DNA from: Aggregatilineales bacterium
GTDB taxonomy: Bacteria > Chloroflexota > Anaerolineae > Aggregatilineales > UBA2796
Length of the DNA: 64,000 bases
Assembly: GCA_965246845.1 (NCBI GenBank)
Contig: CBDFFR010000004.1
Coordinates: forward strand, 213,361-277,360
Reading direction: 5' to 3'
Part shown: positions 1-64,000 of the stretch, piece after piece
Position numbering within the stretch: the first letter of the stretch is position 1
Layout: each line of letters opens with the position of its first letter
Position numbers and translations under genes: made by a program
Notes under the pieces: generated by a model
Told to the model about the DNA's origin: nothing
Databases searched by the model: none
What the model saw: the letters and a program-made list of their open reading frames with translations, nothing else

Positions 1-865
1 TGATCTCGCCCTGGACTATGCCAATAAAGCCATCGAGATAGAGCCTACTCTTGGCGTGGGATACATATCACGGGCGGATGTGTATTACGAACAGGGTAAA
101 TATGCGTCTGCAATGAAGGACTTGGACACAGCTCAGAGGGCAGACCCAACTCAAGGATACATCTATACGTTACGTGCAAAAATTCTTACGGCGCAGGACG
201 ATTTTGCGGGAGCCGTTGAAGCATACAGACCTGCTCTTCAGTATGATGCCACAAATGCGTGCGTGTTCTATAACTTCGGGTCGTTTCTGGATAAAGACGG
301 ACAATATGAGAACGCAATCGAGAGCTACTCACGTGCAATCGAAATGTTTCCCAAATTCGTTGCGGCTTACGTCAACCGCTCAGTTGCGTACGAAGAACTT
401 GGTCGGTATGAAGATGCACTGGCCGACTTGGGAACGCTGATTGGGTTGAACCCCGGTGCGGCAGCAGCATATCACACGCGCCGCGCACGAGTGTATCAAC
501 GTATTCCTGATTTCGATCAGGCGATTGAAGAGTATTCGCTCGCCATTTCATTTGACCCTTCTGACCCGGACAATTTTATTGAGCGGGCATACGTCTATTT
601 GCTGATCGACAAGGAAGACCTGGCAATTCAGGACTATAGCACAGCCCTCAGACTGAACCCCGGTGATTACAAGGTAGCTGAATACGTTGGGGATTACTAC
701 TACGATCACAAGCTGTATGAGCGGGCGCTATACTATTATGAGCTATTCGTCACTGCCTCTCCGACGCGCAATACGGTTATCGAGCAGCGCGTTCAAGAGT
801 TGAAAATCCGGTTTCGTCCGACACCCACTCCCCGATCCATACCGCCCGTCGCGCCGGGGCAGTAG
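1..865 (+). CDS. TPR repeat protein, 5' end outside the window
   Basis: The frame of ORF 56..865 stays open back to nt 2 (DLALDYANKAIEIEPTLG...). There are repeated 34-aa TPR-like units (YxxRAxxYxxxGxYxxAxxDxxxAxxxxP). Confidence 0.7.
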   Translation, partial: DLALDYANKAIEIEPTLGVGYISRADVYYEQGKYASAMKDLDTAQRADPTQGYIYTLRAKILTAQDDFAGAVEAYRPALQYDATNACVFYNFGSFLDKDGQYENAIESYSRAIEMFPKFVAAYVNRSVAYEELGRYEDALADLGTLIGLNPGAAAAYHTRRARVYQRIPDFDQAIEEYSLAISFDPSDPDNFIERAYVYLLIDKEDLAIQDYSTALRLNPGDYKVAEYVGDYYYDHKLYERALYYYELFVTASPTRNTVIEQRVQELKIRFRPTPTPRSIPPVAPGQ

Positions 866-1159
866 TTGAGCAGTGGCTCAAGTTCTACACCAGCATTGAA
901 TATCTCGTCCATCTGAGTCGCAATTAACTGGTGGTCAGCGGAATGAATCAATAATCCTCAATTTGTCGAGGGTGGGGCATAAGGAGAAGTCAGGGTCAAA
1001 TGGGCTGACGCTTTGACTGGATGCAATCTGCATGGACGGTCTGCCGATGCCTTTTGTGCCAGTTCTGATTTACGCTCCTGCGCAGTGTGGCTCCTTATGA
1101 CCCACCCTCGACTAATTGAGAAAAAGTGTCCTGTTCTATATTTACAGAATGCTGTTCGC

Positions 1160-1828
1160 ATGAAACTTCATCGGGAAGGCTACCCCATAATCGGGCTTGG
1201 AACCATGCTCTGGGGATTACTCTGGGCAGTAACTTCTCGTCGCATTCATCGTCATATTTTTCGTTTGAGTGGTGGCGCAGCCCTGGGGTGTCTAGCGCTC
1301 TTTTTCCGTGTTCCAAAACAACATCGGAGTAACGCGCCAATTGATATAATCGTTGCTCCTGCAAGCGGAATCGTAGTTGCCGTAGAAAACAGTTTTGAGG
1401 ATGAATATTTGTCAAAGGAGGTCTCACGAATTTCCATTTTTCTCTCTATCTTCAACGTTCATATGAATGCAGCGCCCATATCAGGCATCATTCGCTACCG
1501 TGCGTACCACCCCGGTGGGCATATCCCCGCCTTTCGCTCAGACGCATCGTTGATAAACGAACACAGTACCCTTGTTATTGAGACAAAAAGCGGTACAAGC
1601 GTTCTTGTACGTCAAATTGCGGGCATCCTCGCACGCCGTATCAGCACGTATCCCGTTGTCGGAAAAAACGTGACCAGAAGTGACGAGATCGGTTTCATCA
1701 AATTTGGATCGCGGGTGGATGTGTTTCTTCCAATGGATGCCCAAATCCTCGTTCAGGCTGGCGACCGGGTGCGCGTCGGCGTAACAGCAATTGCAGACGT
1801 TCGAGCGATTTCATTGGATGCGGTATAG
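1160..1828 (+). CDS. psd: Phosphatidylserine decarboxylase (short/archaeal-type proenzyme)
   Basis: ORF 1013..1828. Motifs LSIFNVHMNAAPISG and the FGSRVDVFLP cleavage-site region. The likely start is the internal ATG at 1160 (MKLHREGYPI...), because the upstream part looks non-coding. Confidence 0.7.
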   Translation: MKLHREGYPIIGLGTMLWGLLWAVTSRRIHRHIFRLSGGAALGCLALFFRVPKQHRSNAPIDIIVAPASGIVVAVENSFEDEYLSKEVSRISIFLSIFNVHMNAAPISGIIRYRAYHPGGHIPAFRSDASLINEHSTLVIETKSGTSVLVRQIAGILARRISTYPVVGKNVTRSDEIGFIKFGSRVDVFLPMDAQILVQAGDRVRVGVTAIADVRAISLDAV

Positions 1829-2312
1829 GCCAATGACTGAGCATTAGTCCGCTGCTAATCAGCACGAGTGCTGATGCAAATCCTATGGCAGTTTGAGCGC
1901 TTGCGACCAGCACGAGCAACGCAGCGGCAGGCGTGGGCAAACCCTCGAAGTGCGCCTCAGTGCGTTCATTTGCGGCAAATCGCGCCAAACGCAGCGCACC
2001 GCAAAGTACATATATCATGCACACCATTGCACCTGCCACGTCAATAAGTTCGAGATTGCGAGTGTAAAGCAGCACAGCGGGCGCGATACAGAACAAACTC
2101 ATATCTGCCAGATTGTCTAGTTCCTTCCCAAATGCGCTGCAAACTTTGAAACGGCGTGCGAGATACCCATCGAGACCGTCACATAGCATTCCGAGCATGA
2201 TACAAGCTACGGAGACGTCTGCACGGCTATGGTGAATCGCGAGCAGCGCTACGAAGCCCAGGCAAATGTTTGTTGAAGTGATGCAGTTAGGCACAATCGC
2301 GATTAGGCGCAT
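1698..2312 (-). CDS. pssA: CDP-diacylglycerol--serine O-phosphatidyltransferase (CDP-alcohol phosphatidyltransferase family)
   Basis: Signature DGLDGYLARRFKVCSAFGKELDNLADM (DGx2ARx8Gx3Dx3D) in a multi-TM protein. The 3' tail overlaps psd convergently. Confidence 0.75.
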   Translation of the reverse strand: MRLIAIVPNCITSTNICLGFVALLAIHHSRADVSVACIMLGMLCDGLDGYLARRFKVCSAFGKELDNLADMSLFCIAPAVLLYTRNLELIDVAGAMVCMIYVLCGALRLARFAANERTEAHFEGLPTPAAALLVLVASAQTAIGFASALVLISSGLMLSHWPIPHPMKSLERLQLLLRRRAPGRQPERGFGHPLEETHPPAIQI

Positions 2313-2457
2313 GATGAGAACCGCCTGATGAGAATGGCAATACCTTACAATACCGCTGTATTGAGATCAAGCACTCAGGTGTTGTGAATCAGACACCTGA
2401 GCGGCTGCATTCGCTGAACAACTCCTCTACACTGAATCGCGAGTGGAGGAGTAGACA

Positions 2458-3030
2458 ATGGCAGAACAGGTGGCAGGTGATGTGCGATCACGCTCCAGTG
2501 GTGCAGGTCTACGGCGCAACACGCGCCCGTTGACAATCTCGGTATTTTTATCGCTCATGCTGCTCTTTGCGCCGGGGACAATTTTTGTGGCGGCTTTGTA
2601 CGTGCTACGGGAGACAAATCCACGGTTCTCCTGGCTGTATTCTGTAGATCGCTTCCCCTGGCAATTTTGGGGTATCGCAGTTTGCGGGATTATCGCAACC
2701 ATCGGCGGCGTGGGAGATTGGCTTTTCCACAAAGTGTATGTGAGCGTCGGACCGAACGAGCATCACAGCCATCTTATGGCATTGAGTGCAGGCGGCGGGG
2801 TGTTCATTCTGATGGCGGCAGCGTCCATTATAGATGAACCGACTGTACTGCTTGTTCCCGTCATGGTGGCGCTGCTCATCACGACAGTTCTGATTTGTTA
2901 CGACGAATTCGCCTTCCATATCCGGCGTTGTAAAGCCTTTGAGACTATGCTGCATCGGCTGCTGGTGTTCGGCAACTGCGCGGCATTCTTGTGTTGGGTA
3001 CATTGGCTATTCGTGGCGAGGGGCGCATGA
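2458..3030 (+). CDS. Integral membrane protein, unknown function
   Basis: 190-aa ORF with several hydrophobic helices. SD-like ggagga lies just upstream of the ATG at 2458. Confidence 0.5.
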   Translation: MAEQVAGDVRSRSSGAGLRRNTRPLTISVFLSLMLLFAPGTIFVAALYVLRETNPRFSWLYSVDRFPWQFWGIAVCGIIATIGGVGDWLFHKVYVSVGPNEHHSHLMALSAGGGVFILMAAASIIDEPTVLLVPVMVALLITTVLICYDEFAFHIRRCKAFETMLHRLLVFGNCAAFLCWVHWLFVARGA

Positions 3031-3590
3031 TGGCAAGTCAAACTGTTGAGATTACACATGCTCAAGCACTACTTGCCCGCGCTGCAATGCTCTACGACGA
3101 TCCCTGCTTGCCTTTTGCAAAATTGGCGCGTGAGGAAGGCTGGAAACGCGGATTTATATCCGGCGCGGAGTGGATGCGAGTCGCCATGCAGCATGTTCGC
3201 GGCACGCCGATTTTACCTGTAGAGGGACGTTACCAACGGCTTGGTTTCGCCAAGTATGGACTGGCATCGTTTGGCGCACTGGCTTGGCTCCTGTTTTGTG
3301 TCGCCTGTGGTACGTGGCCGCTCATAATTGGTGTGGTCCTCGTCTTTTACGCGATTGAAGCGCAGATGGTGTTTTTGTTTCCATGCGTGATTGATAGCAG
3401 CACGACGCCCTTCCACGAAGGCCGTATGCTCATGCGCCGCGCAGGTGGCACGCTGGGTGCGATGGTTTCGGTGCTTCAATTCGCCGTGTTGATGCTCTTC
3501 GGTGGATTTACTGGACGCGGATTTGTGCGTTCGTGGGCGCTCGGCTGCATGGCGGTGGTGCTTTGGTACGAGGACTTGCGCCGTGCTTGA
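3027..3590 (+). CDS. Membrane protein, unknown function
   Basis: ORF 2991..3590. The ATG at 3027 overlaps the stop of the upstream gene (ATGA), suggesting coupling. The C-terminal half is hydrophobic. Confidence 0.45.
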   Translation: MMASQTVEITHAQALLARAAMLYDDPCLPFAKLAREEGWKRGFISGAEWMRVAMQHVRGTPILPVEGRYQRLGFAKYGLASFGALAWLLFCVACGTWPLIIGVVLVFYAIEAQMVFLFPCVIDSSTTPFHEGRMLMRRAGGTLGAMVSVLQFAVLMLFGGFTGRGFVRSWALGCMAVVLWYEDLRRA

Positions 3591-4266
3591 GATTGGCACA
3601 CACCGACCGCTGCACATACGGCATGAGCGGGTCGCCAATACGGGTTCGGCGCTCCGTTTGCTGTATGTGAGCGACACACATCTTTCAAGGCGAACCGATC
3701 ACGTTATCGATCAAGTCGTAAAGGCGGCACAGTCATGCCAGCCGGAGTTGATCCTGCTGGGTGGTGATCTGGTCGACCGCACCGCTGGATTGACCAGTTT
3801 GCGGAAACTTGTAACTTTGCTTTCAGCGTTCTGTCCGGTATGGGCGGTTCCTGGCAACCACGACGATCATGCCGGACGCGCACGGGTGCAGGCCGTCGTT
3901 GAGGCGGTGGGCGGCGTATGGCTGGCCGGGAAGACACGCCAGTGGGGTGGCATACAAATCAGTGGAGATCGTACTATCGCGCCATATCCGGCCTCGTTTT
4001 CAATTTTGTGCGCGCACTATCCCGCGGACGTTGAACAGGCCGCCCGGCTTGGGTACAACCTTGTGCTGGCGGGGCATTTGCACGGCAGCCAAATCCATCT
4101 TGTGTATAGAAAGGGTCGCTCCTACCCCGGTGCGTGGCTATACCGCTGGAATGGCGAACGTTTTCAATGCGGAAAGACGCTGTTGTTGGTCAGTCGGGGA
4201 GTCAACGATACACTGCCGCTCCGCTGGAATTGCCCGCGCGAGGTGATTTTATGCGAGATCAATTAG
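3583..4266 (+). CDS. Calcineurin-like metallophosphoesterase
   Basis: Motifs LLYVSDTHLS, GGDLVD, VPGNHD and AGHLHGSQ. The GTG at 3583 overlaps the upstream stop; the ORF as listed starts at 3502. Confidence 0.75.
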   Translation: MLEIGTHRPLHIRHERVANTGSALRLLYVSDTHLSRRTDHVIDQVVKAAQSCQPELILLGGDLVDRTAGLTSLRKLVTLLSAFCPVWAVPGNHDDHAGRARVQAVVEAVGGVWLAGKTRQWGGIQISGDRTIAPYPASFSILCAHYPADVEQAARLGYNLVLAGHLHGSQIHLVYRKGRSYPGAWLYRWNGERFQCGKTLLLVSRGVNDTLPLRWNCPREVILCEIN

Positions 4267-4592
4267 CGCAACTCGCGCTGTGGATAGCGTACTTCGCCAC
4301 TGACATTTACGGCCACACCGCCTTCAAAGCGCTTGGAGAGGGAAACCGCGATACGCTGGGTATCGTGTTCAGCGTCGGCGGTATGAGCGCGGTCGCTGCG
4401 TGGGCAGTTTCGGCGCTGCTCTGGATTACTATCCTGTCCGGAAGCAAACTGTTACAGGCAAGTTCGGTTGGCGCGATAACGTATATTTTGATGGTCGCAG
4501 CGGCAGCGTTCGTCTTCAAAGAACCTGTTGCGCCGCGTCAACTGCTCGGCGTCGGCTTGATTCTGGCCGGAGTGTACTTTGTCACGCAATGA
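4251..4592 (+). CDS. Small EamA/DMT-like membrane transporter
   Basis: ORF 4134..4592. The internal ATG at 4251 gives about 113 aa with 4 predicted TM helices (MRDQLAQLALWIAYF...LILAGVYFV). Confidence 0.5.
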   Translation: MRDQLAQLALWIAYFATDIYGHTAFKALGEGNRDTLGIVFSVGGMSAVAAWAVSALLWITILSGSKLLQASSVGAITYILMVAAAAFVFKEPVAPRQLLGVGLILAGVYFVTQ

Positions 4593-5382
4593 GCCGCATC
4601 ACCGTGAGCGGACATTTTCCGTGCTGCTCGCCATTACCATCGACACAGTACGAGTCAATCAAACGACTACGTACATACGCGACGGGCGTGCCTTTCTACT
4701 CAAAAGGCGACGAGTTGGTCGCGGTCCGATCATCGCGGCAGGTAATGTTTTCTTGCGGCTTTCACACAGCCGGATCGTGATGTTCCCCGATGTGCGAGGG
4801 TGGCAGGCGTGGGAACTCGCCAGTTTTCGATTGCTGTACAGAAATCGCTACCGCTGCGAAGTCATTGGGCGCGATGCGGTGGCAACCGAGAGGCTACCGG
4901 GAACCGACATTCGCACATTACTTGCGCGGGACAGGGTGACGGATGCGGCATTGCGGGCAGCGGGGCAGGCGTTCCGCGAGGCACACGCGCTGCACAGCAA
5001 CTATTGGGAGTCGGGTTGGTCGCATGGTGATCCACATCCCGGAAATGTGCTGTATGATTCTCAGCAGGAGCGGGCATTTCTGATCGATTTCGAGACGCGC
5101 CATGAGTTAGCATTGGACGCGAACGAACGTCACGCAGACGATCTCCTGACGTTTTTGCTCGAACTCATGGGCAGTGATCATACAGGCCGTTGGCAGGGAT
5201 GGAGCCAGCAATTTTTGGAAGCGTACAATACTCCTGCCGTCATGTCCTATTTGCAGAAACGACTCACCGTGCCACTCGGTTTGGAGCGCGTGCTTTGGCA
5301 CACACGGACCAACCATTTACCCTTATCTGAATTGAAGACACGCCTGACGCTGCTCAGGGCATTGACTGAAACCCTATGCTGA
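4579..5382 (+). CDS. Kdo/WaaP/RIO-like protein kinase-fold protein
   Basis: Catalytic-loop-like HGDPHPGNVLYD followed by FLIDFE (a DFG-like region). Confidence 0.5.
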   Translation: MSRNEPHHRERTFSVLLAITIDTVRVNQTTTYIRDGRAFLLKRRRVGRGPIIAAGNVFLRLSHSRIVMFPDVRGWQAWELASFRLLYRNRYRCEVIGRDAVATERLPGTDIRTLLARDRVTDAALRAAGQAFREAHALHSNYWESGWSHGDPHPGNVLYDSQQERAFLIDFETRHELALDANERHADDLLTFLLELMGSDHTGRWQGWSQQFLEAYNTPAVMSYLQKRLTVPLGLERVLWHTRTNHLPLSELKTRLTLLRALTETLC

Positions 5383-6113
5383 ACCTATTGATTGTGGAAG
5401 ATAATGATCGGTTGCGCGACGCTTTGAGAATCGGCCTCGAAAACACGGGCGAGGTCAGCGTGATGGGCAGCGCAGCAAGCGGAGAAGCGGCGTTAACAAC
5501 GAGTTTGGCCGTTCCGCCCGACGTGATACTGATGGATGTGCAGCTTGCGGGCGCATGGAATGGCATTCAGGCGGCGGTGGCAATCCGGCGTGAACTCCCG
5601 CGCCTGCCCGTCGTGTTCTACTCTATACAAGATGATGATGCGTTCTACCGGGAGTTCCGGCGCTCAGGCATTTTGAGCAGCTATGCTTATGTCAAAAAGT
5701 CGAATTATTTGCTGCCAGGTATGATCGTTCCGCTGCTGCGCGATGCGGTCAGCGGACGAAGTTTCATCGATCCCGATATTGAAGCACGCATGGTCGAAGT
5801 ACGCGCGAAAGATGACCATTCTCCGATGGCGCTGCTTGAACCTAACGAACAAACCGTTGCACGAATGCTCGCGCAGGGGATGACTAACGAGCAGATCGCC
5901 GCACGGCTTGGCTTTCAGGACAAGCGCACGATCAGCCGCACGAATGGGCAGATTTACGCAGCGTGGGGATTAAACGAAAGCACTGAGGATGAGAAAACCG
6001 CCCGCACGCGCGCCGCGCTGATTGTATGGGAAGGTCGATTAATTACCTGGGATAGTGACGGGACGGCAAAAGTACGCAATGAGCGTGGGGAGTGGGTGAT
6101 ATGGACAGGGTAG
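5376..6113 (+). CDS. Response regulator, NarL/LuxR family (REC + HTH)
   Basis: LLIVEDNDRLRDAL...DVILMDVQL receiver domain. LuxR-type HTH TNEQIAARLGFQDKRTISRTNGQIYAAWGL. Confidence 0.8.
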   Translation: MLNLLIVEDNDRLRDALRIGLENTGEVSVMGSAASGEAALTTSLAVPPDVILMDVQLAGAWNGIQAAVAIRRELPRLPVVFYSIQDDDAFYREFRRSGILSSYAYVKKSNYLLPGMIVPLLRDAVSGRSFIDPDIEARMVEVRAKDDHSPMALLEPNEQTVARMLAQGMTNEQIAARLGFQDKRTISRTNGQIYAAWGLNESTEDEKTARTRAALIVWEGRLITWDSDGTAKVRNERGEWVIWTG

Positions 6114-8206
6114 CGATCACTCTGCTGGAGTGGGCGCTGCTTGCCATTTCGCTGATTAACACCGCCCTGCACTTTTATCTCGCGCTGATGATCGCGCTGA
6201 ATGCCGAACGCCGCTCATGGGGTCTGTGGTTGAGCAGCGGCGGGCTACTGGTCGGCGGGCTGTTCTTTGTCAGCCATACTGCAATATTGGGGCGCGGTCC
6301 GTCTACCTTCGATGATCTCTCCAACGCATGGTGGTATCTGGGTTTGGTCGCGGCGCTGCTGCTGCCTTATGTGTGGTACGTCGCGGTGCTGTGGTACGCC
6401 GGGTTTTGGGATGCAGGTCCGACATATATGCGCCACCGGACCGGATTATCTATCAGCAGCCTGATTACTCTCATTTTGATTGGGCTGTTCATCACGGCGA
6501 ACCCGTTCCCAAGCTATGCGCAGGTGATCCGGCTGGAACTCACGCCTACGCCGTCGATTTTTGGTGTGCCCGTGCTGGTCATTACCTTCGCTCTCAGCAC
6601 GCTGTTGAACATCGGGTTAGCCTCAAATGCGTTGCGCACGCTCAACCTTGCCGATTATCTTGCGCGGCGGCGGGCGCAGCCCTGGATGCAACGTACCACA
6701 ATGATGCTGCTCATCGTCACGCTGCTCATCGCGCTCGTAATGGGGTGGGTGGTTAGTGGCGCATCCGGGTTGATCCCGGAAAAGGTTACAGGACCGACGG
6801 ACTTGCTTGTATCGATATTCGACCTGCTCATTTCTGGTTGCATCATGGTATCGGTTATCTGTCTGGGTCAGGCGATTACATGCTATGAAGCTTTCACCGG
6901 GAAAGCCGTTCCGCGCCGCCGTTTATCACGCCACTGGCGCGCGATGCTCGTCCTGGCAAGCGTTGGAAGTGTGTTGCTGAGTGCCGCTATAAAATTCAAC
7001 CTGCACCCGATTTACATAAGCCTCGGCGTATGTGTTTTGCTGGTTGTCGGCTATACGATACTCAGTCAACTATCTTTTCACGAACGCGAGACTTATCTCG
7101 CCAGCTTACGGCCTGTAGTTGCAGGCGGCGCATTGTATGATCGGATGTTTGCTACACTCCCCGGTCCGGTGGTTGACCTGGAGAGCCAGTTTGTCACCTT
7201 ATGCCGCGATGCACTTGGCGCGCAAATCGGCTACCTTGTGCCGCTGGGTCCGATGGCCTCACTAGTCGGCACCGCACTCAGGTTTCCGGCGACAAGCACA
7301 CCGCCGCTCATTTCGAATACATTACTATCGATTGCTACGCCCCAGACGTTGTGTATTCTGGTCGCTGCTCAGGACTACATGGGCGCTCAATGGGCGGTTC
7401 CGTTGTGGAGTGAGCGTGGGCTAATCGGCGTACTGCTGCTCGGAGACAGGCAAAATGGTGATTTATATGTTCAGGAAGAGATAGAACTTGGGCGGGCGGC
7501 GGCGGAACGGATGATCGACCTCAAGGCCAGCGCCGAAATCACCGGACGGCTGCTTCAATTGCAGCGACAGCATATGACAAGCGGAGCGGCGACCGATCAC
7601 CTGATACGGCGCACGCTGCACGATGACATTCTGCCTCAACTCCATACGACCATGCTCACCTTGAGCGCGTCACCGGACACAATCCAAACCACACTGGAGG
7701 CATTAACCGCTGTACATCGCCAGATAGCGAACCTGCTGCACGTTATGCCGATCAGCGTTGGACCCACTCTTGTGCGTGACGGCTTGCTGTCCAGTTTGAA
7801 GCAGAGCATTACGCGCGAGTTCGCGGATGCCTTTGAGGGCATCATATGGGAAGTGGAAGCCGCTGCCGAGATAGTGACACTCCCGCCACAAGCAGCCGAA
7901 ATTGTCTACCACGCCGTTCGCGAGATAGTACGGAATGCGGCTCGTCATGCGCGCGGTCCGTCACCGACGCCCATTAACAATGTAGTACGCCTCACCATCA
8001 CTGCACGTTGCATAAGCGGTCTTGAGCTATCCATCTCGGATAATGGGATTGGAATAGGCAGCGCTCATCAGAGCGGACATGGGCTTATGCTGCACAGCAC
8101 CATGATTGCCATAATCGGCGGGACACTCAGCGTTTGTGCAGAGACACCACATGGAACACGAGTGACTATTGCTGTTCCGGCATACTTGTTTTCGCCATTG
8201 CCCTGA
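6092..8206 (+). CDS. Membrane sensor histidine kinase (multi-TM N-terminus, GAF-like region, HisKA_3, HATPase_c)
   Basis: H-box-like TLHDDILPQL and ATPase region EIVRNAARHA...DNGIGIG...GHGL. Overlaps the regulator gene by 22 nt. Confidence 0.75.
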   Translation: MGDMDRVAITLLEWALLAISLINTALHFYLALMIALNAERRSWGLWLSSGGLLVGGLFFVSHTAILGRGPSTFDDLSNAWWYLGLVAALLLPYVWYVAVLWYAGFWDAGPTYMRHRTGLSISSLITLILIGLFITANPFPSYAQVIRLELTPTPSIFGVPVLVITFALSTLLNIGLASNALRTLNLADYLARRRAQPWMQRTTMMLLIVTLLIALVMGWVVSGASGLIPEKVTGPTDLLVSIFDLLISGCIMVSVICLGQAITCYEAFTGKAVPRRRLSRHWRAMLVLASVGSVLLSAAIKFNLHPIYISLGVCVLLVVGYTILSQLSFHERETYLASLRPVVAGGALYDRMFATLPGPVVDLESQFVTLCRDALGAQIGYLVPLGPMASLVGTALRFPATSTPPLISNTLLSIATPQTLCILVAAQDYMGAQWAVPLWSERGLIGVLLLGDRQNGDLYVQEEIELGRAAAERMIDLKASAEITGRLLQLQRQHMTSGAATDHLIRRTLHDDILPQLHTTMLTLSASPDTIQTTLEALTAVHRQIANLLHVMPISVGPTLVRDGLLSSLKQSITREFADAFEGIIWEVEAAAEIVTLPPQAAEIVYHAVREIVRNAARHARGPSPTPINNVVRLTITARCISGLELSISDNGIGIGSAHQSGHGLMLHSTMIAIIGGTLSVCAETPHGTRVTIAVPAYLFSPLP

Positions 8207-8211
8207 TAACC

Positions 8212-9900
8212 TCAGACTGGATAATCGTTGATAAACCAGCGTACAATGGCGGCAGCGGCGCGCAATCCCTGCGCACGTCCTTTGGCCGCCATGGCTTGTG
8301 ATGCAGCAAGAAAATTCACCCTGCCCAACAACTCGCCGAAACGACTCAGCATCTGCGCCGGATCGTTGTTTCCTGGTTGATTGAGTTCACCCAACACCGA
8401 CTCGATTTGGTCCTGTCCCGATGTTTCAGCAATTACATATTCCTGTTCGGCGCGGTCTGCAATGGCGCGTAATGCAGTCAGCATTTCGGATGGCGGACGA
8501 GGTGTGTCGAGTAGGGAGTGCACCTTATCGGCCACTGCGGTGAACGCTTGCGCCTGATTACTGTTGTATTCATCACCCGGTCCGATTGCGAGTGAAGTCC
8601 ATATCGCGGCATTTTCGTTTAATTCGGCAATAAGGCCGGACAATTTAGCAGGCAATTGGGATAAATCAAAGTTGGCAGACAATCGTTTTTGTTCCTTTTT
8701 ATTGAGGCCGATCATTATCTCATATTGTGCGTGCATCAAGTCCCAAAATGAGCCGTATCGATCCGCACCTGGTCCCCAATTAGAGAAAAACCACGCTTCC
8801 CACTCGCCTTCTGCGGAAATCACCTGTGGATTGAGCAGCAAGATTGCCGAGTCGCCTACATCGCTAATTTCAAGCGCAGTTTTCATTTCACGGTGTTCAT
8901 GGTCAGGATCGTAATCATCGTCGTTATCCATGCTGTTCCAAATATCGATCCATTCCTTGTTGCGCACCCGGAACCACGTGACTTCCTCTGTAGACCAGAG
9001 TTTGTAGATAAACGGGCTTGTTTCTCTCCATCCATTCGTCACTGCCAGGAACTGCCGATAGGACGGCGGCAACGCAGTTCCCAAGCGCGATTCAAGTGCC
9101 ACAATCTGATCTTCCGTCGCACCTGCATAGCCAAGCCAGCCGGATGCAAGTATGTTGTCAGGCCACTCTTGACCATCCACAGGCTGTCCAGACGCGATCA
9201 AATCACGGCTGTATTGCTCCAGAAATGGTTGCCAGTTATAGTGCAGCGGGACACCTTCGGCGGTCGAACGCCTTGTTTTGCTACGCATAATCAGCTTTGC
9301 CTCACTGGTGAAGCGCGCGTAAAGTGCTTGCATCAAGTCCCAGAACGAGTCGTAGAGTTCGAGATGTTCAGGACGCAACGCCTGCTGAACCAAAGTTTGC
9401 GTTCGGTTGGTCGTCCATGCCTGCCATTCGCCATCGGTGACTTCACGTGGATCGAACAGATACACGCGCTCTTGTACGCCAGTACCGATTTGCGGTGCGA
9501 TACGAAAAGCATCCAGCACATCCGGCATGTAATCGTTAGAGTTACGGTAGCCTCTTATAAGCCGATTCATGAATGCTTCGGACTGTTCGACTTGCGTCAG
9601 CCATGTTAGGTTGCGGGTGCGGAACCAATCAACTTCATCAACTCCCGATAGCACCAGATCAAGCGCGAATCCATCTACCCGCCAGCCATTGGTTATGGCT
9701 AGAAAGTGGCGATACGATGGCGGTAGCGGCGTTCCCAACCGGGCTTCAAGCGCCACGATCTGGTCTTCCGTTGCGCCTTCATAGCCGAGCCAGCCAGACG
9801 TGACTACATCTGAAGACAACCGCTTCAAATCAGCTTGATCAGCAGTGATTACCTCACGACTCCACTGATCCAGAAACGGCTCCCAAGCATAAGTTGGCAT
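8212..9900 (-). CDS. Tandem SMI1/KNR4 (SUKH-1) domain protein
   Basis: Two internal copies of the same module (WLGYEGATEDQIVALEARLGTPLPPSYRHFLAITNGW and WLGYAGATEDQIVALESRLGTALPPSYRQFLAVTNGW). Confidence 0.7.
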   Translation of the reverse strand: MPTYAWEPFLDQWSREVITADQADLKRLSSDVVTSGWLGYEGATEDQIVALEARLGTPLPPSYRHFLAITNGWRVDGFALDLVLSGVDEVDWFRTRNLTWLTQVEQSEAFMNRLIRGYRNSNDYMPDVLDAFRIAPQIGTGVQERVYLFDPREVTDGEWQAWTTNRTQTLVQQALRPEHLELYDSFWDLMQALYARFTSEAKLIMRSKTRRSTAEGVPLHYNWQPFLEQYSRDLIASGQPVDGQEWPDNILASGWLGYAGATEDQIVALESRLGTALPPSYRQFLAVTNGWRETSPFIYKLWSTEEVTWFRVRNKEWIDIWNSMDNDDDYDPDHEHREMKTALEISDVGDSAILLLNPQVISAEGEWEAWFFSNWGPGADRYGSFWDLMHAQYEIMIGLNKKEQKRLSANFDLSQLPAKLSGLIAELNENAAIWTSLAIGPGDEYNSNQAQAFTAVADKVHSLLDTPRPPSEMLTALRAIADRAEQEYVIAETSGQDQIESVLGELNQPGNNDPAQMLSRFGELLGRVNFLAASQAMAAKGRAQGLRAAAAIVRWFINDYPV

Positions 9901-10140
9901 GGTTGAATCCTGTTGAAACCAATAGCTCGTTCAAGTATAGGAAGCTGTCCTTAGTTGCGCATTTGTTAGCAGCAACGGCGTCATATAGGCCATGTGCCAG
10001 CAATGTTCGGCAAGGTGCTATCCCTTGCTGCAAAGTGTTCTGCGTAACAATGTGTCTTGTGGACTGCGATCCGACCATTTGCATAACAGAGCCACTTGGT
10101 GTCCATTTGGACCATAAGTATATCGATAATTTCCGCACGT

Positions 10141-10369
10141 TGCGCTGTGGGCGGCGGGTTGCCCTGCCACAGCGCAGGGCAAGGTGCAGCGTTAGCTGCA
10201 CGCGGTGCGCGGTAGCGGACCGCATCCCCACCTGTAGCGCAGCGCAAGGTGGCGAGCTTTAGCTCGCTACCTACGCGCGCAAAGACTTCTCAAGTCAAAG
10301 CGGGTTTGTGCGCGCGTAGGTCATGCTGTGGCTGCGCCACAGCAGATGGCCGCCTGCGAGGGCGGCCAT
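10141..10369. repeat. Cluster of seven consecutive GC-rich stem-loops
   Basis: Hand-paired stems include tgcgctgtgg/ccacagcgca (10141-10176) and gtgcagc-GTTA-gctgcac (10184-10201). Others are aggtggcgagc-TTTA-gctcgctacct (10247-10272), cctacgcgcgca/tgcgcgcgtagg (10270-10320), gctgtgg/ccacagc (10325-10343) and atggccgcc-TGCGAG-ggcggccat (10346-10369). Confidence 0.6.
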
Positions 10370-10393
10370 ACATCGGCTTCACCGTGAGGGGTT

Positions 10394-11257
10394 GTGATGC
10401 GCTGGACGCAACTCAGTCTTCCACTCGCGTGCTACTATCTCTGCATCAACGTTGCTTGCCAGATTGCTGCTGTTCAAGCGATGACTGAATACCGTATTCA
10501 CGAGCGCCATAGATGGCAATATGTGCAAGACAAAACCCTCATGGAGCAGATTGACTTCCAACGCTTCGTCTCCGCAGGATACTTCCTCATTCGTGCAGGA
10601 AATCCTGGCTGGGAGCAGTTACAAACGGAGTTGCTGCCAACGACACTCCTCAGCTTGTCGCAGTGCATCGCGCCGCGCTTCGATGTTGCCTGGCGCTGGA
10701 TTCCAGGAAACAAACAGGCGGCGCTTGACTTTGGAGTAGCAGAAGCCGACTGGGATGAATTTGTCCATTGGTGCGGATACGAGTACGCATCAGAGATGGA
10801 CGTGTGGAGTATGTTCTACACGCCCGACTCGGCACGACATCTTGCACAGTGGCTTCTTGGCGATACTACAGATTTGCATCTCATCGGCGCTGGTCTTCCG
10901 CGTGAACTTGAATCCGCACACTGGCGCGAGCCTGTTCAGGACAGCGACAAAGTGTATGGCATTGAGAAACGCGTCAAACAACGCCTTCCCATCGCAGATG
11001 GCGGGCGACCACTGGGATTTGATGTAGTGAGCTTCTCATACAGCAACTTTGCACACTCCTGGCTGTGCAGCTCTATGCACGTGGAGATGTACAACCTGTA
11101 CAACATCCGTCCCGGCATGTTTGGACTACTCGAAACCGAAGCAGATGCCAAGCGGATCAACGACTGGATCGTTGAGGATGATATGCGCGGTCATCGTGCC
11201 GAACCTGAGCCGTATGATTATTGGTTGTTGATTGAGTATCCGCTCGACCTCATGTGA
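10394..11257 (+). CDS. Hypothetical protein
   Basis: 287-aa ORF. SD-like gagggg at 10386-10391 precedes GTG 10394 / ATG 10397. No motif recognised. Confidence 0.45.
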   Translation: MMRWTQLSLPLACYYLCINVACQIAAVQAMTEYRIHERHRWQYVQDKTLMEQIDFQRFVSAGYFLIRAGNPGWEQLQTELLPTTLLSLSQCIAPRFDVAWRWIPGNKQAALDFGVAEADWDEFVHWCGYEYASEMDVWSMFYTPDSARHLAQWLLGDTTDLHLIGAGLPRELESAHWREPVQDSDKVYGIEKRVKQRLPIADGGRPLGFDVVSFSYSNFAHSWLCSSMHVEMYNLYNIRPGMFGLLETEADAKRINDWIVEDDMRGHRAEPEPYDYWLLIEYPLDLM

Positions 11258-11419
11258 GACGTAGGGCAAGACAAGCTGATCGAGACGAACTCAGCTGCCT
11301 CCATCCAAAACGCGCAATTTGTAGACTCCGCTTCTTGTGAAATAGTTCAACAGGAATTTGTGAGAGATGACCTTGTTCTGCACTTCGGAAGCATGTCTTG
11401 CGCTAGGTCGTCATGTCTA

Positions 11420-12303
11420 AGAGGCCATTTGAAAATTAGGGCGGAAGGGTTTTGAGAAGGCGGATGGCATCAGCGAACCAAAGCCAGCCTTCGCTGGAAC
11501 GAGGGCAGCGCTCGAAATCCTTGCTGAGACGGCGGAAGTGACCAAACCACGCAAAGGTACGCTCAACGACCCAGCGACGCGGGAGCAAGATGAAGGTAGA
11601 AGCGTCGGGCGGAGGCAAGACGATGCAAAGCACGGCACGGCAAACCTGACCACAATACAGGCTGAGTCTGCCACGATAGCCACCGTCAGCCCAAATGCAG
11701 CGCAAGCGCGTGCGCAGGGTATCGGAGGTGTGTGCCAGAAGTAGCACCGCCCCATCGCGGTCTTGCAAGTCAGCCGGATGGACGACGACACTCAACAAGT
11801 TGCCGAGCGTATCCACTAGAATATGCCGTTTGCGGCCAACCACTTTCTTGCCCGCATCGTACCCGCGCGCTCCACCTACACTGGTCGTTTTCACGCTTTG
11901 GCTGTCGAGGATAGCCGCACTCGGGTGGACGGGACGACCAACCGCATGGCGAGCCTCATAGCGTAAAGCCCGTTGCAAGCGCTCAAGCGTCCCATCTCGA
12001 CACCACTTACGGAAATGATAGTACACACTTTGCCAGGCCGGATAGCACGCTGGCAACGTCGCCCACTGACAGCCTGTTTTCAGCACGTACAACATCCCAT
12101 TCACCACTGCGCGCAGTTCCAGTTTCATCGGTCGTCCGCGTTCGCCTTGTCTATCTGGCAGGTACCTTTTCAGTCGCACCCACTGCTCATCGCTCAACTC
12201 ACTGGTATATTTCTGCCCTTTGCGCCACACTTGCTGTACCTGTTTGGTTTATTGGTCGGTGGTACTTCCAATTCTACCGAACAGGTTTTTTCAAACAGCC
12301 TCT
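11420..12303 (-). mobile_element. IS5-family insertion sequence (about 0.88 kb) with TAA target duplication
   Basis: Terminal inverted repeats agaggccatttgaaaa (11420-11435) and ttttcaaacagcctct (12287-12303). TAA flanks both ends (11418-11420, 12303-12305 region). Contains a single transposase ORF. Confidence 0.8.
11436..12230 (-). CDS. IS5-family DDE transposase
   Basis: N-terminus LSDEQWVRLKRYLP...GRPMKLELRAVVNGMLYVLKTGCQWATLP...YYHFRKWCRDG is typical of IS5/IS427-group transposases. DDE region ILDSQSVKT...ADGGY. Confidence 0.85.
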   Translation of the reverse strand: MWRKGQKYTSELSDEQWVRLKRYLPDRQGERGRPMKLELRAVVNGMLYVLKTGCQWATLPACYPAWQSVYYHFRKWCRDGTLERLQRALRYEARHAVGRPVHPSAAILDSQSVKTTSVGGARGYDAGKKVVGRKRHILVDTLGNLLSVVVHPADLQDRDGAVLLLAHTSDTLRTRLRCIWADGGYRGRLSLYCGQVCRAVLCIVLPPPDASTFILLPRRWVVERTFAWFGHFRRLSKDFERCPRSSEGWLWFADAIRLLKTLPP

Positions 12304-12560
12304 AAGCATGTCCAAAGGTATATTGGACATGATTGGACGTCGAACTCACTGCATCGGCGTTGCACTTGCATTTTGCACAGAGTCCAATCATGTCTAATGA
12401 TGGCTAAACATCAGTTTTGAGCAGTCATGTCCAACATGTCCAGTCATGTCCAATGTAGTCTAACTGTACATCGCCAGATTCATGTCTAATGTCTAGTCCA
12501 AATCCACACACCTTCAGGTGTGGATTAGACTGGACATTGGACTAGACGAACGTGAAGGAC
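12304..12560. repeat. Non-coding iteron-like array of CATGTCCAA / TTGGACATG (and CATGTCTAA) units plus a conserved hairpin
   Basis: Copies at 12307, 12323, 12389, 12426, 12435, 12445 and 12481, plus degenerate TAGAC/TGGAC units to 12550. Hairpin tccacac/gtgtgga at 12503-12524. No ORF of 60 aa or more covers it on the minus strand. The array continues left of the IS5 (catgtcttg, catgtctaa at 11390-11419). Confidence 0.7.
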
Positions 12561-12601
12561 TGAACCTGAATTTACCTGACACAAGCAACGCTCCAAATCG
12601 G

Positions 12602-12660
12602 CTTCAACCCGGATTGTTCCTGGATACCCGGATTGAAGTCGGCTTCAACCCGGTTTGAAG
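12602..12660. repeat. Palindromic TCAACCCGG-type repeats (parC-like)
   Basis: cttcaacccgg (12602-12612), atacccggattgaag (12624-12638) and the near-perfect palindrome cttcaacccggtttgaag (12643-12660). The same motif family occurs at 46495-46546. Confidence 0.55.
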
Positions 12661-12765
12661 TTTCTGTACCCAATCTGGACTGTCTCTGGACGATTGCGCT
12701 TTGCGTCGTCACCTGCACTGAGGCATAGATCATGTCCAGTTCAGTGATCAGGTACGGCAAACGAA

Positions 12766-13098
12766 GTGTTGCTCATATCCAATATGTCTAAGTCATCAAG
12801 CGGTCGCTCTGCACACGCAGACGTTCAGGCGGCCTATGCTTCTCAACAGCGCGCGTATTCCAACAGCTCCACTCCAGCGGCAGCCACAAGCTATCGAGAA
12901 CCATCCAGAGCCAAAGTGCTGCGGTACTCAAGGGCAGTGTTCAAGGATACCGCGACCAGTGATAGCGAACTGGTCAGTGCCTTCACTGCATCCCTGCAAA
13001 CCCTGCTCGTGGCTTATACCCGCAGCCTAAACAGTGTCGTGCCGACCAACGCCCCGGATATTCCTCAAGCGGACACATCGCAAGGGGTGGACGCATGA
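12766..13098 (+). CDS. Small hypothetical protein coupled to the serine recombinase
   Basis: 110-aa ORF whose stop overlaps the recombinase ATG (ATGA at 13095-13098). An alternative start MSKSSSG lies at 12784. No motif recognised. Confidence 0.35.
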   Translation: MLLISNMSKSSSGRSAHADVQAAYASQQRAYSNSSTPAAATSYREPSRAKVLRYSRAVFKDTATSDSELVSAFTASLQTLLVAYTRSLNSVVPTNAPDIPQADTSQGVDA

Positions 13099-14816
13099 CC
13101 GCACGGCGAACTCCTGCTGAAAATAAAAGCGGTGGCGCGGTACTGACAAGTCGGGCCAATGCCTTACTAACAACGAGCCGCAACCTCACACTTGGCTATG
13201 TGCGGCTCTCGCGCAGCCGCAAAGGGGTAGAGAATCTCAGTCCAGAACGGCAGGAGAGCATGATCCGCGAACGCGCGAAGCATGAAGGCTTGGAGTGCCA
13301 TGTCTACCGTGACACGACAGGTCACAAGAGCGGACGCTCGATGAAAGGGCGGCAGGGCATGGATGACCTGCTCTACGAGGTCGTCACCAACCCACGAGTG
13401 AATGCTGTCATTGTCGCTGAGTTCTCCCGCGCACACCGCAGCGTGTTCCTCTCGACGCAGATGATTGAACTGCTCAGACGACACGCTGTGCGACTCATCT
13501 TTGCCAACGAGATGAGCGAACCTGACCTGAACAACCCGACCGACCGCTTTATGCTGGCGATAAAGGCAGCCGGAAACGAGTATTATGCCAACCAGGTTGC
13601 TGAACTGCAACTCATCGCTGTCACCAACCGCCGCGACAAAGGCGAGTGGGTCGGACGTGCGCCGTTTGGGACGGTCAACAAGCGCGGCATCCTCAAACTC
13701 AGCAAAGAGGGCGCATGGGTGCTGCCCGATGGCCGCTACCAGAAAGGAAAGCCCGGCGACTCTCCCGAAGAAGGTGCTATCTACCGCACTTATGCAGAGA
13801 GCCTTGCCCGCATCCTGCACTTCTATCTCAGTCAGCCGCATGGTGTGGGAACAGGTCGCCTCGCACGCTCGCTCAACGCCGAAGGGTATCCGTTCCGCAA
13901 TGAGCGAGGGCTACCCTGTGCCTTCACCGCCGACGATGTACGGCGGGCGCTTGCCGACTGGCCTGCGTACGGCGGGTTTTACGGTATGGGACGGGCAAAA
14001 GACCGACCCGGCTACAAGGATATAGACACAGATGCCATTCCGCTCAATCGCAAACGAGCGTTATTCCCGCTGGAAGACCTCAAGCGTGTGGGTCAGATGC
14101 GCAAGCGGCGCGGCTTCGAGCAGCCCACCGACGACGGTATTATCCACAACGCCAAAGCCTACCCGCTGGCACAGGTAGTACGCTGCGCCGCTTGCGACGC
14201 CAAAGCAGCACAACTTGGCGATGAACGTTATCGCACCCGGCTCGGAGGCCACACACCCAATGCACGCCGCTACCGTCACACGTTGGACAATGCCTGCACC
14301 TGCCGCACCAAGTCCGTACTTGCCGACGATTTGGAAGCGTTGTTCGTCAGGGACGTGCTGACGCGGCTCATCTGCAAGGACGACGCCTTTCATCGGCTGC
14401 TCGCAGAGGCATCAGTTGCAGACGCGCAGCCCGACCCGGAGTATGCAGCACAAGAAGACCCGCAGAATGTCCGGTCACGCCACATCAAGCGCTGCCAAGA
14501 ACAGCTACGTCGGTTGGAACGCTCCTACCAGAGCCTTGCCCTCTCCGACGCCGAGTACGACAAGCAGCGCAGCGCGACGCTGGCACGACTGGCTGAATGG
14601 GAGGGGCGAGTTGTTGTGCCTCGCGCCGCTGACGTGCAACTGGTCGAGTTCATCAGCGCGTTACGTGACCCAGTTCACCTCTGGTTCACACTGGATGATG
14701 AAGGTCGCCGCACGCTGGCACATAGCTTGTTTAGCTACCTGCTTTACGATCTGGACCAGCACTCATTTACTGAGTACCGACTAACTGATTGGGTGGAACA
14801 GTTATTCAAATGTTGA
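13095..14816 (+). CDS. Large serine recombinase
   Basis: N-terminal resolvase-type domain (LGYVRLSRSR...SPERQ...VIVAEFSRAHRS), a recombinase domain, and a Cys-containing zinc-ribbon region (VRCAACDAK...ACTCR). Confidence 0.8.
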   Translation: MTARRTPAENKSGGAVLTSRANALLTTSRNLTLGYVRLSRSRKGVENLSPERQESMIRERAKHEGLECHVYRDTTGHKSGRSMKGRQGMDDLLYEVVTNPRVNAVIVAEFSRAHRSVFLSTQMIELLRRHAVRLIFANEMSEPDLNNPTDRFMLAIKAAGNEYYANQVAELQLIAVTNRRDKGEWVGRAPFGTVNKRGILKLSKEGAWVLPDGRYQKGKPGDSPEEGAIYRTYAESLARILHFYLSQPHGVGTGRLARSLNAEGYPFRNERGLPCAFTADDVRRALADWPAYGGFYGMGRAKDRPGYKDIDTDAIPLNRKRALFPLEDLKRVGQMRKRRGFEQPTDDGIIHNAKAYPLAQVVRCAACDAKAAQLGDERYRTRLGGHTPNARRYRHTLDNACTCRTKSVLADDLEALFVRDVLTRLICKDDAFHRLLAEASVADAQPDPEYAAQEDPQNVRSRHIKRCQEQLRRLERSYQSLALSDAEYDKQRSATLARLAEWEGRVVVPRAADVQLVEFISALRDPVHLWFTLDDEGRRTLAHSLFSYLLYDLDQHSFTEYRLTDWVEQLFKC

Positions 14817-14855
14817 TCAGCTTGTATATTGCAACGAGATGCATGGAATTAGAGA

Positions 14856-16205
14856 CTAAAATGGGCAGAAAGATAAACCGCGTTCGGTCGGAATCCAGTT
14901 TATGTTGTAACTAGAGGACGGCCACATATCTATCGATTGAGGTCCCTTTGGTCCATTTGGTCTAGCACCCTTTGTGATGTCCTCGTTGATTACAGCGTTT
15001 ACTCGGATGCAAGTGTTCGTCAGCATGGATGTTTCACCAACTTGCATGAATAAGCGTCCATACTTAAACCAAAGCGATGCGTTGTCTTTGTCTGATGCAG
15101 AACGACGTATAAAGTCATTGTAAGCTTCTGCTGTTTTGGGGTCGTTGATGCCGTAGAGCGCAACGGTTGTGGTCAAAACTCCATAAGAGGCGAATGCTTG
15201 GACTATACGCCGCGTGTCGTCAGACCAGTCCGTGAGCGTCTGGTCGTGAAAGACTCGCTCGTATAAGCCCAGTGCAACAGCTAATTTACCGTGATTAGCG
15301 GCATAGAGTGCATCATAGGCAGCATGGAGACGATCTGTAGGTGGGTCGGAGACGACACTTAACTCCGTGAACTGCTTACCATTCCAAATATAGGTAATAG
15401 TGTGCTGGCGCTGTGGACCGGATGCAGGACCTGAACCTGAGTATCCTGTTCTCACAATGAGGTTGCGTGAATTACTCGTCATCGGTTCAGTTACCGAGTA
15501 AGAGCCGCTATCTGCCGGATATTCAATTGTTGCATCATCTATTTCAGCGAACTTGCCGAAAGAATCGTCCCAACGCAAAATCTTGACGCTCATCCAAATA
15601 GTTGTTGCTCCCGATACTCCTATATCAAGCACGAGTTCTGCACGGTCATCACCAATTAAATCACCAAAGAAAACCCACTTAGGAGGCCGATCCAAGCCAT
15701 GTACAAGTCCCGTTTTGTTGCTCAAGGGATCCAAGTCGAATAAGGCATTGACTAACTGGTAAGACGTACCAGTGCACAAAAACACAAAAACATTGTAACT
15801 GTTATCCGGTGTACCAAAACTGACCGCGACATCCAGCAACTTATCGCCATTGACGTCACCAATCCTAACGCCACCGCGATTGTAGAACCATGTTCGTGTA
15901 TCCCGCTGTTCAGACGCATCAACACGTTTGGGAATGCGATCTATAGTCATCAGTGCTTGCTCTAAAGCGATAGGTGATCCACCCTCATTCAAGTATGCTC
16001 TGATTGCTTGGGCCTGGGCTTGACCTGTATTCATAGGCTCAAGATGCGACCCCTCGGATTGAGAAACGCATGGTTGCAAAGATTTTTGCGCAGCGTGCGT
16101 CACACGAAGGGGCGTAAATCCTAAGTGAATATTGACTGCTAATATGCACACCATACTAAACAGTCTCAAAGGACATTGGACTGCACCTAACTTCATTTGC
16201 TTCAT
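14856..16205 (-). CDS. Secreted protein with FG-GAP/VCBS-like segments
   Basis: N-terminal hydrophobic signal-like segment. Motifs IGDVNGDKLLDVAVSFG and FGDLIGDDRAELVLDIG. Confidence 0.4.
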   Translation of the reverse strand: MKQMKLGAVQCPLRLFSMVCILAVNIHLGFTPLRVTHAAQKSLQPCVSQSEGSHLEPMNTGQAQAQAIRAYLNEGGSPIALEQALMTIDRIPKRVDASEQRDTRTWFYNRGGVRIGDVNGDKLLDVAVSFGTPDNSYNVFVFLCTGTSYQLVNALFDLDPLSNKTGLVHGLDRPPKWVFFGDLIGDDRAELVLDIGVSGATTIWMSVKILRWDDSFGKFAEIDDATIEYPADSGSYSVTEPMTSNSRNLIVRTGYSGSGPASGPQRQHTITYIWNGKQFTELSVVSDPPTDRLHAAYDALYAANHGKLAVALGLYERVFHDQTLTDWSDDTRRIVQAFASYGVLTTTVALYGINDPKTAEAYNDFIRRSASDKDNASLWFKYGRLFMQVGETSMLTNTCIRVNAVINEDITKGARPNGPKGPQSIDMWPSSSYNINWIPTERGLSFCPF

Positions 16206-16403
16206 TCTTTGGACTCAATCTTCGACTTGCATACTTGCGCCAAATCGATCACAATTCATTTCAAGCGAACGCCGCAGGTGCTGACAACACCGACGGCGCT
16301 CTGATCGAAGCACTACTGAGACTAGCGCAACGACTGCTCAGACTCTAACAGGTCGGGCGGCCTTGTGCTACCCGTACACACGACCTGCACAGGAGTCTGA
16401 CAC

Positions 16404-18416
16404 ATGGCCCGCCGCACCTCTCCCCAACCAGAGCGCAAGATTGCACTCGGCTACATCCGCAATTCATACACCCGCAACAAGACCGATACCGACAGTCCGG
16501 ACCGTCAGCGTGCCAACATTGAGGCTGTAGCTGCTCGCAAGGGTTACGTAGTCGAATGGTACACCGACACCGAAGGCCATAAATCAGGACGGTACGAGAA
16601 GAACCGACCCGGTTGGCTGGCGCTCAAGGACCGCATCGGCGACCCTGATGTGATTGCCATTATCGCCAATGACCTGTCGCGCTTGCACCGTAAACTCTCG
16701 CGCCTGAGTGACCTGCTCGATCTTGTAGACGAACATAAAATGGAGCTGATGCTGGCCGCACCGGGACGGGAGCTGGACACCTCCACGCCGATTGGCCGCA
16801 CGATTGCGCAGTTCATCGCGCTGCAAGATGAGGCATACTCCATCGACATTTCTGTACGCTCGACCGACTTGGCAATATACCGCCGCAAGCTGGGCAAGGT
16901 CAACGGCCAAGTGCCATTCGGCACGATGCGCGATGCAGAAGGATACCTGACTGCCGACGTGGAGGGTGCATGGACGTTGCCGGATGGCACATGGGTAACA
17001 GGCACACAGGAGAACCGACCGGAAGGCGCAACTGACTTCCGCTCGTACTATCGTTGTGCCAAGCGGATGCTCATCCTGTATGCTCGTGGCAACATCGGCT
17101 ACGAGAAAGTTGCCTATCGGCTGAACGAGTCCGCTTGGCTGTTCAGTGACCGCAAGGGTATCCCGCGATTGATTACCAGTGACGATGTGCGGCGGGTGGT
17201 CGCCAACTGGCCGGAGTTCGGTGGCGCGATGCTGGAAAAGAAGGCCAAAACGCGCAGCAAGGACCGCTCCACCCGTTTGGGGACAGACGGCATTTACTTC
17301 AACCCGGCACGAGCGGTCATGCCCATCAAGCTGCTGGTCAGGGTCGGCAACATGCTTAAGGAACGTGCCTTCGACGCTCCCGATAACGGGGTGGTCAGGG
17401 CGGCTCGTGATTACGCACTGAACAGGATTACCTACTGCGCTCACTGCGAGAAATTGGCTGCCGCGCAAAACAACCCAAAACTGCGCACGACGCTCAGTGG
17501 CAATCAGCAGAACGACAAGCTGCGCTATCGTCACAAAGGCGGTGTGAAATGCGGTTGCACCAACCGCTCTGTACCGCTTGCGGTGTACGAACATGATTTC
17601 GGGCGATTGCTCACACTACTCACTATTGCGGACGACAAGCTGAACCTGCTGACTGAACTGAGTATCCAGATGCAGAAAGGCCGTGCCGGGATCGCACAGG
17701 ACGCCGACATCGAGAAGGAAAAGCAAGAAGCAATTGAACTATGCCACCGCCGCATAGACGCCGCAGTCCACCTCTACGGTGATGGGCGCATCAGCCGCGA
17801 GGAATACCTGCGGCGCGTAGACAAAAACGAGCGCGAGATCGCGCATTGGGAGTCGCGCACGACGGATACTCAAAAAGCGGCGATGGACTTGGCATTGGTG
17901 GTGAACGCGGTCAACCAGATTGTGCGGGTGTGGGATAGCAGCAACGAAAAAGCCAAGCAGGACTTCGTTCGCGTCCTGTTCACATCCATCACCTACGACC
18001 TGGACACCCGCCGCATCGTCGACTTCAAGCTGAAACCGTGGGCTGACCAGTTCCTTGTGTTACGCGCAAACTTGTATGTCGATGAAAGCCGCAAAGAGCA
18101 AGAAAACCCGATGGTTGACGCAGAAAATAAAAATGCCCCACACCGTAAAGGCATGGAGCAGGCTTTGCCCCTATCGGGTCGCGGTGCGTATCCTAGATTA
18201 TTCCACGCTCAATTCGCTGTAAATCCGCACATCAAACCTCGCGCTCCACGCCCCAAACCACCTGAGTCGCCCGAAAAGCAAGTTCTTCGCGTGAAAGCCA
18301 AGTTGCTTCGCAAACAGGCCTATAGCTATCCTGAGATTGCAAAGCATCTCGGCATTTCACTTGGTGCAGCATGGGCGCTAATCAATAAACCCTTTGATAA
18401 GCGCAGTGACATATAA
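16404..18416 (+). CDS. Large serine recombinase with C-terminal HTH
   Basis: LGYIRNSYTRN...SPDRQ...IIANDLSRLHRK resolvase domain. Zinc-ribbon region YCAHCEK...KCGCTNRS, a coiled-coil region, and C-terminal HTH YPEIAKHLGISLGAAWALIN. Confidence 0.8.
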   Translation: MARRTSPQPERKIALGYIRNSYTRNKTDTDSPDRQRANIEAVAARKGYVVEWYTDTEGHKSGRYEKNRPGWLALKDRIGDPDVIAIIANDLSRLHRKLSRLSDLLDLVDEHKMELMLAAPGRELDTSTPIGRTIAQFIALQDEAYSIDISVRSTDLAIYRRKLGKVNGQVPFGTMRDAEGYLTADVEGAWTLPDGTWVTGTQENRPEGATDFRSYYRCAKRMLILYARGNIGYEKVAYRLNESAWLFSDRKGIPRLITSDDVRRVVANWPEFGGAMLEKKAKTRSKDRSTRLGTDGIYFNPARAVMPIKLLVRVGNMLKERAFDAPDNGVVRAARDYALNRITYCAHCEKLAAAQNNPKLRTTLSGNQQNDKLRYRHKGGVKCGCTNRSVPLAVYEHDFGRLLTLLTIADDKLNLLTELSIQMQKGRAGIAQDADIEKEKQEAIELCHRRIDAAVHLYGDGRISREEYLRRVDKNEREIAHWESRTTDTQKAAMDLALVVNAVNQIVRVWDSSNEKAKQDFVRVLFTSITYDLDTRRIVDFKLKPWADQFLVLRANLYVDESRKEQENPMVDAENKNAPHRKGMEQALPLSGRGAYPRLFHAQFAVNPHIKPRAPRPKPPESPEKQVLRVKAKLLRKQAYSYPEIAKHLGISLGAAWALINKPFDKRSDI

Positions 18417-18436
18417 ATTCAGTTGACTTCAAGAAG

Positions 18437-18820
18437 TTACGCATATGGTTGGTCAGCGAGTGATCCTAGCAGCGGCTGCATATGTTTCAGATTGTGCGTA
18501 TATAACGGCACTTGCAACCGATATGAGACCGATGCAATCAGACAATCTTCTTTGCCAATGTGATGGCTAAACTGGAATCGTTCAAGTTGCTGCATTCCCC
18601 ACTGCTGATCAGATGGAGCAAGATACAGTAGATCAAATTGACTCAAGACGGTTTTACATTGTAGTTGATTGGCTTTGCTAGTCGTGCCTTCCATAACTTC
18701 CAGCCAAGATGTCGAGCTTAGGCTTAAACGCTGCGACTGTGAGGCGTACCATGTTATGGCAGGTGAATAGTGGCGAAGGAGATGAACAATAGCTGTTGTG
18801 TCAACAAGAGCAGTTGTCAT
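18437..18820 (-). CDS. vapC: PIN-domain toxin (VapC-like)
   Basis: 127 aa with N-terminal LVDTTAIV, a central E, DCLIASV and THNLKH acidic/PIN-like positions. 4-nt overlap with the upstream small gene. Confidence 0.65.
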   Translation of the reverse strand: MTTALVDTTAIVHLLRHYSPAITWYASQSQRLSLSSTSWLEVMEGTTSKANQLQCKTVLSQFDLLYLAPSDQQWGMQQLERFQFSHHIGKEDCLIASVSYRLQVPLYTHNLKHMQPLLGSLADQPYA

Positions 18821-19194
18821 TTACTGCTATCCGTGTTTCCATTAGTCGTATCCCAGTTGCCAAGACGTCGTTGTCTTGATTCACGGCCCATGGTTTGAAC
18901 CCATTCGGTGGGATCTTCAATTTCCGGGTGAGCGAGTTCGATGGGACCAAGCTCGTCAAGTAACTGTAAAAGATTTTGACCCCAGTGTTCATCCGACAAC
19001 AAGGCGCTTTTCGGCTCAGGCTCAATTTCGCTCTCAACAGACGAAGCAATTCGCTCGATCAACTGAATACGCTGCTTGGGGGATAATCGCAGAGCTAATG
19101 TCAATGCCTCTTCAAGCTGTACCATGTTATTCATGAGATGTGCCCCTTCACTTACACTTAACCCGATTATACGATCAGTCTGTATCTTCTCCAT
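18817..19194 (-). CDS. Putative antitoxin of the PIN toxin
   Basis: Small acidic ORF immediately upstream of the PIN gene and overlapping it. An alternative start lies at MNNMVQLEEAL. Confidence 0.5.
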   Translation of the reverse strand: MEKIQTDRIIGLSVSEGAHLMNNMVQLEEALTLALRLSPKQRIQLIERIASSVESEIEPEPKSALLSDEHWGQNLLQLLDELGPIELAHPEIEDPTEWVQTMGRESRQRRLGNWDTTNGNTDSSK

Positions 19195-19570
19195 TGTATT
19201 CTATCTAGCGCACATGTTTTAGCGCGTTCTCCACATACGCTTTTTGTACGTTAAAGCTTGTCGTTTGACCTATACGTTTAACGGCATCTCTATCGGTTCT
19301 GTGCGTCCGTTAACGGAGGCGCTCACCAAGACAACTCAAGATCGATATATTGTAATACGCATCAAGCGTTTTTGATCCGTTGGCTAGTAGCTCACACTTC
19401 GTTTTGCAGGGTGCATCTAACCCAATGTCCACACTTCTACGGCTTGTGTCGGGTAGTTCGCTACGCAAATTTGATCAGTGTTGCCTGACTTGTATGAATG
19501 TTCAATGATGTCGCAGCAATTGCGTACACACGTGGCGCTGATACTTGAACATTCACTTATCTTTAAAGTC

Positions 19571-19599
19571 TTGACAACGCAAAAAAGCAGGATTACACT
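19571..19599 (+). promoter_or_regulatory. Candidate sigma-70-type promoter of the ROK regulator gene
   Basis: TTGACA (19571-19576), a 17-nt spacer, then TACACT (19594-19599). Confidence 0.4.
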
Positions 19600-19605
19600 T
19601 AAAGA

Positions 19606-19626
19606 ACTTATTTCGGTAAACGAAGA
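19606..19626 (+). promoter_or_regulatory. Candidate operator (copy 1) ACTTATTTCGGTAAACGAAGA
   Basis: Nearly identical 21-22-nt motif to 20867-20888. It has a partial TTCG-N5-CGAA dyad and lies just downstream of the candidate -10. Confidence 0.5.
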
Positions 19627-19635
19627 AAGTTTCGA

Positions 19636-20844
19636 GTGTATATGTCGCGGCGTGGCGATAAAAACCTGATACGCGCAATGAACCGCAATCTGGTTCTCAA
19701 TTTGCTGATCACCATCGGGGCGCTTTCCCGCTCGGAGATTGCACGGCGCAGCGGTTTGAGCAACGCCACCGTTACGGAGATTACCGCCGAACTCCTGACG
19801 CGCAGCCTTGTTGAAGAAGGCGAAGAAGGCGAATCGACGGGCGGGCGGCGTCCGCTGCTCTTGCGGCTGAACGCGCGTGCGGGCTATGTCGTCGGCGTCA
19901 AGCTGATGGAGGACGCGCTCACCTGCGCCGTGACCGACTTGCACGCGCAGGTCCTCTTTCACAAGATGTATCCGCTCGGCACGGACCACGCGCTGCCTGC
20001 AATACAACGCGCGTTCATCAAAGCGGTGATGGTGGCGATAGAGCAAGCAGGTATTAAACCAGAGCAAATTCTCGGTATCGGGATTGGCCTCGCGGGGGTC
20101 GTCGATTCGATGCGCGGTCTGATTCGTTATTCGCCATATTTCGGCTGGCGCGATGCCGATTTCGCGAGCGCGATCAGCGCACACTTTGCGCTCCCGGTCT
20201 ACCTGGAAAACGACGTGAATACGCTCACGCTTGCGGAACAGTGGTTCGGGCATGGGCGCGGCGTGGATAACTTCGCGGTAGTAACGGTCGGGCGTGGCAT
20301 TGGGAGCGGCTATGTCCTGAACGGGCAATTTTGTCACGACGCGGCGGGCGAGATCGGCCACACAACATTGATGTACGACGGTCCACTGTGTAGCTGTGGC
20401 AAGCGCGGCTGCCTCGAAGCGCTGGCTGCTGACCCCGCGGTCGTGAATGATTATTCGCTGACCGTGCCGCGTCGCGAGCTAACGCTTGATGATGTAGTCA
20501 GCGCCGCAGAGAACGGCGACGAAAACGCGCGCCGTTTCCTCAAACACGCTGGTACATATCTCGGAATTGGCATCGCGAACCTGATCAATACACTGAGTCC
20601 GCAGTTGGTCGTCATCAGCGGTGAAGGGCTGCGCGCCGGACCGATTCGGATCGAGGCGATGTACGCAGCTATCGCGGAGAACGTCTTCGCCGGGCTTGCC
20701 GAGCGCACGCAGCTCGTTACGGAGCTGATTGCGGATGAAACATGGGCGCGCGGCGCGGCGTGCGTCGTTCTCAATGAAATTTTCAAGTCGCCGATGGTTG
20801 GCGAATCGGAAATTATCGACCGACTAGTCGTGAAGGCAGTTTGA
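19636..20844 (+). CDS. ROK-family transcriptional regulator (NagC/XylR type)
   Basis: N-terminal wHTH (NRNLVLNLLITIGALSRSEIARRSGLSNATVTEI). ROK sugar-kinase-like domain with the CSCGKRGCLEA zinc motif. GTG at 19636 or ATG at 19642. Confidence 0.8.
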   Translation: MYMSRRGDKNLIRAMNRNLVLNLLITIGALSRSEIARRSGLSNATVTEITAELLTRSLVEEGEEGESTGGRRPLLLRLNARAGYVVGVKLMEDALTCAVTDLHAQVLFHKMYPLGTDHALPAIQRAFIKAVMVAIEQAGIKPEQILGIGIGLAGVVDSMRGLIRYSPYFGWRDADFASAISAHFALPVYLENDVNTLTLAEQWFGHGRGVDNFAVVTVGRGIGSGYVLNGQFCHDAAGEIGHTTLMYDGPLCSCGKRGCLEALAADPAVVNDYSLTVPRRELTLDDVVSAAENGDENARRFLKHAGTYLGIGIANLINTLSPQLVVISGEGLRAGPIRIEAMYAAIAENVFAGLAERTQLVTELIADETWARGAACVVLNEIFKSPMVGESEIIDRLVVKAV

Positions 20845-20866
20845 GTGCAATGTTTTTATTTGCCAG

Positions 20867-20888
20867 ACTTATTTCGGTGAGCGAAGGA
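20867..20888 (+). promoter_or_regulatory. Candidate operator (copy 2) ACTTATTTCGGTGAGCGAAGGA
   Basis: Second copy of the motif, immediately upstream of the first ABC permease gene. Confidence 0.5.
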
Positions 20889-20895
20889 TGTAATA

Positions 20896-21780
20896 ATGTA
20901 TCTCGCGGGTGAGCGGCGCTGGCGCAAAACGGGATGGGTGCTGCTCTTTCTCGCGCCGAGTCTGGCGGGATTGATCCTGTTTACGCTAGGACCGATCCTC
21001 GCCTCACTCGGACTGACACTTTTTCAATGGGATTTGATTCGCCTACCGGAATTTGTCGGGCTGGATAACTTCCGTGAGATTTTTGCGAGCAATGAATTCT
21101 GGTCCGCGCTTTCGCATACGCTGCAATTCGTCATCGGCTATATTCCGCTGGTGATGTTGCTCGCGCTCGGCGTCGCGCTTCTGCTCAACCAGCGAGTGCG
21201 CGGCCTCGCACTGTATCGCACGGCGTTTTTCATTCCGGTCGTGTCCTCGTGGGTCGTGATTTCGCTGCTCGGCAAGTGGGCGTTCAACCCGCGCTACGGG
21301 CTGGTGAACTATGCGCTTGGGTTAGTCGGCGTGCAGGGTCCGAACTGGCTGTTCAGTTCGCAATGGGCGATGCCCGCAATCATCCTGACGAGCGTGTGGA
21401 AGGACATCGGCTTCGTGATGGTGATGTTCCTCGCCGGGCTGCAATCGATTCCGCACGAATACCGCGAGGCGTCTTCGCTCGATGGTGCGCAGGCATGGAA
21501 CCATTTCCGCTGGATCACGTTGCCGCTGCTCTCGCCGACTACGTTCTTCGCGCTAATCATCTCGCTCATTGCGTCGTTTCAGGTCTTCGATCAGGTCTGG
21601 ATCATGTCGGAGACGGGAACGAAGAGCGCGACGACGGTGCTTGTCCAGCAAATCGTGCAGAATGCATTCAGTTATGGCCGGATGGGGACGGCGGCGGCGC
21701 TCTCATGGGTGCTGTTCGCGTTCATCTTCGCGATCACGCTCGTGCAATTGCGCTTGCAGCGGCGCTGGGTTGGCCTATGA
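20896..21780 (+). CDS. Carbohydrate ABC transporter permease (MalF/UgpA-like)
   Basis: 6-TM protein with the EAA-type loop (EASSLDGAQAWNHFRWITLPLLSP). Confidence 0.8.
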   Translation: MYLAGERRWRKTGWVLLFLAPSLAGLILFTLGPILASLGLTLFQWDLIRLPEFVGLDNFREIFASNEFWSALSHTLQFVIGYIPLVMLLALGVALLLNQRVRGLALYRTAFFIPVVSSWVVISLLGKWAFNPRYGLVNYALGLVGVQGPNWLFSSQWAMPAIILTSVWKDIGFVMVMFLAGLQSIPHEYREASSLDGAQAWNHFRWITLPLLSPTTFFALIISLIASFQVFDQVWIMSETGTKSATTVLVQQIVQNAFSYGRMGTAAALSWVLFAFIFAITLVQLRLQRRWVGL

Positions 21781-22661
21781 CTAGCCGCGCGCGAACCCTG
21801 CCAATTGCTTCGACAGCGCAGGATATTCATGCGCCGCGCGTAAGACTCTGGTTGCGCCGCGCCGCGCTGTACCTTACACTGACGGCGCTTGCGGGCGTGA
21901 TGCTCGTGCCATTTATCTGGATGGTTTCGACTTCGCTCACACAGGATCAATATGTCCTGAGCGCCACACCGTCGCTCATCCCAAACCCGGCTACGCTCGG
22001 CAGCTATCAGAAGTTGCTCGATTTGCTCAACATCGGCGGGATGTTCGTCAACAGCCTGTTCGTAGCGGTGCTGACAACCGCCGGGCAGGTCCTGACCTCC
22101 AGCATGGCGGCGTATGCTTTCGCGCGGATGCGCTGGCGCGGTCGGGATGTCGTCTTCGCGCTGTACCTGATTACGTTGATGGTCCCCGCGCAGGTGACGA
22201 TTGTGCCGCTGTTCATCCTGATGCGGCTGTTCGGCTGGGTGAACACCTATCAGGCATTGATCCTGCCGGGGCTGTTCAGTGCGTTCGGGACGTTCCTGTT
22301 GCGGCAAGCCTTCCTGACAATCCCGCGCGAAATCGAAGAGGCGGCGTTCATTGATGGCGCATCGCACTGGACCGTCTTCCGGCGCGTGGTCCTGCCGCTC
22401 GTCAAGCCGGGTCTGGCGACGCTGACGGTATTCAGCTTCATGGGGAGCTGGAATGCGTACCTGTGGCCGCTATTCGTCGCGCGGCAGGACTCGATGCTCA
22501 CGCTTCCGGTCGGACTGGCGCGGCTGCACGGCCAATATCTGACGCAGTGGAACCTCGTCATGGCAGGCGCGGTAATCAGCATCATTCCGATCCTGATCGT
22601 CTATCTCTTCGCACAGCGGGCGTTCGTGCGCGGGATCGCGCTCAGTGGCTTGAAAGGTTGA
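21777..22661 (+). CDS. Carbohydrate ABC transporter permease (MalG/UgpE-like)
   Basis: In-frame ATG at 21777 overlaps the upstream stop (ATGA). EAA loop EEAAFIDGASHWTVFRRVVLPLVKP. The listed ORF 21249.. is an upstream extension. Confidence 0.8.
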   Translation: MTSRARTLPIASTAQDIHAPRVRLWLRRAALYLTLTALAGVMLVPFIWMVSTSLTQDQYVLSATPSLIPNPATLGSYQKLLDLLNIGGMFVNSLFVAVLTTAGQVLTSSMAAYAFARMRWRGRDVVFALYLITLMVPAQVTIVPLFILMRLFGWVNTYQALILPGLFSAFGTFLLRQAFLTIPREIEEAAFIDGASHWTVFRRVVLPLVKPGLATLTVFSFMGSWNAYLWPLFVARQDSMLTLPVGLARLHGQYLTQWNLVMAGAVISIIPILIVYLFAQRAFVRGIALSGLKG

Positions 22662-22744
22662 AAGGGGGTGATGCGCGACAAGGTTCTCAGTTGTGAATTG
22701 CACAAACTCTACGTTTTGACGTTTTACCAGGAAAGGTTCTGAAA

Positions 22745-23995
22745 ATGAAGACTCGCCGTTTTATCACCGTGTTGCTGGCCGCGCTGTTGCTACTGGCATT
22801 CGTTCCGGGGTTCCGCGCGCAAGCGCAGACGACCACGATCACCTATTTCACATTCTCCGCCGCGCCTGACCATCTGAAAGACCTCGACTTGATGATCGCG
22901 GATTTCAAGAAGGCAAACGCGGGTATCGATGTAAAGGTACAGACCGCGCCTTTCGCGGATTATTTCACGCTGCTCCAGACTGACCTGAACGGCGGCGCGG
23001 GACCCGATGTGTTCGAGCTGAACTATGAAAACTTCGTAACTTATGCGGCGAAGAATGTCCTGCTCGACCTGAGCAGCCAGACCGCGCAAGACAAGACGTG
23101 GGACGCGAAAGCGTATTACGGACGTGCGCTCGAAATTTTCCAGCAAAAGGGGAAGCAATTCGGGCTACCGGAGAGCTTCTCAACGGTCGTGCTGCTCTAC
23201 AACAAGGCGCTTTTCGACGCGGCCAAGGTCGATTATCCGAAAGCTGATTGGACTTGGCAGGATGCAATCGCGGCGGCCAAGAAGCTGACGGACAAGAGCA
23301 AAGGTGTGTGGGGCTTGTATTCACCCGTGCAGTTCTACGAGTTCTTCAAGAAGGCAGCGCAGGGCGATTGCAAGTTCTTCAATGAGGCGCAGACTGAATC
23401 GCTGCTCAACTCGCCGGAATGCGTCACCGTCCTGAACACGATGCTCAGTTTCACCAAAGAAGGCGTCATGCCGACCCCGGTGGACCTCGGCGGCGTGAAG
23501 GACGACGAACTGTTCAAATCGGGCAAGCTGGCGATGTGGGTCAATGGCATCTGGCAGTTTTCCGCGATGAAAGACGCGCCGTTCGCGTGGGACATCCAGC
23601 TTGAGCCGGGCATCACGCGCAAGGCGCATCACTTTTTCGCGAATGCGGTTGCCGTGAACGCAAACAGCAAGAATGCACAGGCGGCCTACACATGGGCGCG
23701 CTTCTTCACGAGCAGCCCCGCCGCCGCGAGGACGCGCGTCACAGCTAGTTGGGAACTCCCGGCGCTGACCGATAAAACGCTCGTTGCGGATTACCTCAAG
23801 GTGACGCCGCCCGCCAACCGTCAGGCCGTCTTCGACGCGCTGAACTCGGTTATCCCAATCCCGGTGATCGAGCGTCAGAGTGAGATGCAGGATAAAGTCA
23901 CCGCCGCACTCGACAAGGCTGTGAGCGGTGAATTCACACCGCAGCAGGCACTCGATCAGGCGAAGAAGGACGTGGATGCGCTGTTGAAGAAGTAG
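22745..23995 (+). CDS. Extracellular sugar-binding protein of the ABC transporter
   Basis: Signal peptide MKTRRFITVLLAALLLLAFVPGFRAQAQ. 416 aa, with family-1 SBP size and position. Confidence 0.75.
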   Translation: MKTRRFITVLLAALLLLAFVPGFRAQAQTTTITYFTFSAAPDHLKDLDLMIADFKKANAGIDVKVQTAPFADYFTLLQTDLNGGAGPDVFELNYENFVTYAAKNVLLDLSSQTAQDKTWDAKAYYGRALEIFQQKGKQFGLPESFSTVVLLYNKALFDAAKVDYPKADWTWQDAIAAAKKLTDKSKGVWGLYSPVQFYEFFKKAAQGDCKFFNEAQTESLLNSPECVTVLNTMLSFTKEGVMPTPVDLGGVKDDELFKSGKLAMWVNGIWQFSAMKDAPFAWDIQLEPGITRKAHHFFANAVAVNANSKNAQAAYTWARFFTSSPAAARTRVTASWELPALTDKTLVADYLKVTPPANRQAVFDALNSVIPIPVIERQSEMQDKVTAALDKAVSGEFTPQQALDQAKKDVDALLKK

Positions 23996-24034
23996 CAAAG
24001 ATAGATCGGGCGCGGGGCTAAAGCCACCGCGCTA

Positions 24035-24070
24035 TTACGGTCCGGTGTAGCAGCCGCAATCGGACCGTAA
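24035..24070 (+). terminator. Candidate stem-loop terminator after the SBP gene
   Basis: Perfect 10-bp stem ttacggtccg/cggaccgtaa with a 16-nt loop, followed only by TT. The T-tract is weak. Confidence 0.35.
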
Positions 24071-24134
24071 TTGACCGATCTATTCATGGTCGTGCGGCAA
24101 CCAGATAATCAATCAAAGGAAAATGTAGAGCGCT

Positions 24135-25223
24135 ATGACCAATCTGCACACGCGCAGTATCGAAATCATTCTGGAAGGGCAAGCTGCAAGCGGTGCATAT
24201 ATCGCGTCGCCGAATTTCAGCCAGTATGGGGCGTGCTGGCTGCGCGATGGGACGTGGATCGCGTATGCGATGGATTGTGTCGGGCAGCACGACAGCGCGC
24301 GGAAGTTTTACGAGTGGACCGACCGCACGCTGCGACCATTGGCCGGGCAGGTGGACCGTCTGATTGCAAAAATGGAACGCGGGGAGACGCCGGACGAGTC
24401 GGATTATCTGCCGACGCGCTTCACGCTAGATGGTGGGCTGGTTCCCGGCCACTGGGGAGATTTTCAACTGGATGGTTACGGAACGTGGTTGTGGGGGCTT
24501 TTGCAGCACGTCGGGTTAACCGATGACGGCGAATTCTACTCAAATGTATATCCTACGGTTCAGCTTGTGACGCGCTACCTGGCGGCGTTATGGCAGCAGC
24601 CGAATTACGATTGCTGGGAAGAGAACCGCGAGCATATTCATCCTGCGACACTGGCCGCGATCTATAGTGGCTTGAATGAAATAGCATTAGCAGACCCGGC
24701 ATTGAATACGCGCGCTGTCGCAGATGCAGTCCGGCAATTCACGCTTGAGCGCGGCGTCACCGACGGTCATTTCGTGAAATATTTCGGCAATCCGGCAGTC
24801 GATAGTAGTTTGCTCTGGATGGCGGTTCCCTATGGTCTTGTTGGGACGACCGATCCGCTTTTCGAGGAAACATTGCGCCGAATCGAGGATGATCTGCACC
24901 GTCCGGGCGGCGGTGTGTATCGCTACCTCAAGGATGTGTACTTCGGCGGCGGTGAATGGCTGCTGCTGACTGCATGGCTTGGGTGGGTATATGTCATGCG
25001 CGAAGAACGCGAGCGTGCGGCGGCGCTGCTGCACTGGATTGAAACACAGGCTGATGCAGAGGGATTGCTGCCGGAACAGATCACGGACCATTCACTTGCG
25101 CCGGAACATTACCAGACATGGGTAGACAAGTGGGGAGTTGTCGCGACTCCGCTGCTCTGGTCGCACGCCATGTATCTTATTTTTGTCGAGTATTTGAACA
25201 CAAACAGGAACATCGCTCAATGA
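24135..25223 (+). CDS. Glycoside hydrolase family 15 (glucoamylase-like catalytic domain)
   Basis: Motifs ACWLRDGTW, FQLDGYGTWLW and NYDCWEE are typical of the GH15 (alpha/alpha)6 domain. Confidence 0.7.
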   Translation: MTNLHTRSIEIILEGQAASGAYIASPNFSQYGACWLRDGTWIAYAMDCVGQHDSARKFYEWTDRTLRPLAGQVDRLIAKMERGETPDESDYLPTRFTLDGGLVPGHWGDFQLDGYGTWLWGLLQHVGLTDDGEFYSNVYPTVQLVTRYLAALWQQPNYDCWEENREHIHPATLAAIYSGLNEIALADPALNTRAVADAVRQFTLERGVTDGHFVKYFGNPAVDSSLLWMAVPYGLVGTTDPLFEETLRRIEDDLHRPGGGVYRYLKDVYFGGGEWLLLTAWLGWVYVMREERERAAALLHWIETQADAEGLLPEQITDHSLAPEHYQTWVDKWGVVATPLLWSHAMYLIFVEYLNTNRNIAQ

Positions 25224-27460
25224 ATGCCCTGCCTCAATCTCTGGTTCATATCCCATTCGGCAACGAACACCCTTACGAACAGGAACCCATCGAGCGCACG
25301 CCGCGCCATCCGCTGGCCGGGCAACCTGTGCGGCTCGGTGTGCAAGCACAGCCGGAAACAGCGCAGGTGCGGGTCGAATGGCAGGTGAATGGCGTGCCAC
25401 AGACTGCAATCGCGGCGCAAAGGCTGGCAGATCGTGGGGGAGATGAGCGTAATGCGCAATATTCCGACCTGTGGCAGACTGAACTCCCCGCGCAACCTGA
25501 CGGCGCGAATGTGACGTACTGGCTTGTCGATGATACAGGCCATGCAACAGCACAATTTAAATATAAGGTACGCGGCTGGCAGGACGCGCCGCAGCTTGGC
25601 GTGAAGTGGCAGCAGGTGAAGCCGGGTGTTTGGCGCGGCAAGTTGAGCGACAGTGCAATGGGCGAGGTTCCATTATCGTTACTGCGCGCGGAACAGCTCG
25701 ACGGCGATCACGCGGAAACGCAGCGCGCCCGGCTGACCTTCGCCTCTCCAATTGATGAGGCATTTTATGGCTTCGGCGAGCGATTTAATGTACTCGATCA
25801 GCGCGGCCAACGGGTGGACGTGCGTTGCTTCGAGCAATACAAGACGCAATACGAAGGGACACGAACGTATATCCCGATGCCGTTCTTCGTCTCGTCGCGC
25901 GGGTACGGGCTACTGGTCGAGTCGCCGCGCTATATGGCCTTCGATCTGGCGGCGAGCGTAGCGGATACGTGGACACTCGAAGCGGAAACAGACGAAGACG
26001 GCGCGTTGGAATTCGTCTTATTCGTGAATGATCATCTGCTCGCAATCACGGGGATGTTCTGCGATTACACGGGCAAACCGGAGTTGCCGCCCGATTGGGC
26101 GTTCGGGTTGTGGATGAGTGGCAACGAATGGAACTCGCAGGCGCGCGTCGTGGAAGAGGTAAACGCGACCTTGCAGCACGACATTCCTGCAACGGTGCTG
26201 GTGATTGAGGCATGGAGCGATGAAGCGACGTTCTATATATGGAACGATGCGCAATATTTGCCGCAAGCGGGCGCAGAGCGTTTTCGCTATGCCGATTTCA
26301 CCTTCCCACCAGATGGCAAATGGTACGACCCGAAGGCGATGATCGATTGGCTTCATTCGCTCGGTATACGGATCATCCTCTGGCAGGTCCCGGCATTCAA
26401 GAAAGCGGACGCGCCGCAGGCGCAGCACGACGCCGATACCGCGCACTTTATCGAACATGGATACGCGGTCAAGGATGCGAATGGCGAACCGCACCGCATT
26501 CGCCCGTTCTGGTTTCGCGGCGGGATGCTCTGGGATGTGACGAACCCCGCTGCGCGCGAGTGGTGGCTCGGCAAGCGTGAATATCTGCTTGAAGACCTGC
26601 ACATCGACGGCTTCAAGACAGATGGCGGCGAACATCTGTGGGGTTATGATGTGCAGTTCGCGGATGGGCGCACAGGCGCGGAACTCTGGAATGAATATCC
26701 CCTGCAATATATCAAGGCGTATCACGAGTTTGCGAAGCAGCACAACCCGGACTCGCTCACGTTCAGCCGTGCCGGGTTCACGGGTGCAGGGCGCTTCCCG
26801 GCACATTGGGCAGGCGACGAGAACTCGACGTGGGAGGCGTTCCGTGGGTCGATCCTCGCGGGGTTGTCGGCGGGTATCTCCGGCATCCCGTTTTGGGGGT
26901 GGGACATCGGTGGGTTTAGCGGCGACATTCCGAGCGCCGAATTATACCTGCGTGCGGCGGCAATGGCGGCGTTCTGCCCGATCATGCAGTATCACGCGGA
27001 GTACAACGCGCACCAATTGCCGCGCCGTGATCGCACACCCTGGAATATCGCGGAGCGCACCGGAGATGAGCGCGTCATTCCGGTTTTCCGAAAGTTCGTG
27101 AAACTGCGCGAACAGTTGATGCCGTACATTTTGAAGGAGGCAGCATATAGCGCGGAGACGGGTCTGCCGATGATGCGAGCGCTGCCGCTGGTCTACCCGA
27201 ACGATGTGGCTTGCCGAGCATTCCCGTACCAATATCTTTTCGGTCGTAATCTGCTGGTCGCGCCCGTGACGGAGCCGGGCGAGGAAACATGGCGGGTCTA
27301 TCTACCGGTGGGGGAATGGACCAATTACTGGACGGGTGAGCGTGTGGAAGGCGGGCAGGTGATTACGCGCGATGTAGCGCTGGATGTAATTCCGGTGTAC
27401 ACGCGCACTGGTTTCACCCAAACACCTCATACGCAATCAACTCCAGTTCCTCCGCTTTGA
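25220..27460 (+). CDS. Glycoside hydrolase family 31 (alpha-glucosidase/alpha-xylosidase-like)
   Basis: The ATG at 25220 overlaps the GH15 stop (ATGA). Motifs GLWMSGNEW, IDGFKTDGGE and HWAGDENSTWE. Confidence 0.8.
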   Translation: MNALPQSLVHIPFGNEHPYEQEPIERTPRHPLAGQPVRLGVQAQPETAQVRVEWQVNGVPQTAIAAQRLADRGGDERNAQYSDLWQTELPAQPDGANVTYWLVDDTGHATAQFKYKVRGWQDAPQLGVKWQQVKPGVWRGKLSDSAMGEVPLSLLRAEQLDGDHAETQRARLTFASPIDEAFYGFGERFNVLDQRGQRVDVRCFEQYKTQYEGTRTYIPMPFFVSSRGYGLLVESPRYMAFDLAASVADTWTLEAETDEDGALEFVLFVNDHLLAITGMFCDYTGKPELPPDWAFGLWMSGNEWNSQARVVEEVNATLQHDIPATVLVIEAWSDEATFYIWNDAQYLPQAGAERFRYADFTFPPDGKWYDPKAMIDWLHSLGIRIILWQVPAFKKADAPQAQHDADTAHFIEHGYAVKDANGEPHRIRPFWFRGGMLWDVTNPAAREWWLGKREYLLEDLHIDGFKTDGGEHLWGYDVQFADGRTGAELWNEYPLQYIKAYHEFAKQHNPDSLTFSRAGFTGAGRFPAHWAGDENSTWEAFRGSILAGLSAGISGIPFWGWDIGGFSGDIPSAELYLRAAAMAAFCPIMQYHAEYNAHQLPRRDRTPWNIAERTGDERVIPVFRKFVKLREQLMPYILKEAAYSAETGLPMMRALPLVYPNDVACRAFPYQYLFGRNLLVAPVTEPGEETWRVYLPVGEWTNYWTGERVEGGQVITRDVALDVIPVYTRTGFTQTPHTQSTPVPPL

Positions 27461-30400
27461 CCTGCTCGAAGGTGGAGGGGCGCGCGACCTCGCGGTACAG
27501 GTCGTTCTCGATGAAGAACTCGTCAAGCGCGCGGATGAGCGTAAGCGTGTCCTGCTGCTCACGGTTGCTTGCTTGGATGGCCTTCAGGTGCGTGTCCTTG
27601 CGGAACGGATCAAGCGAGACGGTTTGCAGGGTGTCCGTGACGCGCTTGCGCAGCGCGTCCAGCCCGGCCTGACCTTCCGGCGTGTCGATGGGTGCGGAGA
27701 ACAACCCGGTCTGGTTGATAGAGGCGGCCAGATCATTGTTTAGCCTGCCGAGTCGCGGCGGGATGCTGCGCGCCCGAACAGCGCTGTTGATTTCCTTGAG
27801 GACGTCATCGGTGGCGCGCTCAAGCAGGTCGTAGACCTCGAAGCCGGACGGCAGGACACGCTTCTCGTTCATCGGCGTGAGGAGGTAGCGGAAAAGTCGG
27901 CGCTTATCGGAGATGATCTCGCCTTCGTTGGTGTACAGCCGCCAGAAGTGACGGTCGCCCGCTATAAACGCGAAGAACACGCCGGAGGGTCGCGGCGACT
28001 TCGCGATGCCAGAGCCGATTCCTTTCGGGATGGCGCGCACACGCTCCAGGCCGACCTGTTGCAGGAAGATCGTCAGGGGCAGCTTCATCTCGTCGGTGGA
28101 GACGAGTTCGGCATCACGTTCGAGTTCTTCCACGAAGGACGAGTCGCCCGCGCGCAGCTTACGAAGCTGATCCAGCGAGCGCGTGCCAATGACTTCACCC
28201 AGCACACTCGCATCCAGGCCGACGGTGGTATCTATCGCGCGGATACGCTCTTGCAATCGCTCGACCAGACCGAGCAGGCTCTCCAAGCCCTGCTGCGGGA
28301 AGCAGTTGTAGATGTCGAGTTCCGCGAACTGCGTACCGAGTCGGTCGATGCGGCCTGCGCGCTGGATCATGCGGATGGGCGTCCAGTGCAGGTCGAAGTT
28401 GACGATCACGCCTGCATCTTGCAGGTTCTGGCCTTCGGAGAGGACATCGGTAGAGATCAGGATGTCAATTTCAGGTTGATTGCTGAGGACGCTCTGCACC
28501 GTCTCTTCCGCGCCCTTGTTGGCGATGGGAGCGAAACGCCGCACCAGCGATTCACGGTTCGCGCCATCGGAGCCGCCGTGTATCACTTCGATGATGGGTG
28601 CGCGGCTCCATTTCGATTGCCAGTGCGGATCGTTGCGGAGGGCATCGTAGACATACTGTGCGGTATCGCGATAGTAGCTGAACAGGAGGACTTTTCGGTT
28701 CGCGAGTTCGCCACCGAGCAGGGCTTTGACTTCGCTGAGTTTAGTGTCACGCTTGCTTTCGTCGTCGAGGCGCTGGATCAGGTTCACTTTGTCGAGGATG
28801 GCATCCAGTGCTTCAATGTCGCGTTCCAATTCGCGGCGGATTTTGCGCAAGTCGTACTGCCCGATTTCGACCTCTTCCAATGTGTCGATCAGTGTGGCTA
28901 CGTTTTCGCTGCTGTCGTCCTCTGCGCCTTCGATGGCGAGCAGCTTGCGGTTGGCGGCGCTATCGAGCAGACGATTTTGCGAGATCAGGATTTGGTAGAA
29001 GCGTTCCTGATATTCGCGCTGCTTCTCGATGCTCATGCGGAACGCGGTCAGTGAACTTTCGAGGCGTTTCAGGTAGAGCGTTTTGAGGATGGCGATGATC
29101 GCTTCCGAACTTTGCAGCTTCTTCTTCGATTCGGCGTCGCGGTCGCCCTTGCGGTGCTGCTCGATGTTGAAGCTGATCAGGTGCAGGCTATCGATGAGGG
29201 TGGCGATCTGCTCGTAGAAGCCGTCGTAGGTGGTCATCAGGTCGTAGTTGACACTGTGCAAGCGACGCTCCGGGAAGTGGATTACGCCTTTGCCGGGCAG
29301 CCGGATTTCCTCGCCTGCCGCTTGCCGCTGCTTGACATCCTGCCGGGAGCGGCGCACCATCACCTGTTCGAGCAGGGTGAAGATGTCGAGGCCGCCGTCC
29401 TGCACTTCGCGGAAGAAGCCTTTCAGGTTGCGGATGCCGTAGTCGCGGAAGAAAGCGTCCTGTCCGCGCGTGATGAACGAGAGCTGGTTGTAGAGGTCCC
29501 AGATAGAGTTGTTGATCGGCGTGGCGGTCATCAGGATGACCGTTTTTTCGGGTTTACCCGTCGCGAGCAGCTTCATCAGGTTGCCGTAACGACCCGTACC
29601 AGGATTGCGGAAGTTGTGCGACTCGTCCACGAGGATTACATCATAGCCGTTGAACGCCTTCCAATCGAAGTTGGCGCGGCCAAGCGACTCCTGCGAGATG
29701 ACATCGGCTTTGATGCCGTACTCGTTCAGCTTCGGCTCCCAGATCAGTTCGCGAAGCTGCGCGGGACAGATGACCAGCCCTTTCGGAATGAACCCCTTGC
29801 GGCGCTTGCCAAGGACGTAGTGTTCCAGCAAGCCCATCCCGATGTACGTCTTGCCGAGGCCGACCGCATCCGAGACGATGACGCCGCCGTGACGGTCAAT
29901 CAGGCGGATCGCCTCGCGCAAGCCTTCCTGCTGGAAGCTGGCGAGTTCGACGCCGAGCCGCGCCTCGATGCTTTCCGGGAGGATGCGGTCTTTGAAGTAT
30001 TCGTAGAGGACTTTGATGAAGACATCGTGCGGCGTCCAGCGCGCACCGTCGAACTTCGAGTCGCGGAGCATGTCGATCAGCAGGCGCTTCTGGTCCTCGC
30101 CTTCGGACCACATTCCCGCATACCAGTTCTCGCGCAGGTCACGCACGACGGGACCTTCCTGCCGGGTGATGTTGAGTTCGGCGCGGCGCGTCATACCCGA
30201 AGGCGTGAAGTTGCTGCTGCCGACGATGGCAAAATTGGGCATGAGGTAGGCTTTGGCGTGCAGGAACGAGCGCGCATAGAAGCGGACTTCGGCGCTGTCG
30301 CGTTCGAGAAAAGCACACAGGTCGTCAATGAGGCGAGCGTATTCACGGTTGAGCGGCAATTTTTCGAGGTCGCCACGCAGCTTGTCGCGGTAGTAGCGGC

Positions 30401-30647
30401 GCAGGTCCAGCGCGCCTTCGGCGGGGTCGGTGGAGTCAAGTTCGGGAGCGCGTCCAAGGAGCAGACGGAAGCGCTTCAAGCCGCGCAAGCCATCGGCCAA
30501 CATGCGCCATACTTCCGGCTCGAAGAAACCGCTCGCGATGTCAAGTTCATCCTGTCCGACGTTGACGAGCAGTTCATTCAGGACGGTCACGAGGCGACGC
30601 TCTACGGTGGTGTTGTCGATGTAGTCCGGCGGGTAGTATTGGGGCAT
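27414..30647 (-). CDS. PLD(HKD)-nuclease + SNF2-family helicase fusion (DrmD-like)
   Basis: HKD motif FLHAKAYLMPNFAIVGSSNFT. SNF2 motifs DAVGLGKTYIG (I), LVDESHNFRN (II), MTATPINN (III) and QRAGRIDRLG (VI). Confidence 0.8.
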   Translation of the reverse strand: MPQYYPPDYIDNTTVERRLVTVLNELLVNVGQDELDIASGFFEPEVWRMLADGLRGLKRFRLLLGRAPELDSTDPAEGALDLRRYYRDKLRGDLEKLPLNREYARLIDDLCAFLERDSAEVRFYARSFLHAKAYLMPNFAIVGSSNFTPSGMTRRAELNITRQEGPVVRDLRENWYAGMWSEGEDQKRLLIDMLRDSKFDGARWTPHDVFIKVLYEYFKDRILPESIEARLGVELASFQQEGLREAIRLIDRHGGVIVSDAVGLGKTYIGMGLLEHYVLGKRRKGFIPKGLVICPAQLRELIWEPKLNEYGIKADVISQESLGRANFDWKAFNGYDVILVDESHNFRNPGTGRYGNLMKLLATGKPEKTVILMTATPINNSIWDLYNQLSFITRGQDAFFRDYGIRNLKGFFREVQDGGLDIFTLLEQVMVRRSRQDVKQRQAAGEEIRLPGKGVIHFPERRLHSVNYDLMTTYDGFYEQIATLIDSLHLISFNIEQHRKGDRDAESKKKLQSSEAIIAILKTLYLKRLESSLTAFRMSIEKQREYQERFYQILISQNRLLDSAANRKLLAIEGAEDDSSENVATLIDTLEEVEIGQYDLRKIRRELERDIEALDAILDKVNLIQRLDDESKRDTKLSEVKALLGGELANRKVLLFSYYRDTAQYVYDALRNDPHWQSKWSRAPIIEVIHGGSDGANRESLVRRFAPIANKGAEETVQSVLSNQPEIDILISTDVLSEGQNLQDAGVIVNFDLHWTPIRMIQRAGRIDRLGTQFAELDIYNCFPQQGLESLLGLVERLQERIRAIDTTVGLDASVLGEVIGTRSLDQLRKLRAGDSSFVEELERDAELVSTDEMKLPLTIFLQQVGLERVRAIPKGIGSGIAKSPRPSGVFFAFIAGDRHFWRLYTNEGEIISDKRRLFRYLLTPMNEKRVLPSGFEVYDLLERATDDVLKEINSAVRARSIPPRLGRLNNDLAASINQTGLFSAPIDTPEGQAGLDALRKRVTDTLQTVSLDPFRKDTHLKAIQASNREQQDTLTLIRALDEFFIENDLYREVARPSTFEQVKAEELELIAYEVFG

Positions 30648-30740
30648 GGTGTGCGGCTCTGTTCGCGATTAGGACGAAGTTGTGCGTAGTATGACACACT
30701 TCGCTGCGAAGCAGGCTGCGATTGTGATTACAAAAGCATT

Positions 30741-31031
30741 TTAGTCGCCCTGATGCGCAAGCACAATTTGCGATGGCGGTATACCCGCCGCAATAAGCGC
30801 ATCCTCAAGCGGTCTATCGGTCGTGTCCGTCTCAATGATAACCTTCTCGCCGTCGATGCGCGTCAGGAGCATGATGTGCGGTTCAATTTCACGTTTGAGC
30901 GGCACGACAAGCACGGTATCGATCTTCTGCGCGTTATCGTGAAGATAATGCAGTTTCGCATTGAGCGAACGCCCGGCATAGCTCGCTACAACGCGGCTTG
31001 TGGTTGCTTCCAAATCAATTATTCGCTCCAT
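30741..31031 (-). CDS. xisI: XisI-family protein
   Basis: 96 aa. The pattern ...RIDGEKVIIETDTTDRPLEDALIAAGIPPSQIVLA resembles XisI (DGKIWIQxDxTE...L...GVPxxDIVLAF). Overlaps xisH by 13 nt. Confidence 0.6.
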   Translation of the reverse strand: MERIIDLEATTSRVVASYAGRSLNAKLHYLHDNAQKIDTVLVVPLKREIEPHIMLLTRIDGEKVIIETDTTDRPLEDALIAAGIPPSQIVLAHQGD

Positions 31032-31441
31032 CGCACGATCTCCTCTTTTACCAGATCAACTACCAGCAACGCGATCCCGTGTTCCTTGAGAATTGTCACA
31101 ATCGCGTTATTGAAATATTTTGAATACGTGCTTTCCGGGACGGCCATGTAGATCGGTAACGCAAATCCCTCACGTTCCGATATTCCTTTGTACACGACAC
31201 ACTGCCCTATCGCTCGATGAAGTTCCGGTGTTTTCTTCGGGAGCGTAAAACATTTCACCTCAACTCCAATCTCGAATGCCTGTCGTCCGTTGGCAGGACG
31301 TGAAGCTGTCAGATCGATGTGCAGGTCATTCCCAAACGCATCCGTGATATGCAATGGGGTTGGGTCTACAACCCATTCCGCTTTGCTCAATGCACTCGCG
31401 ACCTGAAAATGGCATGTATCGAGTTCCGGCAACGGGTTCAC
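31019..31441 (-). CDS. xisH: XisH-family protein (restriction-endonuclease-like fold)
   Basis: 140 aa. FH..VA.AL.K.EW.V..DP..I......L.IDL.A...., AFEIGVEVKCF, HRAIGQCVVYK and IYMAVPESTY match the XisH family pattern as I recall it. Confidence 0.65.
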   Translation of the reverse strand: MNPLPELDTCHFQVASALSKAEWVVDPTPLHITDAFGNDLHIDLTASRPANGRQAFEIGVEVKCFTLPKKTPELHRAIGQCVVYKGISEREGFALPIYMAVPESTYSKYFNNAIVTILKEHGIALLVVDLVKEEIVRWSE

Positions 31442-31512
31442 TCCACGAATATAGGGATATTCTATCGGGTTTTGTGTAGATTATTCGACGGAACACTTGT
31501 TCAATTATAAGT

Positions 31513-32415
31513 GTGACGTATAATCACAGCACACATAGCCGAGTCAAGCGCTCTATAAACAAGCAAAAAAAGGGAACTGGACGACGGGGCATCGAGTGGA
31601 CCGATTACACATGGAACCCTGTCGGTGGTTGTCAACATCGCTGCCGCTGGACAATGCCCGATGGGACAGTCGCGGAATGCTACGCGGAAACTGTCGCGGA
31701 GCGCATCGCACAGGCATCCTATCCACATGGCTTCGAGCATCATTACTGGCGACCGGAATCGCTCAACGAGCCGCTCAAAGTCAAAGCACCTTCGCGTATC
31801 TTCCTCGACTCGATGTCGGACCTGATGGGGCATTGGGTCCCGGAAGAGCAGATTTTGCAGGTTCTGGATGTCTGCCGCCGCGCACCCTGGCATCAATTCC
31901 AGCTCCTCACCAAAAACGCGCCGCGCCTGCGCGAATTCGAGTTCCCATCGAATGTGTGGGTTGGAGTGAGCGCCCCGCCGACCTCAATGTTTGGAAAGCC
32001 GCTGACCTTTCGGCAGCAGCAGCGAATGGTTGAAACAATGATGTCTGTTCTGGAAAAAGTTGATGTTCCAGTGCGCTGGATGAGCATCGAACCCCTGAGT
32101 TTCGATATTGCGCCGCTGCTCGTCGGAAGCCCGCTTGAATGGGCGGTTATTGGAGCAGCAACCAATGGCGTCGCGACCTACCAGCCGAAAGAAGAATGGG
32201 TGACAAACGTGTTGAGTGTCCTCGACGCTCAGAATACCCAAGTGTTCTTCAAGGGCAATCTGGATTGGCAGCCTTGGTGCGAAAATTTGCCGATTGTTAT
32301 GTCACCGGTGGCAACCTACAACGTTTTCGATAGTAATTCAAAAGTTGTATTTCAATCTCAGAAAAATTTGGACGAATATACGGCCATCCCTCGTCGTCCT
32401 CAGGCGCATGTGTGA
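31513..32415 (+). CDS. Phage Gp37/Gp68 family (DUF5131) protein
   Basis: IEWTDYTWNPVGGCQHRCRWTMPDGTVAECYAE (Cx3Cx10C), FLDSMSDL, LLTKN and SIEPL. GTG start at 13 of 31513. The 3' tail overlaps the convergent HEPN-like ORF by 119 nt. Confidence 0.7.
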   Translation: MTYNHSTHSRVKRSINKQKKGTGRRGIEWTDYTWNPVGGCQHRCRWTMPDGTVAECYAETVAERIAQASYPHGFEHHYWRPESLNEPLKVKAPSRIFLDSMSDLMGHWVPEEQILQVLDVCRRAPWHQFQLLTKNAPRLREFEFPSNVWVGVSAPPTSMFGKPLTFRQQQRMVETMMSVLEKVDVPVRWMSIEPLSFDIAPLLVGSPLEWAVIGAATNGVATYQPKEEWVTNVLSVLDAQNTQVFFKGNLDWQPWCENLPIVMSPVATYNVFDSNSKVVFQSQKNLDEYTAIPRRPQAHV

Positions 32416-33082
32416 CTGGCGCGTGTTCTACAATCAGGTCCAGTAATTTGTCAAGCGGCGTATCTTTTTCAAAACCCGTACCATAACTAAGATAAGCAAA
32501 GGAGCTGTAGGCTGGTGAGCAAAGCAGGTTGAATAGATGTTCAGCAGAGTTCATCAAGGCTCTTAAATTCGACAACTCTATATTGTCGAATTTCTTCTCA
32601 TATTTTGGATTGAGGCTCAGATGTGCAAAACGGTTGTTCCTTAATGCCTTAATTTGCTCACTCAGACTTTGAATTTGCTTGTCAAAACTAGAGCGCTTCA
32701 AATGCTCATTAAATTTGCTGATACTCTCTTGGTCGCGTAGGCGGGAGCTAATCTGGGTGCGAAAGTTCCCAATCGTAAGAACGTCTTTGCGAGGATCGAC
32801 AAAGAGGGTAAATGTGCTAACAATTACATATTCAAGCAGCGTAACTTTAACGACTTTCCAGAAGACGTAATCTTCTGGTACAAGAAATAGACCGAATGGA
32901 AATCTATGCAGACGTTCAAAGATAAGCAGACGCATTTCGAGGGCGATCATTTCCGTATACAACGACTCCTGTAGACGTTCATATTCAGGAGCCCACTCAG
33001 GTTGCAGCAGCGCTCGTATGTCAAGCAGGTTGTCTTCGTCGTCATCTGGAAGAGCGAAAACTATTCCATCTAAGCTGTCCAT
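32297..33082 (-). CDS. HEPN-like (AbiU2-type) protein
   Basis: 261 aa, AT-richer than its neighbours. Rx4-6H motif in IKALRNNRFAHLSL, of the R[N]xxxAH type seen in Abi/HEPN RNases. Overlaps the upstream ORF by 13 nt. Confidence 0.45.
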   Translation of the reverse strand: MDSLDGIVFALPDDDEDNLLDIRALLQPEWAPEYERLQESLYTEMIALEMRLLIFERLHRFPFGLFLVPEDYVFWKVVKVTLLEYVIVSTFTLFVDPRKDVLTIGNFRTQISSRLRDQESISKFNEHLKRSSFDKQIQSLSEQIKALRNNRFAHLSLNPKYEKKFDNIELSNLRALMNSAEHLFNLLCSPAYSSFAYLSYGTGFEKDTPLDKLLDLIVEHAPVTHAPEDDEGWPYIRPNFSEIEIQLLNYYRKRCRLPPVT

Positions 33083-33663
33083 GGATGTGTCTTCGCAATA
33101 TCGATGCCTTGCAAGTGCTTCGAGAGACGACCCAACCGCGCCGCAAACTGCTGATTCATATATGCCCTGATTTCCTGTAGTAGCGTATTTACAGCCAGTG
33201 TCATCGCCTGCTCATTGTTCTCACCCTTTACGTGAACGTGTACATCTCTTTGCCCGAACCCCGCCCCTGAAAGGGTCAAAGATGCAGGCGAGAACGAGCG
33301 AACACGCGGACCAATTGATGAAATGCTTGAAATTTTCAGGGCAACAGGTTGCCCGCGCGCTCCGGGATCGTCGATACCACGCGCGATGAGGCCAAGCGCA
33401 TGAGAATACTGATTTTCAAAAAAGACAACAAAATCATTGTAGAGTGTCATCATCACCTGAATTGTTTGCTCCTGCGTTTGTCCATCGAAAAACACCTTGA
33501 AAGTTGCCTTGTCATTTAGCTCCGTTGAGAAGAAACGCAGTTCGGAGTGCCAGCGCTCCGAAGTTGGTGCATTCTCATTTACGTAGGTTGTGATTTCGGC
33601 TGTTACAGCCTGACTGTTCGCTAATTGCACAGTCGAGACAGGTTTTGCGTTGTGCATCGTCAT
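33070..33663 (-). CDS. Hypothetical 197-aa protein translationally coupled to the methyltransferase
   Basis: The ATG at 33663-33661 overlaps the MTase stop (ATGA). The listed 252-aa ORF is an N-terminal extension into the MTase gene. No motif recognised. Confidence 0.5.
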   Translation of the reverse strand: MTMHNAKPVSTVQLANSQAVTAEITTYVNENAPTSERWHSELRFFSTELNDKATFKVFFDGQTQEQTIQVMMTLYNDFVVFFENQYSHALGLIARGIDDPGARGQPVALKISSISSIGPRVRSFSPASLTLSGAGFGQRDVHVHVKGENNEQAMTLAVNTLLQEIRAYMNQQFAARLGRLSKHLQGIDIAKTHPWTA

Positions 33664-36600
33664 TCCTCGTTGTTTTCGATTGCTGCCAAAGTTTCTGTCA
33701 TCACGCCCGCCGTCCCCTCCACCAGCGCGATCTCCGCCTCCGTCAACCCATAGGCCGTATAGACCGCCGCGTTCAACTCCGCTTCCAGCTTCGACAGCCG
33801 CGCCGCATCGTGCGCCGCCGCGAGGCACGCACGCGCGAGGTCTGCGATTTGCGCGCGGAGTGGGTCGGGTGGGTTGGGGATGGGGAGTTGTTCGACATAT
33901 TGAGTAAAGAAGCGCAAGTATCCGCCTCTTATTTTCTGATCCGACAAATTACGATAGAGCCATTCAACAACGGTTGAATTTAACACGCCTAAAACGTAAA
34001 AATCAGCAATTGGTAGGAAGTAAACAGTATTCGCGCAAAATGTACCTTGTTCATCTATAACAAAACGAAAGTCATTCGCAATGTCTGGATATACTATTTT
34101 GGGCATGTCAAATTGATGGTAAATGCCCATTTGTGGTTGTTGAAGCTCATACCAAGCGTGATTTGCACTGGTGGCTCGTGCCTCCAACTGTGGCTTGAAA
34201 CGTCGCAGGTGTTCTTCTATTGCAGGGTAAGCTATGATGTTCAACCCTCTTTTAGCGAAAATCAAATAACTACCTTGATGACCAATCTTCCAGCGCTTAA
34301 TGTCCTTCCCGACGACAAACGGCTTAATAACTTCCGCGCTCTTCGAGTCGGCGGCGATGAGTTCCGCGCGTTTGTCGCCATCAATGACGAAAGCCTCATT
34401 TAATCCTGTAACTACGCCACGAAATATTTTTCCATCGACGTAAGTTTTAAGTGGCGCTCCTAAATGCTTGATCTTTTCGAGCAACGTAGCATTTCGCTCG
34501 TTGGTGAGCGTCCATTGGGAGCCATTTAGCGCAGTTTGCGGCAGTGATTGGCCTGTTAATTTTATAACGGCACGTAAATCCATATCATCGCGCCAATCTT
34601 CAATTTTCGTGAAGTGTGTTATGTCACCTCGTTGTTTGTGTAGCACCAATACGAGTGGATAGGTTGTCGCGTCTTTGAACACAGGCGCATCATCGAAATC
34701 TGTCAACTGCTGAACGTGAAATTGCGCCAAGTATTTACGCAAATTCGCGCCGTATCCACCTTTGATGAACTTATTCGGGCTGATAAATGCGAGTGTTCCA
34801 CCATCGCGGAGAAGTTGAATTGCACGCGCATAGAAATAGACGTAAAGATCGGCGCGCGCGGAGAACACTTCGGGGTAGGTTTTCTCTAGTTCGGCACGTA
34901 TGCCCTTAAATTTATCCATGCTTACGTAAGGCGGGTTGGCGACCACAATATCGAAGCCGCCGCGAGCCGCGAAAACCGTGTGGAAGTGCAGGCGGTAGAG
35001 GAAGAAGGGGAGCGGCTTCGTCAGGTCGCGCATCTGCGCTTCGATTTCGCCGAGGCGGGCATAGCGGACGGCTGCGGAGTCGAGGGTGCGTTTATCCTTC
35101 GCGGAGAGGACGCCGTTTTGCTGACCGCTTTTCTTTCCATAGATATTGACCTGCTCTTTGGCGGCGTCAATCTTCACGGCGAGGGCGTTGAGGGCGATCT
35201 CGCGTTCGCGGATGACAATTTCGGCGCGCAGTTCGCGGCGTTCATCGGGCGCGGCACGGAAGAAACGGCGGTGCAGCGTATCGAAGTCCTCACGCGAGCG
35301 CTGCACGGCCTTTTCACTCTCAAAGAGCGCCATTTTTCCCTGCACGGCGTCGCCGATCAGGTTTTGCTGGACGAGGGCTTGCGGGTCGGCGGCGAAGAGC
35401 GATTCGGAGCCAGCGGTGAGGATCGACTCGCCATCCAGCGTTTCGATCAGGCTGTCGCCAACCATCAGCTTGTATTCGAGGTTGGGGAGCGGGCGGGCTT
35501 GTTCGAGGGTCTGATCGACGACGAGGGCGAGCCACAGGCGAAGCTGCGCGACCTCGACGGCTTCCGGCTTGAGGTCCACGCCATAGAGCGTGTCGCGGAT
35601 GATGGCTTCCTTCCAATCGGCAACCTGCGCGGGCGTGACGGCGACTCCGTTGGCGAGGGCGCAGGCACGGCGCAGGCGCAGAATTTCGGTCATCATACCG
35701 ATCAGGAAGCTGCCGGAGCCGACGGCGGGGTCGAGGACGGTGAGGGTATCGAGGGCGGCGGAGATGCGGTCGGCTTCGGCGGGGGTCAGCGCGGTGGGTT
35801 GCTCCGCATCGAAGAGGGCTTGCGCACGTTCGCGGGGAACATCGGCGCGGGTCGCGAGGTAGCCGGCGAGCGCTTCCTGACACATATAGGCGACGATCAC
35901 GCGCGGGGTGTAGAAGGAGCCAGATTGCCCGCGATCCTGCGCCTGGAGCTGGTTCTCGAAGACCTTGCCCAACATTTCGGGGTCCACCGCGACATCGAGT
36001 TCGAGGGGCGTGTCTTCACTGACGGTGAAGTTGTAGCGGTTGAGGAAGGCGAGAATGCCCGTGTCGCCCATCGGGTCGAAGAGCGAGTCCGGGAGGATGA
36101 GCGTCCCGGCGGGGTCGCGGGCGGGGTCGAAGAGACCTCCATTGAGGTATGGGATTGTTTCCCAGCCGCGCGTCCATGAGGGCAAGGCGCGGCGGTCGGG
36201 CGGGGTGTTCATCGTCTCGAAGAAGACCGGGGCGAGGACCTCCGTATAATAGTGGAAGGTCTCGACGTTCGGCGGGGTGTTATCCGCGTCGTGGCGCAAC
36301 ATGCAGAGGCGGTATTGTTCGGTGAGGAAGCGCTGCCCGCCCGCAAGCCAGCCCTTGCGCTGGAGGAAGTAGAGGAACATCAGGCGTCCGAGGAGGCGTT
36401 GGGCGAAGGCGCGCAGCTTGTCGGCTTCGTAGAATTCGCGAACGCCGGGGTTGTACTTTCGGGCGGCTTCGATGACGGCGCGGAAGAACTCGCTGTACTG
36501 GCGGTCGAACTTGCGGGTGAGGGCAGTCACGCTGAAGGCGTCGCGTTGCGCATCGTAGACCTGGATGCCGCCCCGGTTCCATGCGGCGAGGGTGCTCAGG

Positions 36601-37019
36601 GTATCGACATCGTGGCGGGTCGCGTCGGTGGTGACGAGTTTGAGTTTGTTGAGGCGCAAGCTGGATTTGGTGGCGGAGCCTGCGAAACGCGGGTCAATGA
36701 AGACGACTTCGCGGTAATCAGCGGTGACGACGAGCAGACAGGTTCCGCGACTGAGCAGGTTATAGGCGATGCCGCGCAGGTGGGATGGGCGCGGATCGCG
36801 GGTTTCGAGCAGGTAAATGGTGTGCAGGTCGCGTTTGGCAAGGATGTACAGCTTCGCGATGTCAGCGCGTTCGGGGGCGGTGAAGTCGAAGGCGTCCAGA
36901 CCGTCGGCCTCGAAAGGGTCTGCGTCACCGGGTTGGTAGCCGAGGCGCTCAAAGAGCGTGACGACATCGGCGGCGGTGTGGAGCGCGAGGTGAGCGAAGG
37001 TGATCGAGTCGTTGGGCAT
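33660..37019 (-). CDS. Large N6-adenine DNA methyltransferase, Eco57I/PglX/DrmMI-like, with no obvious nuclease motif
   Basis: SAM motif VLDPAVGSGSFL. Catalytic motif DIVVANPPYVSM. N-terminal region ...RLMFLYFLQRKGWL... is typical of the type IIG/BREX-PglX-like family. C-terminal TRD-like region. Confidence 0.8.
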   Translation of the reverse strand: MPNDSITFAHLALHTAADVVTLFERLGYQPGDADPFEADGLDAFDFTAPERADIAKLYILAKRDLHTIYLLETRDPRPSHLRGIAYNLLSRGTCLLVVTADYREVVFIDPRFAGSATKSSLRLNKLKLVTTDATRHDVDTLSTLAAWNRGGIQVYDAQRDAFSVTALTRKFDRQYSEFFRAVIEAARKYNPGVREFYEADKLRAFAQRLLGRLMFLYFLQRKGWLAGGQRFLTEQYRLCMLRHDADNTPPNVETFHYYTEVLAPVFFETMNTPPDRRALPSWTRGWETIPYLNGGLFDPARDPAGTLILPDSLFDPMGDTGILAFLNRYNFTVSEDTPLELDVAVDPEMLGKVFENQLQAQDRGQSGSFYTPRVIVAYMCQEALAGYLATRADVPRERAQALFDAEQPTALTPAEADRISAALDTLTVLDPAVGSGSFLIGMMTEILRLRRACALANGVAVTPAQVADWKEAIIRDTLYGVDLKPEAVEVAQLRLWLALVVDQTLEQARPLPNLEYKLMVGDSLIETLDGESILTAGSESLFAADPQALVQQNLIGDAVQGKMALFESEKAVQRSREDFDTLHRRFFRAAPDERRELRAEIVIREREIALNALAVKIDAAKEQVNIYGKKSGQQNGVLSAKDKRTLDSAAVRYARLGEIEAQMRDLTKPLPFFLYRLHFHTVFAARGGFDIVVANPPYVSMDKFKGIRAELEKTYPEVFSARADLYVYFYARAIQLLRDGGTLAFISPNKFIKGGYGANLRKYLAQFHVQQLTDFDDAPVFKDATTYPLVLVLHKQRGDITHFTKIEDWRDDMDLRAVIKLTGQSLPQTALNGSQWTLTNERNATLLEKIKHLGAPLKTYVDGKIFRGVVTGLNEAFVIDGDKRAELIAADSKSAEVIKPFVVGKDIKRWKIGHQGSYLIFAKRGLNIIAYPAIEEHLRRFKPQLEARATSANHAWYELQQPQMGIYHQFDMPKIVYPDIANDFRFVIDEQGTFCANTVYFLPIADFYVLGVLNSTVVEWLYRNLSDQKIRGGYLRFFTQYVEQLPIPNPPDPLRAQIADLARACLAAAHDAARLSKLEAELNAAVYTAYGLTEAEIALVEGTAGVMTETLAAIENNEE

Positions 37020-37169
37020 GGTGTGCTTCGGAGAATATTTGGTGGCGGTAGTTTACCGCGTTCGGCAGGGGCATGTGACTGAGTTGGGGAATCGTTATGA
37101 GTTTAATACGACAGGTGAGCGCAGGTACACATCGCACGCCATAAAATAGGGACAAAACGCGAGTGGAAA

Positions 37170-37919
37170 TTGATGGCATCCGAAACAAGATTTGGCATTC
37201 TACGAAATGTGCTGCGCGCATTCGGGCTTCCGCAAGACGCCGTGGATGATGTTGTGAACTGGATTGTGGACCTGCTCGCGGGTAAGAGCGAATCTGCTGG
37301 GCAACAGTCGCCGGAGTTTCCGTATCATTTGCGTCCGGGGCTGCTGTCGCCTGCGGAGCTGTGTTTCTATGAGACGTTGAAGTTGGCCGTCGATGAGCGC
37401 GCGGTGGTGAATGCGAAGGTCGGCCTGGGTGACATCTTCATGGTCAAAAGCGACGATCAGAGCCGTTACCGTATTTACACAAACAAAATCGACCGCAAGC
37501 ACGTCGATTTTCTGCTGTGTGACCCGAAAACCATGCGCCCGCTGGTGGGCATCGAACTGGATGATAAGAGCCATCAGCGGGCAGATCGGCAAGCGCGCGA
37601 TGAATTCATTGACAAGGTCTATCAGGCTGCGGGACTTCCCATATTGCATGTTCCCGCGAAGCGGAGCTATGAAGCAGGGGAGGTGGCTGCACAGATTGCA
37701 TCCTACTTGAGTGCTGCACCTGTTTCCCTCGTCCAAGTGCCTCCGGTCCGAGCGGAGTTACCTTCCATCTCAGTGCCAACACCGCAAGGGTCGCCACGTT
37801 GTCCCAAATGCGGCGGGGAGATGGTCCTGCGGACGGCCAAGAGCGGCGCGAATGCGGGTGGGCAGTTTTGGGGCTGCGCGAGTTATCCGGGCTGCCGTTC
37901 GATGCTGCCGTACCGGTGA
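37170..37919 (+). CDS. DUF2726 (endonuclease-like) protein with C-terminal topoisomerase-type zinc ribbon
   Basis: LLSPAELCFYETLKLAV...KHVDFLLCDPKTMRPLVGIELDDKSH (DUF2726 pattern). CPKCGGEMVLRTAKSGANAGGQFWGCASYPGC (C4 zinc ribbon). Confidence 0.65.
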   Translation: MMASETRFGILRNVLRAFGLPQDAVDDVVNWIVDLLAGKSESAGQQSPEFPYHLRPGLLSPAELCFYETLKLAVDERAVVNAKVGLGDIFMVKSDDQSRYRIYTNKIDRKHVDFLLCDPKTMRPLVGIELDDKSHQRADRQARDEFIDKVYQAAGLPILHVPAKRSYEAGEVAAQIASYLSAAPVSLVQVPPVRAELPSISVPTPQGSPRCPKCGGEMVLRTAKSGANAGGQFWGCASYPGCRSMLPYR

Positions 37920-38057
37920 AGTGAGTATGCCTGTTTAGCATATTGAACATGGCTAATGTAATCATACCTCGACCAATCGGAAGACGAAGGGGTCTTCTAA
38001 ATTTCTTCCACATCACAACTTCAACACAAATCTCGTTGTACCAATGACAAAGTCGGT

Positions 38058-40100
38058 ATGGTTTGTCACAATGAGCCGCATCGTCCAACACTGAACGTAC
38101 ATAGAGAAAATGCGATGATAACTGGATATTCGGCAACGATTGGCGAAAAACGCCTTGAGCGCTTGCTACAACAGCTTCCTCAAACTGAATTTATAGCGTT
38201 TCCACAACCGCGTATTGATCGCAATGAGCAAACAAGCACAAACCCGGATTTTTTGCTAGTGTGGAAGAGCAAAGGCATCCTCGCTATTGAAGTTAAAGAC
38301 TGGCTTGAAATCACAGGTGGCGACTCACGAAAGGTCACTATTCAACAGCGCTCAGGGGAAAAGCGCTCCACAACAAACCCCTTCCAGACGGCGAGAAGCT
38401 ATGCCCTTGATCTCAAGGAGCGCCTAGAAACATATCGTGATTTCATGACTGAAATTCGCGGCAGTGAAAAGTTGTCTTTTCCATGTGAGGGGCTGGTCGT
38501 TCTATCTGCATTCTCGATGAGTACCGTATCTGGGTTGGAAGATGCAGGTATTTTCCCTGAGAATGCTGTGCTATCTGGAGATGATCTGCTGAATGTAGAA
38601 GCGCTTGTCAAGGCGCTAAACCGGATACGATGGACCTTCCCGCTCTCCCGCCAAATCGCAGATAGCACAATCGAAGCGTTCGAGAAATACCTTAATCTTG
38701 TGCGCGTCGATGTTCCTGTTAAATTACGGGGTGATACTGTACTTGAGACAAAGGGGAATTTAACACCTGACCAAGAGCGGGTACTTTGGCTTCCATTTGA
38801 GAAGATTCGTGCGGGTCACAACATCCACCTGTTACGTGGCCCTGTCGGATGCGGAAAAACCGTCGTGTTAAGTAAGCGAGCTATGCGTTGTGCTGAAGCA
38901 CGACCGGATTGGAAGGTGCTGGTCACATCGTTTCATATCGACATTGCTGATGATCTTCGGCGTAGAATTCCGCAACCCACAATTGATGTGAAGAAGTTCT
39001 ACGCAATTTGTGAAGAAATCCTGGGTGAGAACTATCCGCGAGTAAAAGATTATCGCGGCGAGTTGGGTCCGTTGGCTATTCGGGATTGGACCAAGCAGAT
39101 AGGAGATGAAATTAAAGGGCTTGGACTGACACCGGATTTTATTGCCAGTGAAATTGGTCGTCGGAAGGATGCGCAGCTTTATGATATAGCGGAATACAGT
39201 GAGGATTTGAAGCGACGCCACAAATGGTTGAACGAGGATCAACGTGAGTGGCTTAATGAAATATTCTTTGAACTTTACCAAAGCTATCAGAAGGAAGAAG
39301 CCGCGCATGGTAACGATGCACGCGATTGGGAGGACTTGATCGTGTTGACCAAAGATGCACTGCGAAATCACAAAATGCGGCAGTTATACGACGCCATTTT
39401 CATTGATGAGGCGCAGGATTTTAGCCCTATGATGATGGAAGTCATAAAACGGTTGCTGGTTCCAGGTGGTTACCTGTTTCTCACTGACGATCCCGTTCAA
39501 TGTTTGTGGCGTCGGTTTAACTGGGCAGATCGTAACGTCAAACCAAATAGAACCGATACGTTGGGGACACCGTTGCGAACTACAATCTCAGTTTTCAATC
39601 TCGCTCAGTGTTTGCTTGATGAACACCCAATGATGCGCGCGGAGAATGATACCGACTTGTATCCGGCAACTCCTGGCGAGCAAGTAGAAACGGGCGAAAT
39701 GCCGCAATTAAAACAATTTGATACAGAGGACAGTGAATGTGAGTTCATCGACAAGACACTGCAATCCCTCCTCGACAATGGCATTGACGCAGCACAGATT
39801 GCTGTTTTCTTTCCAAGATACAATGGGTTTAAGGAACGTTGGAAAGAAAGGGATGTTTCGTTTCAGCAGGTTTTCGTGAGTACATTCGGCCGCATCAAAG
39901 GTCTGGAATTTGAAGTGGTGATCATCCCTGAACTCAATCAAATGTTTAAGTTGATGCCAGCCAGAGATCGTGACAATATGGTACTTTCTCTGCGACAGTT
40001 GTTTGTAGCGATCACTCGCGCCAGGAAGCAGGTGTATCTCTCCTACTGTGGCACTCTGCCAGAACAACTCGCCTGCCTACGCTATTTTTGTGTCGAATGA
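38058..40100 (+). CDS. NERD-domain + UvrD/AAA_30-like SF1 helicase (Nhi-like architecture)
   Basis: NERD-like NPDFLLVWKSKGILAIEVKDW. Walker A LRGPVGCGKTVV, Walker B IFIDEAQDF, and C-terminal GLEFEVVIIPE...LFVAITRARKQVYLSY. Alternative ATG at 38115. Confidence 0.7.
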   Translation: MVCHNEPHRPTLNVHRENAMITGYSATIGEKRLERLLQQLPQTEFIAFPQPRIDRNEQTSTNPDFLLVWKSKGILAIEVKDWLEITGGDSRKVTIQQRSGEKRSTTNPFQTARSYALDLKERLETYRDFMTEIRGSEKLSFPCEGLVVLSAFSMSTVSGLEDAGIFPENAVLSGDDLLNVEALVKALNRIRWTFPLSRQIADSTIEAFEKYLNLVRVDVPVKLRGDTVLETKGNLTPDQERVLWLPFEKIRAGHNIHLLRGPVGCGKTVVLSKRAMRCAEARPDWKVLVTSFHIDIADDLRRRIPQPTIDVKKFYAICEEILGENYPRVKDYRGELGPLAIRDWTKQIGDEIKGLGLTPDFIASEIGRRKDAQLYDIAEYSEDLKRRHKWLNEDQREWLNEIFFELYQSYQKEEAAHGNDARDWEDLIVLTKDALRNHKMRQLYDAIFIDEAQDFSPMMMEVIKRLLVPGGYLFLTDDPVQCLWRRFNWADRNVKPNRTDTLGTPLRTTISVFNLAQCLLDEHPMMRAENDTDLYPATPGEQVETGEMPQLKQFDTEDSECEFIDKTLQSLLDNGIDAAQIAVFFPRYNGFKERWKERDVSFQQVFVSTFGRIKGLEFEVVIIPELNQMFKLMPARDRDNMVLSLRQLFVAITRARKQVYLSYCGTLPEQLACLRYFCVE

Positions 40101-40460
40101 GCCATAGCCTCACTCACTCTTATCGGCAAGTGTTGTACCACGATAGTCGCGCTAATCCTCTTGTTCGTAAGCATTATGGTCAGATACTCCATTGTGTTTT
40201 CGTTCCATGTCTGTAGTGCGACCACAAACGCCTCTTTGTGACCCATCGTGCAAGCATGTTTGTAATCGGCGTAGAGCTTCTTAGCTGAGACAAAGCCCAT
40301 TGGCAGGTTACAACGCCAGAGTGTCGGGGATGGGGCGCTCCGGTGGGTCCTGTTTGCGTCGCAGTATTTTCAACGTCAGACAGTTTTCGACGTCCAGCCT
40401 CTGTAATCTTATATGGTTCGCCCTTCTCATGTAGTGCAACGTCCTATAGCGCACCCACTG
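40082..40460 (-). pseudogene. Relic of the 3' end of a primase/helicase gene (paralog of 42027..44942) with an internal deletion
   Basis: The 72-aa ORF GFVSAKKLYADYKHACTMGHKEAFVVALQTWN... parallels NGFVSTEKLYGGYKHACAMGHKLPFLTALHNQN... of the full gene. DNA at 40200-40330 aligns by eye to 42170-42300, and 40370-40460 aligns to 42740-42830. Confidence 0.7.
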
Positions 40461-40463
40461 CCC

Positions 40464-41978
40464 TCAACCTACGTACAAATATGCCGCAGCACTTGACCGT
40501 ATTCCCGCATCGTACCCACCCAAAATCAGTACATCACCCGTCGGGAGCGTCGTCGCTGTCATGTAATACAGCGTCTCGGCTATCTTGCCCGACGCTATGG
40601 TAAACTCCTTTGCCGCGGGATCATATACTTCGACCTGACTCCCACTACCCACCACCAGCACCCGATCATTGTACAGTGTCACCACCGAATCAATGATCTT
40701 ATACCGTCCCTCGCGCAGGGCCGGTGCTTCCCGAAATGTACCCGCTGCTGTATCGTAAATTTCAGCGCTCTTGAACGCCCCCACCGCCCCGTACTCCTCG
40801 ACATCCGCACCGCCTACAACCAGCACGTCGCCATTGGGCAGCGGCCTCGCAGCGTGCTTGTGCCGTCCGGTAAGCAGTGCCCCCGTTTTGGTGAACGTTC
40901 TGCGCGTCTGGTCGTACAGTTCGGCGCTGGCCGTCACCTGTGTGCCATTGCGTCCGCCCACGATCAGAATCTGACCATTAAACAACCATGTGGCGGTGAA
41001 TGAGGCGCGCGGCTCGGTCATGTCTCCAATTGCGGTAAATGTGCGCTTCCGGTAATCGTAGATTTCAGTGCTCGTCAGTGATTGACGATAGCCGTTGGTG
41101 TAGCCACCCATGACCAACACATTCCCGTCATCCAGCAAAATCGCGACGAACCCTTCGCGCGGCGCAGTCAGTGATCCCACAGCAGTAAAGGTGCGTGTTG
41201 CCGGGTCGTAAAGTTCAGCGCTGGAGAGACGCCCACTTTTACCATACCCGCCCATAATCAGCACCGACGCATCATTCAGTTCTACTGCCACATGGCTTAC
41301 CCGCGCATCCGTCATTCTGGTTTCCAGAGCCGTAAATTCGCGCTTCTGCACGTCGTAAAGTTCAGCGCTGTCGAAAATGTTGCCTTCGCCCGCCATGCCG
41401 CCTGTGATCAGCACCGTGCCGTCACGGAGCATAGTCGCGGTATGCCCAGCGCGCGGCGTGGTCATCGTTGTGGCAAGTTTTTCTACCCGTCCGGGCGTCT
41501 GGTCGGCCACACGGAAGACCACTTCACCGGAGTCTTTGCCGTGCTGCACAATCATCCGCCAACAGCCCGCTTTCAGGAAAATAAAGCCCGTTCCATATTC
41601 TGCGCCAGGACGCTCCCAGGTAGAGCTACCGTGCGCTTCCGGTCCCCATCTCGGCAGAACTTCCGTGCCGTCCTCGTGCCGCGCCACAATGCTGAAATTG
41701 CCGAACCCCGTCATGCGCCAGACAATTTTCACCTCATGTCCTGTTTGAAACGGCTTTGGCGGGGTGAACAGGAGCGCCCATAGCTCTTGCGTGGCCGAGG
41801 TCCCTCTTACTTCGGGAAAATTCGTAATGCCGCCCTGAATGGGGGTCGCCACACACGCCGCTTGCAAGGTCTCCGCCCGCACTGCACAACCGCTTGGCAG
41901 AGTCGCACATAAGCACACCATCATACACATCACGTACCGCAGCATTAGCCATTCTCCACTATCTGGATGGTCAGGCAA
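40464..41978 (-). CDS. Secreted/lipoprotein Kelch-repeat protein
   Basis: N-terminal hydrophobic segment with Cys (LCATLPSGCA). At least 6 repeats of the type GHTATMLRDGTVLITGG...SAELYD. Confidence 0.65.
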   Translation of the reverse strand: MPDHPDSGEWLMLRYVMCMMVCLCATLPSGCAVRAETLQAACVATPIQGGITNFPEVRGTSATQELWALLFTPPKPFQTGHEVKIVWRMTGFGNFSIVARHEDGTEVLPRWGPEAHGSSTWERPGAEYGTGFIFLKAGCWRMIVQHGKDSGEVVFRVADQTPGRVEKLATTMTTPRAGHTATMLRDGTVLITGGMAGEGNIFDSAELYDVQKREFTALETRMTDARVSHVAVELNDASVLIMGGYGKSGRLSSAELYDPATRTFTAVGSLTAPREGFVAILLDDGNVLVMGGYTNGYRQSLTSTEIYDYRKRTFTAIGDMTEPRASFTATWLFNGQILIVGGRNGTQVTASAELYDQTRRTFTKTGALLTGRHKHAARPLPNGDVLVVGGADVEEYGAVGAFKSAEIYDTAAGTFREAPALREGRYKIIDSVVTLYNDRVLVVGSGSQVEVYDPAAKEFTIASGKIAETLYYMTATTLPTGDVLILGGYDAGIRSSAAAYLYVG

Positions 41979-42026
41979 TTGTATCCAGCCCCTACGTAGG
42001 CTTCTACAACGCTAAAGGTCACTGCG

Positions 42027-44942
42027 TTACTGTGTCATGGGAATTGGCTTGGCTTCGCGTGGTAAGTGCTGAATGACCACGTACTCGCGGATGTGTTTGC
42101 CGGCGACCAGCTCCTTGAGGTAGTCAATCGCTTTCGTGTTCTGGTTGTGTAATGCGGTCAGGAACGGCAACTTATGACCCATCGCGCAAGCATGTTTATA
42201 GCCGCCGTAGAGCTTCTCGGTAGAGACAAAACCGTTCGGCAGGTAGAGTGCCAAAATATCGGGGATGGGGCGCTCTGGCGGGTCTTGCTCGCACCGCAGC
42301 ACTTCCTCGAAGTAGGGCGTGAAGGCATCACCTAACGCAATCTCAAATGCGGTGCGCAGGTGGCGTGGGACAATCTCTGCAATCTTGTACAAGTCCATAC
42401 CATCCGAGGTTGGATATTGGACCTGGACCTGTTCTGCGTAGCGCGCAATGTCTTGTACCGTCATCGGCGGCAGGGATCGTTCTTCGGCTTGTACATCTTC
42501 GGCATGTCTAATCGGAGGGCTTTGGATATTAGACATCGGGCCTGAATGAGCATCAGTAGCGTCATTCGGCTGGTTGTCTGTCTCATTGGCTGCTGTGTTG
42601 TCTAATGTCAGGTCCGTTCCACACCCATAGGTGTGTGGAACTGGACTAGACATTGGACATGACTCCGGTAGTGTCCAAATGAACGGGGTTGGACATGCTT
42701 TAGACAGGTTGGACTTGACGCTTACGGCTGCACTTTCGGCGTTAGACAGCTTTAGACGTCCGGCTTCGGTGATCTTGTAGGGGTCGCCCTTTTCGTGTGG
42801 CGCGACGTAGCCAAGTCTAATCAGCGCGTTGAGACTGTAATACTTGCTCGCACGCTTTGTACCCGGCGGGAGGATTTCGTCCAACTGGCTGGACTTGATA
42901 CCAGACATGGCGAACATCTCTAACCCGACCGCACGAAGGATTTCTAGTTGCAGTGAGGAGAGCTTGTCGGCTGTCGTCTGCACGCGCTTCTCGGCAGGGA
43001 TGAGGACCGGGACAGGTGCTTCTTCGCCGATGTCGACAAGGACAGGTTTCAAGTACAAGGTATTGAACTCTGCCGAGTCCTTGACCTTTGCACAGGAGAC
43101 GGCGATCAGGTCATCTTCTTTCGAGACCTCCATCATCACGTCCATACCACCGCGTATAACAGTCGAGCCGCGCTCACGTCCGCCTGCGGCATTGGTGTGG
43201 TGGACGGCAACGACGGTTGCGCCTGTCTCGCGACGTACGCAGTCGAGTGAGTCCAGAATGAAGCCCATATCCTTCTGGTTGTTCTCATCCGCGCCGAGGC
43301 TGCACCGCGAAAGCGTATCGAAGACGACGAGCGCAGGTTGCTTGCTCTGGATGGTGGAGATGAACTGCTGGACTGCTTGCGCCTCGAAGAGCTGCACAGG
43401 TTCACGCCAGATGAAGAGTTCACCGCCTGCCTGTTTACGAAACTGCTGCCACGCCTTCTTGCGGCTGCGATAGCCGCGCAGTCCTTCGGCAACCACATAG
43501 ATCACGGTTTTGCCCGTCGCGGCGAGCGTCTGTGCCATATCGAAGACAACCTGCGTTTTGCCTGTGCTTGGAGCGCCATAGACTTCTACAAGGCTGTCCT
43601 CCGGCAGGTAATCATGGATGAGCCAGCGTATCGGCGGTAGGCTATCGAGGTCATCGACGTGCATCAGCATGTCGGAAGTTACAAGCTTGGGTTGCGCTGC
43701 GGGTTGGTTGGATGCAGCGCACTGGTCGCTCGTTACATTTAGTGGCTCAGAGGTGGATGCTTTCACCACGCGAAGCGGCGGCAGCGCTGGTCGCGTCTTC
43801 GGTTGCACATTGAGCATGACCCCTGCAAAGGTCGCGGCCTCCTGTAATGCCTGCCTGAACATCGTGGTATCGTGTTTGTTCCATGACGCGCCAAAGATGC
43901 AGTAGCCCACCAGATCGAGCGTGTCCCCGCCTGCGTGACCCGTGTGGTGATACCAGATGCCCTTCTCGATATTGATGAGCAGCCCGCCGTTTCCCGGTAG
44001 CCGATACTCTTTCCCGCTCTGCACAGCTTGCACACCGAAGTGCTGCTCGGCATAACGCACCATGTCGAAATGAGATTTGATGTCGTCTAGCACATGGCGG
44101 TCTGCTGACTGAGGTGACGCCGCATTGGACGGCAGTTTCGACGGTTGTGGCAGTTCTACTTGCGGAACAGGCAGTAGCCTTTGAAGGGTCTCAACCGAAA
44201 CAGGCGTCGGATTATCCGGTACTTCCAAAATCTGAGAACGACGGTGCGGACGCTCAGGTGTCGAGTCGCCTTTGCACGCCAGCGTGCCGTACAGTTTAAT
44301 GAGATGACTTGCGCCGATCATGCCCGTATCGACCTTCACCCGCTCGTTGCTGAACGTCGAGTCGAGCAACGCCAAAAACGTCTTGATGAGCGCTGTTGCA
44401 GCATCATCGTTCGGCCAGTCGATTGGGATGAGCAGGTGCGCTCCGTTGCCGGAGTCAGCAAGGAGTGCATGAATGCCATGCTGCGCCAGCCACTCGCGGC
44501 AGGCTTTCGCCCGCTCAATGGCTGCCTGATGCTCTTCCTCAGAAGATGAGATGCCCGCCGGACGCATCGGGTCAAAGTCGATGAACAACCAGCGACGGCG
44601 CGGTACGTCCTTGTCTGCCGAGGTCTGTTTGGCGTACTCCTTGATGCGGTTCACGCTTCGGGCGAGCAGTGCGGGCTGTACCGGGTTGATGGTGATGTAA
44701 ATTCCGTCGGCGCGACCCTCATAGCTCGCTGCGGCTTTGGCAAGCGCTTCAAAGTCGTTGAAATACCCGCTGTCGGTCCGCTTACCCTGGATGCCGGGAA
44801 TGCGCAGTTCCAGCGTATCACCCGGTTGGAACATGACCGACAGGGTACGGCGCATCAGCGCGATAGCTTCCGCGCGTGAGGCGGCTTGTGTTTTATGAAT
44901 AGTCGATACGGTAGAAGTCACATCCGCCTCCGGGCAACACAA
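42027..44942 (-). CDS. Bifunctional AEP primase-polymerase + RecA/DnaB-like (AAA_25) helicase replication protein with wHTH
   Basis: AEP motifs LFIDFDP (DxD) and ADSGNGAHLL (sGxGxH). Walker A YGAPSTGKTQV and Walker B LVVFDTLS. wHTH-like LNALIRLGYVAPHEKGDPYKITEAGRLKL. Confidence 0.7.
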   Translation of the reverse strand: MCCPEADVTSTVSTIHKTQAASRAEAIALMRRTLSVMFQPGDTLELRIPGIQGKRTDSGYFNDFEALAKAAASYEGRADGIYITINPVQPALLARSVNRIKEYAKQTSADKDVPRRRWLFIDFDPMRPAGISSSEEEHQAAIERAKACREWLAQHGIHALLADSGNGAHLLIPIDWPNDDAATALIKTFLALLDSTFSNERVKVDTGMIGASHLIKLYGTLACKGDSTPERPHRRSQILEVPDNPTPVSVETLQRLLPVPQVELPQPSKLPSNAASPQSADRHVLDDIKSHFDMVRYAEQHFGVQAVQSGKEYRLPGNGGLLINIEKGIWYHHTGHAGGDTLDLVGYCIFGASWNKHDTTMFRQALQEAATFAGVMLNVQPKTRPALPPLRVVKASTSEPLNVTSDQCAASNQPAAQPKLVTSDMLMHVDDLDSLPPIRWLIHDYLPEDSLVEVYGAPSTGKTQVVFDMAQTLAATGKTVIYVVAEGLRGYRSRKKAWQQFRKQAGGELFIWREPVQLFEAQAVQQFISTIQSKQPALVVFDTLSRCSLGADENNQKDMGFILDSLDCVRRETGATVVAVHHTNAAGGRERGSTVIRGGMDVMMEVSKEDDLIAVSCAKVKDSAEFNTLYLKPVLVDIGEEAPVPVLIPAEKRVQTTADKLSSLQLEILRAVGLEMFAMSGIKSSQLDEILPPGTKRASKYYSLNALIRLGYVAPHEKGDPYKITEAGRLKLSNAESAAVSVKSNLSKACPTPFIWTLPESCPMSSPVPHTYGCGTDLTLDNTAANETDNQPNDATDAHSGPMSNIQSPPIRHAEDVQAEERSLPPMTVQDIARYAEQVQVQYPTSDGMDLYKIAEIVPRHLRTAFEIALGDAFTPYFEEVLRCEQDPPERPIPDILALYLPNGFVSTEKLYGGYKHACAMGHKLPFLTALHNQNTKAIDYLKELVAGKHIREYVVIQHLPREAKPIPMTQ
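42601..42760. repeat. Iteron-like array plus hairpin embedded in the primase/helicase gene
   Basis: T(A/G)GAC(A/T) / TTGGACATG units (ggactagacattggacatgac, gtgtccaaatg, gttggacatgc, tttagacaggttggacttgac, gttagacagctttagacgtcc). Hairpin ttccacac/gtgtggaa at 42617-42640. 42601-42665 aligns to 12486-12550. Confidence 0.65.
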
Positions 44943-45102
44943 AGCTCGGTCGAGACAAACTTGTTCTCAACAAGACTGGAAACATTCTGTTGTGAGCAAA
45001 CGCGAGGCTATGTGTCTCGCGTTCACCTGCTTATGGCAAACGCAGCTTCGCTACGGCGGTCCGCGCGACTGTGGCTTGGTGTTCATCACTAATCTCCCTC
45101 AT

Positions 45103-45387
45103 CTAAAAACCGAACATCTCAGCGGATTGTTCAACGATGCGGCTGGTCGCCTCCGGCTCGGCAGGACTGCTGATGTTCGGACTTTTACCTGTGCGCTTGT
45201 CCGGTCGGGGCATACTGCTGATGGTTCGTCCGGGTGCTGGATGTGTATCACGAAAAAGGTAGGAGACCAGCGCCTGCCGGATGACCTCTCCGGCACGACG
45301 GTGACGCAACAAATCAGCCAGCGCGTCGTAGAGCGCTGCCTCCTGCGGGTTGTCCATGTTCAGCGAGAACTCCACCCGGCGGTTCAT
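45103..45387 (-). CDS. ParR-like small DNA-binding partition adaptor (putative RHH)
   Basis: 94-aa ORF overlapping the 3' end of parM by 4 nt. The position and size are those of parR. N-terminal beta-strand/helix pattern RRVEFSLNMDNPQEAALYDALADL. Confidence 0.45.
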   Translation of the reverse strand: MNRRVEFSLNMDNPQEAALYDALADLLRHRRAGEVIRQALVSYLFRDTHPAPGRTISSMPRPDKRTGKSPNISSPAEPEATSRIVEQSAEMFGF

Positions 45388-46457
45388 GAGGCTGACGCAG
45401 ACTCGCGCTCCCGACGAACCAGAAACCCGAATGCCCCTTCTACATTCCCGCGCCGGGTGTCGGCGGAAAGCACCCAGTGGCTCGCCTTGCCGTTGTTCAG
45501 ATAGGGCTGCAGCAGCGCTGCGCCACCCCCGCCGAGGATGACCGTCCGAATGTTCTTGCCGCGCAGTGTGCTGTTCACGAAGTTCAGGATGCGCTCGGCA
45601 AGCGCGGAGAGTTCCAGATGAACGCTTTGTGTCAGGTCATAGGTTTGGTTGTTGACGATGATCTGCTCGCTGCCCAGCGCCTCATCGACCTGCCACACAT
45701 CCAGGCCGTATGCGCCTTGCCGCCGCAGGTCTTCCAGCACCGCCGCTGCGACTGTCCCCATGCCGATGTCCGCTGACTGCGCGCCACCAACCACATACAC
45801 ACCATCCTGCATCAGCACCACGTCGGTTGTGTAGTAGCCGATGTCTACAATTGCGGTACTGCCGCGTGTGTAGCGCTCGTCCATCGTGCCGTCCTCAAGG
45901 AACGCCGCCAACCAGAACGTGCCGAGTCCTTCCGGGATAATGATCAGGTCGGCGGGTTGAACTTGTGCATACAACGACGCCCCGTTCAGCCCGTGTATCT
46001 GATACTCCCCTTGCAGCAGGTCACGAACTTCTTTGTCTTTCTGGACGTTGAACTCGCCGACCGGGATGGAAATCACTCCACGCGGGTACAGCACGCCGTC
46101 GCCTGTCTTGTGGCCGAAGGTGCGCCACAACGCGCTTGCAAAGAGCAGCCGATAGCGGTCCGAGGTATACCGGATACGACTAGTCAGGGCAGTCGGCTCG
46201 GTATCACAGAGCAAGCGCACGTCGTCACCAAAGACGTACTTTGTATTATCGATCTGGATGACCAGCCGATCTGCAACGCTGACCAGTGTATTCCGTCGAC
46301 TGAGGACACCATAGATAGAACGGTATTCGGCAGACACATCGTAGCTGCGCAGCTTGCAGAAACCATTGCCCAGGTCGAACGAGTACAGCGGCTTGCAGTT
46401 CTCGTCAGGATTCACGATACGCACTTCCTGTTGTATCACTTTGGCTTTCTTTGGCAT
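45384..46457 (-). CDS. parM: ParM/StbA-type actin-like segregation ATPase
   Basis: Phosphate-1 FDLGNGFCK, connect PEGLG, phosphate-2 VDIGYYTTDV, adenosine VILGGGGAA. Confidence 0.75.
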   Translation of the reverse strand: MPKKAKVIQQEVRIVNPDENCKPLYSFDLGNGFCKLRSYDVSAEYRSIYGVLSRRNTLVSVADRLVIQIDNTKYVFGDDVRLLCDTEPTALTSRIRYTSDRYRLLFASALWRTFGHKTGDGVLYPRGVISIPVGEFNVQKDKEVRDLLQGEYQIHGLNGASLYAQVQPADLIIIPEGLGTFWLAAFLEDGTMDERYTRGSTAIVDIGYYTTDVVLMQDGVYVVGGAQSADIGMGTVAAAVLEDLRRQGAYGLDVWQVDEALGSEQIIVNNQTYDLTQSVHLELSALAERILNFVNSTLRGKNIRTVILGGGGAALLQPYLNNGKASHWVLSADTRRGNVEGAFGFLVRRERESASAS

Positions 46458-46460
46458 GAT

Positions 46461-46907
46461 CTAACGCTCCTTTTTGTGCTTCGGGACCTTGCTGGAACCG
46501 GGCTGAACCCGGTTAGCGCGTGTCTGTCCGGGTTCAACCCGGGTTGTGGCCGGGTAGTCCGCAAGCGAGATCGTGTTACGGTCGAGCACGTCGGCCAGCT
46601 TCGCGTTCGAGAGCAAGTGCGCCCGGCACGCTGCTTTGAACTTTTCATCCAGCCGCACGCACGTTTGCAAGCGGAAGCCTGCATCGTGGATCGCGGGTGC
46701 AGTTCGGCTGACGTACTCTTTCAGCTTGCCGCCGTTCTTGAAGCACGCAACCCGCAGCCGACCGATACTCGGCAGCACGACCGTGTCACCCGTTGCAGCT
46801 TCTTCTGCAACACTTTCGAGGTAGAATTCAACTGCTTGGCGGGCGTGTTCGCGTGTAAGACCGCGCACCTGCCGTGAGACGTGAATAATGCGCTCTGTGT
46901 GGTTCAT
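46461..46907 (-). CDS. HU/IHF-like DNA-binding protein with extended basic tail
   Basis: GLTREHARQAVEFYLESVAEEAATGDTVVLPSIGRLRVA resembles the HU fold N-terminus (helix-turn-helix body followed by beta arms). Confidence 0.5.
   Translation of the reverse strand: MNHTERIIHVSRQVRGLTREHARQAVEFYLESVAEEAATGDTVVLPSIGRLRVACFKNGGKLKEYVSRTAPAIHDAGFRLQTCVRLDEKFKAACRAHLLSNAKLADVLDRNTISLADYPATTRVEPGQTRANRVQPGSSKVPKHKKER
46495..46546. repeat. parC-like palindromes immediately upstream of parM
   Basis: ggaaccgggctgaacccggtt (46495-46515). gtccgggttcaacccgggttg contains the perfect palindrome caacccgggttg (46526-46546). Confidence 0.55.
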
Positions 46908-47383
46908 TTCTGCTCCGTCGGTGGTTCGATAAACGCCTGCCTGATGGCGTCCTCAAGTGTTTTGAGGTATGGCATTCCTGAGCGGTGCGCGAACGCCAGC
47001 GCGCGATCCCACGCCTCTTTGAATGAGGTCTGCTGTTTGGTGGTAGCATTCAGGATCGGGTTGAGCATCTGCCACATGAATGCGAGCGTGACCAGATCGT
47101 TCCACAACAATTCGGACTTTGTGGCGTCGATAGTCTCGCGCAAGCCACGCTGAAAGTGGCGGCGTGAGCCGATGATTTCCTCCTCGTTGTCGATGTACAG
47201 CCGGATCGCCTCGCGCACCAAATCTGGTACGGTCGTTTGGGGTCCGCGCTGGTCGCGGAGCTGCTCCAGTTTGCGTTGTATTTCTAAGCTCACGTACACA
47301 TTCAGCCGTGCATCAAATCGTTTGTGTTCGACCACTGTGGTTGATCCTCTCTTGCTACTCGCGTGCGACTCCCATGTATGCAT
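46904..47383 (-). CDS. Ribbon-helix-helix (CopG-like) domain protein
   Basis: Probable start MHTWES at 47383. RLNVYVSLEIQRKLEQLRD fits an RHH beta-strand/helix. The upstream part of the listed ORF (to 47704) covers the hairpin cluster and looks non-coding. Confidence 0.45.
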   Translation of the reverse strand: MHTWESHASSKRGSTTVVEHKRFDARLNVYVSLEIQRKLEQLRDQRGPQTTVPDLVREAIRLYIDNEEEIIGSRRHFQRGLRETIDATKSELLWNDLVTLAFMWQMLNPILNATTKQQTSFKEAWDRALAFAHRSGMPYLKTLEDAIRQAFIEPPTEQK

Positions 47384-47524
47384 TTTGTGATCTGGAATGC
47401 CCGGAAAATCCGGTGATTTACTCAATTCGACACCTGACACCTCACCCCTATGAATAGGTCCAGCCCGCGTCCGCTGTCCCGCGCGTATTGGCATGGGGGA
47501 CCTTGCGCGCAGTCGCGCCGATGT

Positions 47525-55895: not shown

Positions 55896-58800
55896 CTATT
55901 CTCCTATGCGTCCAGCCCAGCGCGTACCGGCATCATCAAGTTCGATTGTTAGCTGCTCATCCACCTCACGCAAGCTGCGCATGGGAGGTGGAATCAGTGC
56001 TTCGGAGACCCACTCAATATGCGAACCTGCTCCAAGAATTTGGTCAATATATTGATCTACCCGCTGCCCGATTTCTTGCTTGAACGCTTTTGGCCCCGGC
56101 GCATCAATATTTGAGACCCGATATGCTTCTTCTAGGAAAGGAATGAACTGTTCTCTTCGTACTTTTCCCTCCCGAATTAGTTTTTTCAGAAGGTCAAGGC
56201 GAGTTAGACTTCCTTTCCCCTTATCTTTCTCACTAATTGCGAGTCCCTGAAGCAACATTGCCATAAATAGACCAGGTAATGTGCGGGTCACACTGAACCG
56301 AGACCAACGATTGATTGCGACTGGTTCTACAAGTTGCCCTAGAAACTCGTGGAACTTGGTGAAGTATCCGTAATGACTTTGATCTCGCTCTCTTGCCGGG
56401 TGGTGGCACACAAAAACCAAGCCAACATGAGATCGTCCCACACGGCTAGAGGACTGGATGTACTCTGCCACTTGGTGTGGCATTCCGTAGAAGATAATAG
56501 AATTTAACCGACTCACATCAACGCCATGACTAACCATACTCGTTGCCAAAATCGTGTCTGGCGCTTCTCCCGGTAGTGGAAGTTGACGTTCAATTCGTTC
56601 AAGAGTTACCGCGACATCTGATGTCGTTACACTGCCAGTTAGTTCCGCGATTTCTAGGGCACGATACCCGCTTCGCTCAAGATCAGTATTCACCGCATCG
56701 CGCAAGTCCGTCTTAATGGACGACAAATCCCGTCCGCTCTGGAAATAAATTAGCGAAGTTACGTAGGGATCAAGCAGTTCTAACCAAGCATCTGTTCCAA
56801 GCTCAACCTCCCCGCCATATGGATTTGGCTGTCCAATCTCCATTACCTGAAGTCCTTGGACAACTTCATGGTAGTACTGAATTAGCTCTAGAATTGCGTT
56901 GAAGATCGTCTTGTTGTGTGGGATGATCCCCAGAAAAAGACGCTGCGGATAGTCAAGCGTTTCTGCATAAAACGACGTTTCAAGAGTTGGTCCAGGGCCA
57001 GGAAAGACCCTTGCTTCACTCGTGGTCCGACCATATAGGTGCTCTACCTGCCGCTCAAAAGCCTCAATGGTTGCCGACGATGCAATAATCTTTATCGGGG
57101 CTTCTTGCCCATATTCCCGTAAAAGGCGCTGTACAAAGGTTTCGTAATGCGCGTCAAACGTTCCCAAGCCTTCTTTTAACAGGTGCAATTCATCTTGAAT
57201 GAAAAGGGTCGGCCCAGATAATCCGTTCGGTACATCGCGTTTCAGCAGTTTCATGTCTTTACATTCCGGTTGGCAGCACTTTTCCGAATAGTACCCATGC
57301 ACCGTACACCATCCATCAACTTTTCCAAATAACAGTGACATATTCTTCTGATTGCCAATCCCAGCCAGCTTATCTATTGTTCCAACAATTACCGAAGGTA
57401 GATAGCGGTAGATTTCATTATCAACGACATAGACGGGGATGTAACCATTATCGAACTTACAGTTGGGATTAGTACAACGATGCCGCAGCCGCACCGCCTT
57501 CTCATCAAAAATGACTTCAACCGAGTTGGTGCGGCAAGACGGGCAGCGAATAATACGCTTCCATTGTTGGCGATCTCTTGCATCTAAAGCGCGGTCCCAA
57601 TCAGGCTCTCCTGGCCTGCCTCCAGTGGGAGGCGATAGCTTATTTGGAGTTCCGCCAGACCCTACAAAATAACCGACCGCAAAACCTGCGACATCGCGCC
57701 CTGACAAGCGAGGTTCTGAGCTTTGTTCTCGCCTCACCAGTTCAGCTAGCCCCATGATGTCTGCGACGCGCTGTGTTTGCTGGAGTGTAAGGAGGCGCAG
57801 GGGAAACCTCGTCCAAGCCGTTACTCCAGCCCGTTTCCCCCGCAGGCGGTCAAAAAAACAGTGAAACACGATTACGCCGAGATATGCCTCTGTCTTCCCA
57901 CCACCAGTTGGAAAATAAACAATATCGACCATTTCGCGTTCATTTGGAGCTGAAAAACTTGGATCAAGTAGCGCGGCTATTCCAGGAATCTGGCTCACCA
58001 GGAACACGATTTGAAATAACCGCCAAGCTTGTTTTTCTGAACGGCTAAAGGTTTCATTCGTTAACATGAAGGCGGTGCGAGTATCATTATTCGTCCGAAC
58101 CAAGTTCAAGCCAGCTTCGAAACGTTCAATTTCTGACTGGAACTCTCGAAAGTTTTTCAGATATTCCTGTTCAAATCGTTCATTCCACCAATCTTGACTT
58201 GCGTAGTAACTGGCACCTTCATCCCAGGTTGCCAGGTAATCACGCATACTCGACAGGATCGCTTCTAGTACTGAAATAGGGTTCGTAGCCAATTCATCAA
58301 ATCGCGCAACAGGATGAGACTGTGTACGGTAGCGTTTTTGGCGGTATAAAGGAACGCTTGTTGTGATCAGCGCGACACCATCATCTTCTTCGCCCCGCTC
58401 AATACTGCAATTGAAGCCTCGGGCAGGAACGGCACGATACTGGCTATATCGAAATCCGCGTGGCGCGAGATCGAACTCAAAAGGTATACAATCGCATTTT
58501 TCGAAGTTGAACCCGGCACCGGTTTCAAAGAAAAACGGCTCAACATTTCGGTTGGTTTCAAGCATGGGCGAATTATTCGCAAACTCTATCGAAATAAGCC
58601 GCTGCCCCTCCCCGTCTGTTAGCTCACTAGCACGAGTGGAGGCGACAACGTTCCATTTCCATTTGGGCACGACCTGTGTCCCCAATTTCTTGCAATAATC
58701 GCGATAATCGTCACCCGCAATATCTGATAAGACACTTTCAGGAACTCTAACTGGCGTGTCCTGATCACTCTGGGTTCGCAGGTTGTCTGGATCGGTAAGT

Positions 58801-59528
58801 GCTACAGTTTGGGCACGTCTCGTTTCTTCATCAACAGCTTCCTGTAGGTTGATCGCATCAACTACCCATTCACTTTGGCTATCTTCCCCAACTACCTTGA
58901 GTCGAACCGATCCGCTAGCGTAGCATGATATTTTCTTGAATTTTACGTAGAGCGTATCTGTAGGCGGTCGGCTTTTGCGCTTTCCTTTTAAGATAGCCGC
59001 TGCGTCTGAGGCATCGTCAGACCGATTCTGGCCGATGTCACTGGCACCTATGGGCTCACTTGTGAAGGTTTCAGTCTCGGTTGATGCGGTAGTTGATCCC
59101 GTCTCTGAGCCATTCCCCGCTGTCTTCGCTTGGTGTTCACTTTGTTGTTCGAAACTGGGGAATACGCGATAGTAACATGCCCATCGCAACCGAACATGAA
59201 CGACAAACTCTGAACTCTGTGGACGAACTCTGAATTCACCGCCAAAAGCGACCGGTGCCAGCTTTGTGAGCAATTCACTCGACAGGAAGGAAGCCGTGGC
59301 ATCCTCATCTTCTGGTGAAGGGCGTAAGTTTCCGATGAAATACTGATCTCTCGGTAGATTTAGTGTACATTCAGCCAAATTGCTGCCACTCGCGCGATTG
59401 CAGACTTCACCTGCAATGTAACTAGCTAAACCTTCTTCTTCAAAACCTCGTTCACTGTCAGTCAGTGATTTCAAGTTATTCAAATAGCGGCCCCCCCTTC
59501 TACCCGACCAAGCATTTCTCTTGTCCAA
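55896..59528 (-). CDS. drmA: Large SF2 DExH helicase, DISARM DrmA-like
   Basis: Motif I FPTGGGKTEAYLG, motif II FIQDELHLL, motif III SSATIE, motif VI QSSSRVGRS. 1210 aa with a long N-terminal domain, followed by DUF1998 and PLD genes. Confidence 0.75.
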   Translation of the reverse strand: MDKRNAWSGRRGGRYLNNLKSLTDSERGFEEEGLASYIAGEVCNRASGSNLAECTLNLPRDQYFIGNLRPSPEDEDATASFLSSELLTKLAPVAFGGEFRVRPQSSEFVVHVRLRWACYYRVFPSFEQQSEHQAKTAGNGSETGSTTASTETETFTSEPIGASDIGQNRSDDASDAAAILKGKRKSRPPTDTLYVKFKKISCYASGSVRLKVVGEDSQSEWVVDAINLQEAVDEETRRAQTVALTDPDNLRTQSDQDTPVRVPESVLSDIAGDDYRDYCKKLGTQVVPKWKWNVVASTRASELTDGEGQRLISIEFANNSPMLETNRNVEPFFFETGAGFNFEKCDCIPFEFDLAPRGFRYSQYRAVPARGFNCSIERGEEDDGVALITTSVPLYRQKRYRTQSHPVARFDELATNPISVLEAILSSMRDYLATWDEGASYYASQDWWNERFEQEYLKNFREFQSEIERFEAGLNLVRTNNDTRTAFMLTNETFSRSEKQAWRLFQIVFLVSQIPGIAALLDPSFSAPNEREMVDIVYFPTGGGKTEAYLGVIVFHCFFDRLRGKRAGVTAWTRFPLRLLTLQQTQRVADIMGLAELVRREQSSEPRLSGRDVAGFAVGYFVGSGGTPNKLSPPTGGRPGEPDWDRALDARDRQQWKRIIRCPSCRTNSVEVIFDEKAVRLRHRCTNPNCKFDNGYIPVYVVDNEIYRYLPSVIVGTIDKLAGIGNQKNMSLLFGKVDGWCTVHGYYSEKCCQPECKDMKLLKRDVPNGLSGPTLFIQDELHLLKEGLGTFDAHYETFVQRLLREYGQEAPIKIIASSATIEAFERQVEHLYGRTTSEARVFPGPGPTLETSFYAETLDYPQRLFLGIIPHNKTIFNAILELIQYYHEVVQGLQVMEIGQPNPYGGEVELGTDAWLELLDPYVTSLIYFQSGRDLSSIKTDLRDAVNTDLERSGYRALEIAELTGSVTTSDVAVTLERIERQLPLPGEAPDTILATSMVSHGVDVSRLNSIIFYGMPHQVAEYIQSSSRVGRSHVGLVFVCHHPARERDQSHYGYFTKFHEFLGQLVEPVAINRWSRFSVTRTLPGLFMAMLLQGLAISEKDKGKGSLTRLDLLKKLIREGKVRREQFIPFLEEAYRVSNIDAPGPKAFKQEIGQRVDQYIDQILGAGSHIEWVSEALIPPPMRSLREVDEQLTIELDDAGTRWAGRIGE

Positions 59529-62104
59529 AGGCCAAATTCTTTGCTCACAGATTTGATTTTCAGCACCATCAAAGAGTCGCGGAAATCCTTGAAAGATAGG
59601 CCAAGTTCTTCGTCAATCATATCGTCTTGGTCATCCGAAGTCCCCCCAAAACCTGGAACCTCACGGCTTAACCAAACATTCAGCCGTCGCGCAAGACTAC
59701 TACGCAAGCCGTGTAAGCGACCACCGGCACGATGGATACGCAGATAATGCTCACGCACAAAATCCATATCCAAGATTATTGCCAAGCGCTTCAAATCTTC
59801 TGGGTCTTGTGGTCGCAACGTTTCCCCATTAAGCCAGTTACGCAAAGGTTGTGCATCAGAGATCTTCGATCCTTGATCCTTCATAGCCGCAAAGAGACTG
59901 TCAAGTGTCCATTGTGATACGTTCCAGGCTCGTGGGACTTTGGCCTTTTTGTAGTGGGCTATTGCGAAATCTTCCTGCCAGCGTTCAACGAGTTTTACGT
60001 GCAAGTTTACCGCAGGATTACGATATACCCTGGAAATTATTAAGTCGAGCAAACTCTGCCGCCGTTGCCCATGAATATATACAATCCGATCTCCGGTGCG
60101 GAGAGAGGCCACATATCTCTCATCGGTGGTAACACCCTTGTTGGTAACCATGACGACGTTCACTTTATCGTCTATACTGAAGTATAGGTATTCGCCTGTA
60201 ATAAATTCAACTCGCAACGCTACTTCTACAAATTCGCTTTTTTGATGAGGTTTGACTGCTCCGGATTCCTCGGTATTCACAGCCAAATCGAAGCTAGACT
60301 CTTCATAATCCAATTCGGCATTCATCAAGAGCGCAGCTTCTTCTCGAAAATCGTAGTGTTGCCAAGCCGCTTTTCTTTCATCACCATTGCTGGTTTTTGT
60401 CGGAGATTGTATGTTGATAACATCTGAACTCCGCACTCTCAGCTTCGGCGGAATGTCAAAGGGATCAACGTTTGGACGTTTTTTCTTCGCTACCAGCGCA
60501 AGCGCGTCTGCACATTCAACAATATTCGGATAGATAAGGGAATTCCAGCGCTCAACACGGCGAACAAGAGCCGTCTCCTGATACGGATACAACACAACGC
60601 GAATGTCTTGCCTTTTCAGCATCGGCGAGAGATAAGATGTTGCCGTCCATGAGGGCAGACCAACCACCAGATACTGCCAATCAAGATCAGCGGATGGTAA
60701 ACCAGACAATAGCCGCATAACTTGGACTTGCTCCGAAGTACTTTGGGATGACAGAGTCAGCAAGTCATAAAGGTCATGAAGCGTAATCAGCCCTACTCGG
60801 AGCTTTTTCAAGTCATCTTCCGTAACATTATGATACGCCAGCAATGCTAGCGAAAACAACTTGCGATTCGCTTGCGTGGGAAAAACGAGCAGTCGAGCTG
60901 TCCCTGACGCGATATTATCCACACATATGTTGGCTAGAGCATTCCAAAGTACAGAATTGCCTTTCTCGAACCACTCGTGTGCATCACGCAAATACCCCTG
61001 GATATCGCCCAGTACGCCATAATAGGATGACTTATTCACTGCCAATGACTGAATATATTTATCGAGTGCTTGGCTGATTCTCGCCAAGTTACTAACGCCC
61101 CAAAAACTTTCGCTTTCTGCCTCAAAGAATTCGAGGGGAACGCAGAGATTCTCCATTGCTCTCAAGTACCTCCAGCAAAGCTGCGTAGTTCCTATAACGA
61201 TCCTACCTGCTTTCTCAATGTTGACTCGCGAAAGCGCGATATATGCCTGATGGAGCAATTCAATACCAATATTGTCACTGGAACTTGAAACGGCAACCGG
61301 CCAGATCGAACGTTCCTGGCTATTGAACAGGGCGTGTAGACCATCATGTAGGGGAGCTTTAATGGACGGAAGGGATCTGCCTTTTTCAGGACTCGGCCAG
61401 ATAAATACTTCCCCGCCACTCTCTTTGAACTCATCTACGACCAGCGATAGAGGGTTCTGAATCCAAGCGATGAGAGGAATGTTATGACTGACGGCGTATT
61501 CTGTGAGCGGTTTGATCCAACGCAGTTTTCCTTTGTCACCACAGTCTACAGCAATCCAGTTGGATTTATTATCACGACACACTGCCGCCGGATCGCCTGG
61601 TGCGTAAATGCATAATACGCTAGGCAAGTTGAAAGACCCAGTATTGCGTTTATCGCTCCTACCTTTGGGAATTTGCGTCGCCTGAAGGCGCTGAGACCTT
61701 TCTTTTTGGGAGAAGACGGAGTCAAGCGGCAATTTATTAAGGCTGACTTTGCCAATATGTTCCCGGATGCCAACCGTCGAGCCAAAGTAGAGTACTTGGC
61801 CGCCACGTATATTGCCCTGAATACGATCTGCGCTATCTATAATCAGGGCCGTCGAGAGCAGGAATGCTCCTCGATTTGGCGCATAGTCGGGAAGTACAAC
61901 CAGAAGTTGACGCCTTTCGGCCAATACTGTGCAAACAAGTTGGGCATTTAGTTTGTCGATGAGATCAGGCTGAACGCCTATCTCTGAAAAGCGCAGTCCA
62001 CCTTTCGCCCAAACGGACTGAAAAACCCGGTCGTTGGCCTTGGGTAACGATGAAAAACTCGACTCCAACCATTGGTACAAGCCAGCTTGGTCCATATTCG
62101 CCAC
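59480..62104 (-). CDS. 874-aa protein of unknown function coupled to drmA (possible DrmE analogue)
   Basis: Long low-GC ORF whose 3' end overlaps drmA by 49 nt. I recognise no Walker or other catalytic motif. The position upstream of drmA matches drmE in class 2 DISARM, but I cannot verify homology. Confidence 0.5.
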   Translation of the reverse strand: MANMDQAGLYQWLESSFSSLPKANDRVFQSVWAKGGLRFSEIGVQPDLIDKLNAQLVCTVLAERRQLLVVLPDYAPNRGAFLLSTALIIDSADRIQGNIRGGQVLYFGSTVGIREHIGKVSLNKLPLDSVFSQKERSQRLQATQIPKGRSDKRNTGSFNLPSVLCIYAPGDPAAVCRDNKSNWIAVDCGDKGKLRWIKPLTEYAVSHNIPLIAWIQNPLSLVVDEFKESGGEVFIWPSPEKGRSLPSIKAPLHDGLHALFNSQERSIWPVAVSSSSDNIGIELLHQAYIALSRVNIEKAGRIVIGTTQLCWRYLRAMENLCVPLEFFEAESESFWGVSNLARISQALDKYIQSLAVNKSSYYGVLGDIQGYLRDAHEWFEKGNSVLWNALANICVDNIASGTARLLVFPTQANRKLFSLALLAYHNVTEDDLKKLRVGLITLHDLYDLLTLSSQSTSEQVQVMRLLSGLPSADLDWQYLVVGLPSWTATSYLSPMLKRQDIRVVLYPYQETALVRRVERWNSLIYPNIVECADALALVAKKKRPNVDPFDIPPKLRVRSSDVINIQSPTKTSNGDERKAAWQHYDFREEAALLMNAELDYEESSFDLAVNTEESGAVKPHQKSEFVEVALRVEFITGEYLYFSIDDKVNVVMVTNKGVTTDERYVASLRTGDRIVYIHGQRRQSLLDLIISRVYRNPAVNLHVKLVERWQEDFAIAHYKKAKVPRAWNVSQWTLDSLFAAMKDQGSKISDAQPLRNWLNGETLRPQDPEDLKRLAIILDMDFVREHYLRIHRAGGRLHGLRSSLARRLNVWLSREVPGFGGTSDDQDDMIDEELGLSFKDFRDSLMVLKIKSVSKEFGLWTREMLGRVEGGAAI

Positions 62105-62195
62105 TTGTTACTAACTGCATTGCTAACGTTCGATTCTGGAAGCACAAGCTAGTTCAACGTAGTGAAATAGACTTTGTCTTCAAGTGAGTGTACCG

Positions 62196-64000
62196 TCATT
62201 TCTCAAAAGAGGCGGCTGCAAATACGGTAAATATAATCACAGTCACGTAACGATTTTCGTCCAGCTCTGGATAGATATCTTTCAATGTTGTTATTAATGC
62301 CTCTCTGTTTGGAAATCCGTCAGCAATTGCATGGTCATGGGTTAACATCTTAAGCTGACGCCATTGTACAGCGGTTACGTTCACAACTTGGCATTCTGCC
62401 CCACACTCTAGTAAGAGCAGCCCTGGTTTGATCGATTGCTTCCCTTTTCGAATTGTGCTGATCTTCTTGCCTTGTCTAATCGCCCGAAGATACTCGCCGC
62501 GAATTCTGAGTGATTGTGGTTGAGACGCGCCACCTTTCTGCGCTTTCACTTGCTCCATGAAGGACTTACCGCCAATAACCGTGTGATCCCACGCCGTCGT
62601 TAGTTGAATAACAATATCCGGTTTCAATGAGTGCAAAAAATACTGGCAATGTGGCGCAGCAGCGATGACGGTAGCACCGCATTTTCTTGCTATCCGCTGC
62701 AACTTGTCCGCTACAACATTGGCTGTTGCTAGATCGAGATTCGCGCAAAACTCATCTATTAGCCAGACATTAGTCCTTGTAGCAATTAATTTCGCCAACA
62801 TTGCTCGAAATTGCTGACCTTTGCTCAGCTCATCGAACCGTTTGAGATAGACATATGCATCTGAAAGCCCGACCAAGCCCATAATGCGAAGGGCCTCCGG
62901 AACACTTCGATCCGCCAAGATTTCAATGAGGGCCTTTTTCGACCGTATCGGCTCAAATATGCCCGGATGGTAGTTGGTCGGCACTGAAAACTGCCCAGTC
63001 GTTTCCATTTCAATCTGCGTGGGGACTTGGCCTGAACGAGCCAGATAGTCGAGCAGCGTGGTCTTTCCCGACCCCGAAGGACCAATGATCAAGGCAATCT
63101 GACCAGGCTTAATGTTCAAGGTCAGTTCGTTAATAACGGTCGTATCAATCTTATCCGGAGAAATACCAAACGCTTGTTGAACCGCATGACTTTGCTGAGT
63201 TCGTCTGACCTGAGAATGATAGGTTAGCGTGAAATCCTTGAGACAAATAGCCGAGCCAAGCATATCAAGAGCGGGAAGGTCGGGCAATGAATACTTGCTG
63301 GTGGGAGCTATCACCGCCACACGTTGGGCAAGAAATGCAGTTGCTTCATCGGTAAGTCCGCGCATATACGTCGGCTTTGGCAAACTTACGATTTCGTGGA
63401 ATAGAGCAAAATCCCGCAGAGCGCCCTCTAGGGAGAGGTTTTGGAGACGCCCCAGCAAATCATCAATAGTTAGCCCCTCTTGTTCGGCCAGCTTGAATGC
63501 ACGTTCCATTCTAGCTACCTGCTGATCCACAATACCACTCGAGTCTTGCCTGACAATTGTTCCCTCCCTTACGAGATCCACGCGGCTAGTAAGGTATTGC
63601 ATATCCTCATAGACGCGGTTTAGGTTTCCCTCAGTTTCTCCCACAAATGTGTAGCCTGCATGTTCTGCAAAGGGGACGAATTTCAGCATATCGGCAGAGA
63701 TTTCAATGAATAAAGGTTTTAATCCAGCAATCTGCCAACGCTGTGCAGCAAAATCGGCAGCATGTCGCATCATCACTTGCCCCAACCCTAGCCCGCGGAA
63801 TTCCGGATAAATCACACAACGCGCCACACGTACAACGAGGTTGATGTACTTTCGCGTCACATCCATATCCCAGTTCTCCCAACTGATCCCATTCTGCTTG
63901 AACGGGGCGTTGAGAAGGCTGGCACGGGCCTTATTCATGTAGAGCGGGGTTGCTAATTCGATATACCCCAAGACTCGTGGGAAAAGTGGATGAAATGCGC
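62196..64000 (-). CDS. GNAT acetyltransferase + ABC-type ATPase + ASCH (PUA-like) fusion protein, 5' end outside the window
   Basis: GNAT motif A CVIYPEFRGLGLGQVMMRHAADFA. Walker A IIGPSGSGKTTLL, ABC signature LSKGQQFR, Walker B VWLIDEF. The C-terminal module KKISTIRKGKQSIKPGLLLLECG...VNVTAV...DGF is ASCH-like. The frame stays open from 63971 to 64000. Confidence 0.6.
   Translation of the reverse strand, partial: AFHPLFPRVLGYIELATPLYMNKARASLLNAPFKQNGISWENWDMDVTRKYINLVVRVARCVIYPEFRGLGLGQVMMRHAADFAAQRWQIAGLKPLFIEISADMLKFVPFAEHAGYTFVGETEGNLNRVYEDMQYLTSRVDLVREGTIVRQDSSGIVDQQVARMERAFKLAEQEGLTIDDLLGRLQNLSLEGALRDFALFHEIVSLPKPTYMRGLTDEATAFLAQRVAVIAPTSKYSLPDLPALDMLGSAICLKDFTLTYHSQVRRTQQSHAVQQAFGISPDKIDTTVINELTLNIKPGQIALIIGPSGSGKTTLLDYLARSGQVPTQIEMETTGQFSVPTNYHPGIFEPIRSKKALIEILADRSVPEALRIMGLVGLSDAYVYLKRFDELSKGQQFRAMLAKLIATRTNVWLIDEFCANLDLATANVVADKLQRIARKCGATVIAAAPHCQYFLHSLKPDIVIQLTTAWDHTVIGGKSFMEQVKAQKGGASQPQSLRIRGEYLRAIRQGKKISTIRKGKQSIKPGLLLLECGAECQVVNVTAVQWRQLKMLTHDHAIADGFPNREALITTLKDIYPELDENRYVTVIIFTVFAAASFEK

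Follow-up and report, generated by a model that had tools for sequence, protein, structure and literature searches.

Evidence that two independent and apparently intact defence systems share a mobile-DNA-rich island of an Aggregatilineales bacterium

The window analysed here, a stretch of 64,000 nucleotides from an Aggregatilineales bacterium, carries two blocks of defence genes on its minus strand, and raises the question of whether these are parts of one class 1 DISARM system or two systems that share an island. The initial annotation had recognized all five class 1 DISARM functions in two blocks 16 kb apart, and had offered both readings: a class 1 system split by successive insertions, or independent systems in one defence island. 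Every gene that it named is present on the minus strand where it had been placed, and the distance from the start of the methyltransferase gene (37019) to the end of drmC (53469) is 16.45 kb. We conclude that the window very probably contains two independent, apparently intact defence systems inside a region crowded with mobile DNA. This conclusion draws on direct observation of gene content, orthology tests, the recurrence of either system in the absence of its neighbor, and an IS3 that is a simple insertion. The sharing of one mobile-DNA-rich defence island by the two blocks is an ordinary arrangement.

The left-hand block, system A (27414-37019), comprises a predicted effector and a predicted methyltransferase. 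The effector, PLD-SNF2 (27414-30647, minus strand; 1077 aa), joins a PLD/HKD nuclease at its N terminus to a Swi2/Snf2 ATPase, as had been proposed (Pfam PLDc_2, SNF2-rel_dom and Helicase_C), and its HxK...GSSN, GLGKT and DESH motifs are intact. The methyltransferase (33660-37019, minus strand; 1119 aa) is a gamma-class N6-adenine enzyme with a PglX/MmeI-like architecture and a TaqI_C specificity domain (Pfam Eco57I, TaqI_C, N6_Mtase and MmeI_Mtase), contains DPAVGSG and NPPY motifs, and yields an AlphaFold model (pLDDT 82) whose best fold matches are CamA, BseCI, PglX/BrxX and MmeI. A Pfam search of this protein detected no nuclease domain, in agreement with its earlier description as nuclease-less; a few members of its family do carry fused DUF559/Vsr-like nucleases. 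The N-terminal 130 residues form a confident α/β domain in the AlphaFold model, whereas the Foldseek matches of the protein are driven by its methyltransferase/TRD core. No (D/E)xK is conserved; of the polar residues, D101, K125, R135, H136 and D137 are invariant or nearly so. Both system A genes are full-length and as long as their homologs in intact pairs, and catalytic motifs are intact across all enzymes of systems A and B.

Separating the two genes are an ORF of roughly 197 aa (33070-33663, minus strand; no Pfam, PADLOC or NCBIfam match), whose ATG overlaps the methyltransferase stop codon (ATGA, ...GAGGAATGACG..., at 33660-33663), an AbiU2-type HEPN gene (32297-33082, minus strand; Pfam HEPN_AbiU2, 5.2e-08), a DUF5131 gene (31513-32415, plus strand; Pfam DUF5131, 9.6e-38; PADLOC PDC-M41B/PDC-M30B, about 1e-39) and orf132 (30753-31151, plus strand; 132 aa; no Pfam or PADLOC match). 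As some of these genes are on the plus strand, the methyltransferase and PLD-SNF2 cannot share a single transcript in this window. This region is a variable slot whose small defence genes differ among genomes, here the 197-aa ORF and the AbiU2 and DUF5131 genes. System A itself is very probably a two-component, restriction-modification-like module. The methyltransferase would mark host DNA, with its TaqI_C-type specificity domain recognizing a short target, and the PLD(HKD)-Swi2/Snf2 protein would use ATP to act on and cut unmarked DNA, presumably as a dimer, which would be needed to form one PLD active site.

To examine the conservation of this pairing we used gene-neighborhood comparisons. 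Homologs of the methyltransferase and PLD-SNF2 are encoded on one strand, no more than a few kb apart, in 11 of the 14 relatives that possess the SNF2 protein, while the other three have contigs too short for the linkage to be resolved. The pairing is also seen in three distant genomes, namely Aggregatilinea lenta, a Microcoleus and a third genome. The order is the methyltransferase, followed by 0–2 variable genes, followed by PLD-SNF2, and the genes in between differ by genome (an OLD/GajA-like ATPase, DUF3800, DUF3644, a PIN toxin-antitoxin, or none). None of the 14 genomes with the pair (11 relatives and the three distant ones) has linked drm genes; the sole DrmA among them is in G028, on another contig. 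Within the source genome the pair has been duplicated as a unit, with the second copy on contig C12, where an AbiU2 gene again precedes the SNF2 paralog and a 91% identical copy of the DUF2726 gene that adjoins the window methyltransferase lies beside the methyltransferase paralog; the DUF5131 stretch has no DNA match at this copy. The C12 module appears to be split by an IS3, and its SNF2 paralog has a 146-aa in-frame deletion and borders at the 3' end on an IS5-family transposase gene (DDE_Tnp_1). This copy may hence represent a natural example of a restriction-like pair parted by an insertion sequence, with the methylase intact and a deletion in the nuclease-helicase.

Comparisons at the sequence level indicate that PLD-SNF2 and the methyltransferase are not orthologs of DrmD or DrmMI. 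PLD-SNF2 scores 140 bits against the NCBIfam DISARM_DrmD model (cut-off 610), and the methyltransferase has no match to the DrmMI model in an NCBIfam search. A useful yardstick is G002, a genome of the same genus with a genuine contiguous class 1 DISARM, whose DrmD and DrmMI score 1380 and 1739 bits on the PADLOC models on which the window proteins reach only 112 and 144 bits. The PADLOC models that match the window proteins best are C3a139 'HKD+Snf2' for PLD-SNF2 (216 bits) and the REase_MTase_IIG models for the methyltransferase (394 bits). Identity to the true DrmD and DrmMI of G002 is 24% and 26%, respectively, and is confined to the catalytic core in both cases. In a phylogenetic tree, 11 pair-type helicases including the window SNF2 (SH-aLRT 100) are separated from 15 DrmDs (98) by ~4.6 substitutions per site. 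The presence of all five class 1 functions thus holds in the sense of broad domain classes, but not in the sense of DrmD and DrmMI orthologs.

The right-hand block, system B (53469-64418), does encode DrmC, DrmB and DrmA, as had been claimed. DrmC (53469-54038, minus strand) is a PLD nuclease (PADLOC DrmC, 4.7e-19; Pfam PLDc_2; HAKFCVAD motif), DrmB (53995-55893, minus strand) matches PADLOC DrmB at 2.1e-49, and the DrmA helicase (55896-59528, minus strand) matches PADLOC DrmA PDLC02576 at 3.4e-151 and has GGGKT and DELH motifs. DrmB scores 66.7 bits on NCBIfam DrmB_fam (cut-off 240) and DrmA 446 bits on DISARM_DrmAS (cut-off 950); as both lie below these equivalog/subfamily cut-offs, membership of system B in DISARM is assigned at the family level only. 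The span described in the initial annotation ends at 59528, and so omits two further genes that define this block. drmA is immediately preceded by drmE (59480-62104, minus strand; overlapping drmA by 49 nt), the signature gene of class 2 DISARM, whose product matches Pfam DrmE_C (1.1e-43, 149 bits) and NCBIfam DrmE_fam (90.9 bits, above the cut-off of 80) and has 74 homologs. The first gene of the system (62196-64000 in the window and on to 64418, minus strand; 741 aa, the full length being taken from the genome) encodes a GNAT-like domain, an ABC ATPase and an ASCH domain (Pfam ABC_tran, ASCH and a weak Acetyltransf_1).

The same five-gene order recurs in seven independent contexts (soil and other metagenome contigs, a Waterburya MAG, Syntrophobacter fumaroxidans and the complete genome G128), with DrmE identities of 28–51%, and the GNAT/ABC/ASCH gene is upstream of DrmE in all seven. 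None of these seven cassettes has a methyltransferase inside the operon, and tblastn found no homologs of the window methyltransferase or PLD-SNF2 in their 10-kb flanks. G128 has no homolog of the window methyltransferase anywhere in the genome at E<=1e-5; a convergent MmeI-like type IIG gene lies about 80 bp after its drmC, so that the cassette and a gamma-class N6A enzyme are co-located in two of eight contexts. A more distant DrmE-DrmA-DrmB set in G161 has a C5 methyltransferase and an HhH-GPD gene upstream of DrmE, and the first gene of system B sits roughly at the position of this methylase. A C5 methyltransferase is missing from the window operon and its surroundings; the genome has a single PF00145 match, which lies on contig C12 and shares its operon with genes for a histidine kinase-like ATPase, a receiver-domain protein and an HNH nuclease. 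System B is thus best described as a putative five-gene, methylase-less, class 2-like DISARM cassette, in which DrmAB would most likely load onto foreign DNA ends, by analogy with the solved DrmAB complex. Such cassettes lend independent support to a DISARM lineage without any methylase, a point of relevance to the avoidance of self-targeting in DISARM. The premise of the initial annotation that a restriction core parted from its methyltransferase is normally toxic is weaker than stated, as this cassette family is normally without an adjacent methylase and deletion of the class 1 methylases in Serratia caused no autoimmunity (bioRxiv 10.1101/2021.12.28.474362).

The DNA between the systems bears out the earlier description of plus-strand genes, a primase-gene relic, a Kelch gene, an integrative element and an IS3. 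Divergent from the methyltransferase is a gene for DUF2726 and a topoisomerase-type zinc ribbon (37170-37919, plus strand; Pfam), followed by a candidate stand-alone defence gene for a NERD nuclease-like and UvrD helicase protein (38058-40100, plus strand; Pfam NERD, UvrD-helicase and UvrD_C; PADLOC C3a187 'NERD+UvrD', 3.8e-30). The relic (40182-40369) is the 3' end of a primase-helicase gene, 71–78% identical to 42118-42304 inside the intact gene, and is followed by the Kelch-repeat gene (40464-41978, minus strand; Pfam Kelch_1/4/6). The plasmid-like integrative element (42027-52039) encodes, by Pfam matches, a PrimPol-AAA_25 replicase (42027-44942), an actin-like (ParM-like) partition ATPase (45384-46457), an RHH protein, a GNAT protein and a large serine recombinase (50084-52039). 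The insertion sequence (52072-53258; 1187 bp) has the hallmarks of the IS3 family, namely inverted repeats (42-nt, terminal), a short target-site duplication (4 bp, CACC) and an rve transposase (rve/rve_3/HTH_21); it is present in three 100% identical copies in the genome, and the copy in the window is a simple insertion that lies 210 bp beyond the stop codon of drmC. Independent insertions of the plasmid-like serine-recombinase element, the Kelch gene and the IS3, none of which interrupted either system, probably account for the 16 kb that separate the two. The island with both systems is bracketed by paralogous recombinase modules, which suggests that systems A and B may travel together.

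Against this background, a single class 1 DISARM (drmD, drmMI, drmA, drmB and drmC) that was split by successive insertions, with the methyltransferase protecting the host in trans, would account for the common strand of all the genes, the presence of SNF2, N6A-methyltransferase, helicase, DrmB and PLD functions, and the demonstrably mobile DNA between the blocks; even in the genuine class 1 locus of G002, drmMI and drmA are set apart by cargo of about 3.3 kb. However, drmE is prohibited by the published PADLOC definition of type I (class 1) DISARM (PMC9252829), the SNF2 protein and methyltransferase fail every test of DrmD/DrmMI orthology, and the window DrmA falls on a different PADLOC model from the class 1 DrmA of G002 (PDLC02567). 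Moreover, each block recurs complete on its own, and no relative has the blocks contiguous. With drmE present, DrmD and DrmMI orthologs absent and each block complete elsewhere alone, this scenario is unsupported, and we regard it as extremely unlikely. The initial annotation had put forward related-genome comparison and phylogeny as the means of deciding between its readings: the former finds each block in other genomes without the other and the latter places the SNF2 clade apart from the DrmDs, both against a split system and in favor of independent ones.

Two further scenarios accept separate origins for the blocks or concern system A alone. The methylase-less cassette might read the m6A of the co-resident methyltransferase, and of its C12 paralog, as 'self', with co-residence under selection and both systems carried as one unit between paralogous serine-recombinase modules. 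Such coupling would be consistent with the lack of a methylase in the cassette, the placement of both systems between these modules, the type IIG N6A gene directly after drmC in G128, and the lowering of DrmAB ATPase activity by methylated DNA in class 1 DISARM (PMC9142583). Nevertheless, it is highly improbable: a methyltransferase is absent from the examined flanks of at least five of the seven other cassettes, the two exceptions belong to unrelated families (MT-A70 and MmeI-like), a conserved GNAT/ABC/ASCH gene occupies roughly the place of the G161 methylase, and in 14 genomes the methyltransferase/PLD-SNF2 pair has no drm genes linked to it. It is also unlikely that the left block is a decaying remnant, its methyltransferase orphaned, its helicase-nuclease stranded and the co-expression of the two lost. 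The plus-strand DUF5131 gene and orf132 do interrupt the pair and make co-transcription impossible, and the C12 copy is visibly decaying; but both window proteins are full-length with intact catalytic motifs and lengths matching those of intact-pair homologs, and other genomes normally carry variable cargo between the two genes. Two independent, apparently intact systems therefore remain the preferred interpretation. More generally, broad domain-class matching (SNF2, N6A methyltransferase, PLD, helicase) across a defence island can mimic a 'split' multi-gene system; in this case two unrelated systems are revealed by orthology cut-offs, by a yardstick locus from the same genus and by neighborhood recurrence.

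All of the biochemical activities proposed for the two systems are inferred. System B resembles class 2 DISARM (DrmE-DrmA-DrmB-DrmC-DrmMII; Ofir et al. 2018, as summarized in bioRxiv 10.1101/2021.12.28.474362 and PMC9252829) in its gene order (DrmE, DrmA, DrmB, DrmC) and in the overlap of its reading frames, but lacks the DrmMII C5 methyltransferase, is headed by the GNAT/ABC-ATPase/ASCH gene, and has divergent DrmA, DrmB and DrmE proteins, of which only DrmE passes an NCBIfam cut-off, that of the broad DrmE_fam. With class 1 DISARM (DrmD-DrmMI-DrmA-DrmB-DrmC; Serratia sp. SCBI and G002) the window shares an SNF2 ATPase, an N6A methyltransferase and the DrmA/B/C domain classes, but its SNF2 protein has an N-terminal PLD domain, drmE is present and the blocks are non-contiguous. 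The system A methyltransferase has the helical-spacer, gamma-methyltransferase and TRD architecture of type IIG/IIL enzymes (MmeI, Eco57I, BpuSI) and BREX PglX; in contrast to the type IIG/IIL enzymes it has no detectable fused nuclease, this function being apparently supplied by the separate PLD-SNF2 gene.

System A as a whole is comparable to MANTIS (also Gao_RL or BREX-related type 2), which consists of the DUF499 ATPase MtsA, a small MtsB (DUF3780/DUF3870), the N6A methyltransferase MtsC and the HKD-SF2 helicase-nuclease MtsD (bioRxiv 10.64898/2026.09.23.753747; PMC12839542). Neither here nor in relatives is a DUF499 ATPase encoded next to the pair (the matches in G000, G021 and G046 lie on contigs that do not carry it, and G017 and G015 have none), so that the methyltransferase would need to locate its sites unaided by a loader of the MtsA type. 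Pfam gives no match to DUF3780/DUF3870 for the small ORFs that lie between the two genes in this genome or in relatives, and PLD-SNF2 scores 114 bits on NCBIfam phospholipD_antiphage (cut-off 1100). The likeness is at the level of architecture, in that system A pairs an N6-adenine methyltransferase with a protein combining an SF2 (Swi2/Snf2) motor and an HKD nuclease at its N terminus, corresponding to the MtsC/MtsD part, and probably follows the same logic of methylation as the self mark and restriction of non-self by a dimeric PLD-motor protein. This widespread two-gene module with its variable cargo slot has the appearance of a minimal MANTIS/BR type 2 relative, and would offer a test of whether the DUF499 loader is dispensable.

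The gene map of the initial annotation was borne out by an ORF listing together with PADLOC/Pfam scans. The left block (system A) comprises two minus-strand genes, for a PLD+SNF2 helicase (27414-30647) and an Eco57I/TaqI_C N6A methyltransferase (33660-37019), with a 197-aa ORF, AbiU2 and DUF5131 in the slot between them; the 197-aa ORF is coupled to the methyltransferase stop codon through an ATGA overlap. Beyond it lie DUF2726-zinc ribbon and NERD-UvrD genes (37170-40100, both plus strand), a primase-gene relic (40182-40369; 71-78% identity to 42118-42304), a minus-strand Kelch gene (40464-41978), a plasmid-like element encoding a PrimPol-AAA_25 protein, an actin-like ATPase and a large serine recombinase (42027-52039), an IS3 (52072-53258), and the minus-strand genes for DrmC, DrmB and DrmA (53469-59528). 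The drmABC assignment was correct, but the span originally considered stops at 59528 and misses two further minus-strand genes: drmE (59480-62104; 874 aa; Pfam DrmE_C, 1.1e-43; NCBIfam DrmE_fam, 90.9 bits with the cut-off at 80), which overlaps drmA by 49 nt, and upstream of it a 741-aa GNAT-like/ABC-ATPase/ASCH gene that runs past the window edge to 64418.

The right block thus extended (system B) was compared with other genomes by tracing 74 DrmE homologues (E<=1e-10) to their contigs. The order GNAT/ABC(±ASCH)-DrmE-DrmA-DrmB-DrmC is common to seven independent contexts, with DrmE identities of 28-51%: two metagenome lineages, a Waterburya MAG, Syntrophobacter fumaroxidans, two further assemblies and a complete 1.9-Mb genome (G128). 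In all seven the operon lacks a methyltransferase and the neighbours on both sides are unrelated; tblastn of their flanks recovered no homologues of the window methyltransferase or PLD-SNF2 protein, and no homologue of the former was found anywhere in G128 at E<=1e-5. A more distant DrmE-DrmA-DrmB set in a genome of the same phylum (G161), in contrast, follows the canonical class 2 layout, with an HhH-GPD gene and a C5 methylase upstream. As the operon contains no methylase either in the seven contexts or in the window's own genome (G000), the window cassette is a member of a methylase-less, class 2-like lineage. Methyltransferases do occur nearby in two cases, namely a convergent MmeI-like type IIG gene ~80 bp past drmC in G128, and an MT-A70 gene 4.5 kb away on the Waterburya contig, beyond an integrase and parAB; their differing families and positions fit defence-island neighbours. 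The single C5 methylase of G000 was considered as a displaced DrmMII and rejected, as it lies on a different contig in an unrelated operon (C12:1321590-1328135; L003 4590-11135). It heads an operon that also codes for a 1002-aa HATPase_c/HEF_HK (histidine kinase-like ATPase) protein, a Response_reg_2 receiver-domain protein and an HNH nuclease; this operon probably represents a methylase-associated defence system in its own right.

A search for related loci among genome contigs with a DrmB query gave no matches, and the cassette was found in none of the 60 related genomes searched, so that comparison with these relatives rests on the presence or absence of each block. A PLD-SNF2 homologue is present in 14 of the 60, and in 11 of these a methyltransferase homologue is encoded on that strand no more than a few kb away, the contigs of the other three being too short to show it. 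Only one of the 14 (G028) has a DrmA, on a separate contig. The slot between the pair varies, containing an OLD/GajA-like ATPase (G021), a DUF3800 gene (G001) or genes of no recognised kind (G046). The same layout was examined at three distant methyltransferase homologues on long contigs: in Aggregatilinea lenta the methyltransferase is followed by DUF3644 and PLD-SNF2, in Microcoleus directly by PLD-SNF2, and in a third genome, where fatty-acid synthesis genes precede it, by an 82-aa ORF, a PIN gene and PLD-SNF2. No drm genes occur within 9 kb of the pair in these three genomes. The left block is thus a separate module that recurs across genomes. A distant relative of PLD-SNF2 in G128 (28% identity) adjoins an N6_N4-type methyltransferase (G128:C1:1731589-1736462), which suggests that the helicase-nuclease can pair with another methylase class.

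A second copy of the module, with 87-89% DNA identity, is present in G000 itself on contig C12, which shows that the methyltransferase and PLD-SNF2 are duplicated together. This copy consists of two pieces separated by 0.9 Mb: DUF2726, the second methyltransferase and an IS3 at 0.53 Mb (C12:524892-531177; L027), and an IS3, a second AbiU2 and the second SNF2 at 1.43 Mb (C12:1431842-1437485; L050). The methyltransferase is intact, with a TRD segment that has no DNA similarity to that of the window gene; the SNF2 gene has an in-frame deletion of 146 aa and adjoins, at its 3' end, a transposase gene of the IS5 family (DDE_Tnp_1). Both pieces terminate at a 100% identical IS3 copy, and the sequence GTGG occurs on the left side of copy A and the right side of copy B. 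Such a swapped target-site duplication, for which the probability of a chance match is about 1/256, is what would follow had the module taken up a single IS3 that subsequently gave rise to two copies by resolution. The C12 copy may be the real split system of this genome; alternatively, the two-piece layout may stem from an assembly join through the IS3 repeats, G000 having three mutually 100% identical IS3 copies. A repeat of 890 bp that contains a 264-aa ORF (window 11415-12307) occurs five more times, at ~99.8% identity, on contigs C5 and C12; one of these copies is directly to the left of IS3 copy B and another ~5 kb to the right of copy A. The repeat is probably another active insertion sequence. 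The window IS3, which has inverted repeats of 42 nt and is flanked by a target-site duplication (CACC), is a simple insertion 210 bp beyond the drmC stop codon that disrupts no gene; a search of the stretch from drmC to the element revealed no intrinsic terminator.

Window positions 10134-18178 recur collinearly, with 83-90% identity, just past the cassette at window-equivalent 65195-71887 (C4:278555-285247; L002). The two copies are direct repeats, each with two large serine recombinases, and bracket ~47 kb that includes a ROK/ABC-transporter/GH15/GH31 sugar operon and both defence systems, all of which therefore lie between paralogous recombinase modules. The bracketed stretch may represent either a single large composite element or integrative elements in tandem.

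The initial annotation had weighed a class 1 DISARM split by insertions against two independent systems in one island. The former would require the left-block proteins to be DrmD and DrmMI, which orthology tests speak against. BLASTP aligns them with the proteins of a genuine contiguous class 1 locus in a genome of the same genus (G002:C54:1658-19500; L051) at no more than 24% (DrmD) and 26% (DrmMI) identity and over the catalytic cores only. That locus encodes DrmD, a 226-aa ORF, DrmMI, four cargo genes, DrmA and DrmB; the cargo spans ~3.3 kb and includes a PDC-S13 homologue. The G002 DrmD, which unlike the window SNF2 lacks a PLD domain, scores 1380 bits with the PADLOC DrmD model as against 112 bits for the window protein, and the DrmMI model gives 1739 against 144 bits. 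The window proteins instead favour non-DISARM models, C3a139 'HKD+Snf2' (216 bits) for PLD-SNF2 and REase_MTase_IIG (394 bits) for the methyltransferase. PLD-SNF2 reaches 140 bits with NCBIfam DISARM_DrmD (cut-off 610), and no DrmMI model of that database matches. In an IQ-TREE tree of 27 helicases the window PLD-SNF2 falls within a clade of 11 pair-type proteins (SH-aLRT 100), ~4.6 substitutions per site from 15 DrmDs (SH-aLRT 98). Bona fide DrmD, above the cut-off, occurs in 25 of 401 genomes of the phylum; the best match to the DrmD model in G000 is another gene, which has a DUF499 gene nearby on contig C5. At G000:C5:417224-427607 a DUF499 (BrxC-like) ATPase gene lies ~7 kb from a BrxHII/DrmD-like SNF2 gene (379 bits with the DrmD model, below cut-off), possibly forming a BREX-related system.

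Moreover, drmE is present, a gene prohibited in type I DISARM by PADLOC's published definition (PMC9252829). A split class 1 system is thus rejected: each block occurs in other genomes without the other, and the methyltransferase and SNF2 proteins group with non-DISARM families (by model scores for both, by the tree for SNF2), these being the two observations that the initial annotation had itself named as decisive against it. Two independent systems sharing a mobile island are very probably the best explanation. Functional cross-talk between them through m6A, which their co-location in the island might invite, is improbable given such separate recurrence.

The methyltransferase of system A belongs to a family of >4,400 proteins, chiefly from Chloroflexota and cyanobacteria, and carries both motif I (DPAVGSG) and motif IV (NPPY). 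Its N-terminus folded from the single sequence was unusable (pLDDT 39.5) and was superseded by an AlphaFold model from a 32-sequence alignment (pLDDT 82). In Foldseek searches the MTase-TRD core matches CamA and BseCI, and the full model matches PglX/BrxX and MmeI across ~950-1,000 aligned columns, driven mostly by the MTase core rather than the N-terminal domain. The earlier description of this protein as nuclease-less is consistent with these data, though short of proven, since no nuclease domain was detected in it and the confidently folded N-terminal α/β domain lacks a conserved (D/E)xK. A few family members (P0113, P0116, P0118, P0149) bear fused DUF559/Vsr-like (PF04480) and PF18741 nuclease domains, so that the family spans nuclease-fused and nuclease-in-trans forms. 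The PLD-SNF2 protein has the motifs HxK...GSSN, GLGKT and DESH and, with one HKD per chain, would have to dimerise.

ARMADA, composed of YprA, BrxHII and PglX (PMC12458937), was rejected as an identity for system A, which has no YprA/DrmA-like gene and whose helicase bears a PLD domain. Its closest published analogue is MtsC/MtsD of BREX-related type 2, also termed MANTIS or Gao_RL, which additionally requires a DUF499 ATPase and a small partner protein (bioRxiv 10.64898/2026.09.23.753747; PMC12839542). Neither a DUF499 nor a small MtsB-like gene is linked to the pair in the window or its relatives; membership in that type was accordingly rejected, and system A is read as a minimal two-component, R-M-like variant with an inferred mechanism. 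The arrangement of two co-located systems is ordinary, and each of the two is a variant of a kind already known.

Follow-up and report, generated by a model that had tools for sequence, protein, structure and literature searches.

A predicted HEPN_AbiU2 ribonuclease and the orphan protein p197 as candidate cargo between a DNA methyltransferase and a PLD-SNF2 helicase in Chloroflexota

A DNA methyltransferase (MTase) and a fusion of a nuclease with a helicase (PLD-SNF2) are the two constant genes of the locus described here, and the two small genes following the MTase gene, which encode the orphan protein p197 and the predicted ribonuclease HEPN261, are, in the best reading of the sequence comparisons, exchangeable cargo within the MTase/PLD-SNF2 operon. 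The core would probably be a MANTIS/Type-III-like restriction-modification (R-M) pair of Chloroflexota, with p197 and the HEPN protein as an embedded back-up abortive-infection (Abi) module in the style of PrrC. The original prediction had seen in the MTase, p197 and HEPN genes an undescribed unit combining R-M-like sensing with abortive infection. The arrangement is of a known kind and no new three-gene system, as both HEPN genes in R-M loci and intra-operon cargo have already been described. The locus is part of a stretch of 64,000 nucleotides from an Aggregatilineales bacterium (contig CBDFFR010000004.1), which is referred to as the window.

Organization of the locus and the end of the methyltransferase gene

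The genes of the minus-strand operon, and one gene opposite to them, are the following.

33660..37019, minus strand: MTase, core gene 1, a gamma-class N6-adenine DNA methyltransferase of 1119 aa (Eco57I, TaqI_C and MmeI_Mtase)
33070..33663, minus strand: p197, cargo gene, orphan, 197 aa (ATG at 33663) or 195 aa (ATG at 33657)
32297..33082, minus strand: HEPN261, cargo gene, predicted RNase of the HEPN_AbiU2 family, 261 aa
32621..32641, minus strand: codons of R148-N-N-R-F-A-H154, the Rx5H HEPN active-site motif as predicted from motif conservation
31513..32415, plus strand: DUF5131 (phage Gp37/Gp68-like) gene, on the strand opposite to the operon
31019..31441, minus strand (that of the operon): XisH-family gene, 140 aa, further cargo
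30741..31031, minus strand: XisI-family gene, 96 aa, further cargo
27414..30647, minus strand: PLD-SNF2, core gene 2, a PLD/HKD nuclease + SNF2/SF2 helicase fusion of 1077 aa

The three minus-strand ORFs at 33660-37019, 33070-33663 and 32297-33082 are as originally reported, and so is the overlap of 13 nt between the p197 and HEPN261 ORFs (33070-33082). The XisI and XisH genes likewise overlap by 13 nt. On the opposite strand, the DUF5131 gene covers 119 nt of the 3' end of HEPN261. It is missing from the sister locus L001, as is the XisH gene, and its absence there points to a later insertion into the cargo region; since it faces the other way between HEPN261 and the helicase gene, one transcript across the whole locus is doubtful here. 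A promoter and terminator scan gave counts no different from those of shuffled sequence, a repeat search returned nothing structural, and neither a conserved recombination site nor a promoter was found in the DNA 5' of the helicase gene.

The MTase matches the Pfam families Eco57I (122 bits), TaqI_C (68 bits) and also MmeI_Mtase, and its best PADLOC match is the type IIG RM-MTase (REase_MTase_IIG, 5e-118). TaqI_C is the target-recognition domain (TRD), and the motifs of gamma-class N6-adenine MTases are present; two of them, DPAVGSG (SAM) and NPPY (catalytic), are invariant across 25 homologues. Among the same 25 sequences, no conserved D...ExK nuclease motif is found in the N-terminal domain; D64 occurs in 17 and E72 in 21 of them, and the position of the "K" is taken by D, S, R or Q. 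A single-polypeptide type IIG enzyme of the MmeI/Eco57I kind would also need an N-terminal PD-(D/E)xK motif, and of this no conserved form was found, although MTase motifs and TRD are present.

The stop codon of the MTase gene had been described as overlapping the start of p197 in the sequence ATGA. This sequence is indeed found at 33663-33660, in frame with the 197-aa ORF, but an alternative ATG at 33657 has the better Shine-Dalgarno spacing (GAGGA-N6-ATG) and matches the N-terminal length of the remote homologues P0124 and P0125; the public protein record of p197 is also the 195-aa form (P0003; sources NCBI and ENA). Depending on which start is used, the two genes overlap by 4 nt or are 2 nt apart, and both arrangements are compatible with coupling. 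A last sense codon ending in A suffices to create an ATGA at a TGA stop; one is also found at the MTase end in L013 and L018, though no gene begins there. In each of the four AbiU2-bearing lineages there is an overlap between the MTase stop and the first cargo gene, and the junction GA(G/A)GAATGAC is common to the window, L009 and L014. This steady coupling of the first cargo gene to the MTase stop, whenever AbiU2 is present, suggests that its expression is tied to that of the MTase.

The small genes had further been noted as richer in AT than the MTase gene, and their GC contents (49.2% for p197 and 43.1% for HEPN261, against 58.0% for the MTase gene) bear this out. The low-GC tract, though, starts already within the MTase gene at about position 35000, the part for the N-terminal 670 aa having 63.9% GC and that for the C-terminal 449 aa 49.2%.

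The constant core and its variable interior

The PLD-SNF2 protein contains the Pfam domains PLDc_2, SNF2-rel_dom and Helicase_C. An N-terminal HKD-type motif (HAK...GSSNF) and the SF2 helicase motifs GLGKT, DESH and QRAGRIDRLG are intact, and the best PADLOC match is "HKD+Snf2" (2.6e-64). An MTase gene followed by a PLD-SNF2 gene on the same strand is found in all nine distinct lineages with enough flanking sequence, namely in the window and in L002, L006, L009, L013, L014, L015, L017 and L018; the sample comprises only about nine lineages, among which L014 and L017 are related elements. Kept in all nine (67-92% identity), PLD-SNF2 is the obvious effector of the MTase loci. Located 3 kb downstream and outside 32297-37019, it had been missed in the original prediction.

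The interval between MTase and PLD-SNF2 measures 1.5-6.6 kb, and its contents differ in every locus, also between L013 and L018 and between L014 and L017, two pairs with 92% identity of the helicases. The cargo comprises HEPN proteins (AbiU2, Abi_2, Ymh), PIN toxin pairs, Schlafen, OLD-TOPRIM and GmrSD proteins, and kinases. AbiU2 is found in four of the nine lineages, and when Abi_2 and Ymh are counted as well, five have a HEPN gene; other cargo (PIN, DUF3800, Abi_2, OLD-TOPRIM, unknowns) occupies the same position in five of the nine loci. A HEPN gene on the same strand between MTase and PLD-SNF2, as in the window, recurs in L001, L009, L014 and L017; in L009 and L014 the AbiU2 gene directly follows a related MTase gene with an ATGA overlap, and AbiU2 is also present in L017. 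Pairs of the toxin-antitoxin (TA) type use the slot in L002 (83-aa gene and PIN) and L015 (DUF433 and PIN), PIN genes are found there in L006, and XisH/XisI in the window. The cargo of L006 includes proteins of 284 aa and 495 aa that belong to no known family. Profiles of p197 and HEPN261, when compared by hhalign with 18 proteins from the cargo of related loci and one encoded next to P0125, 19 in all, revealed no relationship.

Turnover of the effector is seen in L001. Over the 3' end of p197 and the first ~85 nt of the HEPN gene, L001 and the window are ~99% identical; beyond this point the identity of the HEPN genes falls abruptly to ~60% at the nucleotide level (63% aa), and for the N-terminal 39 residues of the helicase, whose gene in L001 directly follows the HEPN gene, it is back to 92% aa.

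The two small proteins and alternative readings of the locus

HEPN261 matches Pfam HEPN_AbiU2 (PF18734) over residues 34-206 with 33.0 bits (gathering score 26.8, E 5.2e-8). The L009 homologue reaches 41.6 bits, and precomputed PF18734 matches exist for the L014, L017 and P0002 proteins. Membership of the HEPN_AbiU2 family, as originally proposed, is supported by these profile matches. The motif RNNRFAH occupies residues 148-154 (32641-32621), and R148, N150, A153 and H154 are invariant in five sequences, which are HEPN261 and four homologues of 30-63% identity; with the Rx5H motif invariant, the objection that it might not be conserved among homologues falls away. The AbiU2 family is listed as retaining Rx4-6H (PMC3710099). 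Only one close relative of HEPN261 was found among 5.8 billion proteins. In the Chloroflexota AbiU2 subfamily the proteins extend C-terminally beyond the Pfam domain by a conserved stretch (PED.E.W...R...I..LN.YR). An AlphaFold2 model based on a single homologue was unusable (pLDDT 36.2, pTM 0.23); only its all-helical secondary structure agrees with a HEPN fold. HEPN261 is a stand-alone protein in which no ATPase domain was detected by Pfam or NCBIfam. A profile search against PDB sequences, tblastn against plasmids and a scan of viral contigs with the HEPN alignment returned no match.

No family match was obtained for p197 in Pfam (E<=0.1), NCBIfam, PADLOC or PHROGs, and none to an antitoxin, MNT/NTase or HTH family, while a word-indexed protein search returned p197 alone. 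An exhaustive HMMER search of 1.84 billion representatives yielded no more than three remote homologues (116-192 aa), two of which are nearly full-length and one of which has 116 aa; two cadherin-repeat giants from this search were judged to be compositional false positives. Metagenome and viral scans with the family alignment, as well as tblastn against plasmids and phages, gave no match. The AlphaFold2 model obtained with the three remote homologues predicts a beta-sheet and long helices at low confidence (pLDDT 55.6), and Foldseek found no PDB match for it at E<0.4. P0124 adjoins an IS element and has no MTase gene upstream on a contig of only 2 kb. The contigs of both P0124 and P0125 are short and provide little context.

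Alongside an MTase, p197 is seen in one lineage only (window and L001), and AbiU2 in L009, L014 and L017 has no p197-like neighbour, from which it follows that p197 is no general AbiU2 regulator. In L001 the last 80 aa of p197 are 100% identical to those in the window while the HEPN body has been replaced, and this pattern would argue against tight co-evolution of p197 and HEPN.

These observations bear on a possible, if rather doubtful, alternative, according to which p197 and HEPN261 would be an autonomous TA-like or Abi cassette lodged in an operon hotspot, where it would act, or persist by addiction, independently of MTase and helicase. Type II TA pairs typically show the order seen here, with a putative antitoxin first, and an overlap like the one of 13 nt; bona fide TA-type pairs are found at the same position in L002, L015 and the window (XisH/XisI), with PIN genes in L006, the cargo turns over faster than the core, and in comparable hmaABC hotspots, systems complete in themselves are found, among them Septu and PARIS (PMC11232893). 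Yet the AbiU2 genes of L009 and L014 start on the MTase stop and have no partner gene before them, and a p197-like gene is missing from L017, so that AbiU2 does not need p197 as an antitoxin; p197 resembles no antitoxin, MNT or HTH family, its C-terminus stayed unchanged when the HEPN body was swapped, and the first cargo gene is always coupled to the MTase stop when AbiU2 is present. A HEPN-MNT TA system of type II/VII was rejected, as p197 has no NTase match and an MNT partner is thus missing.

It is highly improbable that the MTase, p197 and HEPN genes make up a three-gene system of their own with the MTase as sensor and the HEPN protein as sole effector, as was originally proposed. Such a system would accord with the tight coupling of the three genes, with the lack of a conserved nuclease motif in the MTase itself and with the occurrence of AbiU2 after related MTases in L009, L014 and L017. 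However, the proposal is already contradicted by synteny: p197 is absent from the MTase loci of all other lineages, five of the nine loci have other cargo and no AbiU2, the HEPN gene of L001 leads directly into the helicase gene, and it is PLD-SNF2, not the small genes, that is kept as the constant partner in all nine.

Even less is to be said for MTase and PLD-SNF2 being displaced DrmMI- and DrmD-like parts of a DISARM system, split off by a mobile element of ~16 kb, with the small genes as DISARM accessories. A DrmE-DrmA-DrmB-DrmC cluster does lie in the window at 53.5-62.1 kb, on the strand of the MTase operon; it ends at an IS3-type element, no MTase gene was found between it and the gene for the 1119-aa MTase, and recombinase, primase and ParM genes are located in between. 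The MTase matches the PADLOC model of DrmMI (1e-42), and the helicase matches those of DrmD (5.6e-33) as well as NCBIfam DISARM_DrmD (140 bits). These likenesses to class 1 DISARM (DrmD, DrmMI, DrmA, DrmB, DrmC), to which the PLD domain may be added, are weak to moderate and their scores lie far under the family cut-offs, which is 610 bits for NCBIfam DrmD; the best PADLOC matches are type IIG RM-MTase and "HKD+Snf2", not Drm models. Class 1 membership was rejected, as the core of DrmA and DrmB is not adjacent to the DrmD/DrmMI-like genes. The DrmE/A/B/C genes of the window are more than 16 kb away, past mobile-element genes, and six annotated loci (L002, L013, L014, L015, L017 and L018, with L006 and L009 left out) have no DrmA, DrmB or DrmE within 10 kb upstream. 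Work by Ofir et al. in 2018 is reported to have made DrmE the mark of class 2 DISARM, in which the MTase is of the C5 type.

The least probable explanation is that the HEPN-like protein would be no RNase toxin but would bind RNA or protein without catalysis, as an accessory or regulator of the operon. Some HEPN families such as MtlR are non-catalytic (PMC3710099), the AlphaFold2 model (pLDDT 36) gives no confirmation of the fold, and the Pfam score is only 6 bits over threshold. Yet R and H, the catalytic residues, are invariant at ~30% identity together with the polar residue at +2, AbiU2 is among the families with Rx4-6H retained (PMC3710099), and RNase toxins of other families (PIN, Schlafen, Abi_2, Ymh) occupy this position in other loci.

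Known systems and the proposed mechanism

HEPN genes, AbiU2 being named among them, were described in "R-M operons" by Anantharaman et al. in 2013 (PMC3710099). In the PrrC model, a HEPN RNase encoded in an R-M locus is masked by the R-M proteins and freed when a phage blocks restriction (PMC3710099). BREX and BREX-related (BR) loci embed HEPN, PIN, Schlafen and OLD back-up effectors (PMC12839542), and about two-thirds of the Hma loci have further defence genes within the operon, in the interval from the SNF2-helicase effector to the methylase (PMC11232893). With PrrC/EcoprrI as the classical example, the linking of R-M-like sensing to abortive infection is not the novelty it had been taken for.

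The likeness to PrrC in the type Ic system EcoprrI (hsdMSR) consists in the gene for a HEPN-superfamily RNase inside an R-M operon, for which a second-line suicide logic has been proposed. [quoted passage not shown] With AbiU of Lactococcus lactis (AbiU2, PF18734), HEPN261 shares the above-threshold Pfam match and Rx4-6H, but the match is very distant. AbiU1, the partner of AbiU2, is absent at the HEPN261 locus, and so is a Sel1-repeat gene, a partner reported for the family (PMC3710099).

The core resembles MANTIS (Gao_RL, Type-2 BR; MtsA-D) in combining an N6-adenine MTase with an MtsD-like protein made of an N-terminal HKD/PLD nuclease and an SF2/SNF2 helicase; R-M-like logic is shared, and BR loci also embed HEPN, PIN, Schlafen and OLD auxiliary effectors. 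MANTIS differs in having the DUF499 AAA+ ATPase MtsA and the DUF3780 protein MtsB, both required for its methylation; neither was found among the window neighbours or in the Pfam lists of six related loci (L002, L013, L014, L015, L017 and L018). The MTase of the window, moreover, has a long N-terminal domain and belongs to the Eco57I/TaqI_C type. Hma (HmaABC; Type-1 BR) has a comparable insertion hotspot inside its operon (PMC11232893), but a C-terminal PD-(D/E)xK nuclease, the HmaC ATPase and Septu, PARIS and GmrSD-like cargo. In type III and type ISP R-M systems, a Mod-like MTase with TRD is likewise combined with a Res-like helicase-nuclease, and ATP-driven communication would be expected; here, the nuclease is PLD instead of PD-(D/E)xK and N-terminal to the SNF2 motor, the genes are kilobases apart, and the pair is known from sequence. 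Restriction enzymes with PLD nuclease and ATPase are represented by CglI, NgoAVII and SauUSI.

From these comparisons, restriction activity, RNase activity, a silencing partner and a trigger may be inferred as follows. The MTase with its specificity domain would mark self DNA, while the PLD-SNF2 fusion would translocate on unmarked DNA in an ATP-dependent manner and cut it. The two core genes flank a hypervariable cargo bay, filled here with p197, HEPN_AbiU2, XisH/XisI and the reversed DUF5131 gene. The p197 and HEPN genes would share a transcript with the MTase gene and be coupled to it in translation. Most likely, the HEPN protein would serve as a second-line abortive-infection RNase. As long as the cell is uninfected, p197, association with the R-M proteins, or the two together would hold it inactive; its release would follow when restriction is disabled or overwhelmed by a phage, in the manner of PrrC and EcoprrI.

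A more far-reaching and unlikely proposal is that HEPN RNases of the AbiU2 type serve as dedicated guard effectors of an unnamed minimal MTase/PLD-SNF2 restriction system of Chloroflexota. The HEPN protein would be made by termination-reinitiation at the MTase stop, so that its dose would track that of the MTase, and p197 would represent a new adaptor or antitoxin family tethering the RNase to the MTase or silencing it there. The operon interior would be an exchange site for such guards, and the two-gene system would be MANTIS-like, working free of the MtsA and MtsB loaders.

If p197 and HEPN261 truly are the back-up module of an R-M core, the locus would provide compact and testable layered immunity, with DNA restriction and an RNase suicide switch built on two core genes, in a phylum whose defence systems have barely been studied. 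It would also imply that a PLD-SNF2 effector of the MANTIS kind can rely on a type IIG-like methylase and dispense with the AAA+ loader. No new category is opened by the locus. Across genomes, the cargo bay amounts to a catalogue of candidate back-up effectors, several of which belong to no known family, namely p197 and, in L006, the proteins of 284 aa and 495 aa.

A conserved methyltransferase/PLD-SNF2 pair

The conserved functional unit of this locus would, judged from sequence and synteny, be a restriction-modification-like pair of the Mod/Res type, formed by a 1119-aa methyltransferase (MTase) and a 1077-aa PLD-SNF2 helicase-nuclease. Two further proteins, the 197- or 195-aa orphan protein p197 and HEPN261, a 261-aa member of the HEPN_AbiU2 family, appear to be accessory cargo, encoded in a hypervariable bay within the operon of that pair. 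The original prediction had combined MTase, p197 and HEPN261 into an undescribed three-gene defence system; the second core gene lies outside the region it had considered. The genes concerned are:

33660-37019, minus strand: MTase, 1119 aa (ORF scan)
33070-33663, minus strand: p197, 197 aa from the ATG at 33663
32297-33082, minus strand: HEPN261, 261 aa
32641-32621, minus strand: RNNRFAH motif of HEPN261 (residues 148-154)
31513-32415, plus strand: DUF5131 protein (phage Gp37/Gp68-like; PADLOC PDC-M41B/M30B), its tail overlapping the 3' end of the HEPN261 gene by 119 nt
31019-31441, minus strand: XisH
30741-31031, minus strand: XisI
27414-30647, minus strand: PLD-SNF2 protein, 1077 aa, with an N-terminal PLD/HKD nuclease domain and an SNF2 helicase

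The MTase, predicted to be an N6-adenine DNA methyltransferase of the gamma class, also carries a specificity domain. Pfam assigns it Eco57I, TaqI_C and MmeI_Mtase, the PADLOC model "type IIG REase-MTase" matches it at 5e-118, and its nearest solved relatives are CamA and M.BseCI (residues 687-1092). Two motifs, DPAVGSG (SAM-binding) and NPPY (catalytic), are invariant across 25 homologues, and a conserved D...ExK nuclease triad is absent from the N-terminal domain; with this combination, the protein resembles a methylase/specificity subunit devoid of a nuclease of its own. Its family is large and mostly found in Chloroflexota (Anaerolineae). The PLD-SNF2 protein is matched by the PADLOC model "HKD+Snf2" (2.6e-64), and its motifs HAK...GSSNF, GLGKT, DESH and QRAGRIDRLG are intact. 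The translation starts of both core genes (30635-30654 and 37007-37026) have a 20-nt stretch of 85% identity in common (GCACACCATGCCC-AA...; MPQYY and MPNDS), which may reflect chance or a shared initiation context.

Flanking regions were compared for nine distinct lineages, comprising the window and the related loci L002, L006, L009, L013, L014, L015, L017 and L018. A PLD-SNF2 orthologue follows the MTase gene on the same strand in all nine, with identities of 67-92% among the helicases and 48-71% among the MTases. p197 occurs only in the window and in L001, a 1.3-kb metagenome contig (1-1318) sister to the window locus. The trio is not conserved as a unit. The interval between the core genes measures 1.5-6.6 kb and differs in content in every locus, even where the helicases are 92% identical (L013/L018; L014/L017).

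Cargo between the MTase and PLD-SNF2 genes, in order
Window: p197; HEPN_AbiU2; DUF5131 (opposite strand); XisH; XisI
L002: 83-aa gene; PIN; 39-aa gene; DUF3800
L006: unknowns of 284 and 495 aa; HTH; PIN (214 aa); 96-aa ORF; PIN (133 aa); 93-aa ORF
L009: HEPN_AbiU2; Schlafen; 141-aa ORF; Ser/Thr kinase; GmrSD_N (with a sub-threshold SAV2148-type HEPN match, 19.6 bits vs 26.4)
L013: Abi_2; SH3 protein
L014: HEPN_AbiU2; HTH; two unknowns
L015: DUF433; 80-aa gene; PIN; 84-aa gene
L017: Ymh (HEPN family); HEPN_AbiU2; zinc-ribbon protein; 91-aa gene
L018: OLD-TOPRIM ATPase

HEPN_AbiU2 is encoded in four of the nine lineages and any HEPN family in five. Wherever AbiU2 occurs (4/4), there is an overlap between the MTase stop codon and the first cargo gene; the window, L009 and L014 have the junction GA(G/A)GAATGAC in common. 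The first two cargo genes of L006 (13413-15766 of that locus) encode the 284-aa protein, with a 32-nt MTase overlap, and the 495-aa protein; neither belongs to a Pfam family or shows similarity to p197 or HEPN261, and both are candidates for further, uncharacterised MTase-coupled effectors.

p197, HEPN261 and the exchange of the HEPN body

The predicted ORFs were recovered on the minus strand, together with the ATGA overlap of MTase and p197, in which the ATG at 33663 is overlapped by the MTase stop TGA (33662-33660), and the 13-nt overlap of p197 and HEPN261. Taken mechanically, the p197 ORF is open up to a GTG at 33828. The true start is probably the second ATG, at 33657, because GAGGA is located 6 nt upstream of it, a 195-aa form is present in the public protein collection (P0003; sources NCBI and ENA), and the resulting N-terminal length equals that of the remote p197 homologues. 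The junction with the MTase gene is either a 4-nt overlap (ATG 33663) or a 2-nt gap (ATG 33657), and the two genes are coupled under either choice.

The small genes are AT-richer, as had been noted, with a GC content of 43% for HEPN261 and 49% for p197 vs 58% for MTase, but the low-GC tract starts within the MTase gene, near 35000. That gene is a mosaic in both composition and evolutionary history: GC falls from 64% (N-terminal 670 aa) to 49% (C-terminal 449 aa; C-terminal third, 33660-35000) at about 35000, and the closest homologue, the database protein P0005, has an identity of 90-100% in aa 1-600 but of about 50% in the C-terminal catalytic/specificity region. This pattern suggests swapping of the specificity domain, possibly along with downstream cargo.

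p197, which has no match in Pfam, NCBIfam, PADLOC or PHROGs, would represent an orphan family described here for the first time. When 1.84 billion representatives were searched exhaustively with HMMER, three true relatives came up, two of them near full length and the third of 116 aa (range 116-192 aa; identity 23-27%; E 1.7e-10 to 4e-5); two cadherin-repeat giants from the same search were treated as spurious. The contigs of the remote homologues are too short to tell much; on one of them the homologue adjoins an IS element and lacks an upstream MTase gene. Profile comparison found no p197 relative among 19 proteins, namely 18 cargo proteins of the related loci and the product of the gene beside the homologue P0125. 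The weak AlphaFold model (pLDDT 55.6) comprises a four-stranded sheet, a long helix, a disordered stretch, two short strands and another long helix, and has no fold match in the PDB.

The HEPN-like assignment of the 261-aa protein proved right, as it passes the Pfam HEPN_AbiU2 threshold (33 bits vs 26.8); its structure model is unusable (pLDDT 36). A single close relative was found among 5.8 billion proteins (P0002, 63%), and tblastn on the fetched loci added three at about 30% identity. In the alignment of these five sequences, R148, N150, A153 and H154 of the RNNRFAH motif are invariant, as are residues of a C-terminal extension beyond the Pfam domain (P227, E228, D229, E231, W233, R237...). 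HEPN261 may be placed in a divergent, hitherto undescribed AbiU2 subfamily.

Between L001 and the window, the 3' end of p197 and the first ~85 nt of the HEPN gene (codons 1-~28) are about 99% identical at the nucleotide level, and the remainder of the HEPN gene falls abruptly to about 60% (63% aa). The body of the putative HEPN effector has been exchanged as an allele, the first ~30 residues and p197 being retained. A sharp recombination breakpoint against L001 lies inside the HEPN gene, at 33013 of the window. In L001, the helicase gene follows 183 nt after HEPN, and the first 39 residues of its product are 92% identical to the window protein. The absence of DUF5131, XisH and XisI from L001 marks all three as recently inserted into the bay.

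A proposed second-line effector and the rival reading

Recurrence of HEPN in the first slot, its coupling to the MTase stop and the allelic replacement seen for the L001 HEPN body all fit a reading of HEPN261 as a second-line effector that evolves fast. On the model of PrrC/EcoprrI, the predicted HEPN RNase would be latent in healthy cells and would be unleashed once restriction is blocked or overwhelmed. Of the neighbouring genes, p197 is the most plausible candidate for a silencer or adaptor, though a weak one, since other AbiU2 genes in the MTase context lack such a partner and since p197 showed no accompanying variation when the HEPN body changed. In the main rival explanation, p197 and HEPN261 are a self-contained, toxin-antitoxin-like cassette that has settled in an insertion hotspot; it is favoured by bona fide toxin-antitoxin pairs occupying the same slot in other loci.

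An RNase effector within a restriction-modification-like operon is an established concept. AbiU2 has been classed as a HEPN with a conserved Rx4-6H motif, its contexts include "R-M operons", at least 16 HEPN clades were reported to be linked to restriction-modification, and a PrrC-like, multi-pronged model was put forward (Anantharaman et al. 2013, PMC3710099). HEPN, PIN, Schlafen and OLD "back-up" effectors are embedded in BREX and BREX-related loci, and Type-2 BREX-related systems consist of DUF499 and DUF3780 proteins, an N6-MTase and an HKD-SNF2 helicase (2026 BREX survey, PMC12839542). This same four-gene system, MANTIS, hemimethylates asymmetric sites, depending on MtsA and MtsB, and restricts via the dimeric PLD-helicase MtsD (MANTIS preprint). 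A hotspot for defence-gene insertion is found inside hmaABC (Liu et al. 2024, PMC11232893). Unlike MANTIS, the core pair of the window comes without DUF499 and DUF3780, and unlike DISARM, without adjacent DrmA and DrmB; it is, therefore, a member of neither. A limited literature search found no name for the two-gene MTase/PLD-SNF2 form, and what seems new is this minimal core in Chloroflexota with its rich cargo bay.

The surrounding defence island

Further defence and mobile-element genes of the window are:

16404-18416 and 50084-52039: two large serine recombinases
37170-37919, plus strand: DUF2726 and topoisomerase-type zinc-ribbon protein, divergent from MTase
38058-40100, plus strand: NERD and UvrD helicase (PADLOC "NERD+UvrD", 3.8e-30), divergent from MTase
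42027-44942: prim-pol/AAA_25 primase-helicase
45384-46457: ParM/Alp7-like actin
46461-46907: weak HU-like match, below the Pfam threshold
49546-50040: GNAT
52084-53183: IS3-type insertion sequence, at the end of the DISARM core, where the Drm methyltransferase would be expected
53469-54038, minus strand: PLD protein, probably DrmC (Pfam PLDc_2 only)
53995-55893, minus strand: DrmB, DISARM core
55896-59528, minus strand: DrmA, DISARM core (PADLOC 3e-151)
59480-62104, minus strand: DrmE, DISARM core
62196-63971: ABC-ATPase and ASCH protein, upstream of the DISARM core

No DISARM methylase was seen in the 64-kb window. The DUF2726/zinc-ribbon and NERD/UvrD genes are a candidate for another defence pair, which is not conserved beside the MTase in the other loci. 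With mobile-element genes all around the defence genes, the stretch between about 27.4 kb and the end of the window resembles a defence island that lies on an integrated element or next to one. Housekeeping genes for sugar transport and glycoside hydrolases occupy 20-27 kb. The MTase/PLD-SNF2 operon of L014 and L017 adjoins a gene for a TraG/VirD4-type coupling protein as well as HU, SSB and PAPS-reductase-like genes, so that it rides there on conjugative-element-like islands; in L014, it is also located beside a CBASS-like cluster (SMODS, E1/E2, JAB, SAVED).

Follow-up and report, generated by a model that had tools for sequence, protein, structure and literature searches.

What kind of element lies between the two defence blocks of this genome, and how did it come to lie there? 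A sequence-only reading of the window (the whole stretch of 64,000 nucleotides that was analysed) had proposed that a plasmid-like element is integrated here, with modules for replication, partition, nicking and integration. All four module types were indeed found. In our overall explanation, to which we give a probability of about three in four, the interval 40443-51801 is an integrative plasmid-like element in a tandem stack of elements at tRNA-Glu(UUC).

Borders of the element and the tRNA-Glu attachment core

The mobile element spans approximately 40443-51801 of the window (11.4 kb). Compared with the 42027-52039 proposed earlier, the left border moves outward and brings in the Kelch gene, while the right border moves inward to a 13-bp core, TGCCCCTATCGGG, which is identical (13/13) to the 3' end of tRNA-Glu(UUC). 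This core falls inside the 3' part of the recombinase ORF (50084-52039), leaving the last 238 nt of the ORF past the element. The tRNA gene is present in a single copy in the genome and sits 20 kb to the right of the element, beyond the window. Within the window, two exact copies of the core were observed, against 0.07 expected even with one mismatch allowed. At the left border, the core shared with the target is reduced to a 7-nt relic. Homology of the element to a degraded sister copy begins at 40461, and the sister copy carries a 12/13 core (TTCCCCTATCGGG, C4:208715) at the place equivalent to the relic. A search of the window against Rfam matched no RNA family.

The 13-mer was located at C4:208715 (12/13), at C4:211935, at window positions 18166 and 51789 and in the tRNA itself, on one strand throughout. 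The three best-resolved copies are points where homology between paired elements stops, and four or five neighbouring elements have the 13-mer at their borders. Since it recurs at these borders, the region is a tandem stack grown from tRNA-Glu, in which each newcomer would have inserted at the regenerated tRNA gene and displaced older units outward. From left to right, the units are a degraded sister copy; an element with two recombinases; a primase-bearing element, now decayed, that holds defence and sugar genes; the element at 40443-51801; and a two-recombinase DISARM element, which comes last and adjoins the intact tRNA-Glu.

It had been suggested that the element split a defence island or uses such islands as landing pads. 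Neither idea held: integration is directed to the 3' end of tRNA-Glu(UUC), and the defence blocks on either side belong to stack neighbours as their cargo, DISARM to the next element and the MTase, DUF2726 and NERD-UvrD genes to the decayed one. The primase relic recurs together with the defence block at C12:523452-529057. We also considered the Eco57I-type MTase (33660-37019) as a DISARM methylase split off by the insertion, and rejected this since the block of MTase, DUF2726 and primase relic recurs at that C12 locus without DISARM. The apparent "defence island" becomes a readable history of serine-recombinase elements stacked at one essential tRNA gene, to which the units each brought cargo (DISARM, the MTase/NERD-helicase block, sugar-uptake genes).

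Features of the element and its immediate neighbours (window coordinates)
Feature	Position	Strand	Basis or remark
tRNA-Glu core, exact copy inside recombinase 16404-18416	18166-18178	+	borders two older stack elements
Second primase-helicase gene, 3' third (codon ~713 onward)	40091-40442	-	truncated right end of the older MTase/DUF2726/NERD-UvrD neighbour
Left att core relic CCTATAG (7/13 nt)	40443-40449	+	between Kelch stop and the older neighbour's truncated primase gene
Kelch-repeat protein, left-end cargo	40464-41978	-	Pfam Kelch_1/4/6
Replication protein: AEP primase-polymerase, RepA/AAA_25 helicase, C-terminal domain	42027-44942	-	Pfam, motifs, paralogue
Iteron-like repeats, TAGACA / TGGACATG units, and 9-bp hairpin	42500-42822		within replication-gene linker; candidate origin
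ParR-like small protein, 94 aa, RHH-like N-terminus	45103-45387	-	position and sequence; overlaps parM stop
ParM-type actin-like partition ATPase	45384-46457	-	Pfam ALP_N (E 2e-12), MreB-like_C (E 1.5e-18)
HU/IHF-fold DNA-binding protein, basic tail	46461-46907	-	family profile, AF2 model
Four parC-like palindromic units (CCGGGTTCAACCCGG) ahead of parM	46487-46553		CCGGG-N5-CCCGG repeats
RHH protein	46904-47383	-	Pfam RHH_1; ORF open to 47704, conservation from ~Met108
165-bp conserved stretch downstream of relaxase-like gene	47549-47713		85-91% identical in two paralogous elements
Predicted relaxase-fold HUH nuclease, unannotated Anaerolineae-specific family	47714-48508	-	motifs and predicted fold; 62 loci
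71-aa ORF upstream of relaxase-like gene, overlapping it	48505-48720	-	ORF listing
Divergent control region, inverted repeats GCGTATTGTAAAACGCA / TGCGTTTTATAATACGC	48721-48835		candidate operators and/or oriT
Putative Cro/C1-type HTH regulator ("XRE")	48836-49558	+	weak HTH_26 match (E 0.019)
GNAT acetyltransferase	49546-50040	+	Pfam Acetyltransf_1 (E 3e-13); overlaps regulator gene
Own large serine recombinase body, aa 1-572, ends at att core	50084-51801	+	Resolvase, Zn_ribbon_recom; homologue ends
att core TGCCCCTATCGGG, right border of the element	51789-51801	+	match to tRNA-Glu(UUC) 3' end
79-codon HTH tail, in frame with recombinase body	51802-52039	+	shared frame; same-element end joins elsewhere
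IS3-family insertion just within next element	52072-53259	-	three identical copies in genome

Replication and partition modules and their relatives

The genes listed in the sequence-only reading (primase-helicase, ParMR, HU-like, RHH, relaxase, XRE, GNAT and serine recombinase) are all present as intact ORFs, with ParR and XRE tentatively assigned from their position, RHH/HTH-like sequence and the weak HTH_26 match. All eleven ORFs of the element are intact and free of frameshifts. The replication protein matches AAA_25 (Pfam, E 8e-30), and its residues 371-693 are matched by plasmid proteins of the "helicase RepA family". Its match to the LigD Prim-Pol profile is weak (24 bits, with a cut-off of 27.4); the AEP motifs FIDFD, SGNGAH and VKVD are readable in the sequence, and the putative AEP domain shares 42% identity with a protein from an archaeal plasmid. 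The genome has a 73% paralogue at C12:1299471-1302362. Stretches homologous to the iteron region were detected in adjacent recombinase-only elements (12304-12560 and C4:279731-279958). Once excised, the element would use the iterons as origin and copy its circle with the AEP primase/RepA helicase.

The ParM protein also matches the NCBIfam ParM model (E 3e-18, under the model's cut-off), and its homologue in G002:C18 is 86% identical. The ParR-like protein had no profile match in Pfam or NCBIfam; the DNA of its gene is conserved beside parM in G002:C18. The CCGGG-N5-CCCGG repeats are, by their sequence, a parC-like candidate centromere, and the motif recurs at 12595-12661 in a neighbouring element. 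Together, ParM, ParR and these repeats may partition the circle. For the HU-like protein, a family profile of 14 members matched solved HU proteins in the PDB (E 6e-7) and the AF2 model displays HU topology (helix-helix-beta arm-helix); the single-sequence Pfam match was weak and under the cut-off. The left-end Kelch gene has a 91% identical copy at the equivalent place in the sister remnant (C4:208741-210237).

The gene set did not prove to be a patchwork without conserved synteny: this genome has paralogous elements on C8 and C12, a further relative was found in G002:C18 (ParM-HU-RHH-relaxase|LSR), and the relaxase module, syntenic across dozens of Anaerolineae genomes, was found in 62 loci in the order relaxase-RHH-(PrimPol helicase)-HU. 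The RHH gene is kept beside the relaxase-like gene in 44 of these 62 loci and the HU-like gene in 35, and 13 of the loci have a tRNA 1.3-3.4 kb upstream. One locus, L041, has the layout tRNA|LSR-XRE|relaxase-RHH-PrimPol-HU, and homologues of the regulator lie between recombinase and relaxase there and in L061, L074, L079 and L082. Sister elements carry ParA/ParB or DnaC-like ATPases in place of ParMR. These loci document an unannotated Anaerolineae element family with a core of relaxase-fold, RHH, primase-helicase and HU-like genes and with interchangeable partition modules (ParMR or ParAB). Within the range searched, the family is confined to Anaerolineae (Chloroflexota), and the host is Aggregatilineales-like. 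To our knowledge, almost no plasmids or conjugative elements have been described in Anaerolineae.

Related free plasmids, which had been proposed as a check, did not turn up in PLSDB, where domain-level matches were obtained to the primase-helicase only and none to the relaxase-like protein. The ends of the 39-kb G002:C18 do not overlap, so that it is not clearly a circle, and an exact-protein look-up of ParM found nothing. Empty sites were sought by DNA in same-genus and same-family genomes; none was found among these relatives, which are 65-80% identical and fragmented, with flanks non-syntenic on both sides.

The serine recombinase and its C-terminal tail

The ORF at 50084-52039(+) is annotated as a protein of 651 aa with Pfam matches to Resolvase (PF00239, E 6.5e-10, aa 22-177), to Zn_ribbon_recom (PF13408, borderline with 25.4 bits for a cut-off of 25.3) and, C-terminally, to HTH_7. 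Residues 348-499 are weakly similar to CcrB. The sequence is divergent, and no match to the central "Recombinase" domain PF07508 of Pfam was obtained at E <= 0.01. With 572 aa (large serine recombinases exceed 450 aa), the body is by sequence a large serine recombinase and a predicted attP x attB integrase. Homologues of its family (K) stop at aa ~560-575 against tRNA-Ala or tRNA-Glu (L041, L090, L092), and in G001 a 70% homologue loses its similarity precisely at the core. An antisense tRNA was found within -14 to +139 nt of where the recombinase body ends in 16 of 35 sampled loci, both families (K and B) pooled.

The segment beyond the core, 51802-52039, is most likely the detached tail of the recombinase of the next (DISARM) element, the body of which abuts tRNA-Glu (C4:283473-285272). 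This join was read from the common frame and not spliced: body and tail both read the core as LPLSG. A second HTH copy, disrupted by IS3, lies at ~53260-53350, and the C8 element shows the same arrangement on its left side. B-family recombinases are present in 47/151 genomes of the order. Among B-family elements with both ends identified, end-joining restores an in-frame HTH tail in five of six; such a tail results from joining the element's own two ends in the C8 element, G385, G347 and G034 and, as read from the common frame, in the DISARM element, and was not obtained in G356 (B-family) or in the K-like element of G172. On integration, a B-type recombinase gene would lose its C-terminal HTH domain, which would come to lie at the opposite end of its element. 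The annotated 651-aa integrase would accordingly be the element's own body read on, in frame, into its neighbour's detached tail.

We rejected in-frame fusion of body and tail as a general rule, since just 5 of the 10 contiguous body-tail junctions in arrays keep the frame; it is therefore the joins of one element's own two ends that support a split-gene design. A distal att repeat was searched for and not found in L041, L028, G007:C216, G021, G008 and G383. Moreover, the identity of the two K recombinase copies is highest on either side of the core (90-98%), and G006 has a full-length homologue whose tail is similar, so that the tail at 51802-52039 could also be the element's own, in which case attP would be intact.

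The same-element joins provide several clean cases in which integration would strip the HTH domain from the integrase, an idea put forward for Dehalococcoides DsiB in 2011. We extend it, as a speculation that we hold to be rather unlikely, to this Anaerolineae clade of tRNA-targeting serine integrases: their C-terminal HTH would be separable by design, only the circle would encode the full enzyme, and the integrated copy would be tail-less, with neighbour tails grafted in frame within stacks as in 50084-52039. The plasmid-like element would then be a helper whose primase and ParMR act on the iteron and parC relics of the adjacent recombinase-only elements that carry defence genes. If true, the separable tail would provide built-in directionality or a cross-talk switch between stacked elements. 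tRNA-specific serine integrases with defined short sites could also be candidates for genome engineering.

The decay of the left core means that the element today may be fixed or may move only with a neighbour. The former would make it a relic of an ancient site-specific integration that lost its left site, with excision, replication and transfer ended. The 7 nt left of that core, the IS3 and other decayed units around the element, the failure to find conjugation machinery in the genome and the absence of any identical copy elsewhere in the ParM look-up all point in this direction; however, the eleven ORFs, the iterons and the parC-like repeats are preserved, and the degraded sister copy (C4:208715-211947) displays what decay looks like in this genome, which makes a fixed relic unlikely in our view. 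More improbable still is a composite mobile unit, joining the element either to the DISARM element (40443 to C4:285247, ~31.4 kb) or to the decayed left neighbour (18166-51801, 33.6 kb), with the core at 51789 as an internal site. The order of Kelch/primase/K-recombinase unit, tail and two-recombinase unit is seen twice (C4:208715-231538 and window 40443 onward), and the core is perfect at 18166 and in the tRNA but decayed at 40443. The two-recombinase elements, moreover, keep iteron/parC-like sites and lack primase and ParMR genes, so that they would need this element's proteins. Yet a circle from 40443 to the tRNA would leave the B recombinase with a short non-HTH end (~15 codons in the sister copy), unlike five of the six resolved B-type elements, and the 8-19% divergence of the paired copies is compatible with separate arrivals.

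The nicking module allows a further alternative. RHH and HU/IHF-type proteins are typical relaxosome accessories, and the relaxosome-like set of the element (HUH relaxase-fold protein, RHH and HU-like protein) may nick the circle for transfer or for rolling-circle copying. By motifs and predicted fold, the product of 47714-48508 is a putative relaxase: Y12, Y29, H125, H141 and H143 are invariant across 21 sequences, with the tyrosines N-terminal to H125...H141-x-H143 as in relaxases and not Rep proteins, and the top ten Foldseek matches of its AF2 model (pLDDT 73) are all conjugative or mobilisation relaxases (NES, MobM, TraI; probability 0.97-0.99, E 1.7e-3 to 4e-2, TM 0.35-0.49). The protein might instead be a rolling-circle initiator or an internal nickase, and the element then not conjugatively mobilisable. 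Consistent with this, the protein had no match in Pfam, NCBIfam, PDB sequences (including a PDB profile search) or MOB profiles; no VirD4, TrwB or VirB4 stood above noise anywhere in the genome, and the genes inspected at three related loci included no T4CP or VirB4; and the gene is always paired with the primase-helicase and the HU-like gene. Against the tyrosine arrangement, the structural matches and the relaxosome-type partners, we consider this reading doubtful, though a serious possibility. The 165-bp stretch at 47549-47713 is conserved equally with the relaxase-like gene and is one candidate oriT; the 71-aa ORF at 48505-48720 had no family match in Pfam or NCBIfam.

Comparison with known systems

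The integration target of SXT is prfC. The SXT/R391 ICEs (srpMRC, PMC4489591) resemble the integrative plasmid-like element proposed here in being integrated, encoding a ParM-like partition system and forming a transient, plasmid-like replicating circle. SXT is, however, a self-transmissible ICE of ~100 kb with a tyrosine integrase and a full T4SS, whereas the present element has 11 kb, a serine recombinase, a tRNA target and no T4SS. IMEs (reviewed in PMC5704250) likewise combine an integrase and a relaxase without a transfer apparatus; here, in contrast, the relaxase-fold protein is outside the described MOB families and no helper conjugative system was identified. In SSV-type archaeal tyrosine integrases (PMC8371274) and in Mx8 IntP, the recombination site also lies within the recombinase gene, and integration alters or splits the gene product for that reason, as in the element here. 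These belong to another recombinase superfamily, and in our case the C-terminal HTH alone is detached and can be re-supplied by tandem neighbours.

Tycheposons of Prochlorococcus (bioRxiv 10.1101/2020.12.28.424599) similarly form tRNA-seeded islands in which successive integrations displace older units, with partial tRNA copies in between, and they too combine primase/helicase modules with cargo, defence genes for example. They occur in a different phylum and use a family-specific clade of tyrosine recombinases instead of a serine recombinase (910 of 937 elements have tyrosine recombinases, the remainder large serine ones), and a ParMR or relaxase module is absent from their description in that paper.

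A published precedent is given by the ssrA islands of Dehalococcoides with the integrase DsiB (McMurdie et al. 2011, PMC3146451). They occur in the same phylum, use a large serine recombinase, insert at the 3' end of a gene for a small stable RNA and form tandem islands separated by direct repeats of the RNA 3' end; their integrase is paired with another serine recombinase, which recalls the two-recombinase elements next to ours. The integrase ORF crosses the att repeat in both systems, and its overlap with attP/attL led those authors to propose that the gene might be complete only on the circle, or beside a neighbour that supplies the 3' fragment. The two systems differ in their target (ssrA versus tRNA-Glu(UUC)), and the ssrA islands were described as non-replicating, whereas the present element has primase-helicase, ParMR, relaxase-fold and HU-like genes. 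Moreover, its B-type relatives detach a defined HTH domain.

The tRNA-Glu stack and the borders of the element

A BLAST comparison of the region with its own genome (5.56 Mb, 14 contigs) revealed relatives of the element in that genome. Just left of the window lies a degraded sister copy, which retains a Kelch gene (91% identical) beside one fragment of a primase and one of a recombinase (80%). The only tRNA-Glu(UUC) gene of the genome is located 7.9 kb past the right end of the window, and its last 13 nt read TGCCCCTATCGGG on the + strand. We found this 13-nt core at five sites, including the tRNA, plus one decayed relic. The window holds two exact copies on the same strand, against a chance expectation of only 0.07 even with one mismatch allowed.

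Core copies, stack units and other features. R0 to R4 are core copies; C4 (which contains the window, at 213361-277360), C8, C12 and C14 are contigs of the source genome, G000.
Feature	Position	Description
R0	C4:208715	core match 12/13
Unit 1	R0-R1	degraded sister element (C4:208741-212056)
R1	C4:211935	core match exact
Unit 2	R1-R2	two serine recombinases, iteron and parC-like relics, an IS
R2	window 18166	core match exact
Unit 3	R2-40442	decayed element, detached recombinase tail at left end; cargo: sugar-uptake and glycosidase genes, SNF2-PLD, AbiU2, MTase, DUF2726, NERD-UvrD, primase relic
Unit 4	40443-R3	plasmid-like element under study
R3	window 51789	core match exact
Unit 5	R3-R4	20.1 kb; HTH tail, IS3, broken second HTH gene, DISARM, iteron relics as in unit 2, second AB recombinase pair; last gene reads into tRNA
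R4	C4:c[285235,285307]	tRNA-Glu(UUC) itself; core match exact
First AB pair	window 13095-14816 + 16404-18416	paired recombinases
Second AB pair	C4:280521-282239 + 283473-285272	paired recombinases
First two-recombinase element	window 10134-18178	
Second two-recombinase element	C4:278555-285247	window-equivalent 65195-71887
MTase block	window 33660-40442	
MTase block, C12 copy	C12:523452-531178	MTase/DUF2726/primase relic at 523452-529057
IS3-family element	window 52072-53259	
HTH gene remnant	window 53260-53350	...SELPADLAREFGILDRRVQNLL
165-bp stretch	window 47549-47713	downstream of relaxase-like gene
HTH regulator and GNAT genes	window 48836-50040	
tRNA-Arg(CCU) element	C8:579841-601729	loci L003/L004
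tRNA-Arg(ACG) interval	C14:387628-460503	

The core copies coincide, exactly or nearly, with the points where paired elements cease to be homologous. The two AB recombinase pairs share 88-90% identity through the final base of the core, past which they are unrelated, and the sister of the element begins 11 nt past R0. At the left border (40443-49), at the place equivalent to the R0 of the sister, the core is reduced to 7 nt, and these run straight into a second, truncated primase-helicase gene at its codon ~713. By the core copies at homology ends and this relic, the element spans 40443-51801 (11.36 kb); the Kelch gene belongs to it, whereas the 'integrase' ORF extends 238 nt past its right border. 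The genes of the element as drawn in the sequence-only reading were thus retained, but its limits were corrected to this span.

The suggestion that the element had split a defence island, or uses such islands as landing pads, did not hold: from the gene content of the stack units between core copies, both defence blocks are cargo of stack-mates, and the landing pad is the tRNA. We thus view it as an integrated plasmid-like element in a tRNA-seeded stack and not in a split defence island. Separation of DISARM from its methylase by the insertion was also rejected, since the MTase/DUF2726/primase-relic block recurs on C12 without DISARM. In the C12 copy, the Eco57I/MmeI-type MTase, the DUF2726-Zn-ribbon protein and the 3' end of the truncated primase-helicase are duplicated (78-91% identical); this copy lacks the NERD-UvrD gene and has an identical IS3 copy beside it. 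The IS3-family element right of R3, of which the genome has three copies (100% identical), disrupts a small HTH gene, itself a paralogue of the recombinase tail.

The two-recombinase elements are 83-90% identical in three homologous blocks. Both encode two large serine recombinases (LSRs; 573 and about 600-670 aa) and a 287-aa protein without family match, and both carry iteron arrays (CATGTC[CT]AA, 5-6 copies); parC-like repeats were seen in the first copy. They have kept iteron and parC-like repeats but have no genes for a primase, for ParMR or for a relaxase. They could be satellites of the plasmid-like element or be derived from it by deletion and, more speculatively, might depend in trans on its proteins.

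Gene content, conservation and lifestyle

All ORFs named in the sequence-only reading were found intact. The 971-aa protein combines a RepA/AAA_25 helicase core with a weak AEP Prim-Pol match (Pfam, NCBIfam), and the DxD, SGxGxH and hD motifs are legible directly in its sequence. The same databases confirmed the ParM-type actin, the RHH protein and the GNAT, and identified a resolvase domain, a zinc ribbon and a C-terminal HTH_7 in the LSR. For the HU-like protein, the single-sequence match was weak; a 14-member family profile matched solved HU proteins with an E value of 6e-7, and the AF2 model has HU topology. The 264-aa 'relaxase' had no sequence-family match in Pfam, NCBIfam or PDB sequences. 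In this protein, invariant tyrosines precede an invariant His triad, and the best PDB matches of its model, with modest scores, were NES, MobM and TraI, all of them relaxases. The ParR is putative, called from position and the look of the sequence, as is the 'XRE' regulator, for which there was also one weak HTH_26 match.

The HTH regulator and GNAT genes overlap by 13 nt. GNAT toxins are known, and the two genes could form a candidate regulator/acetyltransferase addiction pair. Downstream of the relaxase-like gene, 165 bp are conserved as strongly as the gene itself, with 85-91% identity to the paralogous elements on C8 and C12; the part of ORF 46904-47704 within this stretch is probably not coding.

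The relaxase-fold family comprised 62 loci, all of them in Anaerolineae MAGs. Downstream of its gene we found an RHH gene in 44/62 loci and an HU-like gene in 35/62, usually with a Prim-Pol/DUF3987 primase-helicase between the two; a tRNA lies 1.3-3.4 kb upstream in 13 of the 62. This conserved synteny upheld the claim of an integrated plasmid-like element. By this recurrence the functional set of nickase, RHH protein, primase-helicase and HU is conserved, and the type of primase-helicase is exchanged within it. ParM is rare in the family (seen with 86% identity in G002:C18, another genome); the C12 sister element has ParA and ParB instead, and others have DnaC/IstB-like ATPases.

That partition and replication modules recur suggests that the family as a whole may have an extrachromosomal phase. 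Conjugative mobilisation is unsupported, since neither a coupling protein nor VirB4 was detectable in the source genome (97% complete), and the HUH protein could equally well serve in rolling-circle copying from the nick.

Recombinase genes divided at the core

The core is read as LPLSG, in the same frame, in both the K family (the element's own enzyme and its like) and the B family (related enzymes, among them the DISARM element's recombinase beside the tRNA), and is followed by ~79 codons encoding an HTH. The copy adjoining the tRNA stops 7 codons past the core (599 aa). This arrangement of body, core and tail is general. Splitting of a serine recombinase gene by integration is seen most cleanly in a 21.9-kb element on C8, flanked by tRNA-Arg(CCU) and by a 13/14 repeat of that tRNA's 3' end. 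Its recombinase has 622 aa when integrated, and in-silico joining of the ends gave an in-frame 686-aa ORF whose terminal HTH is homologous to residues 573-651 of the window ORF 50084-52039. A second, free-standing HTH paralogue lies 170 nt past this tail. On C14, 16-nt repeats of the tRNA-Arg(ACG) 3' end enclose a 72.8-kb interval; it contains a recombinase-fragment/core/tail junction, and the recombinase beside the tRNA is frameshifted.

B-family recombinases occur in 47/151 genomes of the order. In 16 of 35 sampled loci from both families, a tRNA of opposite orientation occurs at -14 to +139 nt relative to the body end, and in 15 of these 16 it is tRNA-Glu. Both element ends were found in four further genomes (G385, G347, G034 and G356). 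Joining them restored an in-frame ERN..I..RY..G.S...LA...S.QR..QI tail in G385 (593 to 662 aa), G347 (602 to 681 aa) and G034 (658 to 674 aa), and gave no in-frame HTH tail in G356. Among K-family enzymes, a homologue at locus L041 stops at residue 570, next to tRNA-Ala, and its locus shows the same gene order (tRNA, LSR-XRE, relaxase-RHH-PrimPol-HU). Two distant homologues lie directly beside tRNA-Glu(UUC), and for a 70% homologue in G001 the point of divergence is the core itself.

For a K-like 16.3-kb element of G172, circularisation adds only 4 residues, and the left ends of the element and its sister contain no tail-coding DNA. Together with the end-joining results, these tail-less left ends suggest that residues 573-651 most likely belong, as a detached tail, to the recombinase of the DISARM element next door. 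The tail could also be the element's own, its attP then being intact: the two K copies are most alike, with 90-98% identity, immediately before and after the core, and a homologue in G006 runs to full length and has a similar tail. In-frame grafting was rejected as a rule, because only 5/10 in-stack junctions are in frame.

Two metagenome contigs (L130 and L135) with an identical relaxase protein (P0001) and 97% identity over shared DNA diverge beyond the recombinase body. In one, the body is followed by the core and a tail in another frame (675 aa); in the other, owing to a deletion, the body runs straight into the HTH part (597 aa). At loci L057 and L064, tRNA-Glu (about 8650-8740) is directly followed on the same strand by an HTH tail (about 8740-8950) and then the relaxase module. 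The recombinase gene thus has the same direction as the tRNA there, which implies a body at the opposite end of the element.

Relation to known systems

We found no description in the literature of tRNA-Glu-specific serine integrases with a detachable HTH, nor of a plasmid-like relaxase-RHH-primase-HU element family. SXT/R391 (PMC4489591) is a known case of an integrated element with actin-type partition, and the classic genes split by their own attP are those of archaeal tyrosine integrases (PMC8371274). Tycheposons accrete in tandem at tRNA genes and carry primase/helicase modules and cargo; 910/937 use tyrosine recombinases, with LSRs only among the rest (bioRxiv 10.1101/2020.12.28.424599). 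The ssrA-specific islands of Dehalococcoides resemble the present stack in belonging to Chloroflexota, in using a serine integrase and in being stacked in tandem. Their integrase gene, dsiB, overlaps attP/attL, and the authors of that work suggested that it may be whole only in the circular form or next to an island providing the 3' fragment (PMC3146451).

Follow-up and report, generated by a model that had tools for sequence, protein, structure and literature searches.

A replication gene that carries an array of short repeats and a hairpin within its own reading frame raises the question of whether these repeats are kept as protein or as DNA and, if as DNA, for what. Such a gene lies in the window analysed here, a 64-kb stretch of DNA from a member of the Chloroflexota (Anaerolineae, Aggregatilineales). 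An earlier note on the window had reported the array, described a second, non-coding locus with the same units, and proposed a cis-acting role for both.

The repeat array and palindrome within rep

The features of the gene-internal locus are as follows, in coordinates of the window.

42027..44942, minus strand: rep ORF of 971 aa (ORF list, translation, Pfam, homologues)
42726..42968, minus strand: winged-helix domain of Rep, aa ~659-739 (AF2 H-H-H-strand-strand, pLDDT ~90), directly N-terminal to the repeat-encoded peptide
42486..42722, minus strand: in-frame repeat array, coding for linker aa 741-819 (KSNLSKACPTPFIWTLPESCPMSSPVPHTYGCGTDLTLDN...MSNIQ; pLDDT <50)
42673..42760: six winged-helix-proximal units at 42673 (minus), 42690, 42701, 42710, 42743 and 42753 (all plus), mostly spaced 9-11 nt
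42599..42659: core imperfect palindrome, with inverted units TGTCTAATGTCAGGTCC / GGACTAGACATTGGACA converging on an inner hairpin
42504..42536: distal inverted unit pair ATGTCTAAT-N15-ATTAGACAT, encoding the MSNIQ island

Rep consists of a PrimPol-like N-terminal domain (aa 78-193, below the Pfam cut-off, E 3.5e-5), an AAA_25/RepA-like helicase of RecA fold (aa 430-586, Pfam E 8e-30; AAA_25 is RecA/RadB-like), a winged helix, a disordered linker and a helical C-terminal domain. The winged helix, which a Pfam search of this Rep did not detect, had been assigned by the earlier note to the C-terminal part of the protein, and the structure model and a fold search support such a domain next to the array (best Foldseek matches MarR, ArsR, AspA, TubR and MotA, at weak E-values of 0.02-0.2). 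What had been called a low-complexity linker is indeed a linker, better described as a predicted-disordered segment (aa 741-819, AF2 pLDDT <50) between the winged helix and the folded C-terminal domain; its peptide holds conserved C, H and C residues. The iterons therein are in frame between domains, as expected of an origin that lies inside its initiator gene. Rep occurs in short and long forms among relatives.

Clusters of T(A/G)GAC are confined to two places in the 64 kb, 42400-42760 and 12250-12560 (the latter hereafter locus 2). There are 12 units per 300 nt at the gene-internal locus, 16 at locus 2 and at most 5 elsewhere in the window, where the background density is 0.99 units per 300 nt (212 T[AG]GAC hits). 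When the 212 hits were placed at random in 5000 trials, the maximum per 300 nt averaged 5.5 and never exceeded 9, and this motif count, which had been suggested as a check, puts both loci far above chance (16 and 12 versus 9). As in an iteron origin, many copies of one short unit, with the consensus ATTRGACATGA, stand far above background. Exact TTRGACATG 9-mers number ten in the 64 kb, every one of them inside the two loci (seven at locus 2 versus three at the gene-internal copy). Where about ten units had been claimed (42601-42760), ten T[AG]GAC were counted, starting at 42600, 42642, 42647, 42654, 42673, 42690, 42701, 42710, 42743 and 42753; the larger number claimed for the non-coding locus was likewise borne out (sixteen in 12304-12560). 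Both arrays are real but had been drawn too small, and the gene-internal one also takes in the distal inverted pair at 42504-42536. Locus 2 goes on to the left of an insertion sequence, at 11393-11420, and, beyond another set of repeats, to the right at 12731-12791.

The hairpin described earlier is present, with a stem of 9 bp instead of 8: GTTCCACAC (42616-42624) pairs with GTGTGGAAC (42633-42641) across a loop of 8 nt. This hairpin is the middle part of the longer imperfect palindrome at 42599-42659, which folds as single-stranded DNA with -20.7 to -21.4 kcal/mol (z -5.6 to -5.8). Across 12 sequences, the 23 palindrome pairs are maintained in 96.4% of cells, against 22-47% in slid controls, and compensatory change is seen at two pairs, A-T/G-C (7 versus 5 sequences) and T-A/A-T (10 versus 2). 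Sequence pairing and single-strand fold (z -4.7 to -5.8) hence both describe a palindromic element with kept symmetry, of the kind found in pRN1-type origins. The residue pairs tied to the palindrome are V768/T776, I/M or I/I, and N/L in 22 of 23 proteins, and this V/T, I/M and N/L covariation, for which there is no evident protein-level reason, is attributed to the DNA pairing. In one relative (L012) a stop codon falls within the core and the ORF is shorter; immediately 3′ of it, the palindrome forms a perfect inverted repeat of 31 bp. The right arm is degenerate in the short-form relative P0004 (L001/L033), and the rep homology of L014 breaks off inside the core.

Constraint on the array as DNA

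The same array is found at the same place in rep in about 14 relatives (51-78% identical). One cluster lies at the homologous position in 13 of the 13 close relatives' loci that contain the segment, and in 3 further loci; linkage to rep is conserved among relatives, as is usual for iteron origins. The winged-helix-proximal units (42673-42760) are conserved in relatives' DNA, and at the distal inverted pair relatives retain GTCYAATGTCCAA (xSNVQ) within an otherwise hypervariable linker.

Frozen synonymous sites occur across relatives only in the array segment of rep. Synonymous-codon identity over aa 741-800 is 0.76-0.83 in distant pairs, against 0.40 across rep (sd 0.046, maximum 0.50, 19 windows), where kinship among the sequences inflates pair counts and the whole-gene background was computed from identical pairs. 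The helicase core, by comparison, is 85-97% identical in protein, yet its synonymous-site identity is 0.44-0.53. Codon choice is skewed as well, with CCA used for 79% of Pro codons inside the segment versus 24% outside, and ACA for 51% versus 18% of Thr codons. In some relatives Cys762 is replaced by Ser, with the GTCCA unit retained. The repeat-encoded peptide would be conserved, though predicted to be unstructured, because the DNA is constrained.

The layout recurs in two distant relatives with different unit sequences, in one in frame and in the other immediately beyond the 3′ end of the gene. In L036 (35% identical) the reading frame of the homologous linker runs through at least 12 CGAACTATCAC / GTGATAGTTCG units, and in L038 (31% identical) five CTGCCAAAG-type and six TGGCAGGCAG units converge on a G/C hairpin that immediately follows the stop codon. 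No obvious array was seen in L037, a moderately distant relative. The cis-acting role proposed for the repeats is supported by frozen synonymous sites, codon skew, compensatory changes and a disordered peptide, as well as by this recurrence and by a non-coding copy that keeps 40 of 42 invariant positions. At the level of sequence, these results support an array that is constrained as DNA, not as protein, and acts in cis, though in a formal sense selection on RNA could also have shaped the gene-internal copy.

The non-coding copy and its neighbourhood

Locus 2 and the other features to be considered with it are listed below.

12307..12560: main part of locus 2, 16 units, non-coding; plus strand colinear with the rep coding strand
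about 11390..11416: left remainder of locus 2 (CATGTCTTG, CATGTCTAA), cut off by the insertion sequence (IS)
11417..12306, minus strand: IS5-family IS (transposase 11436-12230, Pfam DUF4096 and DDE_Tnp_1; terminal inverted repeats 11417-11435 / 12288-12306)
12598..12660: four copies of a second repeat family (TTCAACCCGG / CCGGNTTGAA), 40 nt away from locus 2
12731..12791: three near-consensus units (CATGTCCAG, CATATCCAA, TATGTCTAA), right of the CCGG repeats
13095..14816, plus strand: large serine recombinase, 0.5 kb from locus 2
16404-18416: second large serine recombinase, ~3 kb beyond the first
40124..40467, minus strand: frameshifted pseudogene fragment of a second rep (76-77% DNA identity)
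45103..46457, minus strand: ParM/Alp7A-like actin gene (45384-46457) and 94-aa ORF (45103-45387) (Pfam, NCBIfam)
46498..46553: TTCAACCCGG-family cluster, 3 copies, 40-100 nt upstream of the ParM-like gene

Locus 2 sits 30 kb from the gene-internal array. That no ORF spans it is confirmed by stop codons in all three plus frames, and the hairpin stem said to be conserved there has its counterpart at 12501-12509 with 12518-12526, within a core palindrome at 12484-12542. The direct alignment of the two loci made by eye (42601-42665 with 12486-12550) exists, at 48/68 with gaps, but only because the core is palindromic. An inverted alignment is better and longer (42600-42719, plus strand, with 12542-12424; 73% over 120 nt; local score 60 inverted versus 33 direct), and locus 2 therefore runs, on its plus strand, in the same direction as the coding strand of rep. 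Read in frame, locus 2 gives SCLMSSPNPHTFRCGLDWTLD*, which marks it as descended from a coding version. Without coding capacity, it still has 40 of the 42 family-invariant positions and retains the unit spacing, together with extra perfect units and a perfect local duplication (CAGTCATGTCCAA x2); it has neither flanking rep homology nor the conserved FIWTLPE spacer. Junction sequences place the IS5-family element within a CATGTCTAAG unit.

In sequence, locus 2 is closest to L013 (86%, versus 77% to the resident gene), and the two copies in the window have different centres (ACCTATGG versus ACCTTCAG). It is thus nearest to a different replicon subtype and looks imported. A second cluster, sought at a lower threshold in the contigs of seven relatives, was not found within the available DNA (at most 10 kb per side, often much less), and the contigs of other relatives (mostly <5 kb) held the rep-internal cluster only. 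Given this and its affinity to another subtype, locus 2 (11390-12790) is probably an orphan origin core from a fused sister replicon and not a P4-style crr. Since its core is intact, the resident Rep probably still binds there.

The window has other remnants. The rep pseudogene fragment comprises the winged-helix end (aa 704-740) and the C-terminal domain (aa 884-961) and is missing about 435 nt, the whole repeat array among them; both serine recombinases are homologous to the one beside parA-parB-rep in L035. A replicon fusion probably left locus 2, this fragment and the extra recombinases. The ParM-like gene and small ORF directly upstream of rep are the partition module of the replicon, in the order parM-like/small ORF/rep, versus parA-parB-rep in relatives. 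Clusters of the TTCAACCCGG family occur only at 12598..12660 and 46498..46553; the latter cluster lies within a weak HU/IHF-like ORF (46461-46907, minus strand), in its 3′ tail, and is a candidate centromere or operator. GC skew gave no clear origin signal.

A putative origin overprinted by the initiator gene

As the array is conserved as DNA and not as protein, it is most likely a replication origin recognised by the encoded Rep and overprinted by the rep reading frame. More specifically, we consider it likely that a plasmid-type Chloroflexota replicon has its oriV in this array (42486-42760), in frame in the linker of its initiator gene, with locus 2 as an orphan copy. Binding, melting, priming and origin activity, as we infer them, would proceed as follows. 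The 971-aa Rep would act as an all-in-one initiator with primase-polymerase, RepA-like RecA-fold helicase and winged helix, the last of which would bind the ~11-bp ATTRGACATGA units that face each other across the central palindrome. Rep might then oligomerise on both unit sets, the helicase would load itself, and the palindrome would open or extrude without an AT-rich unwinding element; the fused primase would prime synthesis, and the palindrome could form a similar hairpin on each strand. The AT-rich DNA unwinding element of iteron origins was indeed absent from the array and its flanks, which are 46-52% GC versus 54-57% for the gene.

Could the units instead be a partition site, a centromere bound by a ParR-like adaptor and acting in segregation? 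In parC of R1, repeats spaced ~10-11 bp stand in two opposed sets, and the present array is alike in this; moreover, the ParM-like module lies directly upstream of rep, and the second repeat family beside locus 2 recurs upstream of the parM-like gene. However, relatives with the same units and core use ParA and a ParB-like protein instead of ParM, so that the units accompany rep and not the partition genes. In the two distant relatives the unit sequence varies according to Rep clade, and whereas an R1-type parC would lie upstream of parM and co-vary with its adaptor, the units lie in rep and that place is taken by a different repeat family, which makes a role in segregation very unlikely. We give as little credence to the ~60-bp palindrome being a site for large serine recombinases, in multimer resolution or in inversion between inverted copies. 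The two cores are mutually inverted, with recombinase genes 0.5 kb from locus 2 and 3 kb beyond, and in L035 a homologue stands beside rep. Yet L033 and L034 have the core with no recombinase gene in the fetched DNA (at most 10 kb; almost nothing downstream in L033), the ten to sixteen extra units beyond the palindrome would be unexpected for such sites, and the differing centres of the two copies would hinder exchange. The break in L014 within the core could speak for recombination, but it and the IS in locus 2 both fall at a CTAG/CTAA tetranucleotide, which fits target choice by IS5-family elements.

The gene-internal copy could also act as RNA (pausing, isoform control) or as a Cys/His peptide, with locus 2 as what is left of a decaying pseudogene. 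In favour of this, single strands of the core fold stably, Rep has short and long forms, a stop codon interrupts the core of one relative, the peptide has its conserved C, H and C, and the in-frame reading of locus 2 points to coding ancestry. This explanation is nonetheless highly improbable, as the units face both ways and extend well beyond the stem, Cys762 changes to Ser with the DNA unit kept in a peptide predicted to be disordered, and residue covariation tracks base complementarity. Locus 2, moreover, has lost the rep flanks and FIWTLPE, yet keeps its invariant core positions, spacing and extra perfect units; the L038 layout is wholly outside the ORF, and an Rfam search returned no family matches. 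Finally, locus 2 might be no relic but a functional partner of the gene-internal origin, like crr of P4 or as a handcuffing or titration site, which replication would need or be controlled by. Its intact core, greater number of consensus units and perfect duplication would suit such a role, and given the strong conservation of the winged helix throughout the clade, the resident Rep is predicted to recognise locus 2. The lack of a second cluster in the seven relatives' available DNA, the closer match to L013, the split by an IS and the adjoining remnants of a second replicon backbone all argue the other way, and we regard a partnership as possible but doubtful.

If the array is an origin of this kind, it can be compared with known systems. 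The origin of phage lambda lies inside gene O, and this precedent, raised in the earlier note, fits well: the iterons lie in the initiator's coding sequence between its DNA-binding and C-terminal domains. The same note invoked satellite phage P4, whose alpha protein is a primase-helicase with C-terminal DNA binding and whose genome has two iteron loci, ori and crr. The window shares two separated iteron loci and, by prediction, this protein layout; as a family trait the analogy fails, since no second locus was found as a constant partner near rep in relatives' available DNA. The D5_N/SF3 helicase of P4 type is also absent, this Rep having no Pfam match to PF08706 (D5_N), and D5_N/SF3 is paired with this PrimPol only in paralogous relatives (P0026-P0051).

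Iterons lie within the initiator gene in RepA_N/pSK41/pLS32-type plasmids too (PMC3155836). Unlike lambda O and RepA_N, to which no Pfam or NCBIfam match was found, the initiator here carries its own primase and helicase, and its units form inverted sets around a hairpin instead of tandem direct repeats. The Pri/Rep proteins of staphylococcal pathogenicity islands (SaPIs), including the fused PriRep5 of SaPI5, are self-contained initiators with primase, helicase and a C-terminal winged helix that reads iterons with a short 5-6-nt core, 6-12 of them at the 3′ end of rep, with reversed orientation to the left and right of a centre (PMC9371898). One protein with these three parts (the winged helix by AF2 and Foldseek), and short inverted unit sets that converge on a hairpin near the 3′ end of rep, are found here as well, and in L012 and L038 the array is 3′ of the ORF. 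In contrast, the SaPI helicase is SF3/MCM-like and the SaPI centre AT-rich, whereas here the helicase is AAA_25/RepA-like and the palindrome ~50% GC; the origin would also lie inside the reading frame, followed by an extra C-terminal domain, in a host of the Chloroflexota. By analogy, the mechanism would thus resemble that of SaPI Rep/ori, and the placement that of lambda O or RepA_N. ORF904 of pRN1 combines PrimPol, helicase and winged helix in the same order, with a stem-loop origin 3′ of the gene that is needed in cis and in which symmetry matters more than sequence (PMC4234260). It likewise has a palindromic element at the 3′ end of rep, and differs in its SF3 helicase, ~100-nt stem-loop without evident iterons, archaeal host and non-coding origin. 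IncQ RSF1010 has an oriV with RepA helicase, RepB′ primase, RepC and 20-bp direct iterons, and ssiA/ssiB inverted-repeat hairpins as priming sites on the two strands (PMC8567376). A RepA-type helicase and an archaeo-eukaryotic-type primase are combined with iterons in both systems, in three separate proteins there and in one here; no sequence match of Rep to solved RepA or RepB′ structures was found. That the palindrome might serve in priming, as ssiA/ssiB do, is only an idea drawn from this analogy.

A more far-reaching reading, which we think unlikely, is that initiation in the whole clade is host-independent and needs one protein only. Winged-helix-bound inverted units would position two Rep hexamers on the palindrome, which, extruded or unwound, would present an identical hairpin on each strand to the primase-polymerase as its signal for priming, so that host DnaA, DnaB and DnaG would be unneeded. 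The origin would be overprinted by the rep frame, so that the cis element would dictate a conserved, disordered peptide, and locus 2 would be both a trans site for copy control or incompatibility and a record of fusion.

For the favoured reading, an oriV within the linker of rep, the implications extend beyond this window. The array is a clean natural case of a DNA element constraining a protein, through frozen synonymous sites, pairing-driven covariation and a conserved disordered peptide, and it cautions that conserved linker motifs need not mean protein function. The two distant relatives L036 and L038, on which this comparison rests, suggest that PrimPol/RepA-like/winged-helix initiators share an origin layout, in which the 3′ end of rep has inverted units that converge on a hairpin. 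To our knowledge, hardly any genetic tools exist for Chloroflexota such as the Anaerolineae and Aggregatilineales, and no plasmid origin has been characterised in them. The locus is a candidate minimal replicon for them, in which one gene would hold its own origin, conserved across a family of environmental replicons.

Unit clusters at the rep gene and at locus 2

The earlier note held that repeat units inside the gene (rep) for a 971-aa primase-polymerase/helicase protein (Rep; ORF 42027-44942, minus strand) recur at a second locus (locus 2; ~11390-12790, main part 12307-12560). Direct reading of 42401-42960 and 12201-12700, together with a window-wide unit count, has established that the clustering at both loci is real. 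T[AG]GAC has 212 matches on both strands of the 64 kb (0.99 per 300 nt), with only two outliers, at 12250-12600 (16 per 300 nt) and 42500-42900 (12 per 300 nt); the next-best window anywhere holds 5, and in 5000 random placements of the 212 matches the maximum averaged 5.5 and did not exceed 9. TTRGACATG has ten exact copies in the window, all of them within the two loci: seven belong to locus 2 and the other three to rep. The unit consensus is ATTRGACATGA (31 copies), and neighbours are mostly spaced 9-11 nt apart. The limits first drawn around the arrays were too narrow, as further units are present at 42504-42536, 11393-11420 and 12731-12791.

The hairpin reported within rep is present, but its stem measures 9 bp (42616-42624 / 42633-42641, loop of 8 nt) and not 8, and it occupies the middle of a larger imperfect palindrome (42599-42659; hereafter the core) built from inverted units. 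The same construction is found at locus 2 (12484-12542), where the stem is indeed conserved and, as had also been claimed, no ORF spans the region. Folded as single strands of DNA, the cores have free energies of -19 to -21 kcal/mol (z-scores -4.7 to -5.8). By eye, the hairpin arms look like DnaA boxes (TAATCCACA in locus 2). The homology seen between the two loci holds, but their true orientation is inverted: 42600-42719 aligns with 12542-12424 (120 nt, 73%), for a local alignment score of 60 inverted versus 33 direct. The direct by-eye match (48/68 with gaps) is secondary and arises because the core is a palindrome. A search for an AT-rich unwinding element found none, coarse GC skew gave neither locus an origin or terminus signal, promoter and terminator scans stayed at chance level, and Rfam returned only sub-threshold microRNA-hairpin chance matches.

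The domains of Rep were assigned from profile matches and from an AlphaFold2 model of aa 635-971 (31 sequences):

N-terminal: PrimPol-like domain (LigD_Prim-Pol, E 3.5e-5, below the curated cut-off)
AAA_25 RepA-like helicase domain (E 8e-30)
aa ~659-739: winged-helix-like unit, confident in the model
aa 741-819: disordered stretch, pLDDT below 50 in the model
aa ~828-965: helical C-terminal domain, confident in the model

The disordered stretch is the exact site of the repeat array, which thus lies in a linker as proposed, although this linker is a predicted-disordered segment rather than a low-complexity one. The best Foldseek PDB matches of the model are winged-helix DNA binders (MotA, MarR, ArsR, AspA and TubR), with weak E-values. 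Pfam gave no matches to the isolated winged-helix and C-terminal segments, and PDB sequence searches found RecA-like P-loop similarity only, with no RepA or RepB' match. Another group of proteins (P0026-P0051) shares this PrimPol N-terminal region (55-69% identity over ~36-43% of the Rep query) but has it joined to a P4-type D5_N/SF3 helicase in place of AAA_25; the helicase module has been exchanged behind a common primase module.

Conservation of the linker DNA in relatives

The linker motif is shared by 23 close relatives of Rep (~50-78% identity) from metagenomes and Aggregatilineales/Chloroflexota genome bins. Their aligned proteins show strong conservation of the peptide KSNxSKxxPxPFIWTLPxxCPMSSPxPHTxxCGxDxTLD, followed by hypervariable sequence. 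DNA was retrieved for the rep genes of 16 relatives, and every fetched locus containing the linker segment carries one unit cluster at the homologous position in rep; no second cluster was seen in seven contigs re-scanned at a lower threshold (at most 10 kb each side, often much less). Searches of plasmid and phage collections for near-identical DNA and protein gave distant helicase or primase matches only; exact-protein searches with the window Rep and with the relative P0002 gave no match, nor did a core-sequence scan of viral contigs. A short form of Rep (P0004, 790 aa; loci L001/L033) has a frame that ends soon after the right arm of the palindrome, which is degenerate there (…CCTATGTGTCGTGCCTGATGACATTAACC…); this form occurs on three contigs and is therefore probably no assembly error.

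Constraint on codons was measured as the fraction of identical residues using the identical codon, in gene pairs whose helicase regions share less than 85% identity. The background is 0.40 ± 0.046 with a maximum of 0.50 (19 windows of 40 codons), and the helicase core reaches only 0.44-0.53 at a protein identity of 85-97%, whereas aa 741-800 score 0.76-0.83. Many core codons are frozen in 75/75 pairs, for example Pro763 CCA, Ser766 AGT, Pro769 CCA and His770 CAC. Codon usage inside the segment is skewed relative to that outside it (Pro CCA 79% versus 24%, Thr ACA 51% versus 18%, Ser AGT+TCT 61% versus 26%, Leu TTA 22% versus 6%), and the GTCCA unit persists in the DNA of genes that encode Ser instead of Cys762. 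Because of these frozen synonymous codons, the codon skew, the Cys762 case and an AlphaFold2 prediction of the conserved peptide as unstructured, the data show that the conserved entity is DNA or, formally, RNA.

The palindrome itself was compared in 12 cores (11 gene-internal ones and locus 2). Pairing in its 23-pair structure holds in 96.4% of cells, and shifting the partners by 1-3 columns lowers this to 22-47%; at the base of the inner stem two pairs change on both sides (A-T/G-C in 7 versus 5 sequences, T-A/A-T in 10 versus 2). Rep residues 768 and 776 covary in 22/23 proteins (V with T, I with M or I, N with L); we see no evident protein-level reason for this covariation, which follows from the complementarity of GTT/AAC, ATT/AAT and AAT/ATT. 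In the relative locus L012 (9990-10082), a TGA stop takes the place of rep codon 761 inside the core, which here forms a perfect inverted repeat of 31 bp (CTGATGTCTAATGTCCAGTCCAGTTCCACAC / mirror) directly 3' of the truncated ORF. Beyond the TGA, the L012 frame is open to the contig end. The cis-acting role first suggested for the repeats is thus supported by frozen codons, palindrome compensation, base-pair-driven residue covariation and non-coding copies, and we regard the array as a real, strongly supported cis-acting DNA element.

Three more distant relatives of Rep were also compared. P0052 (35% identity; locus L036, 3355-3625) has at least 12 CGAACTATCAC / GTGATAGTTCG units in two opposed sets, lying in frame in the linker after the winged-helix motif and read as the peptide repeats RDSS, ELSP and NYH. 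P0058 (31% identity; locus L038, 5232-5373) has five CTGCCAAAG-type and six TGGCAGGCAG units in sets that converge on a G8/C8 hairpin; this array begins at the stop codon, in a neighbourhood of phage-like genes. P0038 showed no obvious array. Unit sequences across Rep clades include TTGGACATG, GTGATAGTTCG and CTGCCAAAG. Judged from these sequences, the position and geometry of the array appear to be common to these relatives and the unit to vary with the Rep clade, as would be expected of an initiator's own recognition sites.

Content and derivation of locus 2

The following features bear on locus 2:

11417-12306: IS5-family element, within a CATGTCTAAG unit of locus 2
12598-12660: second repeat family (TTCAACCCGG / CCGGNTTGAA), beside locus 2
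46498-46553: second repeat family, upstream of a ParM-like gene
13095-14816 and 16404-18416: two paralogous large serine recombinases, either side of a 449-aa ORF of unknown function
40124-40467, minus strand: frameshifted fragment of a second rep, equivalent to aa 704-740 and 884-961, 76-77% DNA identity to the resident gene

Removal of the IS5-family element restores GTCATGTCTAAGCATGTCCAAAGG. Insertion may favour the CTAG/CTAA tetranucleotides within the units. In the relative locus L014, rep homology stops at ~7500, at ...ATGTCTAG within the core. Locus 2 matches 40/42 columns invariant among gene-internal cores, and is 86% identical to L013, which has an N/L-type core, versus 77% to the resident gene. 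Unit spacing is preserved without gaps across the ~125 nt homologous stretch; the spacer at the position encoding FIWTLPE in rep genes is unrelated to the genes. In the rep-equivalent frame locus 2 reads ...SCPM*...SCLMSSPNPHTFRCGLDWTLD*, and it therefore derives from a coding version and is coding no longer. A plain 3' end of a decayed rep was considered and rejected, as rep homology is confined to ~125 nt of the array, with none upstream of locus 2, across the IS or downstream.

The 40124-40467 fragment has lost ~435 nt, including the whole repeat array. A single donor for this pseudogene and locus 2 is not supported: the pseudogene is nearest the resident/L007 type, and locus 2 the L013 type. 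The simplest explanation is a fused sister replicon whose rep was lost afterwards, its origin core surviving as locus 2. An intact core is evidence for use; evidence for a relic comes from the IS, the foreign subtype and the lack of any such locus in the flanking DNA retrieved for relatives.

The second repeat family has 15 matches at ≤1 mismatch versus 3.7 expected, and clusters at its two sites only. The 46498-46553 cluster lies 40-100 nt upstream of the ParM-like gene, within the 3' tail (TTRVEPGQTRANRVQPG) of a weak HU/IHF-like ORF (46461-46907, minus strand), and the cluster beside locus 2 reads APNRLQPG in frame 1. This family is a candidate centromere or operator, a cis site again written into a coding tail. 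A 20-nt inverted repeat (11258-11277 / 11390-11409; 85% complementary, 112 nt apart) lies between a 287-aa unknown ORF (10394-11257) and the part of locus 2 left of the IS; a degenerate unit, CATGTCTTG, is contained in the right arm of this repeat.

Replicon context and proposed function of the array

On its strand, rep is preceded by a small ORF and a ParM/Alp7A-like actin gene, and the gene order in relatives is parA, ParB-like gene, rep; because of these arrangements, the rep region is a plasmid-type replication and partition module. The two window recombinases are 32% and 39% identical to one upstream of parA-parB-rep in the relative locus L035, which suggests that this recombinase type is part of the backbone of the replicon family. 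The remainder of the window holds accessory and defence genes, insertion sequences and serine recombinases, and no tRNA genes were found in it. The defence-type genes are:

27414-37019 and 53995-62104: defence-type genes (SNF2/PLD helicase, Eco57I/MmeI-like methyltransferase, DEAD-box helicase)
32297-33082: AbiU2 HEPN protein
38058-40100: NERD-UvrD helicase
among these genes: DrmE C-terminal domain protein, DISARM-like

Clustered units beside partition genes could be a centromere, yet this role is unlikely because the same units accompany partition systems of two kinds. The array could also be a serine-recombinase site, but this would leave many outlying units unexplained, and two relatives' fetched loci are without a recombinase gene. 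Formally, the array might act as RNA, or its peptide might be what matters; neither role accounts for the two orientations of the units, for the copies outside coding sequence (locus 2, L012 and L038) or for the residue covariation driven by base pairing.

As a putative replication origin, the array has parallels. In staphylococcal pathogenicity islands (SaPIs), a winged helix in the C-terminal domain of Rep binds 5-6-nt iterons, of which 6-12 lie directly 3' of rep in opposite orientation across a centre, and in SaPI5 pri and rep are fused (PMC9371898). In pRN1, a stem-loop 3' of the PrimPol-helicase-winged-helix gene is required in cis, and its symmetry matters (PMC4234260). By analogy with SaPI Rep (PMC9371898) and pRN1 (PMC4234260), the units would be bound by the Rep winged helix and Rep would assemble on both sides of the palindrome; the palindrome would then open while the RepA-like helicase loads itself, and synthesis would be begun by the fused primase.

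Unlike in the classical iteron model, an AT-rich element is missing here, and this is the main departure of the array. In lambda O the origin is embedded in the linker of the initiator, as is the array here. The same likeness extends to the plasmids with an origin embedded in the initiator gene that are listed in PMC3155836. The arrangement is a variation on known arrangements and not a novel kind of system, and the array is most likely the Rep-specific origin of a Chloroflexota plasmid family.
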